Source of the DNA: an uncultured Anaerolineales bacterium | GTDB lineage: Bacteria; Chloroflexota; Anaerolineae; Anaerolineales; UBA11858 | Length of the DNA: 37,719 nt | Assembly: GCA_964544065.1 (NCBI GenBank) | Contig: CAZJBA010000004.1 | Span: forward strand, 1 to 37,719 | Direction: 5' to 3' | Shown here: positions 1-37,719 of the stretch, piece by piece | How the letters are laid out: every line of letters starts with the position of its first letter | Position numbering within the stretch: the stretch's first letter is position 1 | Program-made: the position numbers and the translations under genes | The notes under the pieces: model-generated | Databases searched by the model: none | Seen by the model: the letters and a program-made list of their open reading frames with translations, nothing else | Told to the model about the DNA's origin: nothing

Positions 1-117
1 ATGTCATATTTTCGAATAGACCACAGCGGAGCCGCCGATTGAGTGGTGCCCTGAGTTTATCGAAGGGTAGCGCAGCCCATTTTATATGTATTATAACCAA
101 CAAGACAGATAAAACCT

Positions 118-1110
118 ATGACCTCCCCTACTATCCCTGTTTCAAGCAAAAAAATTCTCGTCGTCGAGGATAACCGAGACGTTCGCAGGACAATTGCAAA
201 ATATCTCCAAATGGAAAATTACCTCGTCCTGCAGGCAAAAAACGGCAAGGAGGCACTCAAATCGCTTGAGAATTTCAGACCTGATCTGATCCTCTCTGAC
301 ATTAATATGCCAGAGCAAAATGGGATCAAATTTTACAAACAGGTCCGCAAAAAAAGTGAGTGGGTCACCATTCCCTTTATCTTTCTCTCGGGTGATGACT
401 CGCCTCAAAGCATCAAAAAAAGCCGCAACCTGGGGGTCGAAGACTACTTGACAAAACCTATCCGCCCAAAAGATTTGGTCAGCACCATCAATGCTCGCTT
501 GCTGCGAGCCGCCGAGGTCGAAGTCGCCCATATCGGGCAAGCTTACCTGGAAACCGTTAACGTCTTGGCCAACGCGATTGAAGGCCGCGACCATTATACG
601 CGCGGCCATGTTGATCGCGTCACTCAATATGCTATTTGGATGGCAAGAGAATTACGTTGGCCTGAGGAACAAATCAGAATCCTCGAATTTGGCTGCCGTC
701 TCCACGACATTGGGAAAATCATCGTCCCAGATCACATCCTCAACAAAAAAGCAAAGTTGAACAAAGACGAATGGCAGCTTATGCGGAAACATCCGCAGGC
801 TGGAGCGAAAATGCTCAAGAACATCAACCATTTGGATAGCACGTTGCCCTATATTCTATACCACCATGAACGCTGGAATGGAAGCGGTTACCCCGAGGGC
901 TTAGGAGAACGCGAGATTCCTTTAGAAGCACGCTTGTTGGCGATTGCAGACATCTACGACGCGCTCTCGACTGAACGCCCTTACCACCCGGCGCGCCCCC
1001 ATTTTGAAGTACTCAAATATATAAAACTGACTGCCGGGAAAGAGGTTGATCCCGATCTTGCTCCTATCTTCATCAAAGTAATGAAACAACACTATCAGGG
1101 AAACGCTTAA
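118..1110 (+). CDS. Response regulator receiver domain fused to an HD-GYP domain (putative c-di-GMP phosphodiesterase, RpfG-like)
   Basis: N-terminal CheY-like receiver (KILVVEDN..., DLILSDINMP, YLTKP). C-terminal HD-GYP signatures HDIGK and HHERWNGSGYP. 330 aa ORF. Confidence 0.88.
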   Translation: MTSPTIPVSSKKILVVEDNRDVRRTIAKYLQMENYLVLQAKNGKEALKSLENFRPDLILSDINMPEQNGIKFYKQVRKKSEWVTIPFIFLSGDDSPQSIKKSRNLGVEDYLTKPIRPKDLVSTINARLLRAAEVEVAHIGQAYLETVNVLANAIEGRDHYTRGHVDRVTQYAIWMARELRWPEEQIRILEFGCRLHDIGKIIVPDHILNKKAKLNKDEWQLMRKHPQAGAKMLKNINHLDSTLPYILYHHERWNGSGYPEGLGEREIPLEARLLAIADIYDALSTERPYHPARPHFEVLKYIKLTAGKEVDPDLAPIFIKVMKQHYQGNA

Positions 1111-1117
1111 CCGCAAC

Positions 1118-2122
1118 ATGTCCTTAGAAATTCTGCCTCCAAAGAGGCTCGTCCTTATCGTAGAGGATAATAGCCAAGTGCGAAGAATCGTTAGAAAGTC
1201 ACTTGAACAGGAGGGCTATGCCACAAAAGAGGCCAAGAATGGACAAGAAGCGCTTGAATTACTCAACGAGATCAACCCTGATCTCATTCTTTCAGACATC
1301 AATATGCCCAAATTAGATGGGTTTGCATTCTACGAACAATGGAGAAGCTCGTCTCAGGGGACAACTATCCCATTTATCTTTCTCACGTCGGCAGATTCGC
1401 CCGAAGAAATCCAACGCGGTAGGAACATGGGTGTGGAGGACTACCTCACCAAGCCGATTGACAACGAAGAGTTAGTTGAAATCATCACAGCCAGACTTTA
1501 CCGAATGGCGGAAATCGAGGCCGCCCATATGGAAAAAGCGTATCTCGACACGGTCAAATCATTGGCCACTGCGATTGAAGGACGTGATAGGTATACCCGC
1601 GGCCATATCGACCGAATTACGACCTATTCGTTATGGGTCGCCAAGACGTTAAAATGGCCCAAGTATCACATAAGGAATCTGAAATTTGGCGCCGGGTTGC
1701 ATGACATTGGCAAAGTCGCCATCCCAGCAAAAATCCTTAATAAACCTGATCCTTTAACAAAGGATGAATGGAACATAATGAAAAAACACCCTTTACTGGG
1801 CGTCAAGATGATCCAAGGAATTCAATATTTGCGCGGAGCTAGACCATACATTTTGTGTCATCACGAGTGTTGGAATGGAAGTGGCTATCCGAAAGGGTTG
1901 GCCGGAGAACAAATTCCAATTCAAGGCCGTTTGCTATCCATCGTCGACACCTATGAAACCCTGACAACCACTCGACCTTATCGGCCAGCCCGTCCACACA
2001 AAGAGGTGATACAATACCTAAGCAAAAGAGCCGGCAAGGAATTCGACCCCGAATTAACCCGTATCTTCATCGAGGTCATCAATCAGTATCGAGACGCGCA
2101 AAAACGGAACCACCAATCATAG
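1118..2122 (+). CDS. Second receiver/HD-GYP response regulator, tandem paralog of the preceding gene
   Basis: Same architecture and collinear motifs (LVLIVEDN, DLILSDINMP, YLTKP, HDIGK, HHECWNGSGYP). Starts 7 nt after the previous stop. Confidence 0.88.
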   Translation: MSLEILPPKRLVLIVEDNSQVRRIVRKSLEQEGYATKEAKNGQEALELLNEINPDLILSDINMPKLDGFAFYEQWRSSSQGTTIPFIFLTSADSPEEIQRGRNMGVEDYLTKPIDNEELVEIITARLYRMAEIEAAHMEKAYLDTVKSLATAIEGRDRYTRGHIDRITTYSLWVAKTLKWPKYHIRNLKFGAGLHDIGKVAIPAKILNKPDPLTKDEWNIMKKHPLLGVKMIQGIQYLRGARPYILCHHECWNGSGYPKGLAGEQIPIQGRLLSIVDTYETLTTTRPYRPARPHKEVIQYLSKRAGKEFDPELTRIFIEVINQYRDAQKRNHQS

Positions 2123-2135
2123 AGGCAGATAGAGC

Positions 2136-2993
2136 ATGAATATTCAAGTTGTTACCGACAGCACCTGCGATCTACCCAAAGCGCTAAGCGAACAAAACAA
2201 GATCCACATTATTCCGCTTTACATCAACATGGGCGATCAAGGGTATATTGATGGCATTGATTTAACCCGCCAAGAATTTTACCAACGCCTGCCCAATCAA
2301 ATCCCACCCCCTACAACGGCAACACCGAGCATAGACACGTTCCTGAATGTGTATAAAGATCTGATTGAGCAGGGTGCAAACCATATTTTTTCCATCCACA
2401 TCTCCGAGAAACTGAGCGCCACTGTCAACGTCGCCCGCAGGGCAGCGGAACAAATCAAATCCCTGCCCCTCAAAGTGCCAGTCACGGTGATCGACTCGCA
2501 ACAAATCAGCATGGGGACGGGCTTCGTCGTGCTCAAAGCGGTCGAGTTGGTCTCCGAAGGTTTGGGGAGCACGGAGATTTTGGAGTGTCTGGAAGCGTTC
2601 CATCCGCGCGTGTTTGTGTTTGCCGCCCTGGACACGCTCGAATACCTGCGGCGCAGCGGCCGGATGAACAACGTGATCGCCGGGATTGGCAGCCTGCTAC
2701 AAGTCAAGCCACTGCTCAAGATGCATCAGGGTGAGCCGATGTCCGAAAAAGTGCGCACCAAATCACGGTCCATTCAACGCCTGATCAATCTCGTTCAAGA
2801 GGTGGGCGCCCTCGAAAAAATTGCCTTGGTGCACACGAACGCGCCCAACACAGCCGACGAATTGTGGAAGAAAGTCAAACCGCTGTTTCCCAATTTCGAC
2901 AAGCCGATCTCGGTGAACGTGACCCCGGTGATAGGCACCCACCTGGGGCCGAATGCAGTTGGATTTGCGCTGATTCAAGCGGCTAAAACGTAG
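2136..2993 (+). CDS. DegV family fatty-acid-binding protein
   Basis: Typical DegV N-terminus (IQVVTDSTCDLP), about 285 aa, C-terminal pattern VTPVIGTHLGPNAVGFA. Confidence 0.85.
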   Translation: MNIQVVTDSTCDLPKALSEQNKIHIIPLYINMGDQGYIDGIDLTRQEFYQRLPNQIPPPTTATPSIDTFLNVYKDLIEQGANHIFSIHISEKLSATVNVARRAAEQIKSLPLKVPVTVIDSQQISMGTGFVVLKAVELVSEGLGSTEILECLEAFHPRVFVFAALDTLEYLRRSGRMNNVIAGIGSLLQVKPLLKMHQGEPMSEKVRTKSRSIQRLINLVQEVGALEKIALVHTNAPNTADELWKKVKPLFPNFDKPISVNVTPVIGTHLGPNAVGFALIQAAKT

Positions 2994-3098
2994 TGCGTTC
3001 GATTGCAACCCAAAGAGGCCGGTAGGTTTCTGTAACCGGCGCGCCGAGGTGTTAATCCCTGATTTTCCGAAGAAGACGAAGAAGACAAGGACATAGCT

Positions 3099-3443
3099 AT
3101 GAATATTCTTACAGTCCCCCAATTGATCGCCGTGATCGGCACATTCGCGACGGGCTTCTATGCCCTATTTTGGCCCAAAGCGGTGAAAGGCTTCACCGGA
3201 TTGCGTTTCGACGATGGCCGTGGTGTCACCGAAATACGTGCCGTGATGGGAGGCTTCTTTATTGGCCTGGCAGCGGCAGCCTTTTTCCTCGACAAAAGCA
3301 CCACCTACCCCATGCTGGGGATCACCTATCTGGCCGTCGCCGCGGTGCGCCTGGTCTCCATGTTCGTGGACGATTCGGTGGTCAAATCCAACCTCATCAG
3401 TCTGGCCGTCGAAATCATCTTCGGCATCGTTCTCATCCTCTAA
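3099..3443 (+). CDS. Small integral membrane protein, unknown function (possibly DUF4345-like)
   Basis: 114 aa with four hydrophobic segments and coherent codon usage. Family name is from memory only. Confidence 0.6.
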   Translation: MNILTVPQLIAVIGTFATGFYALFWPKAVKGFTGLRFDDGRGVTEIRAVMGGFFIGLAAAAFFLDKSTTYPMLGITYLAVAAVRLVSMFVDDSVVKSNLISLAVEIIFGIVLIL

Positions 3444-3461
3444 ACCACAGGAAGGAGTCCC

Positions 3462-3806
3462 ATGAAACTGGCAAAAATTATCGCCTGGATCGGCCTATTG
3501 GCCATGAGCGCCGTTTTGATCTACGGATTCACGGCGGGAAACTTTAACGAAGACGGCAGCGAAATTCTGGCCAACCCCTGGGGGATCGTCTCGTTGGTTG
3601 ACCTGTATGTTGGCTTCGCCCTCTTTTCGGGCTGGATCGTCTACCGGGAGAAATACGCTCCGGTTGCCGCTGTGTGGATCATCCTGATGTTGGTGCTGGG
3701 ATTCTTCACCGGCGCGCTGTACACGCTTGTAGCGCTTTACACAAGCCGCGGCGATTGGCAGCGTTTCTGGCTTGGAGCTAGAGCCAAAACGCAACATGAT
3801 GAATAA
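3462..3806 (+). CDS. Small integral membrane protein, unknown function (possibly DUF1475-like)
   Basis: 114 aa with three or four hydrophobic segments. GGAGT lies just upstream of the ATG. Family name is from memory only. Confidence 0.6.
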   Translation: MKLAKIIAWIGLLAMSAVLIYGFTAGNFNEDGSEILANPWGIVSLVDLYVGFALFSGWIVYREKYAPVAAVWIILMLVLGFFTGALYTLVALYTSRGDWQRFWLGARAKTQHDE

Positions 3807-4473
3807 GTTCCAGGAACTGGTCGAAGAATTCAAGACCGTCCTGGGCGGCGGCAACCGAATCATTGATGTGGTCGTCCCGCCGCTGGTCTTCATCCTGGTC
3901 AATCGTTTCGCCAGCTTGACCATCGCCACGGTCAGCGCCTTGCTGATTGCCATCGGGCTGCTCGCTCTGCGCCTGGCGCGGGGCAGGAGCTTTGGCTATG
4001 CCATTGGCGGCTTGGCCAGCGCCGGATTGGCCGCCCTGCTGGCTTACCTGACCCAAACCCCCAGCGGATTTTTCCTCCCCGGGCTGGTCAGCGGCGGACT
4101 GACCGTCGGGCTGGCCTTGCTTAGCCTAATGTTCAAACGCCCCCTGGCAGCCTGGAGCAGCCACCTCACTCGCGGCTGGCCCCTGGCATGGTACTGGCAT
4201 CCCCAAATCCGCCCGGCCTACCAGGAAGTCACCTGGGGATGGGCCGTCTTTTTTGGGGCCCGTTTCTACATCCAACTCCAGGCCTATCTCCAGAACGACA
4301 GCGCTTCTCTTGGAATCATCCAGTTGTTGACCGGCTGGCCCGCCTTGATCGTGGTGCTGGCACTCAGTTACATCTACGGGCTCTGGCGCCTGGGCAACCT
4401 TCAAGGTCCCAGTGTGGAGGAATTCGAACAAGACGCCGAGCCGCCCTGGGAGGGACAGACACGCGGCTTCTAG
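3796..4473 (+). CDS. Integral membrane protein, unknown function (possibly DUF3159-like)
   Basis: The ORF opens at 3772. I prefer the ATG at 3796 (MMNKFQELVEEF), which overlaps the previous gene by 11 nt. Multiple hydrophobic helices. Confidence 0.55.
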   Translation: MMNKFQELVEEFKTVLGGGNRIIDVVVPPLVFILVNRFASLTIATVSALLIAIGLLALRLARGRSFGYAIGGLASAGLAALLAYLTQTPSGFFLPGLVSGGLTVGLALLSLMFKRPLAAWSSHLTRGWPLAWYWHPQIRPAYQEVTWGWAVFFGARFYIQLQAYLQNDSASLGIIQLLTGWPALIVVLALSYIYGLWRLGNLQGPSVEEFEQDAEPPWEGQTRGF

Positions 4474-4509
4474 ATGACCATTCTCTCATCTCTGATCATC
4501 AACGGATGG

Positions 4510-4542
4510 CACGGATTTTCAATCTTGAATCCGTGTCTTTCC
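4510..4542 (+). terminator. Hairpin CACGGATT-N10-AATCCGTG followed by TCTTTCC, possible terminator or operator upstream of tex
   Basis: 8-bp perfect stem (4510-4517 / 4528-4535), read directly. The U-tract is weak. Confidence 0.35.
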
Positions 4543-4594
4543 ATGTTAGCCCCCGCTCCGAAAAAGTATCAAAAGGCAGGAAATCAAACTGATC

Positions 4595-6727
4595 ATGAAC
4601 AACATCGACACAATTGCTGAACAGTTAAACATCAAGCAAGAGCAAGTCGCCGCCACGGTGGAACTGCTCGACGACGACAACACCGTCCCCTTCATCGCCC
4701 GTTACCGCAAGGAGGCCACCGGCGGCCTGGACGAGGAACAGATTCGCCAGATCAAAGCGCAACTCGAAAGCCTGCGCGCCCTGGACGAGCGCCGCCAGAC
4801 GGTACTCAAAACGATCCAGGAGCAGGACAAGCTGACTCCGGAACTGCGCCAAGAGATTCTCGCGGCCGAGACACGCACGGAACTGGAAGACCTCTACCAA
4901 CCCTATAAACCCAAGCGGAAGACGCGCGCCAGTGTCGCCCGCAAAAAGGGTTTGCAACCCCTGGCTGATCTGATCATCGAGCAGATTCGCACCACCGAGT
5001 CCGCGGAGCAAGTCGCAGCCCCTTTTCTCCGTGACAGCGTGACCGATTCCGACGCAGCCCTGGCCGGAGCCCGGGACATCGTCGCCGAAGCGATCAGCGA
5101 TCAGGCCGAAATCCGCCAAACCACCCGCAAGAAGGCGCTCAAGTGGGGGCGGCAGATCACAGAAAAGAGCGCCGACGCCGACGACCCCCGCAAGGTGTAC
5201 GAGCAATATTATCAGGCCGATCTGAGCGTCGACCGCTTGCGCCCGCACCAGATTCTGGCGATCAACCGGGCCGAACGGGAAGGCGTGTTGCGGGTCAACG
5301 TTGCGGTGGCCGAACGAGATTGGCGCGGCGCCATCCGGCGCCATTTCCGCAGCGACGCCCGCTCCCCGCTGGCCGATCATCTGGACGCGGCGATCGACGA
5401 TGCCGCCAAGCGGCTGTTGCTCCCGGCCATCGAACGGGATGTGCTCCGGGCCTTGACCGAACAGGCCGAGGCGCACGCCATCCAGGTCTTCGCCAAGAAC
5501 CTGCGCGCCCTGCTCACGCAGCCGCCTCTGAGCGGGCACGTGGTCATGGGCATCGACCCCGGATTCCGGACCGGGTGCAAAGTTGCCGTTGTAGACCCAA
5601 CCGGCGATCCGTTAGAAGAGGCGACGATCTACCCGCACCCTCCGCAGTCAAACAGCCAGGCCGCTGCCCAAACGCTGGCATCCTTGATCCAGCGGCACGC
5701 CGTTACCCTGATCGCCATCGGCAATGGCACCGCCTCGCGCGAGACCGAGCAACTCATCGCCGAGTTGATCGCCAGCGCCCCGGACATCGAACTCCATTAT
5801 CTGATCGCCTCCGAAGCGGGCGCCAGCGTCTATTCCGCCAGCAAGCTGGCCCGCGCCGAACTGCCCGAAATGGACGTCTCCATGCGCGGGGCGGTCTCCA
5901 TCGCCCGGCGGGTGCAAGATCCGCTGGCCGAGCTGGTCAAAATCGACCCCCGCTCGCTGGGCGTGGGCATGTACCAGCACGACATCAACCAGAACGCCCT
6001 CGGCGAGGCCCTCGACACCGTCGTCGAAAGCGTCGTCAACCAGATCGGCGTCGACGTCAACACCGCTTCCCCCGCCCTGCTCCAGCACATCGCCGGGATC
6101 GGTCCCACCCTGGCAGAGAAGATCGTCGAACACCGCCAGAAACACGGCCCTTTCGAGGATCGCGAGGCGCTGCTGGACGTCCACGGGATGGGGCCGAAGA
6201 CGTTCCAACAGGCGGCCGGATTTTTACGGATCATGGATGGCGACAATCCCCTGGACCGGACGGCGATCCACCCGGAGAGTTATCCCGTTGCCGAGGCCGT
6301 GATCAGCCGGGCGGGCTTGGAACTGGATTCCGGCCCCGAGGAACGCCAGACCAGCCTGGAGGGATTGTGGCGCCGCGTCCCCCCGGAAGCATTGGCCGCC
6401 GAGTTGGGCACGGGCCTCCCCACCCTGGAGGACATCTGCAAGCAACTGATCCATCCGGGCCGCGATCCTCGCGAAGACCTGCCCAAGCCGATTCTGCGCA
6501 GCGACGTGCTCTCCATGGACGATCTCACCCAGGGGATGAGGCTTCAGGGCACGGTCCGAAACGTGGTTGACTTCGGCGCTTTCATCGACATCGGCGTCAA
6601 GCAAGACGGTCTGCTGCATCGCTCGAAAATTCCCCCTGGAGAACAGCTTCAGGTCGGGGACATCCTGACGGTCAGCATCCTAAAAGTGGAAAAGGAACGC
6701 GGGCGCATTTCGTTAGGCTGGAGTTAA
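4595..6727 (+). CDS. tex: Tex-like transcription accessory protein (YqgF/RuvC-like, helix-hairpin-helix and C-terminal S1 domains)
   Basis: 710 aa. N-terminal motif VPFIARYRKEATGGLDE, a central GIDPGFRTGCKVAVVD YqgF-like nuclease fold, and a C-terminal S1 domain (GTVRNVVDFGAFIDIGVKQDGLLH). Confidence 0.92.
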   Translation: MNNIDTIAEQLNIKQEQVAATVELLDDDNTVPFIARYRKEATGGLDEEQIRQIKAQLESLRALDERRQTVLKTIQEQDKLTPELRQEILAAETRTELEDLYQPYKPKRKTRASVARKKGLQPLADLIIEQIRTTESAEQVAAPFLRDSVTDSDAALAGARDIVAEAISDQAEIRQTTRKKALKWGRQITEKSADADDPRKVYEQYYQADLSVDRLRPHQILAINRAEREGVLRVNVAVAERDWRGAIRRHFRSDARSPLADHLDAAIDDAAKRLLLPAIERDVLRALTEQAEAHAIQVFAKNLRALLTQPPLSGHVVMGIDPGFRTGCKVAVVDPTGDPLEEATIYPHPPQSNSQAAAQTLASLIQRHAVTLIAIGNGTASRETEQLIAELIASAPDIELHYLIASEAGASVYSASKLARAELPEMDVSMRGAVSIARRVQDPLAELVKIDPRSLGVGMYQHDINQNALGEALDTVVESVVNQIGVDVNTASPALLQHIAGIGPTLAEKIVEHRQKHGPFEDREALLDVHGMGPKTFQQAAGFLRIMDGDNPLDRTAIHPESYPVAEAVISRAGLELDSGPEERQTSLEGLWRRVPPEALAAELGTGLPTLEDICKQLIHPGRDPREDLPKPILRSDVLSMDDLTQGMRLQGTVRNVVDFGAFIDIGVKQDGLLHRSKIPPGEQLQVGDILTVSILKVEKERGRISLGWS

Positions 6728-6852
6728 AGTGGGAGGGGGAAATTCTTATAAAATGATAAGATTTCTCTTACGTCTTTCATATACTGATTTTTTATACTGT
6801 AAGCAAATGGATGAAGTCAAAATAGTATCCAAAATTCAAAGGAGGTTTGTAT

Positions 6853-7290
6853 ATGTACAGACGGTATAGACCACTTTCAATTTGGCGGGAAATGGATCGG
6901 CTACAACGTGAGATGAACCGTGTTTTCGACAACTATACATCCGGTCGCACGAGTGTAGCGCCCAGTTATCCGGCCGTGAATGTTTGGGCTGACGAAGAGA
7001 GCACGCTGATCACCGCAGAATTACCCGGCCTGACCAGCGATGACATCGAAATCGACGTGTTAGACAACACACTTACGTTGACCGGCGAGCGAAAAGCTGA
7101 AGAACTGCCGGAAGGAGCCCGATATCATCGCCAGGAACGGGGGTATGGAAATTTCTCCCGCTCGATTCGTTTGCCTTACTCGGTAGACGTGGATAAGGTC
7201 GATGCCATTTTCAAGAATGGCGTTTTGCAAATTTCACTTCCACGCGCCGAGAAGGACCAACCCAAGAAGATCGAAGTCAAGGTCAACTAA
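6853..7290 (+). CDS. Hsp20/alpha-crystallin small heat-shock protein (copy 1)
   Basis: Alpha-crystallin domain (PAVNVWADEE..., ITAELPGL..., FSRSIRLP, NGVLQISLP). The track starts at a TTG at 6847; the ATG at 6853 sits 7 nt after AAAGGAGG. Confidence 0.9.
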   Translation: MYRRYRPLSIWREMDRLQREMNRVFDNYTSGRTSVAPSYPAVNVWADEESTLITAELPGLTSDDIEIDVLDNTLTLTGERKAEELPEGARYHRQERGYGNFSRSIRLPYSVDVDKVDAIFKNGVLQISLPRAEKDQPKKIEVKVN

Positions 7291-7302
7291 ACGGAGGTAA
7301 CG

Positions 7303-7710
7303 ATGGCTACTGAAACAAAAGAAATGGAAGTCAAAAAACAAGAAGCGTCCATGGAAGAGAGTGAACGCACTCGCGAATGCCAATGCTTCGTTCCTCGCGC
7401 CGACATTTACGAAACCGAAGATGATATTGTTGTGCTCTTGGATATGCCCGGTATCGAGAAAGACGAAATTGATGTCAGCTTGGAAAAAAACACTCTGACG
7501 GTCAACGGATACGTCAAGATCGAGGCACCCGAAGGGTATTCCCTGGCCCTGAATGAATATCGCCTGGGCGATTATGAGCGCAGTTTCCGCATCTCCAATC
7601 AGATCGACCGCGAGGGAATCGAAGCTGAGTACAATGACGGCGTTCTACGCCTGACTCTGCCGAAAGCGGAAGAGGCCAAAGAACGCAAAATCCCGGTGAA
7701 AGCCGAGTAA
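7303..7710 (+). CDS. Hsp20/alpha-crystallin small heat-shock protein (copy 2)
   Basis: PRADIYETEDDIVVLLDMPGI, FERSFRISN, DGVLRLTLPK. GGAGG Shine-Dalgarno upstream. Confidence 0.9.
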   Translation: MATETKEMEVKKQEASMEESERTRECQCFVPRADIYETEDDIVVLLDMPGIEKDEIDVSLEKNTLTVNGYVKIEAPEGYSLALNEYRLGDYERSFRISNQIDREGIEAEYNDGVLRLTLPKAEEAKERKIPVKAE

Positions 7711-7750
7711 ATTTTCGAGTTCGAACAAAACGTTGAAGGAGGCGAATTAG

Positions 7751-8266
7751 ATGGCTATCACAGATTACCTGCCTTGGAAACGCGATAAGGACGAGCTTGA
7801 AATTCGACGAGAGCCAGAAGAACAAGAATCGGTCTTGGCAATACAAGAAGAGATCGACGATCTGTTTGATGACTTTTTCAATCGTCCCTTTGGCCTGATG
7901 CGCCATCCATCAAGGGGCTTCGAAACGTTGAGCAAATTCTCGCCCAGCGTTGATGTCAGCGAAACGGCCAAACAGATCAACATCAAGGCCGAGCTTCCCG
8001 GCATGGAAGCCGACGATATCGACCTGGAAGTGCGCGACGAGATGGTCTTGATCCGAGGCGAGAAGAAGTCTGAACGAGAAGAAAAAGACGAGCAATTCTA
8101 TCGCCTTGAACGAAGTTATGGCTCTTTCCACCGCAGTATTCCGTTGCCCGCCGAGATCGACGTAGACAAAGCCAAAGCGAATTTCAAGAACGGCGTCTTG
8201 TCCATCAAGTTGCCGAAGGTGAAATCTTCGCAACCAAGGCGCAAAATCGATGTCAAATCCGGATAA
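7751..8266 (+). CDS. Hsp20/alpha-crystallin small heat-shock protein (copy 3, longer N-terminal arm)
   Basis: PSVDVSETAKQINIKAELPGM, FHRSIPLP, NGVLSIKLPK. GAAGGAGG Shine-Dalgarno upstream. Confidence 0.9.
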   Translation: MAITDYLPWKRDKDELEIRREPEEQESVLAIQEEIDDLFDDFFNRPFGLMRHPSRGFETLSKFSPSVDVSETAKQINIKAELPGMEADDIDLEVRDEMVLIRGEKKSEREEKDEQFYRLERSYGSFHRSIPLPAEIDVDKAKANFKNGVLSIKLPKVKSSQPRRKIDVKSG

Positions 8267-8288
8267 TTGAAACAGCAGTGAACGGAGA

Positions 8289-8322
8289 GAAGAGGCGGGC
8301 AGACAGCTCGCCTCTTTGCTTA
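8289..8322 (+). terminator. Rho-independent terminator candidate after the third hsp20 gene
   Basis: Stem AGAGGCG (8291-8297) / CGCCTCT (8309-8315), extendable by 1-2 pairs, followed by TTGCTT. Confidence 0.5.
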
Positions 8323-8411
8323 TCGCCTACAGAGGTGTTATACTGACGGTGGATTCAAGAATGAAACATTCAAGTCGTCCAAACTGTAGCAAAGCGGTTT
8401 AGAAAGAATAT

Positions 8412-9416
8412 ATGGAATATAAAGATTATTATAAAATCCTCGGCGTCGACCGAGACGCATCCCAGGACGAAATCAAAAAAGCTTTCCGTAACTTGGCGCG
8501 CAAATATCACCCCGACATGAACAAGGGGGACAAAGGCTCTGAAGAGAAATTCAAGGAGATCAACGAGGCCCACGAGGTGCTCTCCGATCCCGATAAGCGC
8601 CAGAAGTATGACCAATTCGGTTCCCACTGGCAGCAATATTCCCGTGCCGGAGGCCAGCCCGAAGACTTCAATTGGGGTGCCTGGCAAACGGGCCAACCTC
8701 GCGGTGGCGGCTATCAAACCCGGCGGGTTTCTCAGGAGGAGTTGGAACAACTCTTTGGTGATCTTGGGGGAATCGGCGGTAGAACAGGCATGGGCGGGGG
8801 CATGGGCGGATTCTCGGACTTCTTCGAGACCCTCTTTGGAGGGTTTGGAGGCGCCCAGCCCGGAGGGGCTTACCAGCAACAAGTCCGGCGCCAACCGCAA
8901 GCCGGAGTAGATCTGGACACTGAACATACCGTCGAAATCACGCTGGAAGAAGCCCACAAGGGAACCTCACGCCTGCTTCAATGGGAAGGTGGTCGCAAAA
9001 TCGAGGCCCAGATTCCGCCCGGTGTGAAGACCGGCTCCAAGGTGCGTTTGCGCGGCCAGGGAAGACAAACCAGGAGAGGCGAGAAGGGCGATCTCTATCT
9101 CAAGGTCAAAGTCTTGCCGCACCCGCTCTTCAAACGAAGAGGCGATGATTTGCGCACCAACGTTCCGGTTGGCCTCTATGACGCTCTGCTGGGAGGCGAA
9201 GTGGAAGTTGCCGCCCTCGACCGGCGCGTCAAACTGACCATCCCACCTGAAACCGAAAACGAGAAGGTTTTCCGGTTGAGCGGCCTGGGCATGCCCGACA
9301 TGCACAACCCTGACGAGCACGGCGATCTGCTCGTCAAGATCAATGTGTTGCTGCCCAAGAATCTTAGCGAAGAGGAAAAAGATTTATTCCGCCAATTGCG
9401 CGAGATGCGCAGTTAA
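8412..9416 (+). CDS. DnaJ-class co-chaperone without the Cys-rich zinc-finger domain (CbpA-like)
   Basis: J-domain (DYYKILGV..., KYHPD), a Gly-rich linker, and DnaJ C-terminal substrate-binding domains. No CxxCxGxG repeats. Confidence 0.88.
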
Positions 9417-9542
9417 AATTTCCCATGCAGAAGCAAAAATAACGCGGAGTCGCAGAGAGGGGGAGACGCAGAGTTTTAATAAAAATTAATCTCCGCGTCT
9501 CTCTAGGCGTGTTTTCTACGCCATCTCTCCGTCTCTGCGTTA

Positions 9543-10529
9543 ATGTCCTTAAACATTGTGATACCGAAAACCATGATTGATTCAGGCAAACTTTCTGCCG
9601 CCTACGGCGGCTACGGATGGTCTCCGCGCCAACAGAGCCACCGCCGAGAAATCGGCTCGCTCTGGGCCGACTGTGGCATCATCAACGAGTGGGCCCCGCT
9701 GAAATCGGTTTTATTGCACACGCCCAGCGAAGAATGGAAACATCTCTCTGACCCGAATGCCGCTCTGATGGAGGAAACCCCCAACCTGGAGCTGGCCCGC
9801 GAGCAACATGACGCCATCGCCCAGGCGTTCAGGAGCCACGGGGTAGCGGTTCATTATGTTGAGCCCGGCCAAACCCCGCCGCCGAATCTCATCTTCTGCG
9901 CTGACCTGTTCGTGATGACGCCCGAGGGCGCCCTTTTGGCGAGACCGGCCTCCATGGTACGGGCCGGCGAAGAGCGCTGGGTCGCCCGCCGTTTGGCCGA
10001 TTTGGGCATCCCCATCGTGCGGACGTTACGGGGGGAGGCAACCTTCGAGGGCGCCGACATCCAATGGCTCAACGCCGAATCCGCTCTGTTGGGGCGCGGT
10101 CTGCGCACCAATGCCGAAGGAGCAGCACAGGTCAGCGAAGCCCTGGGTGAGATGGGCGTCCGCGTCATGCTGGTTGATCTGCCCATCGGCAGCATGCACC
10201 TGATGGGCATGCTCCGCTTTCTCGACCGTGACCTGGCCGTGGGCTGGCCCGGGCGGCTTTCCCATGTCGCCGTGGAAGCGCTCAGGGAGCACGGCTACAA
10301 GGTTATTTTGCTTCCAGACGAAGCCGAAGCCCGGCGCCACGCCCTCAATTTCGTCACCCTCGGGCCCAGGAAAATTTTGATGCCCGCGGGCAAACCGATC
10401 ACCCAGGCATTTTACGAAGCCCTGGGGGTCACCTGTCACGCCATCGAAACAGCCGAACTGAACAAAGCCGCTGGGGGAATCGGTTGCCTGACCGGCGTTC
10501 TCGAACGAAGAAATCCGCCCCAAGTTTGA
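9543..10529 (+). CDS. Amidinotransferase-fold enzyme (dimethylarginine dimethylaminohydrolase / arginine deiminase-like)
   Basis: 328 aa with the C-terminal catalytic-Cys context AAGGIGCLTGV typical of the guanidino-modifying superfamily. Substrate unknown. Confidence 0.65.
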   Translation: MSLNIVIPKTMIDSGKLSAAYGGYGWSPRQQSHRREIGSLWADCGIINEWAPLKSVLLHTPSEEWKHLSDPNAALMEETPNLELAREQHDAIAQAFRSHGVAVHYVEPGQTPPPNLIFCADLFVMTPEGALLARPASMVRAGEERWVARRLADLGIPIVRTLRGEATFEGADIQWLNAESALLGRGLRTNAEGAAQVSEALGEMGVRVMLVDLPIGSMHLMGMLRFLDRDLAVGWPGRLSHVAVEALREHGYKVILLPDEAEARRHALNFVTLGPRKILMPAGKPITQAFYEALGVTCHAIETAELNKAAGGIGCLTGVLERRNPPQV

Positions 10530-10617
10530 CAAACTTTGCAAGTTTTCTAAGACACCAGGCGTGGTACAATTTCAGCGTTTATCGGTAAATCAGCGAGTTT
10601 ACGGAGAAACAAGCCCT

Positions 10618-11379
10618 ATGCCAGATCCATTCTACATCCCCGAAAGCGCCATGGTGATCATGGCCCACGCCGATGACGCCGAATTTGCCTGTGCCGGAAC
10701 CGTCGCCCGTTGGACGCGCGCCGGGGCGCGGGTGACCTACACTATCTGTACCGACGGCGGTGCGGGCATCAACGACGCCGGGATCACCCGTACGGAGGCA
10801 GCCAAAATCCGACAGCGTGAGCAACGCGCTGCTGCCGAGATCCTCGGCGTGGAGGAAGTCATCTTCCTGGACGAGCCAGACGGCTTGCTGGTCAACACGC
10901 TGGCGCTGCGCAAGAAAATCGTCCGCGAGATTCGCCGTTTTCGGCCCGAGGTCGCCATTGTGCTTGACCCCACGCCCATCTTTGTTGGGGAGAATTACCT
11001 CAATCACCCCGATCATCGCGCCGCCGGGACCGCCGCGTTGGACGCGATCTATCCCGCCGCGGGCAAAGCGATCCTGTACCCAGAATTCGAAGAGGAGGGC
11101 ATCTTTCCCCACAAGGTGCGCAAAGTCTACGTCGCCGGGTGGGACCAAAAAGATATCTTCGTCGACATCAGCGAAACGATCGACTTGAAAATCAAAGCGA
11201 TTCAGGCGCACGAGAGCCAGACCAAGAAATGGGACTGGGACGTGGAAGAGCGCTTCAGAGCCCGAGCGGCAGAACTCGGCCAGGGCAAAGAATTGGCCTA
11301 TGCCGAATCGTTCCGCGTCGTCACCCTGATGGATGACAAAACCTGGGAAGAGACCAAAGGGCGCGTGACTCCCCTATAA
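10618..11379 (+). CDS. PIG-L/LmbE family N-acetylglucosaminyl deacetylase
   Basis: Motifs AHADDAEF and HPDH. The track opens at a GTG at 10561; the ATG at 10618 follows GGAGA by about 10 nt. Confidence 0.8.
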   Translation: MPDPFYIPESAMVIMAHADDAEFACAGTVARWTRAGARVTYTICTDGGAGINDAGITRTEAAKIRQREQRAAAEILGVEEVIFLDEPDGLLVNTLALRKKIVREIRRFRPEVAIVLDPTPIFVGENYLNHPDHRAAGTAALDAIYPAAGKAILYPEFEEEGIFPHKVRKVYVAGWDQKDIFVDISETIDLKIKAIQAHESQTKKWDWDVEERFRARAAELGQGKELAYAESFRVVTLMDDKTWEETKGRVTPL

Positions 11380-11463
11380 AACGATTTCTCTGTGAGCGCC
11401 GCGTTTCGGCGGTGGATCAGTTTTTCAGCATCGTTAAACATACCAAAGGAAAGGAGATACAAG

Positions 11464-11973
11464 ATGCAATTTTCAGACTTGATTACCGAACGTTACAGCG
11501 TGCGCGGGTATTCAGACAAGCCCGTATCCGAAGATGACCTCGATTACATCCTCGAAGCCGCCCGGATGGCCCCAACCGCGGCCAACCGCCAGCCCTTCCA
11601 ATTGATCGTCATCCACACCGAGGGCCGGGAAGAGGAACTCCGCCGGATGTACGACAAGGATTGGTTCGTCGAGGCCCCGCTGATCATCGCCGCCTGTGGC
11701 TTGCCCTCCCAGGCCTGGGTGCGGCATGACAAGGCCAACTTCACCAAGGTGGATGTCTCCATCGTGATGGATCATCTCATCCTGGCGGCGGCGGATCGCG
11801 GCCTGGGCACCTGCTGGATCGGCGCTTTCGACCCCGAAGCCGCCCGGGAGATTCTGGGGCTGCCCGATGAGGTCGAGCCCATCGTGATGACACCGGTCGG
11901 CCACCCGACCACGTCGCCCAAATCCAAAAAGCGCAAACCGCTCTCTGAGTTGGTACGCTACGAACGCTGGTAA
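11464..11973 (+). CDS. Nitroreductase family (FMN-dependent) protein
   Basis: ERYSVRGY, APTAANRQPF, GTCWIGAF. The ATG at 11464 is preceded by AAAGGAGA; the longer track ORF begins at a GTG at 11392. Confidence 0.85.
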   Translation: MQFSDLITERYSVRGYSDKPVSEDDLDYILEAARMAPTAANRQPFQLIVIHTEGREEELRRMYDKDWFVEAPLIIAACGLPSQAWVRHDKANFTKVDVSIVMDHLILAAADRGLGTCWIGAFDPEAAREILGLPDEVEPIVMTPVGHPTTSPKSKKRKPLSELVRYERW

Positions 11974-11979
11974 CCTAAT

Positions 11980-12016
11980 AAAGGCCCTAAGAGTTGAAAA
12001 AACTCTTAGGGCCTTT
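11980..12016. terminator. Very strong 16-bp perfect hairpin directly after the nitroreductase stop codon
   Basis: AAAGGCCCTAAGAGTT (11980-11995), loop GAAAA, AACTCTTAGGGCCTTT (12001-12016), paired base by base by eye. The T-run lies only inside the stem end. Confidence 0.6.
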
Positions 12017-12240
12017 CGTTGACGAGGTATGTCTGGCTATTTGTACACGGAAGAACACGGAAAGGACGGAAAAACTTGGTAACGCTCCGATGGCGGAGTG
12101 GTTCATTTTTTCGGAAAAATTAGTTGACACTCGGCAACCCGCCGGGAAGAGTCTAAAATCCTCTGCTTTTTGAAATCCCCTTTCCGTGTAGTCCGTGAAA
12201 GTCCGTGTCCTAATTTTTTTATCTTTATGGAGGCCAAACT

Positions 12241-13371
12241 ATGCGTGTGTGCCAAATCGACACGTCCAAACGCAGCGATGTGCGCAAATTCATCAAGTTT
12301 CCCTTTGATCTTTACGCCGGTAATCCCTACTGGGTGCCGCCGCTGATCGCGGAGAGAAAACTGGCCCTCAACCCGGACGAGCATCCCTTCTACCAACATT
12401 CCGAGGCAGCCTTCTTCCTGGCAGAACGTGACGGTGAAACCGTCGGGCGCATCGCCATCCTCAACAACCGGCGCTATCGAGAGCAAACCCAGAGCCCGAC
12501 AGGCTTGTTCTACTTCTTCGAGGTGATCGACGACCTCAACGCGGCCCGGTCACTCTTCGAAGCCGGGTACGAATGGGCCGGCCAGCGCGGCATCAAGATT
12601 TTGCGCGGTCCCAAGGGATTGGCCCAGGGTGACGGCTTCGGCATGCTCGTGGAGGGATTCGACTACCTCCCCGCGATGGGCATTCCCTATAACCATGCCT
12701 ACTATTCCGACTTGATGGACGCGCTGGGCTTCGAAAAAGAGAGCGATTTACACTCTGGCTACATCTCAAAAGAAGAGCAAGGTTTCACGCTCCCAGAACG
12801 AGTCCACCAATTGGCTGAACGGGTCAAACAGCGCCGCGGTATTCACGTTAAGCGCTTTGAAACCAAAGACGAGTTGCGCCAATATATCCCCCTTGTTCGC
12901 CGGGTCTACAACCAATCCTTTAGCAACGTGCCCGAATTCGTCCCCATCACCGAGGCGGAAATCGACATCATCGCCGAAAGGATTCTCTCGATCGCCGACC
13001 CGCGTTTGCTCAAATTAATCTTCAAGGGCGATGAACTAATCGGTTTTGCCTTCACCTACCCCAACATCTCCAAAGGGCTCCAAAAAGCGCGCGGTCGTCT
13101 CTTTCCTTTCGGCTGGTATTACCTGAGACGTGAATTCAAACGCACAAAAATGTTAGATGCCAACGGGATTGGCTTGCTGCCCAATCATCAAGGTATGGGC
13201 GCTACAGCAGTGCTCTTTACCGAGTTTGAGAAAATTGTCAAAAACCACGGTTTCAACCATATCGATATTGTTCAAGTTAACGAAAAAAATCAAAAGAGCT
13301 TTACCGAAATGAGTCATCTCGGGGTCAAATGGCACAAACGCCATCGCGTTTACAAGCGCGTCTTTGGCTAA
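12241..13371 (+). CDS. Large GNAT-like N-acetyltransferase family protein, unknown substrate
   Basis: 376 aa. Resembles a conserved family annotated as N-acetyltransferase (N-terminus FPFDLYAGNPYWVPPL). GGAGG lies 7 nt upstream. Confidence 0.6.
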   Translation: MRVCQIDTSKRSDVRKFIKFPFDLYAGNPYWVPPLIAERKLALNPDEHPFYQHSEAAFFLAERDGETVGRIAILNNRRYREQTQSPTGLFYFFEVIDDLNAARSLFEAGYEWAGQRGIKILRGPKGLAQGDGFGMLVEGFDYLPAMGIPYNHAYYSDLMDALGFEKESDLHSGYISKEEQGFTLPERVHQLAERVKQRRGIHVKRFETKDELRQYIPLVRRVYNQSFSNVPEFVPITEAEIDIIAERILSIADPRLLKLIFKGDELIGFAFTYPNISKGLQKARGRLFPFGWYYLRREFKRTKMLDANGIGLLPNHQGMGATAVLFTEFEKIVKNHGFNHIDIVQVNEKNQKSFTEMSHLGVKWHKRHRVYKRVFG

Positions 13372-13649
13372 GTAGGTAAGCAAAAGTACTTAGAAATAGG
13401 CACACACAAATCAAGATATGGCTGTGTCCTGACCAGCCATCTTGCCCTGACCGCAGGTCTCCAGATCCAGGTCTCCAGATCAGCGATCCACATCTTTCCA
13501 GACAGGGGAGACCTTCGGTCACTTCAAGTGCTCGGTCAGTGCCCCTTGCCCGAAGGGCACGCACGCGAAGCACGCATGCCGTAGGCACGCCGTTGGCGAG
13601 CGAGCGACGGCATGCTTCGCGAAGACGCTTCGCACAACGAAGGTAGGTT

Positions 13650-15083
13650 ATGAATAAAACCAACCAAAAGAGCCAAACAAAACTCCCCTTGTGGACGAAA
13701 CTCGTCTACGGCTCCGGGGATTGGGGCATGTCCAGCTTTGGCACCCTGCGACAGATTTTCTACGCCATCTTCTTGACCGATGTTGTGGGCATCGAGGCCC
13801 GCTTGGCTTCGATCGCCGCTTTGATCGGCGTGATCTGGGACGCGATCAACGACCCGTTGGTCGGCATCTTGAGCGACCGAGTCACAACGCGCTGGGGAAA
13901 GAGGCGTCCGTTTTTGCTGCTTTTCGCGGTTCCCTTTGGGTTGGGCTTTCTGCTGCTTTGGTGGGCGCCTCCCTGGGAGAGTCAGGTCGTCCTGATGATT
14001 CACATCACCCTGGCCTACATCATCAGCGACACGCTCCAAACATTGGTGACGGTCCCTTTCTTCGCCCTCACTCCCGTACTTTCCCCCGACTACGACGAAC
14101 GTACATCCCTCACCGGATTCCGGATCTTCTTCAATTTGTTGGCCTCCCTGGTGGTCGCCGTGGCCGCGCCGATCATCGTCGACGCGGGGATCAAAAACGG
14201 TCTCTCACCTCGGCAGGGCTATCTGCTCATCGGCGGCTTGTTTGGCGGGTTGGCGGTGCTGCCCTTCCTGGCCATCGGCGTGTTCATCCGCGAGCCAGTT
14301 GAAGAAGAACAGAGCCAAGAACCGATCCCCTTCAAAAAAATCATCCGGACCGCCTGGGAAAACATTCCCTTCCGCTTTGCAACGGGCATCTATATGCTCA
14401 ACTGGATCACCTTCGACCTGGTCGCGCTGATGCTGCCTTACTTCATCGTCTACTGGATCGCTGACGGCGATTTACTGGCCTCCCTGGACATCTTCGGAGA
14501 ACCGATCGCGATGGAATCAATCGTCTTGGGCGCCCTCTTGATCGTGGCCGTGCTGGCCGTGCCCCTGTGGACGTGGCTCTCCCGCCGTTTCAGCAAGCGG
14601 ATCGCCTACATCATCGGGATGCTCTTCTGGGCCGTCGTCCAGTTCCTGATCATCACCGTCCAACCCGGGCAAACGGCCTACATTTTGATCCTAGCCGTTT
14701 TGGCCGGAATCAGCGTTTCGACCGCCCACGTGCTCCCCGACGCGATCTTCCCCGATGTGATCGAGTGGGATGAGCTTCGCACCCGCCGACGGCATGAGGG
14801 CATCTACTATGGAGCCAAAAACTTCATCCGCAAGTTAACCGGCGCGGTGGCGATCTTCTTCGCTCTCCAGGTGCTGGGCTGGTTTGGCTACCAGAGTCCC
14901 CCCGAAACAGCGACCCAATTTCAACAATCGGAGACGACTATCACGGCGATACGCCTGCTGACCGGCCCCATGGGCGCGCTACTGCTATGCAGCGCCATCT
15001 TGGTAGCCTGGTTCTACCCCCTGACACGCGAACGCCACAACCGCATTCGGGAGTTGTTGGCCAGGCGCCAAAATCGGGACTAA
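13650..15083 (+). CDS. MFS transporter, glycoside-pentoside-hexuronide:cation symporter (MelB/GPH-like)
   Basis: 477 aa, about 12 hydrophobic helices, GPH-type N-terminus (KLVYGSGDWG, DAINDPLVGILSDR..RWGKRRPF). Confidence 0.85.
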   Translation: MNKTNQKSQTKLPLWTKLVYGSGDWGMSSFGTLRQIFYAIFLTDVVGIEARLASIAALIGVIWDAINDPLVGILSDRVTTRWGKRRPFLLLFAVPFGLGFLLLWWAPPWESQVVLMIHITLAYIISDTLQTLVTVPFFALTPVLSPDYDERTSLTGFRIFFNLLASLVVAVAAPIIVDAGIKNGLSPRQGYLLIGGLFGGLAVLPFLAIGVFIREPVEEEQSQEPIPFKKIIRTAWENIPFRFATGIYMLNWITFDLVALMLPYFIVYWIADGDLLASLDIFGEPIAMESIVLGALLIVAVLAVPLWTWLSRRFSKRIAYIIGMLFWAVVQFLIITVQPGQTAYILILAVLAGISVSTAHVLPDAIFPDVIEWDELRTRRRHEGIYYGAKNFIRKLTGAVAIFFALQVLGWFGYQSPPETATQFQQSETTITAIRLLTGPMGALLLCSAILVAWFYPLTRERHNRIRELLARRQNRD

Positions 15084-15197
15084 TACAAAGCTCGTAGTTA
15101 GGCACACAGTGAAGCGGAGTGCCGTCATTAAACGCCACTCCGCTGGACTGCGCTCCGTGGCTCACTACGAATCCTGCCACAAATTAGATATCATCAA

Positions 15198-16676
15198 TTA
15201 ACGAATGTGCAACTCGCAAACTTTGTTGAAGTGGTAACCGTAAATCGCCAACGTGACGGCAAGGGGGAACAGGGCGGGCCGTTTTCTTAGGGTCCACAAC
15301 AATAAATCCCAATAGTAGCGACGATCTTTGTCCTTGATCCCAAGTTGATAAATTGAGCGGAAAAAGGCCATGATGTGTTGCCAGCTCAAATTCACGCGTA
15401 CCTCGGGAACTTTATATTCACGCAAAAACGTCTTGACCCGTTGATAATAATGCCCGGGCGAATAGATCTTGTCCATCATCTGCTGGTAACCTTGGCACAG
15501 TTTTTCTATGCCCATGCGAGGAATGATGTTGGTGCTGCCATTGACATTGTCGCCTGAAACAATACCCAGCAAACGGTTTTCGCTCTTCAGGCGCTCATAA
15601 AGCTGGGTGCCAGGAATAGCCTGCAACATGCCGATCATGGCTGTGACGATGCCGCTCTGTTGGATGAAGTCAATCTGGCGCTGGAAGATAGAAGGGGTAT
15701 CATTGTCAAAACCAACGATAAAGCCGCCCTGAACGGCTAATCCCGAACGCTGCAAATGTTTGACATCGGCGACCAAATCACGGCCTTTGTTTTGGGCTTT
15801 ATTGCATTCATTCAAGCTGACATTATCTGGCGTTTCGATGCCAATAAAGACCTGATGAAAGCCGGCCTCAACCATCAAATCAATCAAAGCCTGGTCGTCG
15901 GCCAGGTTAATCGACGCTTCTGTGCTGAAGGTGAAGCCCCTCTTGCCCTGGCGCCATTGGATCAAAGCGGGTAGCAACTTTTCTTTCAGGTAGCGTTTGT
16001 TGCCGATGAAATTATCATCGACGAAGAAGACCGAGCCGCGCCAGCCGTTTTGATAGAGAGCGTCCAGCTCGGCGAGGATTTGTTCGGCGCTCTTGATGCG
16101 GGGGCGATGCCCCAACAACGCGGTCACGTTGCAAAAGTCGCAATTGTAGGGGCAGCCGCGGGAAAATTGCATCGCCATGGTGTCATAGCTCTTCAGGTCG
16201 AGTAGCGACCAGAGCGGCGTCGGCGACAGGTGCATATCAGGATATTCGTCGGTCGTATAGACATGACGCGCTTCCCCTCGGGCAAGATCGCGCAAGAAAT
16301 GCGGCAAGGTGATTTCGGCTTCGTCCAAGACGAAGTGATCGACCCCATCAAATTGATCATGCTCCAAGGTGAAAAGGGGGCCTCCCGCCACAACGGGGAC
16401 ATCCACCTCGTTACACCGGGCGATAATCCGCCTGGATGCATCTCGTTGCACAGTCATGGCGCTGAGAAAGACATAATCGGCCCATGCCAAATCTCGCTTG
16501 GAAAGTTGCTCAAGATTCAAGTCAACCAAACGTTTTTCCCACGTAGATGGCAATAACGCTGCCACCGTCAAAAGCCCCAAGGGTGGATGGGTTGCTTTTT
16601 TACGAATAAATTTCAAGGCATGTTTGAAGCTCCAAAACGTGTCGGGAAATTCCGGGTAGACAAACAAAATATTCAT
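15198..16676 (-). CDS. B12-binding-domain radical SAM enzyme (class B, DUF4070-type C-terminus)
   Basis: N-terminal cobalamin-binding-like domain (MNILFVYPEFPDTFW) and the radical SAM motif CPYNCDFC. I prefer the ATG at 16676 (AAGAGGAG upstream on the minus strand) over the track start at 16793. Confidence 0.85.
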   Translation of the reverse strand: MNILFVYPEFPDTFWSFKHALKFIRKKATHPPLGLLTVAALLPSTWEKRLVDLNLEQLSKRDLAWADYVFLSAMTVQRDASRRIIARCNEVDVPVVAGGPLFTLEHDQFDGVDHFVLDEAEITLPHFLRDLARGEARHVYTTDEYPDMHLSPTPLWSLLDLKSYDTMAMQFSRGCPYNCDFCNVTALLGHRPRIKSAEQILAELDALYQNGWRGSVFFVDDNFIGNKRYLKEKLLPALIQWRQGKRGFTFSTEASINLADDQALIDLMVEAGFHQVFIGIETPDNVSLNECNKAQNKGRDLVADVKHLQRSGLAVQGGFIVGFDNDTPSIFQRQIDFIQQSGIVTAMIGMLQAIPGTQLYERLKSENRLLGIVSGDNVNGSTNIIPRMGIEKLCQGYQQMMDKIYSPGHYYQRVKTFLREYKVPEVRVNLSWQHIMAFFRSIYQLGIKDKDRRYYWDLLLWTLRKRPALFPLAVTLAIYGYHFNKVCELHIR

Positions 16677-16949
16677 GTCACTGCTCCTCTTTGTAAATGT
16701 GACGAAGTTTTCATGTAGGCGTTCACACCCCTCAGTACATAGAACGCAGATTGCCGGAGGCGGGGTGTAGAGATAGTGAAGGTGTTGTCGCATTCATCCT
16801 TGGTGTCACCGTTGACAAGGTTTCCCGCCTGCGTTTAACGATAACAAAAATTTGATATCAAGGCAGGTACTGGGAGTCATTGCAAGCATGACAGGCATCA
16901 GTGCCTACATGACGCCCGTCATCCGTTGTGGCAGGATTATACACCGACT

Positions 16950-16978
16950 TTGTCAGCCTTACCCCCCTATGATAAGAT
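16950..16978 (+). promoter_or_regulatory. Possible sigma70-type promoter for the kinase/regulator pair
   Basis: TTGTCA-N17-TAAGAT, read by eye, about 22 nt upstream of the start codon. Confidence 0.3.
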
Positions 16979-16999
16979 TAATCAAAGGAGATTCACTCA

Positions 17000-18244
17000 A
17001 TGGAACGCAGAACGATTGAGCCCGGCTTGTTACGCAGCTTTCGGTACTTTACCGGCATTGCGATGATTTATTTTGCCGCGCTGGTGACCTATACCGCCAT
17101 CCAAACCGGCGAAGGCGATACCAGCTCTCAAATCCAATCGTATCTCAATTTCGGAACCAATCTGCTTTTGCTGGGGTATCTTTCCATCGATTGGTTTCGG
17201 CGAAGACTCAAACGCTTTTATTTGCCAATTGCACTCACCGCCGCCACGATTGTACCCATTTTCAGCAATCTTATCTATCTCGCCGACCCCCAAGAGACAG
17301 CCTATTTTACCATCATGCGAAGTTGGCTTCTGTTTCCCATCTTGGTGATTCCTCTCGTGTTGATCGCCTGGCAGTACGATTTACGTCATGTGCTCTTGTT
17401 CATCCTTTTTTCCACGGCAGTAGAGCTTTTCGAACTTTTTCCACGAGTAGGACAACTTGATCTCATCGCTGCACCGATTCTAGGCGTTCCGTTTATCCGT
17501 GCTTTTGCCTTTGGCACCCTGGGGCATATTATCCATCGTTTAATCGAGACTCAACGGGCTCAACGCAAGGAGCTGGTGCGGGCCAACATGCGACTCAGCC
17601 AACACGCCAGCACATTGGAGCAGCTTGCCACCAGTCGGGAGCGCAATCGCTTGGCGCGCGAGCTGCATGACACCCTGGCGCACACTTTAAGCGGATTAAC
17701 CGTCAACTTAGAAGCGATAAAAATTTTGCTGGATAAAGATCAAGAAGAGATCTGTGCTCGCGTCAACCGTGCCCTTGAAAACACCCGCACCGGTTTAATT
17801 GAAACCCGTCGCGCTCTCAAAGATTTGCGCATCAAGCAACTTGAAGAACTTGGGGTAGGCAACGCAATCCGCAATTTGGCCAATGACGCCGCCTTACGGG
17901 CAGGGTTCCATGTTCAACTCGATATTGACGAAACCCTAACCAAACTTCCATCCGACATCGAACAATGCTGCTATCGCACCGCCCAGGAAGTATTGGAAAA
18001 TATCGTCAAACACGCGCAGGCCAATCACGTCAGTGTGTGTCTGCAAAGAAATGGTGACAACTTGGAACTCAAGATCAGCGATGATGGCAAGGGGTTTTCG
18101 TTATCTTCGGTGGACTATGAGAACAAAATGGGGTTGAAAGGATTGCACGAGCGTGCCTCGGAGGTGAACGCCGATTTGGATATCTCTTCTGAACTGGGTG
18201 AAGGAACTACGATCCACTTGTCGTTGGAGCATCCTTATGATTAA
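17000..18244 (+). CDS. Membrane sensor histidine kinase, HisKA_3 (NarX/DesK-like) type
   Basis: Multi-helix hydrophobic N-terminus, H-box RNRLARELHDTLAH, and an HATPase_c domain (DDGKGF, GLKGLHERA). Confidence 0.88.
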   Translation: MERRTIEPGLLRSFRYFTGIAMIYFAALVTYTAIQTGEGDTSSQIQSYLNFGTNLLLLGYLSIDWFRRRLKRFYLPIALTAATIVPIFSNLIYLADPQETAYFTIMRSWLLFPILVIPLVLIAWQYDLRHVLLFILFSTAVELFELFPRVGQLDLIAAPILGVPFIRAFAFGTLGHIIHRLIETQRAQRKELVRANMRLSQHASTLEQLATSRERNRLARELHDTLAHTLSGLTVNLEAIKILLDKDQEEICARVNRALENTRTGLIETRRALKDLRIKQLEELGVGNAIRNLANDAALRAGFHVQLDIDETLTKLPSDIEQCCYRTAQEVLENIVKHAQANHVSVCLQRNGDNLELKISDDGKGFSLSSVDYENKMGLKGLHERASEVNADLDISSELGEGTTIHLSLEHPYD

Positions 18245-18884
18245 AGTGTTGATTTGTGACGACCAAGAGATCGTTTGTGAAGGACTGCAAACAATTCTGA
18301 ACGCTTCCAAGGATATTGAAGTCGTCGCGATCGCTTACAATGGCGAAGAAGCCCTCAAGCTAATTCCCGAAACGGAACCTGACATCGTGCTGATGGATTT
18401 GAAAATGCCGGTCATGAACGGCATCATCGCCACACGCAAGATTCGCCAAAAATATCCCGACGTTCGCGTTTTGGTGCTGACCACGTATGAGGATGATGAA
18501 TGGGTCTTCGATGCTGTTCGGAGCGGCGCGTCCGGATATTTGCTCAAGGATACACCGCCTGAGGACCTCATCGAGGCGATCCGAGGAACTGTCTCTGGTA
18601 AAACCTATATAGACCCCGATGTGGCCGGGAAGCTTTTGGCCAGTTATAGTCACCGACAAGCCAGCAAATCCCTGCCAACCAATTTTCAACTCAGCGACAG
18701 GGAACAAGATATCCTCAAACTGTTGGCAAGGGGGCTATCAAATGCCGATATCGCCCAACAACTTTATCTCACCGAAGGGACCGTGCGCAATTACACCAGT
18801 GAAATCTTTAAAAAGTTGAACGTTTCGGACCGAACCCAGGCGGCTGTGATGGCGTTGCGCTACGGGCTTGTCGATCTAGATTGA
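18237..18884 (+). CDS. NarL/FixJ-family response regulator (receiver plus LuxR-type HTH)
   Basis: MIKVLICDDQ, DIVLMDLKMP, and a C-terminal LSDREQDILKLLARGLSNADIAQQLYLTEGTVRNY. The ATG at 18237 overlaps the kinase stop. Confidence 0.9.
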   Translation: MIKVLICDDQEIVCEGLQTILNASKDIEVVAIAYNGEEALKLIPETEPDIVLMDLKMPVMNGIIATRKIRQKYPDVRVLVLTTYEDDEWVFDAVRSGASGYLLKDTPPEDLIEAIRGTVSGKTYIDPDVAGKLLASYSHRQASKSLPTNFQLSDREQDILKLLARGLSNADIAQQLYLTEGTVRNYTSEIFKKLNVSDRTQAAVMALRYGLVDLD

Positions 18885-18962
18885 CAACAACGGGGCTCGG
18901 AGCAGGGTTCGGGGTACATATATTTTCAAATGCGATTACCCTACGATCATAATGTATTCCTG

Positions 18963-18991
18963 TTGACAGTAAATACTCGCTTTGCTACAAT
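18963..18991 (+). promoter_or_regulatory. Near-consensus sigma70 promoter upstream of the hdrL operon leader
   Basis: TTGACA (18963-18968), 17-nt spacer, TACAAT (18986-18991), read directly. Confidence 0.6.
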
Positions 18992-19111
18992 CAGGTCGCT
19001 TAATAGATCCTTCCCATCGACAATTCAATAAACAAACAACAACTGAACTCGAATATTCCAACCTCGTCAACCTAACTTGATTCGGTTCAGAGGGCCACAG
19101 AAAACCCATTA

Positions 19112-19157
19112 CAGCAGCCGCCCTTCCGTTAATGGCTATGGGCGGCTGTTGCTTTAT
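19112..19157 (+). terminator. Terminator/attenuator-like hairpin inside the hdrL1 leader
   Basis: CAGCAGCCGCCC (19112-19123) pairs with GGGCGGCTGTTG (19140-19151), 12 pairs including one G-U, followed by CTTTATCTC. Confidence 0.45.
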
Positions 19158-19505
19158 CTCAACCCATCATCTAGATTGGTTCAGTTTTCTCCGTTGACCC
19201 GACATTCCTGCCTATACTGTGCCAACCACGTAAGCGGTGATGTAACCTATCAGGCGTTCTCTCTTGTCGTTCTCGCGTAAAGAGGCTACTGTCTTACCTG
19301 GAGCAGCGAATGGCCCTGCTACCCAGTTCTTCTTGGCAAACACCAGCCGCGATCATGTGTAAGGACCAACACATGGGGGGTATCCGATTCGCGCCGGCAA
19401 ATCCCATCGTTGCTCCAAGAACGGATCCATGCGCTCAATCTGTGCGATTGGGCGTGCTTTCACCCATCTCCCCACCCCACTCTTTCACGGCAAATCTGGA
19501 GTAAC

Positions 19506-22500
19506 ATGAACGCAAACCACGCTGCAAAAACAAAATCACATACATCCACCCCCGTTGGAGCTGTCATGGTTGTCGGCGGCGGCATCGCCGGGATGCAGGC
19601 CTCGCTCGACCTGGCAGAACAGGGCTTCAAAGTCTACATGGTCGAAAAAGAGTCAGCCATCGGGGGAAAAATGGCACAACTGGATAAGACCTTTCCCACC
19701 AACGATTGCGCCATGTGTACCATCTCGCCAAAATTGGTCGAAACAGGGAGGCATCCGAACATCGATATTTTGACCAACAGTGAGGTGGTCGATATAACCG
19801 GTCAGGCGGGCAATTTTCGCGCCCAAGTGAACCAGCAACCCCGCTACGTTGACCTGGAAAAATGCGTGGCCTGCGGCGACTGCCTCGAGGTCTGCCCCGT
19901 AGAGGTGATCGACACCTTCAACGAAGGCTTGGTGGACCAACATGCCATCTACCAACACTACCCGCAAGCCGTCCCCAATGCCTTTGCGATCCAAAAACGC
20001 GGCATCGCCCCGTGCCGAGACGCCTGTCCGGCCAGTCAACGCGCCCAAGGGTATATCGCTCTGATTCGTGAAGGTCGTTGGGATGAAGCCTTACGGGTCA
20101 TCAAAATGGATAACCCCTTCCCCGGCATTTGCGGACGCATCTGCAATCATCGCTGCGAGGATGCCTGTAACCGGGGCGAAGTCGACGAAGCGATCAATAT
20201 CCGCGCCCTCAAGCGGTTCGTCACCGATAAAGTTTACCAAAACCCAAGAGAACCGGTTGAGCCGGTCGAGATCAAATACCCCGACAAACGCGTGGCCATC
20301 ATCGGGGCGGGACCGTGCGGACTGACCACGGCCCAAGACATCATTCGGGAAGGATACCCCGTCACCGTGTTCGAGGCCATGCCTGTTGCCGGTGGTATGC
20401 TGCGCCTGGGCGTGCCCGAATATCGCTTGCCCAACGAAATCATCGAACGTGAGGTCAACGACATCATCGACTTAGGGGTGGATTTACGCCTCAACCACCA
20501 AGTCGACGATCTCGATGAAATCTTCCAGGAAGGCTTCGAATCCGTGCTCATCGCGGTGGGGGCGCATGAGGGCATCCGTCTACCGATCCCTGGCGCCAAT
20601 CTTGATGGCGTCTTGATCAACACTCATTTCTTGAAAGACGTCCGCCTGGGCAATTATGAAGATGGGAACCGTGACGCCCCGCCTTTGGGCGAGCGAGTGC
20701 TGGTATTGGGGGGTGGCAACGTGGCCATCGACTGCGCTCGCAGCGCCGTCCGGTTGGGGCGTGAAGTGCACCTGGCCTGCCTGGAGGGCCGCGACGAAAT
20801 GCCCGCCCACGAGTGGGAGATCCAAGCAGCCAAAGAAGAGGGCGTCCACCTGCATCCAGGCCGCACCTTCGAGCGCATTCTCAGCAACCACGAAGACCAT
20901 GTTCAGGGCGTAGAATGCTCTCAGGTGGCCTCCTTCCATTTCGACGAGAGCGGCAACCTGCATCTGGAAAAAGAACCCGACTCAACCCATGTGCTCGATT
21001 GCGACACAGTGATCTTCTCGGTGGGGCAGCGGGCGGGTTTAGCTTTCATCCCTGACGACTCCGGGGTAGGATTGACCGACAAGCAAACCATTGCCATCAA
21101 TCCGAACACGTTTGCAACCAGTCGACCGGGCGTATTTGCCGCCGGAGACAGCGTCTCAGGAACGGCCTTCGTCATCGAGGCAGTCGCCAACGGCCATAAG
21201 GCGGCCCAATCGATCTTGCGTTATTTGAAAGGCCAACCCCTGGAGCCAGAGCCCGAACCCGAGCTCCCGGTCGTGAATCTGACTCAACAAGAGATTGACA
21301 ACCGCATCGAGCGAGGCGAGATCGAGCCGCAACCGCGCGTGCCCTTGCCGGAGCTTCCCGTTGATCAACGGGTGACCAACTTTGCTGAGGTGGAGGGTGG
21401 CTACGATGATGAAAGCGCCCAAGCCGAAGCTGCCCGCTGTTTGTCTTGCGGCATTTGCTCCGAGTGCTGGTCATGCGTGTTCGAGTGCGGCCGCGACGCG
21501 ATCATCCACACCGACACCGCAAAGCGGCATTCCCTCAACGTCGGAGCGGTTCTATTGGCGCCCGGCTACCAGATTTACAACGCCCATCTTTCCAGGGAAT
21601 TTGGGCTGGGCCGCTACCCCAACGTGATCACATCGCTTCAATATGAGCGTATGCTCTCGGCCAGCGGGCCAACCGGCGGGCACGCCCGGCGCCCATCCGA
21701 CCAAAAGAGCCCCAAACGAATCGCCTTCTTGCAGTGTGTCGGCAGCCGCGACCAGAGCCACGATTATTGCTCCTCGGTGTGCTGCATGTACGCGGCCAAA
21801 GAAGCGATCATGACCATCGAACACGCCAGAGCCGAGGCGCGTGATGGCAACGGCGACGGCGACGTTCAGTGCCAAGTTTTCTTCATGGACACACGCGCCT
21901 ACAGCAAAGGTTACGAGGAATACTATCATCGCGCCGAGGAAAAATACGGCGTCGAATACACCCGCTGCCGTTTGAGCGAAGTCAAAGAAGCGCCCGACTC
22001 GAATAATTTGATCGTGCGTTATGCAGCACCCTACGAAGGTCGAGATGAAATCCTCGAGAAAGAATTCGACCTGGTGGTTTTATCTGTTGGGATGGAAATT
22101 TCCGACTCGGTCAAAACGCTAGGGCAACAATTGGGGGTAGAACTCGACTCCTACGGCTTTTGCCACACCACCCTGTTTGACCCTCTCCAGACCAGCCGAC
22201 CAGGCATTTACGCGGCCGGCCCCTTCCGCGAACCAAAAGATATTCCCGAAACCGTCATGGAGGCCAGTGGAGCAGCCGCCAATGCGGCTCAATTATTGGC
22301 CCCCTCAAGACACACGCTGGCCGTGCAGCAAGAATATCCCCCAGAGCAAGATGTATCGGGACAAGAAGCCCGCATCGGTGTATTTGTGTGCCACTGCGGC
22401 AGCAACATCGGCGGCTACCTGGATGTCCCCAATGTGGCCGAATATGCCGCGTCCTTTCCCGGTGTGGTTCACGCAGAAGACAACCTGTATACCTGCTCGC

Positions 22501-24188
22501 AAGACACGATCGCGCACATCATCGAGCAAGTCCAGGAGCAGAACTTGAATCGGGTCGTGGTGGCCTCCTGCACGCCGATCACTCATGAACCCCTGTTCCA
22601 AGACGCCATCCGCCAAGCGGGTTTGAATCCCCACCTCTTCGAGATGGCCAACATCCGCAATCAATGTTCCTGGGTCCATTCAGACGAGTGGGACACAGCC
22701 ACCCAAAAAGCCAAATCGCTGGTGCGGATGAGCATCGCCCGTTCGGCGGAACTTGAATCACTGGAAATCTCGGAAGTGGAAGTCGAGCATGCCGCCCTGA
22801 TCATCGGCGGGGGCGCGGCCGGGATGGCCGCAGCGCTCAACCTGGCCAACCAGGGCTTCCCCGTCCACTTGGTCGAACGTGAAAACGAACTCGGCGGCAA
22901 CCTGCGGAAATTGCGCTATTTTGTCGATGAAAAAATTGTGCGCAAAGGCAACGGCGAGGGGTCTAGCTCGCAAACGCCTCGCCAGTATCTCGCTGCGACG
23001 GTTGAAAAAGTCAAGCAGCACCCCTTGATCACCACCCACTTGAACACGGAACTCGTCGACACGGACGGCTTCAAGGGCAACTTCACTTCCAAGCTTGACC
23101 AACAAGGGATAATTCACCAAATCCAACATGGCGTCATCATCGTCGCGACGGGCGGTGAAGAGTACAAAGGCAGCGAATATGGTTATGGCGACCATTCCCG
23201 CATCGTGACACAGTTGGAATTCGAGACCTTGCTGGCATCGCAAGAGGCCTATCAAGACCAGGCGCCAGCATCCACGCTGGCCGACTGTGTGCCCAACAAC
23301 GTCGTCATGATCCTGTGCGTTGGCCCGGCCGAAAAATATTGCAGCCGCATCTGCTGCACCACCGCGCTCAAAAACGCGCTCAAGCTCAAGGAACTAAACC
23401 CCGACGCCGAGATCACAATTCTTTATCACGACATTCGCACCTACGGATTCAAGGAACGCGTATATACGGAGGCGCGCCGCGCCGGGGTGCGATTCATCCA
23501 CTACAAGTTTGACAAAAAACCAAAAGTTGATGTCATGCCCACGCGGCGGGATCAGTCCTCCTTGATCACCGTAGATGTGTGGGAGCCGGTTCTGAAGCGG
23601 GAGATTCGCTTGAACCCCGACCTTCTGGTTCTCTCCACGCCGGTTGTTCCCGCCGATGGAACCCGAGAACTGGCGAGTCAGCTCAAGCTGTCCACCGACA
23701 TGGACGGCTTCTTCCTGGAAGCCCATGTCAAGCTGCGCCCGGTGGACTTCTCCGCTGATGGCGTCTTCATGGCAGGGATGGCCCACTATCCCAAATTCCT
23801 GGATGAGACCATTGCCCAGGCACAGGCCGCCGCTTCGCGAGCATCCCGGGTTCTGGCCCAAGAAACGATGATGACCAACGCCCGCGTCGCCCACGTTGAC
23901 CCAGAAAAATGTGTCGGCTGCCTGACCTGTGTGCGGCTCTGCCCCTATGACGTCCCCAAAGTGACGCTAGAGCACACCGGCGTTGGCGAAATCGGTGGAG
24001 CGGCCTACATTGAGCCGGCTGTCTGCCACGGCTGTGGCTCCTGCGCTTCGGAGTGCCCGGCCCAAGCCATCCAGTTGTTGCATTACAAAGACATACAAAC
24101 GCTACGCAAAGTTGATGCTTTGTTCACTCTCCCCACAACCAAAGAAAAAGAACCGGTTCCAACAAGCACCGGCAAAGAGACCAGATAA
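19506..24188 (+). CDS. Giant HdrA-like flavoprotein with an inserted GltD/NfnB-like NAD(P)H oxidoreductase module and a second HdrA-like module (HdrL-type), copy 1
   Basis: About 1560 aa from the ATG at 19506 (GGAG upstream); the track ORF opens earlier at 19410. Motifs in order: GGGIAGMQASLDLA, DKTFPTNDCAMC, CVACGDCLEVCP, the GltD-like block CRDACPASQRAQGYI...PFPGICGRICNHRCEDACNR, IIGAGPCGL, LGGGNVAIDCARSA, VFAAGD, CLSCGICSECWSCVFEC, the HdrA signature FLQCVGSRD..YCSSVCCMYA, VFVCHCGSNIGGY, a second GGGAAGMAAALNLA, YCSRICCT, and terminal CVGCLTCVRLCP / CHGCGSCASECP. Confidence 0.88.
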   Translation: MNANHAAKTKSHTSTPVGAVMVVGGGIAGMQASLDLAEQGFKVYMVEKESAIGGKMAQLDKTFPTNDCAMCTISPKLVETGRHPNIDILTNSEVVDITGQAGNFRAQVNQQPRYVDLEKCVACGDCLEVCPVEVIDTFNEGLVDQHAIYQHYPQAVPNAFAIQKRGIAPCRDACPASQRAQGYIALIREGRWDEALRVIKMDNPFPGICGRICNHRCEDACNRGEVDEAINIRALKRFVTDKVYQNPREPVEPVEIKYPDKRVAIIGAGPCGLTTAQDIIREGYPVTVFEAMPVAGGMLRLGVPEYRLPNEIIEREVNDIIDLGVDLRLNHQVDDLDEIFQEGFESVLIAVGAHEGIRLPIPGANLDGVLINTHFLKDVRLGNYEDGNRDAPPLGERVLVLGGGNVAIDCARSAVRLGREVHLACLEGRDEMPAHEWEIQAAKEEGVHLHPGRTFERILSNHEDHVQGVECSQVASFHFDESGNLHLEKEPDSTHVLDCDTVIFSVGQRAGLAFIPDDSGVGLTDKQTIAINPNTFATSRPGVFAAGDSVSGTAFVIEAVANGHKAAQSILRYLKGQPLEPEPEPELPVVNLTQQEIDNRIERGEIEPQPRVPLPELPVDQRVTNFAEVEGGYDDESAQAEAARCLSCGICSECWSCVFECGRDAIIHTDTAKRHSLNVGAVLLAPGYQIYNAHLSREFGLGRYPNVITSLQYERMLSASGPTGGHARRPSDQKSPKRIAFLQCVGSRDQSHDYCSSVCCMYAAKEAIMTIEHARAEARDGNGDGDVQCQVFFMDTRAYSKGYEEYYHRAEEKYGVEYTRCRLSEVKEAPDSNNLIVRYAAPYEGRDEILEKEFDLVVLSVGMEISDSVKTLGQQLGVELDSYGFCHTTLFDPLQTSRPGIYAAGPFREPKDIPETVMEASGAAANAAQLLAPSRHTLAVQQEYPPEQDVSGQEARIGVFVCHCGSNIGGYLDVPNVAEYAASFPGVVHAEDNLYTCSQDTIAHIIEQVQEQNLNRVVVASCTPITHEPLFQDAIRQAGLNPHLFEMANIRNQCSWVHSDEWDTATQKAKSLVRMSIARSAELESLEISEVEVEHAALIIGGGAAGMAAALNLANQGFPVHLVERENELGGNLRKLRYFVDEKIVRKGNGEGSSSQTPRQYLAATVEKVKQHPLITTHLNTELVDTDGFKGNFTSKLDQQGIIHQIQHGVIIVATGGEEYKGSEYGYGDHSRIVTQLEFETLLASQEAYQDQAPASTLADCVPNNVVMILCVGPAEKYCSRICCTTALKNALKLKELNPDAEITILYHDIRTYGFKERVYTEARRAGVRFIHYKFDKKPKVDVMPTRRDQSSLITVDVWEPVLKREIRLNPDLLVLSTPVVPADGTRELASQLKLSTDMDGFFLEAHVKLRPVDFSADGVFMAGMAHYPKFLDETIAQAQAAASRASRVLAQETMMTNARVAHVDPEKCVGCLTCVRLCPYDVPKVTLEHTGVGEIGGAAYIEPAVCHGCGSCASECPAQAIQLLHYKDIQTLRKVDALFTLPTTKEKEPVPTSTGKETR

Positions 24189-24219
24189 CGCCACCATCAA
24201 AACAGGATATGAAAACACC

Positions 24220-24669
24220 ATGACCAAGGACTTTAGCCCCGAAATCGTCGCTTTTTGCTGCCACTATTGCGCTTATGCAGCCGCTGACCTGGCCGGATCT
24301 ATGCGCTTAGAATATCCCCCCGCCATCAAGGTAATCAAATTGCCTTGCTCCGGCAAGGTCGACCCGCTCTATATCCTGCGGGCATTCGAGGACGGCGCCG
24401 ACGGCGTTCTCACGGCCGGTTGACTGCCGGGAGACTGTCATTACCTGGAAGGTAATCTACAAGCCCGCAGAAGAGTTGAATACGCTAGAAAGCTGATCGA
24501 AGAAATCGGCCTGGATGGCCGCCGACTTCAAATGATCAATGTATCTGCAGCCATGGGAGGCCAATTCGCTTTCTCCGTTGCAGAGATGACGGCAGAGATC
24601 AAACGGATGGGGCCCAGCCCTTTCCGAAAAAATGGAAAGGAACAACTTGGAGGAGGGCAGCATGAATGA
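24220..24669 (+). CDS. mvhD: MvhD/FlpD-family [2Fe-2S] electron-transfer subunit, predicted selenoprotein (in-frame TGA at 24421-24423 read as Sec, residue 68)
   Basis: N-terminus IVAFCCHYCAYAAADLAG...LPCSGKVD...FEDGADGVLTAG-TGA-LPGDCHYLEGN. The same frame stays open for 81 more codons to the TGA at 24667-24669. The TGA replaces the first Cys of the family motif G-C-x-x-G-D-C-H-Y-x-x-G-N. Confidence 0.8.
24421..24467 (+). promoter_or_regulatory. Candidate bacterial SECIS element downstream of the mvhD1 UGA
   Basis: Hairpin ATTACC (24440-24445), loop TGGAA, GGTAAT (24451-24456), starting 19 nt after the T of TGA. A possible lower stem is CGGG (24428-24431) / CCCG (24464-24467). The same hairpin occurs at the same offset in mvhD2. 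Confidence 0.55.
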
Positions 24670-25057
24670 GCAACCTTATATCTTGATTGTGGATGATGAT
24701 CCTGACATCCTGGATGGTATTTGCACCATCTTAGAAACGCAGGATTATCGTTTAGAGACAGCGCGGGATGGGGTCCAATGCCTCGAATTGCTCGGCGAAG
24801 AGAAACCCGATCTACTAATCTTGGACCTGCTGATGCCGCGTATGGATGGCTGGGGCGTGATCCGCGAAATGCGCAGCCAAGCCTGCTTTTCCGATGTTCC
24901 TGTTATGGTGCTGACCACTGTAGTGGAAGATGCCAGCCGACGCCGCTACGAACTGGAGACAGGCATGGCCATGGATGTGCAAGAATACATCGAAAAGCCA
25001 GCCCGTCCCGATAACCTACTGCGACACGTAGAGAATCTACTGCAATGGAAAAAGTAA
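24662..25057 (+). CDS. Stand-alone CheY-like response regulator receiver protein
   Basis: YILIVDDDPD, DLLILDLLMPRMDG, YIEKP, no output domain. The ATG at 24662 follows GGAGGAGGG and overlaps the mvhD1 stop (ATGAATGA). Confidence 0.85.
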   Translation: MNEQPYILIVDDDPDILDGICTILETQDYRLETARDGVQCLELLGEEKPDLLILDLLMPRMDGWGVIREMRSQACFSDVPVMVLTTVVEDASRRRYELETGMAMDVQEYIEKPARPDNLLRHVENLLQWKK

Positions 25058-26268
25058 CTGATACGCTTTCCGTCATCGCCGACCGCCTGGGTCGATCCGA
25101 AGTGTTCAACACACTTCCGGAAGATGATCTGCTGGAAATCGCGAAACTCTGCACCGAAAAGAGCTACCCAGACGACCGAACCATCTTCCAAGAAGGCAAG
25201 CCGTCAGAAAATTTCTTAGTTGTGGAACGCGGCAAGTTGGCGATCGAAAAGAAAATCCAGATCGGCAGACACTCCACACGGCGCAATGCAACGATTGCGT
25301 ATGTCGGCCCCAACCAAGTAGCCGGTTTTTCAACCATCGCTTCTCCCCACACGCATTCCGCCTCTGTTATGACCGTTGAGCCAACCCGCGTTCTTGAAAT
25401 CAACGGTCAACAATTACGCCAGTATTTATCGTCCCATCCGAAAGCAGGATATCAGGTCTCAATCCGCCTGCTCAACCTTGTAAGTGGCCGCTACCGCAGC
25501 GCCACGAATACGCTAACCTACTTCCTCTCGATCGTCTCGCACGAATTACGCTCACCGCTAGCAGCGATTGAAAACTATCTGCGCACAATTCTGGGCGGGT
25601 TTGCTGGCGACCTGAATGCCAAGCAAGAGCGGATGATGAAACGCTGCATCCTGAGAGTCACCGATCTTTCAGCTTTGATCAGCAATGTCGTCGATTTGGC
25701 CCGCATGCGCCCGGAGCAAATCCAGGCTGACTTCGAGTGGTTTGACCCGGCGGAAGTGGGCATGGAATCAATCGATGACGCTCGCTTGGCCGCCTCGGAA
25801 AAGGGCGTCGAACTCAACATTGAGCCGCCCCCCAACTTCGAGCCCATCATTGGCGCACGGCGACGCATGCGCCAGGTTTTCACCAACCTGTTGACTAACG
25901 CGATCAAGTTCGCCCCCGAAGAATCAACCGTGACATTCCGGGCCTGGTACGAGCCAGAAGAATTAATTTTCGAAGTCGAAGACCAGGGCCCTGGCATCCC
26001 TCCCAACGAATTGCCCCACATTTTCAAGGATTTCTTTCGGGGCAGCAATGTCAAAGGGTCAGCGGGGACGGGCCTAGGCCTCTCGATTACCAAGAAAATT
26101 ATGGATGCCCATGAAGGTGACATCGTCGTCAAGAACGTCTACGATGACGAAGGCGAGATTAGCGGCACCCGCTTCACGGTTCATATTCCGCGCGATCTGA
26201 AAACCCCTGAGATGCGTAGACAAGCCTGGAGAACAGAGGGCGAAGCCGAAATGGGAGCTAACTTTTAG
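25045..26268 (+). CDS. Soluble histidine kinase with an N-terminal Crp/cNMP-binding-like sensor domain
   Basis: The N-terminal ~140 aa resemble a cyclic-nucleotide-binding beta-barrel (FQEGKPSENFLVVERGKLAI). Followed by H-box SIVSHELRSPL and an HATPase_c domain (DQGPGI, GTGLGLSI). No hydrophobic helices. Overlaps the receiver gene by 13 nt. Confidence 0.82.
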   Translation: MEKVTDTLSVIADRLGRSEVFNTLPEDDLLEIAKLCTEKSYPDDRTIFQEGKPSENFLVVERGKLAIEKKIQIGRHSTRRNATIAYVGPNQVAGFSTIASPHTHSASVMTVEPTRVLEINGQQLRQYLSSHPKAGYQVSIRLLNLVSGRYRSATNTLTYFLSIVSHELRSPLAAIENYLRTILGGFAGDLNAKQERMMKRCILRVTDLSALISNVVDLARMRPEQIQADFEWFDPAEVGMESIDDARLAASEKGVELNIEPPPNFEPIIGARRRMRQVFTNLLTNAIKFAPEESTVTFRAWYEPEELIFEVEDQGPGIPPNELPHIFKDFFRGSNVKGSAGTGLGLSITKKIMDAHEGDIVVKNVYDDEGEISGTRFTVHIPRDLKTPEMRRQAWRTEGEAEMGANF

Positions 26269-26287
26269 AAAGAAACCTTATGCAACT

Positions 26288-29200
26288 ATGAAGAGCAAAG
26301 TATCCTCCCCACGCTCCATTCATACAGACAAGTCTACTACCCCGGTTGGCGCTGCCATGGTGGTAGGGGGTGGCATCGCGGGGATGCAAGCCTCCCTAGA
26401 CCTGGCCGATCAAGGCTTCAAAGTCTATCTGGTCGAGAAACAATCCGCCATTGGCGGCAAAATGGCCCAACTCGATAAAACCTTCCCCACCAACGATTGC
26501 GCCATGTGCACGATTTCGCCAAAGTTGGTCGAAACCGGGCGCCATCCCAATATCGAGATCCTCACCAATACCGAAGTGCTGGAGGTTTCCGGAGACAAGG
26601 GCAACTTCACGGTACGACTTCGCCAAGAACCACGCTATATCGAAGTCGATCAATGTGTGGCGTGTAATGACTGTGCCGAAGTCTGCCCTGTTATCATCCC
26701 GGATCCCTTCAACGAAGCGCTCAATTCTCGCCATGCAGCCTACAAACAATACCCACAGGCCGTCCCCAATGCCTATGCTATCCAAAAGGCCGGTGTAGCC
26801 CCTTGCCGGGATGGCTGTCCCGCCGGTCAACGCGCCCAGGGCTATATCGCCCTGATTCGGGAAGGACGTTGGGAGGACGCTCTGCGCGTCATCAAAATGG
26901 ACAATCCCTTCCCGGGCATCTGCGGTCGCATCTGCAATCATCGCTGCGAGGAGGCCTGTAACCGCGCTAAGCTGGACGAACCGATCAATATTCGCGCTCT
27001 CAAGCGTTTTGTGACGGACAAGGTATACGAAAAGCCGCGCCAACCCCTCGAGCCTGTCGAGATCAACCACCCCGACAAGCGTGTGGCCATCATCGGAGCG
27101 GGCCCATGTGGGCTAACCGCGGCTCAAGACATCATTCGAAATGGTTATCCTGTTACCGTCTTTGAAGCTTTGCCTGTCGCCGGTGGGATGCTCCGTGTCG
27201 GTGTGCCCGAATATCGCCTCCCTTCTGAAATCGTAGAGCGAGAAGTTCGGGATATCGTCGACCTGGGTGTAGACTTACAACTCAATCACCGAGTAGACGA
27301 TTTTGATGAAATCTTCGACCAAGGCTATACCGCCGTGCTCATCGCCGTTGGCGCGCATGAAGGCGTTCGGCCGCCCATCCCCGGGGCCAATCAAGATGGC
27401 GTGTTGGTCAGTACAACGTTCTTGCGCGATGTCCGTATCAGCGATCCGCCAGCCTTAGGGGAGCGCGTGGTCGTCGTAGGCGCCGGCGATGTAGCCATGG
27501 ATGTGGCTCGCACCGCGGTCAGGTTGGGTTCCGAAGTTCACATCTTCTATCGGCGGCGACGAGAAGACGCGACGGCTGACGAACAAGAAATTCAACACGC
27601 CCAAGAAGAAGGCGTAGTGTTCCATTTCCAGACCAACATCAAAGAAATCATTGGTGATAGCGATGGGCTGCTCAAAGGGATAACGTGCTTCAAAACAGAA
27701 CCCGGGACTCCGGACAAATCTGGCCGCCCCAAGCCGGTTCCCGTTCCTGAATCAGAAACCTTCTTTCCCTGTGAAAATGTCATCTTTGCCGTCGGCCAAC
27801 GGGCCGGTCTCGCCTTCATACCCGACGACGCTGGTGTCGGCATCACGGACCAACAAACCATCGCCATCAACCCAAACACATTCGCAGCTACTCGTGAGGG
27901 TGTCTTCGCAGCCGGAGATAGCATCTCTGGAACTTCGTTTGTGATCGATGCTGTTGCCAGCGGCCACACCGCGGCCCAGTCCATGATCCGTTACTTGCAA
28001 GCAAAGCATCTCGAACCGCCTCGAAAACCAAACCTGCCGGTGGTTGAACTTTCGCAAAAGGAGATCGACGAAAAGTTGGCGCGAGGAGAGGTCAAACGCC
28101 AGCCGCGCGTCCCCATCCCTGAACTGGCGGCGGATCAACGCGTCAACAGCTTCGAGGAAGTCTCCCGCGGCTACGATGAAGAAAGCGCCCGTGCAGAGGC
28201 AGCCCGCTGTTTAGCTTGTGGCATCTGTTCCGAATGCATGTCCTGCGTCTTTGAGTGTGGGCGAGACGCCATTGATCACGACATGGTGGCCAAAGAGAAG
28301 GAAGTAAATGCAGGAGCCATCATCTTGGCCCCCGGTTATCAGACCTATCAGGCCGAATTATCAGAAGAATTCGGCTTCGGTCGCTATCCCAACGTGGTCA
28401 CATCAATGCAGTTTGAGCGACTGCTTTCGGCCTCAGGTCCAACCATGGGAACGATCCAACGCCCATCCGACGATGAGACTCCCCGGCGAATCGCCTTCTT
28501 ACAGTGTGTCGGCTCCCGCGACCAGGAGCATGACTATTGCTCCTCGGTTTGCTGCATGTACGCCACCAAAGAATCTGTGGTGGCCAAGGAGCATGATCCC
28601 GACCTCGACATCCACGTCTTCTTGATGGACATGCGCGCTTTTTCAAAAGGGTATTTACGTTATTTCCAGCGAGCCCAAGATGACTATGGGATTCACTATC
28701 ACCATTGTCGCATTTCCGATCTACACGAAACATCCGACGAACATGATCTAATTCTCCGGTACACGCCAGAAGAAAACCCCAACCAACTTGTTGCCCAGGA
28801 ATTTGATCTGGTCGTCCTTTCGGTGGGCATGGAAATGTCTGAATCCGTCCAGACTCTGGGCCGCCAATTGGGGGTCAGCTTGGATGAATACGGATTCTGT
28901 TCCACGCCACAATTCAACCCGGTAGAGAGCAGTCGGGCGGGCATCTACGCGGTTGGTCCGTTCCGGGAACCCAAAGATATCCCCGAAGCGGTCATGGAAG
29001 CGAGTGGTGCCTCCGGGGCTGTCGGGGCTTTGCTGGGGTCGAGCCGTCATTCTCTCACCACGATACCCGAATTCCCACCCGAGCGCGACATCAGCGAGGA
29101 AGAGCCTCGCATCGGCGTATTTGTTTGTCACTGCGGCTCAAACATCGGCGGCTATTTAGACGTTCCCAAAGTGGCCGATTATGCCGCCAGCCTGCCTCAC

Positions 29201-30853
29201 GTGGAACACGCTGAAGAGAATCTCTACACCTGTTCACAAGATAGCATCAAACACATCACGGAGACGGTCAAAGAGGAAAACCTTAATCGAGTCGTGGTCG
29301 CAAGTTGCACGCCCCTGACCCACGCGCCTCTCTTTCAGGACAGCATCAGAGCAGCAGGCTTAAACCCTTATCTGTTTGAAATGGCCAACATCCGCAATCA
29401 GTGTTCGTGGGTACACTCACACGATTGGGATACGGCCACCGAAAAAGCTCAAGAGTTAGTTCACATGGCTGTCGCCCGTTCTGCGCTGCTAAACGCACAA
29501 CCCACCATCGATGTGCCAGTCGAAAACGAAGCCCTCGTGGTCGGAGGCGGAGTCGCCGGGATGACCGCGGCGCTGACCCTGGCAGAAAACGGCTTCCCCG
29601 TCCACCTGGTCGAGAAAGAGGCGCAACTAGGGGGGCATCTCCGTGACATCCACACCTTACACGATAACCGAGATGCACAACAAGTCTTACGAAAGATGTT
29701 CGAGCAGGTAGAAAGCCAGACTGACATCCACGTCCATTTAGAGAGCACTGTGCAAGATGTAAAAGGCTTCCGAGGCAATTTCAGCAGCACAATAGAAAGC
29801 GCTGACGGACAAACCATCCAGGTCTCTCACGGAGCAACCATCTTGGCTACCGGCGCGCAAGAATACCGCGGCGAAGAATACGGTTACGGCCAATCCGACC
29901 AGATCATAACCCAGCAAGAACTTGAGGCCATCCTTGGGGGGCAGAAAGCCTACCCGACTCAAGAACCACCGGACACCGTCGTCATGATTCAGTGCATTGG
30001 GCCAGCCGAACAGTATTGCAGCCGAATTTGTTGCACCGTAGCCTTAAAGAACGCCCTGAAGCTCAAAGAACAACATCCCGACACCAAAGTCATCATTTTA
30101 TATAAAGATATGCGCGTATACGGATTTAAAGAACGTCTCTACAGCCAAGCTCGCCAAAAAGGAATTCTATTTTTACGCTATAATAAAACCAAGCCCAAGG
30201 TTGAAAGCATCCCTGCTTCAACGACCTCAACCGATAAATCCGCTTCCTTACGCATCCAAGCCTGGGACCCTTCTCTTGAAAGGACTCTTGAACTTCCAAC
30301 AGATTTACTCGTTCTTTCCATGCCGGTAGTGCCTAACCCCGACACCAAGGAGTTGGCCAACTGCTTTAAAGTTTCCACGGATGCTGATGGATTCTTCATG
30401 GAAGCCCATGTCAAGTTGCGTCCCGTCGATTTTGCCACCGAGGGCGTTTTCATGGCCGGGATGGCCCACTACCCAAAGCTGGTTGATGAAGCCATGATTC
30501 AGGCCCAGGCAGCGGCTTCTCGTGCCGCGCGGCTGCTCAGCAAGAAAACCTCAAAAGTCGGGGGGCGCGTGGCTGTGGTGGAACCAGAGCTGTGTACCGG
30601 CTGCTTAACCTGTGTGCGAGCATGCCCCTTCGACGTGCCCTTGATCAAGGCCGACTTGGTGGGCATCGGAAACATTCAAGGCGCAGCCTATATTGAAGCG
30701 GCTATCTGCCAGGGTTGTGGCTCGTGCGCGGCCGCATGTCCAGCCCAGGCCATCCAGTTGATGCACTACACCGATGCGCAAATGGCAGCAAAAGTCAGCA
30801 TCCTGGCGAAACCAAAGATACCAGCCATGAAATCAGAAGAAGTTGGAGCCTAG
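26288..30853 (+). CDS. Giant HdrA-like / GltD-NfnB-like / HdrA-like fusion flavoprotein (HdrL-type), copy 2
   Basis: 1521 aa, collinear with copy 1, all motif blocks conserved (GGGIAGMQASLDLA, CVACNDCAEVCP, PFPGICGRICNHRCEEACNR, IIGAGPCGL, CLACGICSECMSCVFEC, FLQCVGSRD..YCSSVCCMYA, VFVCHCGSNIGGY, GGGVAGMTAALTLA, YCSRICCT, CTGCLTCVRACP, CQGCGSCAAACP). Confidence 0.88.
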   Translation: MKSKVSSPRSIHTDKSTTPVGAAMVVGGGIAGMQASLDLADQGFKVYLVEKQSAIGGKMAQLDKTFPTNDCAMCTISPKLVETGRHPNIEILTNTEVLEVSGDKGNFTVRLRQEPRYIEVDQCVACNDCAEVCPVIIPDPFNEALNSRHAAYKQYPQAVPNAYAIQKAGVAPCRDGCPAGQRAQGYIALIREGRWEDALRVIKMDNPFPGICGRICNHRCEEACNRAKLDEPINIRALKRFVTDKVYEKPRQPLEPVEINHPDKRVAIIGAGPCGLTAAQDIIRNGYPVTVFEALPVAGGMLRVGVPEYRLPSEIVEREVRDIVDLGVDLQLNHRVDDFDEIFDQGYTAVLIAVGAHEGVRPPIPGANQDGVLVSTTFLRDVRISDPPALGERVVVVGAGDVAMDVARTAVRLGSEVHIFYRRRREDATADEQEIQHAQEEGVVFHFQTNIKEIIGDSDGLLKGITCFKTEPGTPDKSGRPKPVPVPESETFFPCENVIFAVGQRAGLAFIPDDAGVGITDQQTIAINPNTFAATREGVFAAGDSISGTSFVIDAVASGHTAAQSMIRYLQAKHLEPPRKPNLPVVELSQKEIDEKLARGEVKRQPRVPIPELAADQRVNSFEEVSRGYDEESARAEAARCLACGICSECMSCVFECGRDAIDHDMVAKEKEVNAGAIILAPGYQTYQAELSEEFGFGRYPNVVTSMQFERLLSASGPTMGTIQRPSDDETPRRIAFLQCVGSRDQEHDYCSSVCCMYATKESVVAKEHDPDLDIHVFLMDMRAFSKGYLRYFQRAQDDYGIHYHHCRISDLHETSDEHDLILRYTPEENPNQLVAQEFDLVVLSVGMEMSESVQTLGRQLGVSLDEYGFCSTPQFNPVESSRAGIYAVGPFREPKDIPEAVMEASGASGAVGALLGSSRHSLTTIPEFPPERDISEEEPRIGVFVCHCGSNIGGYLDVPKVADYAASLPHVEHAEENLYTCSQDSIKHITETVKEENLNRVVVASCTPLTHAPLFQDSIRAAGLNPYLFEMANIRNQCSWVHSHDWDTATEKAQELVHMAVARSALLNAQPTIDVPVENEALVVGGGVAGMTAALTLAENGFPVHLVEKEAQLGGHLRDIHTLHDNRDAQQVLRKMFEQVESQTDIHVHLESTVQDVKGFRGNFSSTIESADGQTIQVSHGATILATGAQEYRGEEYGYGQSDQIITQQELEAILGGQKAYPTQEPPDTVVMIQCIGPAEQYCSRICCTVALKNALKLKEQHPDTKVIILYKDMRVYGFKERLYSQARQKGILFLRYNKTKPKVESIPASTTSTDKSASLRIQAWDPSLERTLELPTDLLVLSMPVVPNPDTKELANCFKVSTDADGFFMEAHVKLRPVDFATEGVFMAGMAHYPKLVDEAMIQAQAAASRAARLLSKKTSKVGGRVAVVEPELCTGCLTCVRACPFDVPLIKADLVGIGNIQGAAYIEAAICQGCGSCAAACPAQAIQLMHYTDAQMAAKVSILAKPKIPAMKSEEVGA

Positions 30854-30856
30854 CGT

Positions 30857-31270
30857 ATGTCCAAGAAGAAACTCCGCATCGTCGCTTATTGTTGTGAGCA
30901 TTGCGCTTACGCCGCGGCCGATCTGGCCGGAGGCTTGCGCATGCAATACCCGCCGGAGACCAGAATTGTGCAAATACCCTGCACCGGCAGACTGGATACG
31001 CTCATGGTCTTGCAAGCGTTCGAAGATGGCGTTGACGGCGTCATGGTGGCAGGTTGACTGCCCGGAGACTGCCATTACCTGGATGGTAATGTGAAAGCGA
31101 AACAACGAGTTGAAAGGATTCAGCAATTGCTCGCTCAAATTGGTTTAGCGCCAGAGCGAGTGGAGATGTTCAATCTTTCCTCAGCGATGGCAGGTAAATT
31201 CGTCGCTGTAACAGAAGAAATGACAGAAACAATTACCCGATTGGGGCCCAACCCCCTCAAAGATTCTTGA
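30857..31270 (+). CDS. mvhD: MvhD/FlpD-family subunit, copy 2, predicted selenoprotein (in-frame TGA at 31055-31057 read as Sec, residue 67)
   Basis: IVAYCCEHCAYAAADLAG...IPCTGRLD...FEDGVDGVMVAG-TGA-LPGDCHYLDGN. The same frame continues for 70 codons to the TGA at 31268-31270. Confidence 0.8.
31055..31091 (+). promoter_or_regulatory. Candidate bacterial SECIS element downstream of the mvhD2 UGA
   Basis: Hairpin CATTACC (31073-31079), loop TGGAT, GGTAATG (31085-31091). The ATTACC arm starts 19 nt after the T of TGA, as in copy 1. Confidence 0.55.
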
Positions 31271-31294
31271 AATTTAGTAGCATCGGAGGTCACT

Positions 31295-31984
31295 ATGATC
31301 ATTGCAGAAAGAAAGGATTTAGATGAAATCAGATCACTCATCGGGGAGGATGCCGAAAAGGTGCTCGTGGTTGGATGCGGCACCTGTGTGACGGTGTGCT
31401 TTGCCGGCGGCTCGCGCGAGGCGCAAATCACAGCCAGTTCGCTGCGCATGGCAACCAAACTCGATGATGAAGAGGGCAATGGCCTGGATGTCACCGACGT
31501 GACGGTCCAGCGCCAGTGCGAATGGGAATACCTGGACGAAATCGAAGACCAGGTCGCGGAAGCCGATGTCGTGCTGTCGCTGGGGTGTGGTATCGGTGTC
31601 CAAGCCATTGCCGAATATTTTCCCGAATGCTGGGTTGTCCCCGGACTGAACACCACCTTCTTGGGGCTGCCCTCCGAGCAAGGCATCTGGGAAGAGCGTT
31701 GCGCCGCCTGTGGAGACTGTGTACTGGGGATCACCGGCGGGATTTGTCCGATCGCCCGCTGCTCCAAGTCCCTGCTCAACGGCCCTTGCGGTGGATCAGA
31801 AGACGGCCATTGTGAAATTGACCCTGAGGTCCCCTGCGCCTGGCAATTAATATACGACCGCATGAGCAGCAAAGGGCGACTTGACATGCTGATCACGTTA
31901 CAAGCGCCGAAAAACTGGAGTACGTCTCGTGATGGCGGCCCGCGCAAAATTGTGCGGGAAGACCTATTCCTAGAAGAAGCATAG
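31295..31984 (+). CDS. metV: MetV-like small subunit of methylene-THF reductase (MTHFR C-terminal-type Cys-rich domain)
   Basis: 229 aa. VVGCGTCVTVC, then CAACGDCVLGITGGICPIARCSKSLLNGPCGGSEDGHCEIDPEVPCAW. Sits directly upstream of metF, as in acetogens. GGAGG Shine-Dalgarno. Confidence 0.82.
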   Translation: MIIAERKDLDEIRSLIGEDAEKVLVVGCGTCVTVCFAGGSREAQITASSLRMATKLDDEEGNGLDVTDVTVQRQCEWEYLDEIEDQVAEADVVLSLGCGIGVQAIAEYFPECWVVPGLNTTFLGLPSEQGIWEERCAACGDCVLGITGGICPIARCSKSLLNGPCGGSEDGHCEIDPEVPCAWQLIYDRMSSKGRLDMLITLQAPKNWSTSRDGGPRKIVREDLFLEEA

Positions 31985-32003
31985 CCCCAAAGTGGAGGAA
32001 AAC

Positions 32004-33035
32004 ATGACAGCAATCGAAAACAATACCAACGGCTACCTCGTCGGTTCCAATCTGGAAAAAATGCTTGAAGCTGGACACTTTGCCGTAACCGGAGAATTAG
32101 GCCCACCTCAGAGCGCCGATGGAGAAGTCATCCGTGAAAAAGCCACCCTTCTGAAAGGGTTCGTCGATGGCATCAACATCACCGACAATCAAACCGCGAT
32201 CGTGCGGATGTCCAGCATTGGAGCAGGCACCATCGTCGTGGAGGAGGGCCTCGAACCGATCATCCAGATGACCTGCCGGGACCGCAATCGGCTGGCGATC
32301 CAAAGCGATCTATTGGGCGCTTACGCGCTCGGCATGCGCAACCTGCTTTGCCTGAGCGGCGACCATCAACATTTCGGCAACCATCCCACCTCGAAGAACG
32401 TCTTCGATATCGATTCGCTCCAAATGGTGAAGATGGTGGCCGATATGCGCGATGATTGCATCTTTCAATGCGGGGACACCTTTAAGGGCATCGAGCCGCG
32501 CTTCTTTGTCGGCGCCGCTTCCGCCCCCTTTGCTGACCCGATCGACTTTCGTCCTTATCGGTTAGCCAAAAAAGTCAAAGCCGGGGCCGATTTCATTCAG
32601 ACTCAATTGGTCTACGATGTGGAGGCTTTCGAAGAATTCATGCAGAAAGTGCGCGAACTTGGGCTTCACGAGCAAACCTACATCATGGCCGGGGTCGGCC
32701 CGCTCAAGAGCGCTGGAATGGCCCGGTACATGAAAAATAACGTCCCCGGTATCCTTGTGCCTGACGAGATCATCGAACGGATGAAAGCAGTTGACAAACC
32801 TTGGGCGGGCAAGAGCAAAGATGAAATGACCAAAGACGATAAACGCGCTCGCTCGAAAGCCCGCAAAGAGGAAGGCATTCAAGTCTGCATCGACCTAATC
32901 AATCAATTAAGAGAGATTGAAGGCGTCGCCGGTGTCCATATCATGGCGATCGAATGGGAAGAAGCAGTCAAGCCTATCGTAGAAGGCGCGGGCTTGCACC
33001 CGCGACCAACACTAAAAGAGAAAGTCGCGGCATAG
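32004..33035 (+). CDS. metF: Methylenetetrahydrofolate reductase catalytic subunit (acetogen-type MetF)
   Basis: TIM-barrel MTHFR motifs (VTGELGPP, INITDNQTA, QMTCRDRN, NLLCLSGDH, FFVGAA, ADFIQTQLVYD). The ATG at 32004 follows GGAGGA; the track GTG at 31992 lies within the Shine-Dalgarno. Confidence 0.88.
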   Translation: MTAIENNTNGYLVGSNLEKMLEAGHFAVTGELGPPQSADGEVIREKATLLKGFVDGINITDNQTAIVRMSSIGAGTIVVEEGLEPIIQMTCRDRNRLAIQSDLLGAYALGMRNLLCLSGDHQHFGNHPTSKNVFDIDSLQMVKMVADMRDDCIFQCGDTFKGIEPRFFVGAASAPFADPIDFRPYRLAKKVKAGADFIQTQLVYDVEAFEEFMQKVRELGLHEQTYIMAGVGPLKSAGMARYMKNNVPGILVPDEIIERMKAVDKPWAGKSKDEMTKDDKRARSKARKEEGIQVCIDLINQLREIEGVAGVHIMAIEWEEAVKPIVEGAGLHPRPTLKEKVAA

Positions 33036-33091
33036 CGGCACTACTTTGCTCAAACAGTCCATCACCCCACAACACAAAACTGGAGAAAGCT

Positions 33092-34522
33092 ATGGACGAA
33101 CAACAAACAAGCACGAAATCCATCAAAATCAAAGGAGACCTGGCAAAACGGGTAAAAGAAGAAATCGATCAAAATGTCTATTTGTGCTACCAGTGTGTCA
33201 AGTGCACCAGTGGATGTCCCGTGGCTGATTTCTTCGATTGGCAACCTAACCAAGTTATGCGCGCCCTTCAATTAGGGCAAGAGGATATCGCTCTGGAGGC
33301 CAAAACCCCTTGGCTATGCGCAGCTTGCCAAACCTGTACCACTCGCTGCCCGCAAGGGTTGGATATCAACGCCATCATGGAATTTCTGACCCGTGAAGCG
33401 GTCGAACAGGGCATAAAACCCCCCATCCCTGAAGTTAACGCCTTCAATCGCGCCTTCATGCGCGAGGTCAACATCTGGGGTCGTAGCTATGAACCGGGTT
33501 TGATGGCCGAGATGGGAATTCAAGATCCTCTCGCCATGGTGGAAGACCTTGACCTGTACTTCAACATGCTCAAGAAAGGCAAGGTCAGCTTCTTCCCCAA
33601 ACCGGCGCGCCTACCCAACTCTCGCAAGATCAAACCAATCGAAGGCGCCGAGGAGGCCATCGCTTACTACCCTGGCTGCTCGCTCGAATCAACCGCGACG
33701 GAATTTCATCATTCGACCGAAGCCGTTTGCGAAGCCATTGGCCTGAAATTGATTGAACCGCCCGGATGGGTTTGCTGTGGAAGTTCCGCTGCCCATAAAA
33801 TCGCTCCGGAAGCAGCTTTGCGGCTCCCGATGGAGAACCTTGCCTACTTCGAGCGCAGCGGGTTCAAGGAAGTCACCATGCCTTGCGCGGCTTGCTTCAA
33901 CCGCCACAAAGCAGCTCAATTCGAGATCCGCGAGTACGAAGACCATAAAGCTGCCATGGATGAAGCACTTGGATACGATTACCAAGACAGCGTCCACGTC
34001 AGCACATTGGCTGAGGCGATCCACAACCACATTGGGCCCGAGCGCGTGGCCGAGAAAGTCCAAAACCAGCTTGAAAACTTGAATGTGGTCAGCTATTACG
34101 GCTGTCTATTGACCCGACCTCCCGAGGTCACGGAAGCAGCCCACCACGAAAATCCCACCGACATGGACGAACTCATGGCCGCTCTGGGCGCTCAGGTTCA
34201 CGATTGGTCTTACAAGACGACCTGTTGCGGGGCTGCCCACTCCCTAACTCGACCTGACATTGTATTAGACCTGAGCGGCAACATCATCAGACACGCCAGG
34301 GAAGCTGGCGCTGATGTCATCGCCGTCGCCTGCCCGCTTTGCCACATGAATCTGGATGCCCGCCAAATCCAAATGGACCTGGAAGACCCTATGCCCATTC
34401 TCTACTTCACCCAGTTGATGGCCCTGGCATTAGGACTTCCCAAGAAAGCTGCCTTGCTACACAAGAACATCATTGATCCACGTCCACTTCTGCGAAGAAA
34501 GGAAATCATCTCTCCTGACTAA
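33092..34522 (+). CDS. HdrC-HdrB fusion protein (two [4Fe-4S] ferredoxin motifs plus two CCG domains)
   Basis: HdrC part: CYQCVKCTSGCP and CAACQTCTTRCP. HdrB part: two Cys-rich CCG repeats (YYPGC...WVCCGSS...CAAC and YYGC...TCCGAA...CPLC). The ATG at 33092 is preferred over the track start at 32954, which overlaps metF. Confidence 0.85.
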   Translation: MDEQQTSTKSIKIKGDLAKRVKEEIDQNVYLCYQCVKCTSGCPVADFFDWQPNQVMRALQLGQEDIALEAKTPWLCAACQTCTTRCPQGLDINAIMEFLTREAVEQGIKPPIPEVNAFNRAFMREVNIWGRSYEPGLMAEMGIQDPLAMVEDLDLYFNMLKKGKVSFFPKPARLPNSRKIKPIEGAEEAIAYYPGCSLESTATEFHHSTEAVCEAIGLKLIEPPGWVCCGSSAAHKIAPEAALRLPMENLAYFERSGFKEVTMPCAACFNRHKAAQFEIREYEDHKAAMDEALGYDYQDSVHVSTLAEAIHNHIGPERVAEKVQNQLENLNVVSYYGCLLTRPPEVTEAAHHENPTDMDELMAALGAQVHDWSYKTTCCGAAHSLTRPDIVLDLSGNIIRHAREAGADVIAVACPLCHMNLDARQIQMDLEDPMPILYFTQLMALALGLPKKAALLHKNIIDPRPLLRRKEIISPD

Positions 34523-34548
34523 ACCACGAGAGAAGAAAGGAGCCTTCC

Positions 34549-35109
34549 ATGATGACCGCCGCTCCTCCATCTCCAGAAAAGATTGACCCTGTAACCTTTC
34601 TCGACACCACACTTGAGAAAACATGGCACGCTCTTTGCAACCACTTCGATGTCATCGCCAAAATGCCTGATAGTCAAATTCTCTTTTGTAAAGTCGATGC
34701 AAGCATGCCGCATCAAGCTGCCGAAAGAGTGTTTGTCAACATGATCACAGAATCGATTGAGCATGTAGGCCGATTCTCGCCCTGGTACACGCAACCGGCG
34801 CGTAAGTTTGGCATCATCTCAATTTGTGACGAACAAACCAATTGCCGCAAATGGATCTTAGCACCGGAGTCTCTACGTCAGTGGAAGGACGAATTAAAAA
34901 ACCTTCGTTTGGCCATTGAAAAGAATTCTGGCCTGATTCAAGCCAGCCTACTCCTGGATCAACTCAGCATGAAAGAGCTTAGCAAGGGTTCCCAAATAAC
35001 GGCCAAGTGTGAATGCTGCCCGCCAAAGCTAATTCAAATCAAAAAAGAAATTTTGGATCAATCGGCGATCACATGTGACGCCTGCCAATGCTCGTTTATC
35101 CCGATATAA
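34549..35109 (+). CDS. Hypothetical Cys-rich protein, last gene of the hdr/met operon
   Basis: 186 aa. AAGGAG lies 6 nt upstream of the ATG. I recognise no family. C-terminal cluster CECCPPK-x20-CDACQC. Visibly more AT-rich than its neighbours. Confidence 0.6.
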   Translation: MMTAAPPSPEKIDPVTFLDTTLEKTWHALCNHFDVIAKMPDSQILFCKVDASMPHQAAERVFVNMITESIEHVGRFSPWYTQPARKFGIISICDEQTNCRKWILAPESLRQWKDELKNLRLAIEKNSGLIQASLLLDQLSMKELSKGSQITAKCECCPPKLIQIKKEILDQSAITCDACQCSFIPI

Positions 35110-35323
35110 GCAATTAACGGATGTTGGTTAGATAGTAAGATACTTAAGACCAAAATGCTCTAGGCGGCGTCCCCGCCGCCGAGGACGGCGGCTAGAGCTA
35201 ACGTTCAAGGGGGCGTCATGCTTGCCGCGCTTCCCCTGGCGGGACGCAGAGCGTGCGTATCCGCTGGGCAAGGCATGCTACCCAAACCGCTGATGCTTTC
35301 CCGCCCGAAGTAGTTCTTCAAAT

Positions 35324-35358
35324 ACCGCCCTGGTGTTTTTCGGGGCGGTTTTCGCTTT
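35324..35358 (+). terminator. Rho-independent terminator candidate closing the hdr/met operon
   Basis: ACCGCCC (35324-35330), 12-nt loop, GGGCGGT (35343-35349), followed by TTTTCGCTTT. Confidence 0.55.
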
Positions 35359-35443
35359 GATAAAGGCGCCCCTTTGGCGGACTCATATACTTTTCTTACT
35401 TTTTTCCTACATATTTTGTGTAGAATTACATAGGAAGATTGCA

Positions 35444-35484
35444 TTGACACCTTTCTACCGACTGATATACTACAAATATATCAG
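35444..35484 (+). promoter_or_regulatory. Sigma70-type promoter with an overlapping palindromic operator candidate upstream of the metV-metF fusion gene
   Basis: TTGACA (35444-35449), 16-nt spacer, TATACT (35466-35471). Inverted repeat CTGATATA (35462-35469)-N7-TATATCAG (35477-35484) covers the -10 box. Confidence 0.5.
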
Positions 35485-35556
35485 TGAAAATATAACAAGA
35501 TCAAACTCACACAATCATTCCAGCCCACCAACAGGCAATAAAGGAGCAAAGCATAG

Positions 35557-37122
35557 ATGTCGATTTTCTCACCACCAAGGTACCAAAAACCATACAAGCC
35601 CATGCGCAGGAAAGAGGAAGACAACCTTTTGATGGACATTTTCACCGCCGGTGAAAAACAACTCAAAGGGATCATGTTCAGTTGTCGTATGTGCGGCAAC
35701 TGCATCCTCCAAGAAACCGCTTTCGTTTGTCCGATGACATGCCCCAAGGGGCTTCGCAACGGGCTTTGTGGCGGAGCAACCCCTGAATCCTGCGAGGTTG
35801 ATCCTTCTCGCCCTTGCACATGGTACAAAATTTACGAACGCGCTGAAAAACTAGGCCGCTTAGACACGTTACTTGAGATCAACGCCCCCCTAGATGGCGA
35901 TCGCGTTGGTCGAGAGACCTGGATTGACTTGATTCAGACCTTCCGCGAGTATAAAGACAGCCCCAAACTCAAAGAGTTCTTCTCGAACCCGGAGAAATTC
36001 AAACAAGATTGGGACAATACCTTCCACGCGGTGCGGCAACCGGATTGGTGGCAGGGCGATAGCGACTATCATCCTCCCACCTACGAGGGCGTCAACTCTC
36101 TGCTGGAAGCCAATTTGGAAAGCGGGCAATTCACCTGCACCGCTGAAATCGCGCCCCCGCTCAGCGTATCCCCGCATGTGATCAGCAAAAAGGTTGGCTG
36201 GCTAGACGAATACGTTGCCGCCGCCAACTTCACCGACAATGCCTCCGCCTCCGCCCGCATGGGCAGCCTGGCGTCGAGCAAAATCTGCCTCGAGGCTGGT
36301 TTGGAGCCGGTGATGCAGTTACAGGCCCGTGACCGATCGCGCGTTGTGATCGAATCGGACGCCCTCGGCGCAGCCGGTCTAGGCATCAAAAACATCCTCT
36401 GCCTGACAGGCGATCACCACCGCTTTGGCCCTTCTCCAATGACAAAACCGGCTCAATTCGACCTTGACTCCATCCAAATGCTTTGGATGTTACGGCGCAT
36501 GCGCGACGAAGGTATTTACATCGACGGGCGCCCCGTCAAGAACCGACCCGAGTTCTACCTGGGTGCGGCCGCTTCCCCCTTTGGCGTTCCGCCAAAGTAC
36601 GAATCCATCCGCGTTGAGAAGAAAGTCAACGCAGGCGCGCAGTTCATCCAGACTCAGCCCGTATTCGACTACGATCGCTTCGTAGAATGGCTGGAAGCGC
36701 TTGACAAGCGGGACTTGCTTGACAAGGTTCACATCATGGCCGGGATCACGCCGATGAAGAGCGCCCGAGCGGCCCACTTCATGGCGGGCGAAGTTCCAGG
36801 CGTCTTCATTCCTGACCCCCTGGTCAAACGAATGGACGAAGCTGGCGACAAAGAAGGCCAGCAAGAAGAAGGCGTCGCCATCGCTCTCGAGGTCATCGAG
36901 AAGCTCAAAAACACGCCCGGAGTCAGCGGGCTACACATCATGGCCATTCACTGGGAGAGCGTCGTTCCCCGCCTGATGGACGAAGCCGGACTACCGAAGC
37001 CTCAAATCAAAAGTTTAGAACAAGTGGAAAAAGAGGCTGTAGCAGCCCCTAAGCAAAACCACCAAAGACAACAAGAAGTTGATATTTTTGAGGAGACACA
37101 TCGAAAAGGCCCAGGCAGATAG
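35557..37122 (+). CDS. MetV-MetF fusion: Cys-rich MTHFR_C-type domain fused N-terminally to a methylenetetrahydrofolate reductase domain
   Basis: N-terminus CRMCGNCILQETAFVCPMTCPKGLRNGLCGGATPESCEVDPSRPCTW, parallel to MetV. Then MetF motifs (CTAEIAPP, NFTDNASA, QLQARDRS, NILCLTGDH, FYLGAA, AQFIQTQPVFD). AAGGAG lies 10 nt upstream. Confidence 0.85.
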   Translation: MSIFSPPRYQKPYKPMRRKEEDNLLMDIFTAGEKQLKGIMFSCRMCGNCILQETAFVCPMTCPKGLRNGLCGGATPESCEVDPSRPCTWYKIYERAEKLGRLDTLLEINAPLDGDRVGRETWIDLIQTFREYKDSPKLKEFFSNPEKFKQDWDNTFHAVRQPDWWQGDSDYHPPTYEGVNSLLEANLESGQFTCTAEIAPPLSVSPHVISKKVGWLDEYVAAANFTDNASASARMGSLASSKICLEAGLEPVMQLQARDRSRVVIESDALGAAGLGIKNILCLTGDHHRFGPSPMTKPAQFDLDSIQMLWMLRRMRDEGIYIDGRPVKNRPEFYLGAAASPFGVPPKYESIRVEKKVNAGAQFIQTQPVFDYDRFVEWLEALDKRDLLDKVHIMAGITPMKSARAAHFMAGEVPGVFIPDPLVKRMDEAGDKEGQQEEGVAIALEVIEKLKNTPGVSGLHIMAIHWESVVPRLMDEAGLPKPQIKSLEQVEKEAVAAPKQNHQRQQEVDIFEETHRKGPGR

Positions 37123-37276
37123 CCTGGACCTTTTCTTATGCGAGAAAACGCAACCTAACCGTTTCGTTGGGGTTATCAATGGAGAACACCCTTGCAACCC
37201 GAATTAGTTAATGTACAATTCCAAAGTGTTGCAAACACAACTATTAGAAACACTCAACGAAATGGAGGCTCCTGCT

Positions 37277-37591
37277 ATGAATGAACCAATTACCAATGAC
37301 GATAAACTATGGGCCGCTTTAGGCTACCCCATTCCTCTCATTGCCATCATCGCTCTATTGATGGAAGAGAAAAAAGTTCGTCAATTTATCAAATTCCACG
37401 CGGTACAATCTCTAGCGTTAAACGTAGCTCTTTACATCGTTATGCTAATACTCGCTTTTACAGTCGTTGGCGCCATATGCGCGCCGATTCTTTGGCTGGT
37501 AACGTTATGGCCCGCCTTTGATTCCTACAACGGGAAATACACTGAAATCCCTGTGATTACAGACTTCATCAAGAACCAAGGCTGGGTCTAA
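37277..37591 (+). CDS. Small membrane protein (possibly DUF4870/Tic20-like)
   Basis: Hydrophobic helices. The ATG at 37277 follows GGAGG by 8 nt; the track start at 37211 is an alternative. Confidence 0.55.
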   Translation: MNEPITNDDKLWAALGYPIPLIAIIALLMEEKKVRQFIKFHAVQSLALNVALYIVMLILAFTVVGAICAPILWLVTLWPAFDSYNGKYTEIPVITDFIKNQGWV

Positions 37592-37613
37592 TTTCCATCT
37601 ACCCTGATGACAC

Positions 37614-37660
37614 AACCCCGTTTTCTCGCCACAATGAGCGAAAACGGGGTTTTTCTTAAT
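37614..37660 (+). terminator. Rho-independent terminator
   Basis: 12-bp perfect stem AACCCCGTTTTC (37614-37625) / GAAAACGGGGTT (37640-37651), followed by TTTCTTAAT. Confidence 0.7.
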
Positions 37661-37719
37661 CGCTTTACAATCAAGCATCTTGATATATGCAAGATATATT
37701 TTGCTTGACTTTTCAACTA

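Follow-up and report, generated by a model that had tools for sequence, protein, structure and literature searches.

A ten-gene Anaerolineales operon with two HdrL-MvhD(Sec) modules beside metVF and hdrCB, read as a probable Hdr-linked methylene-THF reductase

Layout of the operon and its flanking signals

In the window, by which we mean the whole stretch of DNA that was analysed (37,719 nucleotides, an entire contig of an uncultured Anaerolineales bacterium), ten tightly packed genes lie on the + strand between positions 19506 and 35109, in the order hdrL1, mvhD1(Sec), response regulator, histidine kinase, hdrL2, mvhD2(Sec), metV, metF, hdrCB and orf10 (Table 1). The original prediction had given this gene map with spacings of 31, -8, -13, 19, 3, 24, 19, 56 and 26 nt, which is reproduced exactly here. 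The spacings as stated require that mvhD1 ends at 24669 and that the response regulator starts at ATG 24662, the Shine-Dalgarno sequence of which is GGAGGAGGG; Shine-Dalgarno-like sequences are present at all ten gene starts. The operon also holds genes that are not for enzymes, namely a signalling pair (two of the ten) and one conserved protein without an assigned function. It is noted that the title of the original prediction passes over genes 3, 4 and 10. On the whole 37.7 kb contig neither acs, fhs and folD nor any tRNA is found.

Table 1. Positions of the genes and signals of the operon in the window
Feature	Position	Strand	Remarks
sigma-70-like promoter	18963..18991	+	TTGACA-17-TACAAT, extended TG; 11/12 match in scan
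structured leader RNA	19031..19168	+	P1 CUGAAC(C)...GGUUCAG, then AGGGCC; P2 GC-rich 12-15 bp hairpin at ~19113-19152
hdrL1	19506..24188	+	1560-aa tandem HdrA fusion with NfnB/GltD-like insert; motif CLE, predicted NADH-type
mvhD1 (FlpD family)	24220..24669	+	Pfam FlpD E=1e-48; Sec TGA 24421-24423; SECIS-like hairpin 24440-24456
response regulator, receiver domain alone	24662..25057	+	131 aa; Pfam Response_reg only; start by Shine-Dalgarno and -8 overlap
cytoplasmic histidine kinase	25045..26268	+	Pfam cNMP_binding (N-terminal), HisKA and HATPase_c
hdrL2	26288..30853	+	1521-aa tandem HdrA fusion with NfnB/GltD-like insert; motif YRR, predicted NADPH-type
mvhD2 (FlpD family)	30857..31270	+	Pfam FlpD; Sec TGA 31055-31057; SECIS-like hairpin 31074-31090
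metV	31295..31984	+	229 aa; PF12225 E=8e-37 (DUF5981/MTHFR_C), NGPCGG motif
metF	32004..33035	+	343 aa, methylene-THF reductase catalytic subunit; Pfam MTHFR (PF02219) E=5e-40
hdrCB fusion	33092..34522	+	476 aa; HdrC-type 2 x CxxCxxCxxxCP, then HdrB-type 2 x CCG
orf10	34549..35109	+	186 aa, conserved; RFSPWY motif; invariant C154, C156, C176, C179
intrinsic-terminator-like hairpin	35324..35349	+	10 bp stem, 7 GC pairs, T-rich tail; top-listed in 18800-35700

A promoter-like site before the genes and a terminator-like hairpin after them had likewise been claimed, and both turn out to be the top-scoring + strand sites of their kind in a scan of 18800-35700. In the closest relative, locus L037, both promoter hexamers are identical and the spacer has otherwise diverged, and in 12 of 13 related loci the pattern TTGACA-N17-TA[CA]AAT occurs 35-45 nt 5' of the leader motif. 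Weaker promoter-like or terminator-like sites (9/12) are no commoner than in shuffled sequence, and for this reason the weak internal ones are left uninterpreted. The next promoter-like site 3' of the terminator-like hairpin lies at 35444-35471.

The structured leader RNA has a fold z-score of -3.6. The covariance model R1 detects it in 13 genome loci and also in 9 metagenome contigs, always on the same strand as, and 5' of, the first hdr gene. Between the GGUUCAG motif and the start of hdr there are 190-423 nt in those genome loci where this was measured, and about 230-340 nt in contigs from metagenomes. In the leader alignment 90% of the cells are paired and 10 pairs are changed on both sides, which was reached by none of 500 shuffles. 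Rfam gives no match in the whole window at gathering thresholds and, in 18880-19520 at E<=10, one chance-level match only (E=4.8). Note also that 17 of the 26 exact-pattern metagenome matches of the leader have no HdrL nearby, with full-model scores of at most 26 bits or below the E=0.01 reporting limit, and these are taken as chance. The leader RNA may act as a regulatory element; the conserved promoter together with a structured leader that has no Rfam family is a new point of the present work.

Encoded proteins and the two HdrL paralogues

In both mvhD genes the in-frame TGA stands in the context AG-U-LPGDCHY, where it aligns to the Cys of GCxxGDCHY in solved MvhD (GCHFGDCHY in 7bkb_F). Across homologous mvhD copies this codon position is TGA in 88, window included, and Cys (TGC/TGT) in 7. 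The SECIS-like hairpin AUUACC-N5-GGUAAU, of 6-7 bp and 19 nt after the UGA, is the same in all 87 distinct sequences, synonymous sites included, and it thus shows no covariation, because the sequence never varies. The claim of Sec in both MvhD proteins is borne out by a UGA aligned to Cys of homologues and by the SECIS-like stem-loop.

MetV has orthologues of 62-92% identity directly 5' of metF in related loci and no match in the PDB sequence search, while MetF has distant matches only among the solved single-subunit MTHFRs; in the PDB copy searched there is no solved MetFV-Hdr complex. Residues 13-113 of HdrCB match HdrC and residues 190-469 match HdrB of solved Hdr, with both CX(n)CCGX(m)CXXC motifs intact, so that the claimed fusion of HdrC and HdrB is supported by these matches as well as by Pfam. 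Wherever a locus has two HdrL modules, the response regulator stands between them, and the histidine kinase is the regulator's conserved partner in related loci. The last gene, orf10, has no Pfam or NCBIfam family; its 17 database homologues are without assigned names, and it stands 3' of hdrCB in at least 20 related loci. An AlphaFold2 model of the orf10 protein (pLDDT 86), compared with the PDB by Foldseek, gave no fold match below E=0.03, and a MarR-like assignment was rejected, having insignificant matches only (E>=0.03, TM<0.3).

The original prediction described genes 1 and 5 as giant HdrA-type paralogs that carry a GltD/NfnB-like NAD(P)H module, and Pfam (HdrA-like plus Fer4_20/Pyr_redox_2) and the mapping onto PDB sequences both agree with this. 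In the domain map, which was made by PDB sequence search on HdrL2 and not on HdrL1, residues 22-167 and 647-864 match HdrA 145-511, residues 170-654 match NfnB, GltD and StnC, residues 938-1096 match HdrA 2-160 and residues 1320-1502 match HdrA 468-645; the inserted module matches NfnB/NfnL with E of about 1e-80 to 1e-88. HdrL1 has four GxGxxG/A dinucleotide-binding motifs and ferredoxin-type Cys motifs. For HdrL the only NCBIfam model above its cut-off is the generic PRK12771 'NAD(P)-binding protein', with the HdrA/HdrA2 models being below theirs. On these matches, unit 1 of HdrL is a predicted HdrA-like FAD unit with its inserted-ferredoxin domain interrupted by a complete NfnB/GltD-like module, for which FAD, an NAD(P)H site and two [4Fe-4S] clusters are predicted, and the fused unit 2 is again HdrA-like by prediction, with an N-terminal cluster domain and a C-terminal ferredoxin domain. 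HdrL as a tandem HdrA fusion with an NfnB-like insert is a new point of the present work.

So is the motif difference between the two copies. After the second Rossmann strand, HdrL2 has the YRR motif (FYRRRR), its VHIFYRRRRED falling on the YRR of each of the five PDB homologues in the alignment, whereas HdrL1 (ACLEGR, in VHLACLEGRDE) has CLE at the position of the NfnB-family YRR; nowhere else do the paralogues diverge as far over 50 residues (18% identity). Besides the window, the motif differs between the copies in 17 of 17 two-HdrL loci with both copies readable, and the best 120 database homologues comprise 29 with YRR and 87 with CLE. A third class, LDR, is present at other loci and carries no predicted specificity. 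Related loci mostly have a single HdrL, which is CLE-type, and still keep metVF-hdrCB. In T. maritima NfnB the YRR binds the 2'-phosphate of NADPH, and it was shown kinetically that YRR separates the NADP(H)-specific DsrL-2 from the NAD(H)-using DsrL-1 (PMC7596348). By analogy HdrL1 probably uses NADH and HdrL2 probably uses NADPH, an assignment resting on three residues whose role is taken from NfnB and DsrL.

It was originally proposed that the two hdrL genes arose by a fairly recent duplication or were homogenised by gene conversion; the two hdrL-mvhD pairs would then be expected to be functionally redundant. Identical runs of 23 nt (19695-19717 versus 26486-26508) and 26 nt (20136/26927) and local stretches with about 80% nucleotide identity point in this direction. 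The runs, however, encode invariant protein motifs (TFPTNDCAMC, RICNHRCE), and while the 23-nt run of the original prediction does exist, the pair 19665-19745 versus 26447-26527 given with it is misaligned by 9 nt and, taken literally, has only 29 matches in 81. The paralogues have 64% amino-acid identity overall, only 470 of their 974 identical residues share the same codon, the third-codon-position identity is 0.2-0.6 in every 50-codon window and never above 0.6, and no tract with saturated synonymous identity, as for gene conversion, is found between hdrL1 and hdrL2. In a neighbour-joining tree, which has no support values, each copy belongs to a different clade, and both clades also hold copies from other Chloroflexota loci. 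Moreover, L037 runs collinear to the window (75-89% nucleotide identity) except that window positions 24639-31257 are missing from it, and with them the 6.6 kb cassette of response regulator, histidine kinase, hdrL2 and mvhD2, and in every two-HdrL locus two-component genes lie between the HdrL genes. With the difference at the nucleotide-specificity motif in addition, a recent and redundant duplication is highly improbable: the HdrL paralogues are old.

The proposed enzyme and its alternatives

No redox step in the Wood-Ljungdahl pathway is more exergonic than methylene-THF reduction, and how this reaction is coupled decides whether there is a net gain of energy from acetogenesis or from the oxidation of acetate and methyl groups. 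The physiological acceptor of the Hdr-linked (6S) enzyme has been sought since 2014.

That the gene set corresponds to the parts list of a MetFV-HdrABC-MvhD type methylene-THF reductase, as first suggested, agrees with the Pfam and PDB-sequence matches. As in the 6S kind, metV (PF12225, with NGPCGG) lies directly 5' of metF (PF02219) at a 19-nt spacing, and hdrA/B/C-type genes and mvhD share the strand of metFV, no two neighbours being more than 56 nt apart, HdrC and HdrB being fused and the HdrA type occurring twice. Among the relatives (548 matching stretches among species-representative genomes, with record titles that include groundwater, fen and lake metagenome bins), about 80 Chloroflexota loci retain the order hdrL-mvhD-metV-metF-hdrCB, with identities of 50-92%, and 25 of them have Wood-Ljungdahl genes no more than 10 kb away, with acsD-acsC-RACo-acsE upstream or DUF3786-cooC downstream; the link to metVF, for which a synteny check had been proposed, is thus upheld. 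Because the metVF-hdrCB synteny is conserved, often beside acsCDE/RACo/cooC, the Moorella-type (6S) Hdr-linked MTHFR is the best reading. We consider it fairly likely, though by no means assured, that the operon encodes a soluble multi-flavin Fe-S methylene-THF reductase of the Moorella '6S' kind with the two HdrL-MvhD pairs as alternative inputs.

In our model, the catalytic core MetF-MetV would be joined to the fused HdrCB, to Sec-MvhD and to the HdrA-type flavoprotein HdrL. NAD(P)H would be oxidised at the NfnB-like flavin, and Fe-S clusters would relay the electrons to an HdrA flavin. The HdrA flavin would then split the electrons, with one running downhill to methylene-THF (E0' about -200 mV) by way of HdrCB, MetV and the MetF flavin and the other going uphill to a low-potential acceptor such as ferredoxin; the reverse direction would permit methyl-THF oxidation. 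The two HdrL-MvhD pairs, being old paralogues, would be alternative input modules of different nicotinamide specificity, with HdrL2 presumably gained or lost as the 6.6 kb cassette together with the receiver-only regulator and the cNMP-domain kinase, which probably govern its use. Transcription would proceed from the conserved promoter through the conserved structured leader RNA.

By contrast, it could be proposed that HdrL-MvhD(-HdrCB) makes up at least one oxidoreductase of its own that is linked to NAD(P)H, such as an NAD(P)H:ferredoxin reductase or an NAD(P)H:disulfide reductase with some thiol carrier as substrate, that MetFV is an ordinary ferredoxin-dependent 2S MTHFR, and that the genes adjoin only through co-regulation with C1 metabolism. 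This would be consistent with HdrB keeping both CCG motifs, which build disulfide-reducing clusters in methanogens, with HdrL standing beside other genes in sulfate reducers, namely dsrABC in Desulfobacterium and hdrABC in Syntrophobacter, and with 2S MetFV enzymes working on ferredoxin alone. Against this proposal, metVF is kept between hdr genes across Chloroflexota loci at identities down to ~50%, and the six homologous proteins co-purify in Moorella (PMC8515935, PMC8578096). We regard this explanation as unlikely.

The other proposal, to which we give an equally low probability, is that both HdrL-MvhD pairs sit in one supercomplex, where NADH would enter via HdrL1 and NADP+ would be reduced via HdrL2, giving a folate-driven transhydrogenase (2 NADH + CH2-THF + NADP+ -> 2 NAD+ + CH3-THF + NADPH) in which the exergonic methylene-THF reduction would drive the second electron pair to NADP+. 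Consistent with this are the YRR motif, at which the copies differ wherever both could be read in a two-HdrL locus, and the translational packing of the copies in one operon. It is also noted that Sewell et al., in the passages on their cluster, speculated that NADP may be the low-potential acceptor, feeding an NADP-dependent FolD (PMC5736913), and that the second acceptor of the Moorella enzyme is not ferredoxin (PMC8515935, PMC8578096). On the other hand, most related loci have a single CLE-type HdrL yet keep metVF-hdrCB, and L037 is without HdrL2, so that NADP+ is not needed for the basic reaction; moreover, the regulators that accompany the second module agree better with its being used conditionally than with an obligate role as a subunit. 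Quite unlikely, in our estimate, is the combined case that the NADH-type and NADPH-type HdrL act jointly on one MetFV-HdrCB core with NADP+ being reduced and that the operon is switched by the leader RNA and a cNMP-sensing two-component pair. If it is true, NADP+ would be the second acceptor that has long been looked for in Hdr-type methylene-THF reductases, the complex would be a new bifurcating transhydrogenase, and the leader RNA would be a regulator not described before.

Returning to the reading with alternative inputs, we note that Anaerolineae are among the most abundant bacteria of subsurface sediments and anaerobic digesters, and that the cluster is present in hundreds of Anaerolineae species-level genomes and is common in Chloroflexota. 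Two nicotinamide modules with different residues at a validated specificity motif, together with the natural variants that have one module or two, provide a directly testable handle, and the promoter, the leader RNA and the embedded signalling pair offer an entry to the regulation of C1 flux in an uncultured group.

Comparison with known systems

The statement of the original prediction that no characterised example of this arrangement is known holds biochemically; the cluster itself, however, has been published for marine Anaerolineae. In the relevant passages, Sewell, Kaster and Spormann (2017) described an hdrA-mvhD-metVF-hdrCB cluster in DscP3, An-B22 and SM23_63, with a two-component system inside and a second, divergent metVF nearby, gave 54.5% identity between the Anaerolineae MetF_1 and Moorella MetF, and read the cluster as a Moorella-type bifurcating MTHFR (PMC5736913). 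The phylum and class, the gene set and the hdrC-hdrB fusion of that cluster, as given there, are those of the window. In these passages the large subunit is simply HdrA, with no mention of the tandem-HdrA/NfnB architecture, two HdrL modules, the YRR difference, Sec in MvhD, the cassette structure or the leader RNA, and the cluster is called unique to marine Chloroflexi (PMC5736913), whereas the relatives found here include, by their record titles, groundwater, fen and lake bins.

The Moorella thermoacetica 6S enzyme (Mock et al. 2014) resembles that of the window in that MetF, MetV, MvhD and HdrA-type, HdrB and HdrC proteins are encoded together. The window differs in having HdrCB as one protein and Sec in MvhD. 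It further differs in having two HdrA-type subunits of >1500 aa, regulators and an extra conserved protein. The isolated Moorella HdrA, in the work of Mock and co-workers, is said to have bound 2 FAD, so that it may also carry an extra flavin module. The built-in pyridine-nucleotide entry, which had been listed as a further difference, is not one: Moorella HdrA, which is co-transcribed and co-purified with MetFV, oxidises NADH, and for the complex bifurcation was proposed but never demonstrated, with ferredoxin not being reduced (PMC8515935, PMC8578096).

The HdrL proteins of Desulfobacterium autotrophicum and Syntrophobacter fumaroxidans, beside which several MvhD are selenoproteins (Strittmatter et al. 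2009; Sedano-Nunez et al. 2018), are likened to those of the window by description, being large soluble HdrA/GltD-like fusions with an NAD(P)H site that are always followed by mvhD. In the window, too, HdrA domains and a GltD-like module are in one polypeptide with mvhD 31 nt or 3 nt downstream, as in the HdrL definition of Strittmatter (2009). The sulfate-reducer HdrL, however, is tied to dsrABC or hdrABC and to sulfate reduction, not to metVF, and some contain Sec, which those of the window do not. The HdrA-NfnB fusions of ANME-1 (HdrA9-11; Chadwick et al. 2022) are archaeal and not adjacent to metVF, and the passage on them does not describe tandem HdrA fusions. Finally, NfnAB and DsrL share with the HdrL insert the YRR/non-YRR dichotomy setting NADPH versus NADH use, but NfnB and DsrL are free-standing subunits with NfnA and DsrAB as partners, whereas the HdrL module is embedded inside HdrA.

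Gene content of the operon and architecture of HdrL

With the ORF list, the translations and inspection of the start sites, the ten plus-strand genes proposed in the original prediction are reproduced with their spacings of 31, −8, −13, 19, 3, 24, 19, 56 and 26 nt, the match requiring that mvhD1 end at TGA 24667-24669 and that the gene of the receiver-only response regulator (RR) start at ATG 24662. A Shine-Dalgarno-like sequence lies ahead of all ten starts. The promoter-like and terminator-like flanks also hold, as the best-scoring sites (18963-18991, 11/12, and the hairpin 35324-35349) bracket the operon; weaker sites turn up no more often than they do when the sequence is shuffled. In the reading of the operon as duplicated HdrL-MvhD modules feeding a MetV-MetF-HdrCB methylene-THF reductase, the enzyme parts are borne out by Pfam, and RR, the histidine kinase with a cNMP domain (HK) and the tenth gene (orf10) had been left out.

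Features of the operon region (window positions) and pieces of HdrL2 (residues) with their matches
Feature	Position	Strand	Content or match
hdrL1	19506-24188	+	1560 aa; HdrA-like + Fer4_20/Pyr_redox_2 (Pfam)
mvhD1	24220-24669	+	FlpD family (Pfam), Sec
RR	24662-25057	+	response regulator, receiver domain only (Pfam)
HK	25045-26268	+	histidine kinase, cNMP-binding domain N-terminal (Pfam)
hdrL2	26288-30853	+	1521 aa; HdrA-like + Fer4_20/Pyr_redox_2 (Pfam)
mvhD2	30857-31270	+	FlpD family (Pfam), Sec
metV	31295-31984	+	DUF5981 (Pfam)
metF	32004-33035	+	MTHFR (Pfam)
hdrCB	33092-34522	+	HdrC + HdrB fused; ferredoxin motifs + two CCG domains (Pfam)
orf10	34549-35109	+	product of no Pfam family
Second promoter-like site	35444-35471	+	after terminator, ahead of 521-aa fusion gene
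HdrL2 piece	22-167		HdrA 145-290 (PDB sequence search)
HdrL2 piece	170-654		NfnB/NfnL, GltD, StnC (E 1e-80 to 1e-104, PDB sequence search)
HdrL2 piece	647-864		HdrA 293-511 (PDB sequence search)
HdrL2 piece	938-1096		HdrA 2-160 (PDB sequence search)
HdrL2 piece	1320-1502		HdrA 468-645 (PDB sequence search)

In the domain map, obtained with HdrL2 as the query and with its pieces placed on methanogen HdrA, the pieces match HdrA in such a way that HdrL is therefore two HdrA-like units covalently joined. The first unit is without the N- and C-terminal domains and carries the whole NfnB-like flavoprotein within its inserted-ferredoxin domain, the N-terminal cluster domain and the C-terminal ferredoxin domain coming from the second unit. 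HdrL has four dinucleotide-binding motifs (two HdrA-type FAD, one NfnB-type FAD, one NAD(P)H) besides ferredoxin-type Cys motifs, and an internal direct repeat, 70% identical, coincides with both FAD motifs. A search of NCBIfam gave no curated family covering HdrL.

In each mvhD gene an in-frame TGA lies within the motif AG-U-LPGDCHY, aligned with a Cys of GCHFGDCHY in solved MvhD; when the window is counted together with the related loci, 88 copies have TGA at this codon and 7 have TGC/TGT. The hairpin AUUACC-N5-GGUAAU, 19 nt 3' of the TGA, is invariant in 87/87 distinct sequences, at synonymous positions too, and looks as a SECIS element would. In four of the seven Cys variants, His-Phe replaces His-Tyr at the codons making the 5' arm of the hairpin. 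Sec in MvhD-type proteins has a precedent in Desulfobacterium (Strittmatter et al. 2009).

The product of orf10 belongs to a conserved unannotated family that has the motif RFSPWY and, towards the C-terminus, four invariant cysteines (CxC...CxxC), and in at least 20 related loci its gene stands after hdrCB; its AlphaFold2 model is confident (pLDDT 86) and, as a query, found no significant fold match in the PDB. Beyond the terminator lies a second methylene-THF reductase gene (35557-37122, +), whose 521-aa product joins a MetV half (the C-terminal DUF5981 domain; 47% identity with MetV) to a MetF domain sharing 41% identity with the MetF of the operon. Similar fusion genes flank the cluster in the related loci L022, L036, L065, L074 and L082, and Sewell et al. 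2017 (PMC5736913) also report a second metVF in marine Anaerolineae.

Note also that the window carries, at 118-2122 (+), two adjoining response regulators, paralogues of 330 and 334 aa whose output domains are of the HD-GYP type (HD_5), and, at 6847-9416 (+), a compact chaperone cluster of three HSP20 small heat-shock genes in a row followed by a DnaJ-family gene. Its sole long minus-strand gene (15198-16793) encodes a B12-binding radical SAM protein with DUF4070.

Origin and nucleotide motif of the second HdrL module

The two hdrL genes had been read as consistent with a fairly recent duplication or gene conversion, and four observations argue against this. First, HdrL1 and HdrL2 have 64% amino-acid identity (974/1512 aligned residues). 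Second, the same codon is used at just 470 of these 974 identical residues, with the third-position identity being 0.2-0.6 across all 50-codon windows. The identical runs of 23 nt and 26 nt are stretches coding for invariant motifs, and the pairing of 19665-19745 with 26447-26527 made before is 9 nt out of register. Third, in a neighbour-joining tree of 98 HdrL sequences, built without support values, HdrL1 groups with HdrLs that are upstream or single copies in other genomes and HdrL2 with those of L003, L004, L005 and L006, a further set of downstream HdrLs forming a separate deep clade. Fourth, the closest related locus, L037 (75-89% nucleotide identity; MetV and MetF 92% identical), has no second module: it is collinear with the window at 10518-24638 and 31258-32832, and its MvhD1-type gene leads directly into the same metV ribosome-binding site. 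The missing stretch, 24639-31257 (compared with L037 14776-14805), runs from the 3' end of mvhD1 to a point immediately ahead of that ribosome-binding site. As this gap covers exactly RR-HK-hdrL2-mvhD2, the second module is a 6.6 kb cassette gained or lost and no fresh duplicate; the difference points to gain of the cassette, or to its loss via recombination between both mvhD genes.

The conservation between the two proteins is lowest (a window of 18% identity) in the NAD(P)-binding subdomain. In T. maritima NfnB, Y310-R311-R312 bind the 2'-phosphate of NADPH, and for the NfnB-like DsrL kinetic measurements gave NADP(H) only for YRR enzymes and NAD(H) for non-YRR enzymes (PMC7596348). HdrL2 has VHIFYRRRRED, which lines up with YRR in five aligned PDB homologues (9n5u_A, 5jca_L, 9bov_A, 8oh5_C and 5vj7_A), and HdrL1 has VHLACLEGRDE at this position. 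Among the 98 HdrLs, the CLE type is found in all upstream copies and in all single copies but that of L005, the contig of which begins just ~330 nt ahead of hdrL so that its context is unseen; the downstream copies are of the YRR type (window, L003, L006, L059 and L076) or of a third type, LDR. The HdrL of L004, on a contig cut upstream of the gene, is also YRR-type. The copies differ at the motif in all two-HdrL loci with both readable (n = 17, plus the window), and the best 120 database homologues include 29 YRR-type and 87 CLE-type sequences.

From this motif we infer that one of the two HdrL modules probably serves for the entry (or exit) of NADH electrons and the other for those of NADPH. 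The same pair of motifs could also be read as both modules working in one supercomplex, which would then be a folate-driven NADH-to-NADP+ transhydrogenase, but we consider this improbable and prefer to see the two as alternative input modules.

Leader RNA and genomic surroundings

Directly before the operon promoter, and after the minus-strand radical SAM gene, stands a pair of genes for a HisKA_3 kinase and a LuxR-type regulator (17000-18884). The spacer between the LuxR-type gene and hdrL1 has diverged from that of L037 save for the promoter hexamers, which are identical, and a conserved block of ~140 nt. This leader block (19031-19168, +) folds into two hairpins (fold z-score −3.6), P1 being CUGAAC(C)/GGUUCAG followed by AGGGCC and P2 a GC-rich stem with a weak U-tract after it. 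A covariance model built from five loci matches 13 of 81 genome loci, each time on the same strand and ahead of the cluster's first hdr gene, with a TTGACA-N17-TA[CA]AAT promoter 35-45 nt upstream of the leader in 12 of the 13; the distance from GGUUCAG to the hdr start is 190-423 nt in the five loci measured. When metagenomes were scanned with a 20-nt leader seed, 26 contigs matched. Nine of them reach 41-110 bits under the full model, each with a same-strand hdrL ~230-340 nt downstream; the other 17 lack any hdr gene and get no more than 26 bits or stay under the E=0.01 reporting limit. Over 21 leader sequences, 90% of cells are paired and 10 pairs have changed on both sides, which no shuffle equals, the alignment being fitted to the model and the counts thus biased towards structure. 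An Rfam search of the window and the leader region gave no matching family. We regard the leader as a candidate cis-regulatory element, riboswitch or attenuator. A contig-end tandem array of GGTTCAGAGGTTCA-like units in L024 (17779-17976) gave spurious seed matches and bears no relation to the leader motif.

The database relatives of HdrL2 at 65-76% identity number in the thousands, the named ones coming from Chloroflexi or Anaerolineae metagenome bins. The complete genomes CP070811.1 and CBDCER010000003.1 are among the carriers of the cluster. Scanning species-representative genomes for HdrL gave 548 matching stretches, the best 80 of which are nearly all from Chloroflexota (Anaerolineales, Aggregatilineales, Promineifilaceae, Thermoflexales, Ardenticatenia and Caldilineae). 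In the synteny check put forward earlier, hdrL-mvhD next to metVF recurs in relatives, and tblastn with the proteins of the window gives three layouts. In the commonest, A, a ~1050-aa tandem HdrA without the NfnB insert is followed by MvhD-HdrL-MvhD-MetV-MetF-HdrCB, often with orf10 after; B, that of the window, is HdrL-MvhD-RR-HK-HdrL-MvhD-MetV-MetF-HdrCB, with an HK-RR-RR variant; and C combines A and B. Wherever a locus holds two full HdrL genes, two-component genes lie between them, and the HdrL-MvhD-HdrL-MvhD order without such genes occurs in none of the related loci compared. The ~1050-aa tandem HdrA opens most related clusters, with its own more divergent MvhD (e.g. L008 8183-11269 and L016 8210-11278); as an input module it would be of a third kind, without a nicotinamide site, and it is not in the window.

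The cluster adjoins acsD-acsC-RACo-acsE (upstream) or DUF3786-cooC (downstream) in 25 loci, and these neighbours tie it to the Wood-Ljungdahl methyl branch in the relatives; hypFCDE adjoin it upstream in seven loci. The window, a complete contig, has no acs, DUF3786-cooC or hyp neighbour genes. It is noted that in L015, L016, L019, L020, L030, L038, L069, L071 and others the upstream block runs acsD-acsC-RACo-acsE-malic enzyme-thioredoxin-reductase-like gene and the downstream one DUF3786-cooC-cooC, the malic enzyme and thioredoxin-reductase-like genes being unexplained companions of the acs block.

Proposed electron path and comparison with known systems

What is said here of function in the operon is what we infer. 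With methanogen Hdr and the Moorella enzyme as guides, the NfnB-like FAD would take electrons from NAD(P)H and an HdrA FAD would receive them and split them into two branches. One would lead by way of HdrCB and MetV to MetF and methylene-THF, the other to a low-potential acceptor; run backwards, the path could allow methyl-THF oxidation. In the Moorella enzyme HdrA oxidises NADH and the six proteins co-purify, with no ferredoxin reduction and with bifurcation never shown (PMC8515935, PMC8578096). The alternative that the Hdr-type oxidoreductases are independent of MetFV, with co-regulation as the sole tie, seems to us doubtful, and the path that ends at MetF is preferred. The proposed dual-nucleotide design offers a direct experimental approach to how Hdr-type methylene-THF reductases are coupled.

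In the literature searched we found neither the tandem-HdrA/NfnB architecture in a metVF-hdr context, nor a systematic YRR versus non-YRR difference of co-encoded modules, nor a mobile RR-HK-HdrL-MvhD cassette, nor the spread of the cluster beyond marine lineages, nor the leader RNA or orf10. The gene set itself is no surprise to the specialist. By both sequence-level criteria tested, the cluster is in the gene-content class of the Moorella-type (6S) MetFV-HdrABC-MvhD methylene-THF reductase. It had been stated that no characterised example of the arrangement was known; the arrangement is published, since the marine Anaerolineae cluster of Sewell et al. 2017 (PMC5736913) is essentially the same, and therefore it is not new. 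The name HdrL was first given to HdrA/GltD fusions of Desulfobacterium with mvhD downstream of them (Strittmatter et al. 2009), and for ANME-1 HdrA9-11 Chadwick et al. 2022 describe the same type of NfnB insertion as in HdrL.

Follow-up and report, generated by a model that had tools for sequence, protein, structure and literature searches.

Known and predicted selenocysteine-containing MvhD proteins and their gene clusters

MvhD is a [2Fe-2S] adaptor protein through which electrons reach, one at a time, the bifurcating FAD of an HdrA-type flavoprotein. Its family PF02662 (FrhD/MvhD/VhuD) has been listed in a review among the experimentally verified selenoprotein families, with two selenocysteine (Sec) residues and a CxxU motif. 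VhuD, the delta subunit of the F420-non-reducing hydrogenase of Methanococcus, acts as [2Fe-2S] adaptor to HdrA, and its solved chain (9sfi_K) contains two non-standard residues (X), one at the CxxU motif and the other in the alignment column of the TGA codon described below. Among bacteria, Desulfobacterium autotrophicum HRM2 has four Sec-containing MvhD proteins (MvhD1/2/3/5), encoded next to HdrA or a large HdrL fusion in a genome with a complete sel system (PMC2702500). BamF, a subunit of the class II benzoyl-CoA reductase of Geobacter metallireducens, is an MvhD-like adaptor with Sec (bioRxiv 10.64898/2026.04.10.717634). The Sec/Cys exchange invoked in the first-pass annotation of the present locus is documented in the literature, for VhuD versus VhcD and for Sec-MvhD beside HdrA in sulfate reducers. 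For marine Anaerolineae, a Moorella-type Hdr-MvhD-MetVF methylene-tetrahydrofolate (methylene-THF) reductase cluster with a fused hdrCB, a two-component system close by and a further metVF has been described, and the passages on these organisms also report Sec-containing formate dehydrogenases.

The locus analyzed here (the window, a stretch of 37,719 nucleotides) contains the following cluster:

19503-24188, + strand: hdrL-type gene 1, an HdrA-like / GltD(NfnB)-like / HdrA-like fusion of 1561 aa (Pfam; NCBIfam HdrA2/HdrA/GltD-type)
24220-24669, + strand: mvhD copy 1, a predicted full-length selenoprotein gene of 149 codons (translation, PF02662 and PDB matches)
24662-25057, + strand: response regulator (Pfam Response_reg), its start overlapping the mvhD stop; same gene order in loci L244 and L245
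25045-26268, + strand: sensor histidine kinase (translation)
26288-30853, + strand: hdrL-type gene 2, 1521 aa (Pfam)
30857-31270, + strand: mvhD copy 2, recoded in the same way, 137 codons (PF02662 1-123/123, E 5e-49, 165.9 bits)
31295-31984, + strand: metV, zinc-ribbon subunit of methylene-THF reductase (Pfam PF12225, E 8e-37)
31992-33035, + strand: metF, methylene-THF reductase (Pfam PF02219, E 6e-40)
33092-34522, + strand: fused hdrC-hdrB-like gene (Pfam CCG twice and Fer4 dicluster; NCBIfam HdrB and HdrC), with an open reading frame from 32954 and its likely start at the ATG at 33092

All components of the Moorella-type Hdr-MvhD-MetVF cluster are present between positions 19503 and 34522, in the order hdrL-mvhD-response regulator-histidine kinase-hdrL-mvhD-metV-metF-hdrCB; the HdrL-type fusion and the fused HdrCB are the differences. 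Locus L244 is fully syntenic with this arrangement. Each mvhD directly follows an HdrA-like and GltD/NfnB-like fusion of 1521-1561 residues (HdrL-type), and the products of hdrL-type genes 1 and 2 are the presumed partners of MvhD copies 1 and 2, respectively. The response regulator and the histidine kinase are located between the hdrL-mvhD modules not only in the window (24662-26268), but also in L244 (10492-12100) and L245 (787-2438), where the kinase orthologs carry cNMP_binding, HisKA and HATPase_c domains. The conservation of this arrangement in related loci suggests that the cluster has regulators of its own. Further downstream than the separate metV and metF lies one gene for a MetV-MetF fusion (35557-37122, 521 aa), a second methylene-THF reductase. 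The open reading frame between hdrCB and this fusion (34549-35109, 186 residues) has a Cys-rich C-terminus of the form CECCPP...CDACQC and no Pfam match. The regions 118-2122 and 6847-8266 of the window hold two adjacent response-regulator/HD-domain (HD_5) paralogs and three adjacent genes for HSP20 small heat-shock proteins.

The window shares with the cluster described for marine Anaerolineae the hdrA-like gene, mvhD, metV, metF, the fused hdrCB, the two-component system and the second metV/metF. In contrast to that cluster as described, the HdrA-like subunit in the window is present twice, each time as a fusion with a GltD/NfnB-like module, and both MvhD proteins are predicted Sec forms, whereas the passages on the marine Anaerolineae name selenocysteine for formate dehydrogenases only and never for MvhD. 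The Sec-MvhD proteins of D. autotrophicum resemble those predicted for the window in Sec content and neighborhood, being bacterial, encoded directly downstream of HdrA/HdrL and belonging to a Wood-Ljungdahl organism. The two differ in that HdrL1 and HdrL3 of D. autotrophicum contain Sec, while the hdrL genes of the window are free of in-frame TGA codons; in that the window cluster is tied to metV/metF and that of D. autotrophicum to dsr or fdh genes; and in lineage, the window being Chloroflexota/Anaerolineae-like. BamF is likewise an MvhD-homologous [2Fe-2S] adaptor with Sec that feeds an HdrA-type bifurcating flavoprotein. However, its Sec19 occupies the N-terminal site, a Cys position near the cluster, whereas the window protein has Cys N-terminally and its predicted Sec within G-U-x-x-G-x-C-H; BamF is also more than 100 residues longer.

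VhuD and MvhD copy 1 align over 130 residues within PF02662 (E 5e-38). VhuD is archaeal, has its SECIS element in the 3' UTR and carries a second Sec at the N-terminal CxxU; the window hairpins lie inside the coding region, and the window protein has Cys at the N-terminal site. VhuD also goes together with a NiFeSe hydrogenase, while the window encodes no hydrogenase subunits: families of large and small hydrogenase subunits were absent among the window reading frames scanned with Pfam. Against the NCBIfam VhuD model NF045873, copy 1 scored 151 bits at a cut-off of 215. The window protein appears to resemble VhuD in its working, but is no VhuD equivalog.

Two mvhD genes with an in-frame TGA codon

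Four short elements within the mvhD genes are central to their reading:

24421-24423, + strand: in-frame TGA of copy 1, predicted Sec codon, at the first Cys of G-C-L-P-G-D-C-H-Y
24440-24456, + strand: putative SECIS apical hairpin of copy 1, AUUACC-UGGAA-GGUAAU (folds, consensus fold, covariation, Cys control and bSECIS criteria)
31055-31057, + strand: in-frame TGA of copy 2, predicted Sec codon, in the same alignment column as that of copy 1
31074-31090, + strand: putative SECIS hairpin of copy 2, AUUACC-UGGAU-GGUAAU, extended by a C31073-G31091 pair

In copy 1 (24220-24669), the 67 sense codons before the TGA are followed, past it, by another 81, and the frame closes with a second TGA at 24667-24669. 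Translation bears out the first-pass annotation in the position of the internal TGA, the 81-codon continuation and the resulting length of 149 residues. The DNA around the codon reads GCC GGT TGA CTG CCG GGA GAC TGT CAT TAC CTG GAA GGT AAT. Standard ORF calling ends the gene at 24423, as had been anticipated. The proposed overlap of the stop of copy 1 with the start of the response-regulator gene, ATGAATGA, is found at 24662-24669. In copy 2, which is 52% identical to copy 1, the TGA is followed by 70 sense codons.

With Cys in place of U, the readthrough product of copy 1 matches the Pfam profile FlpD (PF02662) from end to end and across the TGA (1-123/123, E 1e-48), with 164.8 bits at a cut-off of 22.3, which places it in the MvhD/FlpD-type family as first annotated. 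Residues 1-137 match MvhD/VhuD chains in the PDB (E 3.5e-44), and the 81 residues after the TGA are enough for a match to the C-terminal half of the VhuD model of NCBIfam (E 2e-15). The conserved Cys set C13/C14, C17, C43, C68 and C73 is complete if position 68, the TGA, is counted; the remaining positions are invariant or nearly so in the homolog alignment. According to the same alignment, both copies have Cys at the N-terminal site and the Sec codon at the downstream site only. The first in-frame start-type codon past the TGA of copy 1 is the ATG at residue 105, and hence the conserved GDCHYLEGN segment cannot arise as a separate peptide. The predicted tryptic peptide of copy 1 that spans the Sec is AFEDGADGVLTAG-U-LPGDCHYLEGNLQAR, with U as residue 68.

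The two mvhD TGAs are the only internal stops in the 31 genes of the window. These genes terminate with TAA (19), TAG (8) or TGA (4); TGA is the rarest terminal stop, and two of the four genes that use it are the mvhD genes. Both HdrL-associated MvhD proteins of the cluster are predicted Sec forms, and the window is without a Cys-type backup. A scan for further recoded genes, in which the frame had to be open for 50 codons or more before and after a TGA, returned only alternative-frame overlaps of known genes and one stretch, 35132-35632, which looks non-coding.

The TGA column in homologs

In an alignment with 28 database homologs (58-78% identity to copy 1), the column of the TGA is Cys in most sequences, inside the motif G-C-L-x-G-x-C-H-Y-x-x-G-N, in agreement with the assignment of the codon to the first Cys of the family signature and well past what chance could produce. 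One genome per GTDB species was scanned with a degenerate DNA pattern of the family motif in which this column had to be TGA. The scan retrieved TGA-type mvhD genes from these species-representative genomes, at least 121 genes in at least 120 genome loci. All 121 listed matches were mvhD, with a frame open for 46-176 codons past the TGA; homologs that end at the TGA and are followed by a separate downstream gene were looked for and none was found. About half of the matches listed were from Chloroflexota (Anaerolineae and relatives) according to the record titles, and the other listed loci came mainly from Desulfobacterota, Nitrospirota and Acidobacteriota. The best DNA identities to the window among the listed loci were about 70%, and these best matches were all Chloroflexota. 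The matches listed include genes from Desulfobacterota that share both the TGA and the hairpin. Three Acidobacteriota MAGs (L068, + strand with a TGA at 229, L083 and L112) have two in-frame TGAs per mvhD, at the N-terminal C-C-x-x-U and at G-U-x-x-G-x-C-H, which mirrors the two-Sec archaeal VhuD.

The 121 listed matches and the two window copies formed the Sec-type set (n=123). A Cys-type control set of equal size (n=123) was composed of matches to the same pattern with TGY on metagenome contigs and of three TGY matches from genome loci. The same column in the same pattern context is thus occupied by TGA in the one set and by TGC/TGT in the other.

A covarying hairpin downstream of the TGA

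The hairpin of copy 1 comprises 17 nt, begins 16 nt past the UGA and is encoded by the codons for His-Tyr-Leu-Glu-Gly-Asn. Its consensus, AUU[A/U]CC-UGGAA-GG[U/A]AAU, occurs 16 nt past the UGA in 122 of the 123 Sec-type genes. Codon usage in this segment is nearly uniform, with CAU for His in all 123 genes, AAU for Asn in 122 and CUG for Leu in 119. The codons of the Tyr/Phe and Gly positions are coupled: Tyr-UAC occurs with Gly-GGU (79 genes) and Phe-UUC with Gly-GGA (44 genes), without a single mixed case. This represents a perfect compensatory exchange of A-U to U-A that involves the second position of one codon and the third of the other, and a neighbor-joining tree calls for three or more independent Tyr/Phe switches. 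In copy 1 the pair concerned is A24443-U24453, for which the natural Phe/GGA variant is the U-A swap.

Among 50 distinct sequences analyzed with count_structure_pairs, 98% of the cells pair, and the pair 23-33 is AU in 35, UA in 15 and broken in none. Neither the observed pairing nor the covariation was matched by any of 500 shuffles, and slid controls paired in 27-71%. In the Cys-type controls the coupling is absent: His is encoded by CAC (69) or CAU (54), Asn by AAC (68) or AAU (55) and Gly mostly by GGC. The full stem of 6 bp is possible in only 9 of the 123 Cys-type genes versus 122 of the 123 Sec-type genes. Likewise, RNAalifold recovered the hairpin in the Sec set and nothing in the Cys set.

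The published bSECIS model describes a loop of 3-9 nt with a G in the first two loop positions, a stem of 4-16 bp, a distance of 16-37 nt between UGA and loop and a minimum free energy (MFE) of at most -7.5 kcal/mol (PMC13188914). Both window copies fall within these ranges, with a loop of 3-5 nt (UGGAA/UGGAU, or GGA), a stem of 6-7 bp, a spacing of 22-23 nt and an MFE over 48 nt of -12.2 kcal/mol for copy 1 and -8.6 kcal/mol for copy 2. A search of the TGA-proximal region for a SECIS element, as proposed in the first-pass annotation, yields a covarying hairpin that agrees with the published model. By itself the hairpin is short and AU-rich, with about -5 kcal/mol (-7.3 kcal/mol for the extended hairpin of copy 2 alone), and folds of 60 nt stand out from shuffled sequences by z-scores of no more than about -1.6 to -1.8. 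A longer SECIS with a lower stem, seen in the MFE fold of copy 1, is kept neither in copy 2 nor in the consensus fold of the 123 genes and was discarded. At gathering thresholds, Rfam models found nothing in the window.

The exact hairpin, CATTACCTGGAAGGTAAT, also occurs in the closest orthologs of the Cys-column type, in L244 (10001-10474 and 16655-17113), L245 (286-783), L241 (1226-1657) and L243 (136-555), which have TGC/TGT (or GTG) at the Sec column. These hairpins resemble fossil SECIS elements, remnants of recent switches from Sec to Cys. As close Cys-type orthologs keep an identical hairpin, the hairpin alone is no proof of current Sec decoding. The ortholog in L241 (P0001) is the closest database homolog, with 80% identity, and combines TGC at the Sec column with an intact hairpin. 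P0001 has Trp (TGG) where nearly all other sequences have the second Cys of the motif, possibly an error given the approximately 3x coverage of the contig. A Sec at a shifted site in P0001 was ruled out by the DNA, which reads TGG at the second Cys and TGC at the first.

Alternative readings of the TGA codon

Decoding of the UGA as Trp, Cys or Gly without Sec, either by near-cognate reading or under code table 4 or 25, would also yield a full-length protein. Public protein translations of five close homologs (P0002, P0004, P0007, P0015 and P0019) indeed show W at the TGA column. However, the DNA of P0002 (L242, 396-854) has TGA at the W position, and the W is hence an artefact of gene calling under an alternative translation table. 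With an internal TGA in only two of the 31 window genes and four genes ending in TGA, the codon is no general sense codon and the code is standard. Moreover, the column is a conserved Cys and the Sec site in the solved VhuD, and a code reassignment needs no dedicated covarying hairpin at SECIS spacing. We regard such a readthrough as very unlikely.

A genuine nonsense mutation would leave a pseudogene, with a fragment of 67 residues ending at 24423 and a decaying frame downstream. The standard ORF call stops at exactly this position, and Sec machinery was not seen in the window: selA, selB and selD are absent from it, and ARAGORN detected no tRNA or tRNA-Sec in the window and no tRNA-Sec in the fetched loci either. 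Against decay stands the presence of the same TGA in the paralog and in at least 121 other genes, in all of which the downstream half is intact and family-conserved. The stop is always TGA, as the search pattern required, and is coupled to the covarying hairpin; with the first start-type codon at residue 105, the GDCHYLEGN segment is also not separately translatable. Loss of function is hardly credible on these grounds. A sequencing or assembly error for TGT/TGC in an ordinary Cys-MvhD, only one base away and reminiscent of the close relatives L244 and L245 with TGC/TGT plus the same hairpin, is extremely improbable, as it would need two hits in the same column of paralogs that are only 52% identical and would have to recur in at least 120 other, independently assembled genomes.

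With a conserved TGA, an open and conserved downstream frame and a covarying hairpin, mvhD copies 1 and 2 are in all probability intact selenocysteine-encoding genes of an organism that would be capable of Sec decoding. Precedents are the Sec-MvhD genes beside HdrA/HdrL in D. autotrophicum and the Sec-containing formate dehydrogenases of marine Anaerolineae that share the hdr-mvhD-metVF cluster. For this organism we infer decoding by SelB and tRNA-Sec. In copy 1, SelB carrying Sec-tRNA(Sec) would bind the 17-nt hairpin (24440-24456) while the ribosome is at the UGA (24421-24423), and Sec would be inserted at the first Cys position of G-C-L-P-G-D-C-H-Y. Translation would then run for 81 codons to give the MvhD of 149 residues. 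As its partner we would expect the giant HdrA/NfnB-like fusion encoded next to it (HdrL-type), within an HdrL-MvhD-HdrCB-MetVF methylene-tetrahydrofolate reductase cluster of an anaerobe that resembles Chloroflexota.

Possible role of the predicted selenocysteine and implications

The adjacency of the genes to HdrA-like fusions predicts that copy 1 docks on an HdrA-type subunit, and the solved MvhD homologs predict the binding of a [2Fe-2S] cluster. The Sec probably ligates or neighbors this cluster. That it serves as a direct selenolate ligand is a tentative proposal, somewhat doubtful at present, which derives from VhuD: of the conserved Cys/Sec positions this protein retains only five, with Sec at two, and the N-terminal Sec position has been described as lying close to the cluster without being a ligand.

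Both the family and the Sec site were already known, and the window genes add members to the PF02662 selenoproteins; knowledge of Sec recoding or of the working of MvhD is unchanged. In annotation, both mvhD genes are at risk of being called as fragments of 66-67 residues or as pseudogenes, or of being given Trp at the Sec position, and the reconstruction of the methylene-THF reductase step of the Wood-Ljungdahl pathway depends here on recognizing both. The comparative data provide a clean SECIS element for the MvhD family, supported by covariation. A 17-nt SECIS that is near-identical over four phyla, together with its fossil copies, would suggest that Sec and Cys were exchanged repeatedly and that the Sec-mvhD module perhaps spread laterally.

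According to a recent review, these hydrogenase-family selenoproteins are restricted to sulfate reducers and methanogens. About half of the at least 120 listed Sec-mvhD loci are from Chloroflexota, which contradicts this restriction: Sec-MvhD is common in this phylum as well. For the organism of the window, the two genes imply a need for selenium and for a Sec-insertion system. If the Sec is indeed a cluster ligand, methylene-THF reduction by HdrL-MvhD-MetVF and the associated electron bifurcation would be selenium-dependent in a large and little-studied group of Anaerolineae.

Follow-up and report, generated by a model that had tools for sequence, protein, structure and literature searches.

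We conclude, with a probability of about 0.93, that the second of two mvhD genes in the DNA analysed here (mvhD copy 2, 30857..31270, plus strand) is an intact selenoprotein gene in which an in-frame UGA codon is maintained for recoding as selenocysteine (Sec). All positions given below refer to the window, by which we mean the whole 37.7-kb stretch of DNA from an uncultured Anaerolineales bacterium. The UGA at 31055-31057 (plus strand) is most likely decoded as Sec by a Sec-tRNA(Sec) delivered by SelB, which would be recruited by the mRNA hairpin CAUUACC-UGGAU-GGUAAUG, a predicted bacterial SECIS inside the coding sequence. The product would be an MvhD-type protein of 137 residues with a [2Fe-2S] cluster, from which electrons pass one at a time to the flavin of HdrL2, the protein encoded directly upstream. 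In this Chloroflexota bacterium of Anaerolineae type, the HdrL, MvhD, MetV, MetF and HdrBC proteins together would form an NAD(P)H-linked, probably flavin-based electron-bifurcating methylene-tetrahydrofolate (methylene-THF) reductase belonging to the Wood-Ljungdahl pathway.

Translation of mvhD copy 2 starts at an ATG at 30857 and proceeds through 66 sense codons, ending ...FEDGVDGVMVAG, to the in-frame TGA. The frame then stays open for 70 sense codons (LPGDCHYLDGNVKAK...NPLKDS) up to a terminal TGA at 31268-31270, as the initial annotation had read it. The complete gene, delimited by translation, Pfam and PDB relatives, has 137 codons with Sec at codon 67, where the product reads ...GVMVAG-U-LPGDCHYLDGNVK, and the nucleotide context of the codon is GGU-UGA-C. 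Its paralogue, mvhD copy 1 (24220..24669, plus strand), has 149 codons with Sec at codon 68; the TGA there (24421-24423, plus strand) is at the codon homologous to that of copy 2 and lies in the motif AG-TGA-LPGDCHYLEGN, of which AG-U-LPGDCHY is common to both copies. The initial annotation had also described the two genes as diverged paralogues that keep TGA at one position, and this agrees with their amino acid identity of approximately 52% overall (56% upstream of the TGA and 49% downstream). The 3' end of mvhD copy 1 overlaps the start of a response-regulator gene. Among the 30 delimited genes of the window, these two TGAs were the only internal stops.

A sequencing or assembly artefact is ruled out because an independently assembled Logan contig (L201, from SRR7048227), which is 99.92% identical to window positions 21285-31780 over 10,496 nt, carries both mvhD TGAs as well as both of the hairpins downstream of them. 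Neither chance nor error explains the TGA, since 69 loci from other genomes, nearly all of them Chloroflexota/Anaerolineae metagenome-assembled genomes (MAGs), have TGA at the same codon. These loci came from a scan of species-representative genomes that yielded 80 loci, almost every one of them in a MAG of the Anaerolineae or of another Chloroflexota group; the best match was 75% identical, which places the window's own species outside that set. Cys-type related genes, having TGC or TGT at the codon, numbered 11 in the relative loci. Genes resembling copy 1 were found at only two of the loci, L038 (83%) and L076 (70%), and the former holds both mvhD paralogues, each with TGA.

To assess selection on the frame beyond the TGA, we used 70 complete Sec-type orthologues, a set that includes both window copies and in which TGA occupies the Sec codon in all 70. 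Each of these genes has 68-94 sense codons past the TGA, comparable to the 71-94 of the Cys-type genes, and no frame-disrupting change after the TGA was found in any of the 70, the kind of indel that the initial annotation had named as evidence against recoding. For the paralogue pair, the dN/dS (Nei-Gojobori, NG86) was approximately 0.26 over the 66 upstream codons and approximately 0.27 over the 70 downstream codons. The Jukes-Cantor dS was saturated for most orthologue pairs, and so dN/dS is given for the paralogue pair only and pN/pS was used among orthologues. Averaged over all pairs of the 70, pN/pS was 0.26 in the upstream part and 0.39 in the part that follows the SECIS zone, ratios that are if anything overestimates because pS is near saturation. 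These values indicate that the segment downstream of the TGA is translated and constrained, consistent with the purifying selection that the initial annotation had expected there and with its claim of maintained recoding in place of a nonsense mutation or pseudogene. That claim is borne out further by the TGA in the 69 other-genome loci, by a SECIS-type hairpin and by the position of the codon in the known Sec column of VhuD, which we describe below.

Based on its sequence, mvhD copy 2 encodes a member of the MvhD/FlpD family, a predicted [2Fe-2S] electron-transfer protein. With Sec replaced by Cys, both mvhD products match the Pfam FlpD/MvhD family PF02662 from end to end (1-123 of 123, E ~1e-49); the match of copy 2 has an E value of 4.7e-49 and a score of 165.9 bits, the gathering cut-off being 22.3. 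A search of PDB sequences aligned copy 2, at E values of 1e-40 to 4e-33, with MvhD/VhuD chains from six complexes of solved structure, including 7bkb_F, 9sfi_K, 5odc_D and 8rvu_F. The depositors' sequence of Methanococcus maripaludis VhuD (9sfi_K, determined by cryo-EM) has X, denoting Sec, at two places, and the X in VFVAG-X-KPNEC shares a column with the TGA in VMVAG-[TGA]-LPGDC of copy 2. The same column is Cys in the Cys-type chains 7bkb_F and 8rvu_F and in 16 of 16 close full-length homologues that were inspected. Five Cys positions are common to the solved MvhD/VhuD chains (13, 16, 42, 67 and 72 in copy 2 numbering), and alignment to 7bkb_F, 9sfi_K and 8rvu_F identified all five in copy 2, as C13, C16, C42, U67 and C72. 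MvhD/VhuD (PF02662) is among the selenoprotein families listed in a 2026 review, which gives it a maximum of two Sec residues (PMC13188914), and four Sec-type mvhD genes beside hdrA/hdrL were reported in Desulfobacterium autotrophicum in 2009 (PMC2702500).

Folding of the mRNA revealed a 7-bp apical hairpin downstream of the UGA in both mvhD copies, beginning 15 nt past the UGA in each. In copy 2 (31073..31091, plus strand) the arms CAUUACC (31073-31079) and GGUAAUG (31085-31091) enclose the loop UGGAU (31080-31084), which has G at loop position 2 and is spaced 22 nt from the UGA, and the hairpin encodes H-Y-L-D-G-N-(V). In copy 1 (24440..24456, plus strand) the hairpin is AUUACCU-GGA-AGGUAAU, with GGA as the loop and a UGA-loop spacing of 23 nt, and it stands upon a lower stem (24424-24470). 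The bSECIS model describes an apical loop of 3-9 nt, a stem of 4-16 bp, G in the first two loop positions (N1-G-[G|U]-N-N2), a UGA-loop distance of 16-37 nt and an MFE of -7.5 kcal/mol or lower (PMC13188914 Fig. 2A). Both window hairpins have loops, stems, loop G residues and spacings within these bounds. In both copies the energy bound is reached only by the whole element and not by the apical hairpin alone, with values for hairpin and whole element of -7.3 and -9.8 kcal/mol in copy 2, and of -4.5 kcal/mol for the hairpin and -16.4 kcal/mol for UGA to +57 in copy 1. The apical hairpin is short and AU-rich. A scan of the window at Rfam gathering thresholds gave no match, a result that is uninformative on SECIS since Rfam, to our knowledge, has no general model for bacterial SECIS elements.

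The prototype bacterial SECIS is that of E. coli fdhF, to which the window element is unrelated in sequence. The window element resembles the bSECISearch consensus in that it is a stem-loop within the ORF, immediately 3' of the UGA, in which a stem of 7 bp carries a loop of 3-5 nt of the form N1-G-G-N-N2 at a spacing of 22-23 nt; it differs in that the stem is AU-rich and, alone, weak. Both arms of the window SECIS encode invariant protein residues, and this is probably the reason for the extreme conservation of its sequence.

The association of the hairpin with the TGA was examined in Sec-type and Cys-type genes from a metagenome scan whose search pattern did not include the hairpin. All six inner pairs were canonical in 105 of 109 unique Sec-type sequences, versus 4 of 39 Cys-type sequences. 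The local MFE was -7.06 kcal/mol in Sec-type and -4.38 kcal/mol in Cys-type genes (Mann-Whitney p = 3.9e-13), and this stronger fold was present despite a lower GC content of the hairpin region (0.40 versus 0.58). Only the local hairpin separated the two types, as the MFE of the 48 nt past the codon did not (p = 0.16). Among the few Cys-type genes that retain the structure, L029 (TGT) has the exact arms and L001 (TGC) has the hairpin with one G·U pair. Judging from these sequences, both look like recent Sec-to-Cys conversions that carry a relic hairpin.

Two further observations indicate that it is structure, and not sequence, that is selected. In L168, a Tyr to Phe change (UAC to UUC) is accompanied by a synonymous change of GGU to GGA, through which an A-U pair becomes U-A, a compensatory replacement. 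In addition, a second Sec lineage (SG-U-HPGDCHYxSGN; L085, L106, L147 and L148) has a different hairpin of 7-8 bp at the same offset, which takes the form UGCCACUA-NNN-UAGUGGCA in three of its four members. Cys-type homologues of this lineage (L070 and L075) do not form its hairpin.

Of the competing explanations, the one that survives best, improbable as we consider it, is selenium-independent read-through of the UGA, in which the hairpin slows the ribosome and a standard residue is supplied by a suppressor or by a near-cognate Cys or Trp tRNA, giving a full-length product that is no selenoprotein. Genes for tRNA-Sec, selA, selB and selD were not found within the window, where ARAGORN identified no tRNA at all, and neither sel genes nor tRNA-Sec were found in the Chloroflexota flanks; a search for tRNA-Sec over 200 loci produced one match, in a Desulfobacteraceae locus (L075) outside the lineage of the window. 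UGA followed by C is a leaky termination context, and such read-through would also explain a translated downstream frame. However, the site is the established Sec site in VhuD, and the geometry of the hairpin and the G-G of its loop are as in SelB-type SECIS elements. The Cys-type relatives, moreover, use TGC or TGT and lose the hairpin, which is the classic pattern of Sec/Cys exchange. Support for the Sec machinery comes from the lineage: single-cell genomes of Anaerolineales contain genes for elongation factors specific to Sec and for formate dehydrogenases with Sec, and a SelB is found in A. thermophila (PMC4959059). BSepDB includes Dehalococcoidia MAGs in which 46-49 genes code for selenoproteins (PMC13326102).

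For the preferred reading, in which the hairpin serves decoding of the UGA as Sec, conservation of nucleotides needed to be separated from conservation of the protein since the conserved residues H-Y-L-(D/E)-G-N are encoded within the hairpin. It could be argued that the hairpin is unconnected with UGA decoding and reflects protein constraint on CHYLEGN, local codon bias or another function of the RNA, particularly as the residues encoded by the two arms are highly conserved and the stem is near-invariant and not covarying. We find this very hard to reconcile with the codons used. Amino acid constraint cannot fix synonymous third positions, yet the hairpin codons of the Sec-type genes are CAT in 70 of 70, TAC in 70 of 70, CTG in 69 of 69, GGT in 70 of 70 and AAT in 70 of 70. 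All five codons are fixed in 69 of the 70 orthologues, against an expectation of 0.77 (joint probability 0.011) drawn from the codon usage of the same genes outside the SECIS zone. Conserved residues flanking the hairpin are free in their choice of codon: Gly+3 is GGC in 40 orthologues, GGT in 19 and GGA in 10, Asn+13 is AAC in 39 and AAT in 10, Ala+14 uses four codons, and the codons of nearby conserved Arg residues also vary. Across the 70 orthologues, pS is 0.28 over codons +1 to +11 versus 0.74-0.80 elsewhere.

The Cys-type genes argue in the same direction, as those with the same H-Y/F, G and N residues freely use CAC, GGC or GGA, and AAC (CAT 9 and CAC 4; GGC 6, GGA 3 and GGT 2; AAT 7 and AAC 5). 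The two apparent Sec-to-Cys converts are among the very few Cys-type genes with the hairpin, as would be expected for a decaying relic, and the building of another hairpin at the same offset by the second Sec lineage is likewise at odds with a structure unrelated to the UGA. RNAalifold recovered the hairpin from the Sec-type set and detected no covariation, because the stem is invariant, and for this reason synonymous-site statistics and the Sec/Cys contrast were used. Classical covariation support is thin, comprising the one compensatory case and the alternative hairpin of the second lineage. Together, these data show that the hairpin is selected at the RNA level only in TGA-bearing genes.

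It is scarcely credible that the TGA is a real stop, leaving either a pseudogene or a gene split into a 66-aa N-terminal polypeptide and a separately initiated C-terminal one. The Logan gene calls, which give only FlpD fragments of 67 and 66 aa, would suit such a split, as would an in-frame GTG located 12 codons past the TGA in copy 2. However, the 11 codons between the TGA and this GTG (LPGDCHYLDGN) form the most conserved part of the protein and are in frame in 70 of 70 orthologues, and copy 1 is without an in-frame ATG, GTG or TTG within 30 codons of its TGA. Termination would also mean that, of the five conserved Cys positions, 67 and 72 were lost or separated, that dN/dS was the same downstream of a stop as upstream of it, and that the same "mutation" was present in about 70 genomes and in two paralogues. 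Genome-wide reassignment of UGA to sense (Trp or Gly, genetic codes 4 and 25) is just as far-fetched: TGA is the rarest terminator in the window (4 of 30 genes), but UGA is still a stop, since TGA ends both mvhD genes, two other window genes and 41 of the 70 Sec-type orthologues, while internal TGA occurs in just these two of the 30 delimited genes, the aligned residue of homologues is Cys and not Trp or Gly, and the lineage is Chloroflexota, for which we know of no report of UGA reassignment.

The genes around mvhD copy 2, like nearly all genes in the window, are on the plus strand. HdrL1 (19410..24188, plus strand) is a protein of 1592 aa with ferredoxin-like, GltD-like NAD(P)H-binding and HdrA-like domains identified by Pfam. 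Between mvhD copy 1 and the gene for a cNMP-binding histidine kinase (25045-26268) is the response-regulator gene (24632-25057) of this plus-strand block, and the kinase gene is upstream of that for HdrL2 (26288..30853, plus strand). HdrL2, with 1521 aa, is likewise a fusion, in which ferredoxin-like, GltD/NAD(P)H-binding and HdrA-like flavoprotein domains are joined (Pfam, NCBIfam and PDB), with NCBIfam matches of HdrA/HdrA2/GltD type and matches to HdrA structures (5odc_A etc.) at E 1.5e-94. The two HdrL proteins are 64% identical, and in-frame TGA was found in neither of their genes. The HdrL2 stop is 3 nt ahead of the start of mvhD copy 2, and we presume HdrL2 to be the partner of MvhD copy 2 and HdrL1 that of MvhD copy 1.

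Directly 3' of mvhD copy 2 is metV (DUF5981; 31295-31984, plus strand), followed by metF (MTHFR; 31992-33035, plus strand); both encode methylene-tetrahydrofolate reductase subunits and were assigned by Pfam. The next gene encodes a fused HdrC/HdrB-like protein (32954..34522, plus strand) with a 4Fe-4S dicluster and two CCG domains, assigned by Pfam, NCBIfam and synteny; its true start is probably downstream of 32954, as relatives align from approximately residue 45. A 186-aa ORF without family lies between this gene and that of a fused MetV-MetF paralogue (35557-37122). The order HdrL, MvhD, MetV, MetF, HdrBC is kept in approximately 75 related loci, often with the 186-aa ORF and often with the regulator pair upstream. 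By Pfam, the gene set of an HdrA(BC)-MvhD-MetVF methylene-THF reductase cluster is complete in the window.

Among known systems, one of the closest is VhuD of Methanococcus (M. voltae, M. jannaschii and M. maripaludis), the Sec-containing delta subunit of the F420-non-reducing [NiFeSe] hydrogenase. VhuD (9sfi_K) and MvhD copy 2 share PF02662 over 128 aligned residues (E 2.4e-37) with Sec in the identical column, and VhuD is a [2Fe-2S] adaptor that feeds the flavin of HdrA (PMC13518236, PMC6019823), as is predicted for the window protein. The two differ at the N-terminal CxxU site, which is occupied by a second Sec in VhuD and by Cys16 in the window protein, and in that archaeal SECIS elements are in untranslated regions (PMC13188914) whereas the window hairpin is within the ORF. 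VhuD docks to a hydrogenase or formate dehydrogenase, whereas annotation of genes and domains identified no genes for hydrogenase large or small subunits in the window. The window MvhD is not a VhuD equivalog, since copy 2 scores 162 bits against the NCBIfam VhuD model NF045873, under the curated cut-off of 215. It is VhuD-like in its predicted action and is not a hydrogenase delta subunit.

The Sec-containing MvhD1/2/3/5 of D. autotrophicum HRM2 are, as in the window, bacterial paralogues encoded directly after an HdrA or large HdrL gene (PMC2702500). HdrL, an HdrA/glutamate-synthase fusion, was first described in that organism (PMC2702500). Shared, too, is the presence of several Sec and Cys paralogues in each genome. 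HRM2 belongs to a different phylum, the Desulfobacterota, and two of its HdrL proteins are selenoproteins, unlike HdrL1 and HdrL2 of the window. The metagenomic SG-U-HPGDCHY genes have Sec at the same site as the window genes with a different hairpin, and their Cys homologues L070 and L075 are from Desulfobacterales/Desulfobacteraceae MAGs.

The logic of the operon is that of the Moorella thermoacetica HdrCBA-MvhD-MetVF and marine Anaerolineae hdrABC-mvhD-metVF clusters, and a fused HdrBC is found in marine Chloroflexi as in the window (PMC5736913). A two-component system inside the cluster is also shared with the marine Anaerolineae/Moorella-type clusters (PMC5736913). In the window, an HdrL of approximately 1,500 residues with a built-in NAD(P)H-binding module replaces the HdrA of Moorella-type clusters. 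The MvhD proteins in that report are not described there as selenoproteins (PMC5736913), whereas the window MvhD carries Sec, and the MvhD homologue of SM23_63 (P0066) is, unlike that of the window, Cys-type.

A further bacterial Sec-containing MvhD homologue is BamF of the Geobacter metallireducens class II benzoyl-CoA reductase, through which electrons travel from a [2Fe-2S] cluster in the direction of a bifurcating FAD of the HdrA type (bioRxiv 10.64898/2026.04.10.717634). BamF is more than 100 residues longer than the window protein and has its Sec, Sec19, in the N-terminal part, where the window protein has Cys, the Sec of the latter being at the second site. According to the same 2026 preprint, Sec19 is a non-ligand cysteine position near the cluster (bioRxiv 10.64898/2026.04.10.717634). 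Read from its residue number, this site would be the N-terminal CxxC/U site, i.e., Cys16 here.

The role of Sec at residue 67 may be considered in light of these homologues. The [2Fe-2S] cluster of MvhD/VhuD donates electrons one by one to the FAD at which HdrA bifurcates them (PMC6019823, PMC13518236). We looked in the literature consulted for a statement of which MvhD cysteines ligate this cluster and found none. By elimination among the five conserved Cys positions, residue 67 is probably one of the four [2Fe-2S] ligands. HdrL1 and HdrL2 both lack the DCSIC Cys pair that adjoins the FAD in HdrA (Sec197 in M. maripaludis), and a thiol/selenol relay of the HdrA type therefore cannot work likewise here. 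We tentatively suggest, as a speculation that may well prove wrong, that the Sec of the AG-U motif binds the [2Fe-2S] cluster directly as a selenolate and tunes the cluster potential, and that this Sec was selected since the HdrL partners lost the FAD-adjacent Cys/Sec pair. If this speculation is correct, a widespread class of uncultured bacteria would possess a natural electron relay with a Se-ligated iron-sulfur cluster, although Sec-containing MvhD was ascribed to sulfate reducers and methanogens.

The use of Sec at this MvhD site by means of a bacterial SECIS is not new, as the family has been known to contain selenoproteins for decades. What is modestly new is that the Sec form is widespread in the HdrL-MvhD-MetVF-HdrBC operons of Anaerolineae, where most of the sampled relatives of the operon use Sec-type MvhD, and that it is systematically mis-annotated. 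Sec-containing hydrogenase subunits, MvhD/VhuD included, have been described as occurring only in sulfate reducers and methanogens (PMC13188914), and the approximately 70 Chloroflexota genomes found here extend the distribution of Sec-MvhD. Gene callers split Sec-type mvhD genes at the TGA, as in the Logan L201 annotation with its two FlpD fragments of 67 and 66 residues, and because they stop there every full-length homologue that the protein database has for this clade is of the Cys type. The importance of the finding is mainly one of annotation: when the metabolism of subsurface and sediment Anaerolineae is reconstructed, an intact subunit of the methylene-THF reductase complex would be overlooked and, with it, the selenium requirement of that complex.

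The hairpin that begins 15 nt after the UGA, which in mvhD2 (30857-31270) has the arms CAUUACC and GGUAAUG, was compared among the related loci from other genomes and metagenomes. It persists in two orthologues that have a Cys codon at the Sec position, one at 2574 of L029 (TGT) and one at 971 of L001 (TGC). The arms are exactly kept in L029, and the hairpin of L001 is kept with one G-U pair (CTG to TTG). These two genes look like recent Sec-to-Cys conversions that carry a decaying relic of the SECIS element. Around 1334 in L168, the stem has undergone a compensatory change from A-U to U-A, made up of a Tyr to Phe codon change and a synonymous change of GGT to GGA. A different hairpin, of 7-8 bp and at an unchanged offset, is used by four Sec-type mvhD genes from metagenomes (in L085, L106, L147 and L148), which are of the SG-U-HPGDCHYxSGN type.

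The independent Logan assembly SRR7048227 (L201) represents a near-identical strain, which differed from window positions 21285-31780 at eight sites, six of them synonymous and two nonsynonymous. One of the differences is Gly100Ser in mvhD1 (24220-24669), downstream of the TGA. Both mvhD genes were split at the TGA by the gene caller in this assembly. As to termination codons, the 30 delimited genes of the window end in TAA (19), TAG (7) or TGA (4), making TGA the rarest, and the mvhD genes account for two of the four TGA terminators.

Many Anaerolineae relatives encode a third MvhD subfamily, which is of the Cys type (VVACPIGNCHHVRGN) and was found at L002 877-1260, L004 811-1194, L005 717-1100 and in about 20 further loci. 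The gene follows an extra HdrA-like gene and precedes the Sec-type mvhD by about 5 kb; therefore, Sec and Cys paralogues of MvhD coexist in one genome. The window contains no copy of this third, Cys-type MvhD. Separately, ARAGORN predicted a tRNA-SeC (anticodon TCA) at 4706-4796 of L075, from a Desulfobacteraceae MAG, directly after a Cys-type mvhD (4256-4669). This is either a selC gene adjoining an hdr/mvhD cluster or a false prediction.

Comparison of the presumed MvhD partners with HdrA showed that the two cysteines of the HdrA "DCSIC" motif, which lie beside the bifurcating FAD (Cys194/Cys197 in 5odc_A; position 197 is Sec in M. maripaludis HdrA), are absent from both HdrL1 and HdrL2. The compared region of HdrL2 (29300-30853) reads HDNRDAQQV at this site, and the equivalent region of HdrL1 (about 22890-23100) has an unrelated insertion there.

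Elsewhere in the window, two tandem response-regulator/HD-domain (HD_5) genes (118-2122) appear unrelated to the Sec finding in mvhD, as does a group of three tandem HSP20 genes with a DnaJ-like gene after them (6847-8266). A second methylene-THF reductase, a fused MetV-MetF (35557-37122; DUF5981 at residues 28-112, MTHFR at 184-477), has about 40% identity to the separate upstream MetV and MetF. After the HdrBC-like gene, a 186-residue ORF (34549-35109) had no matches in Pfam or NCBIfam; since about 25 of the related loci have a counterpart there, at 30-43% identity and in the corresponding place, it is probably an uncharacterised operon member. Between the two HdrL-mvhD modules are a response regulator and a cNMP-binding histidine kinase (24632-26268), the start of the regulator gene overlapping the last 38 nt of mvhD1. 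About 20 related loci also have this pair upstream of HdrL, which suggests dedicated regulation of the operon.
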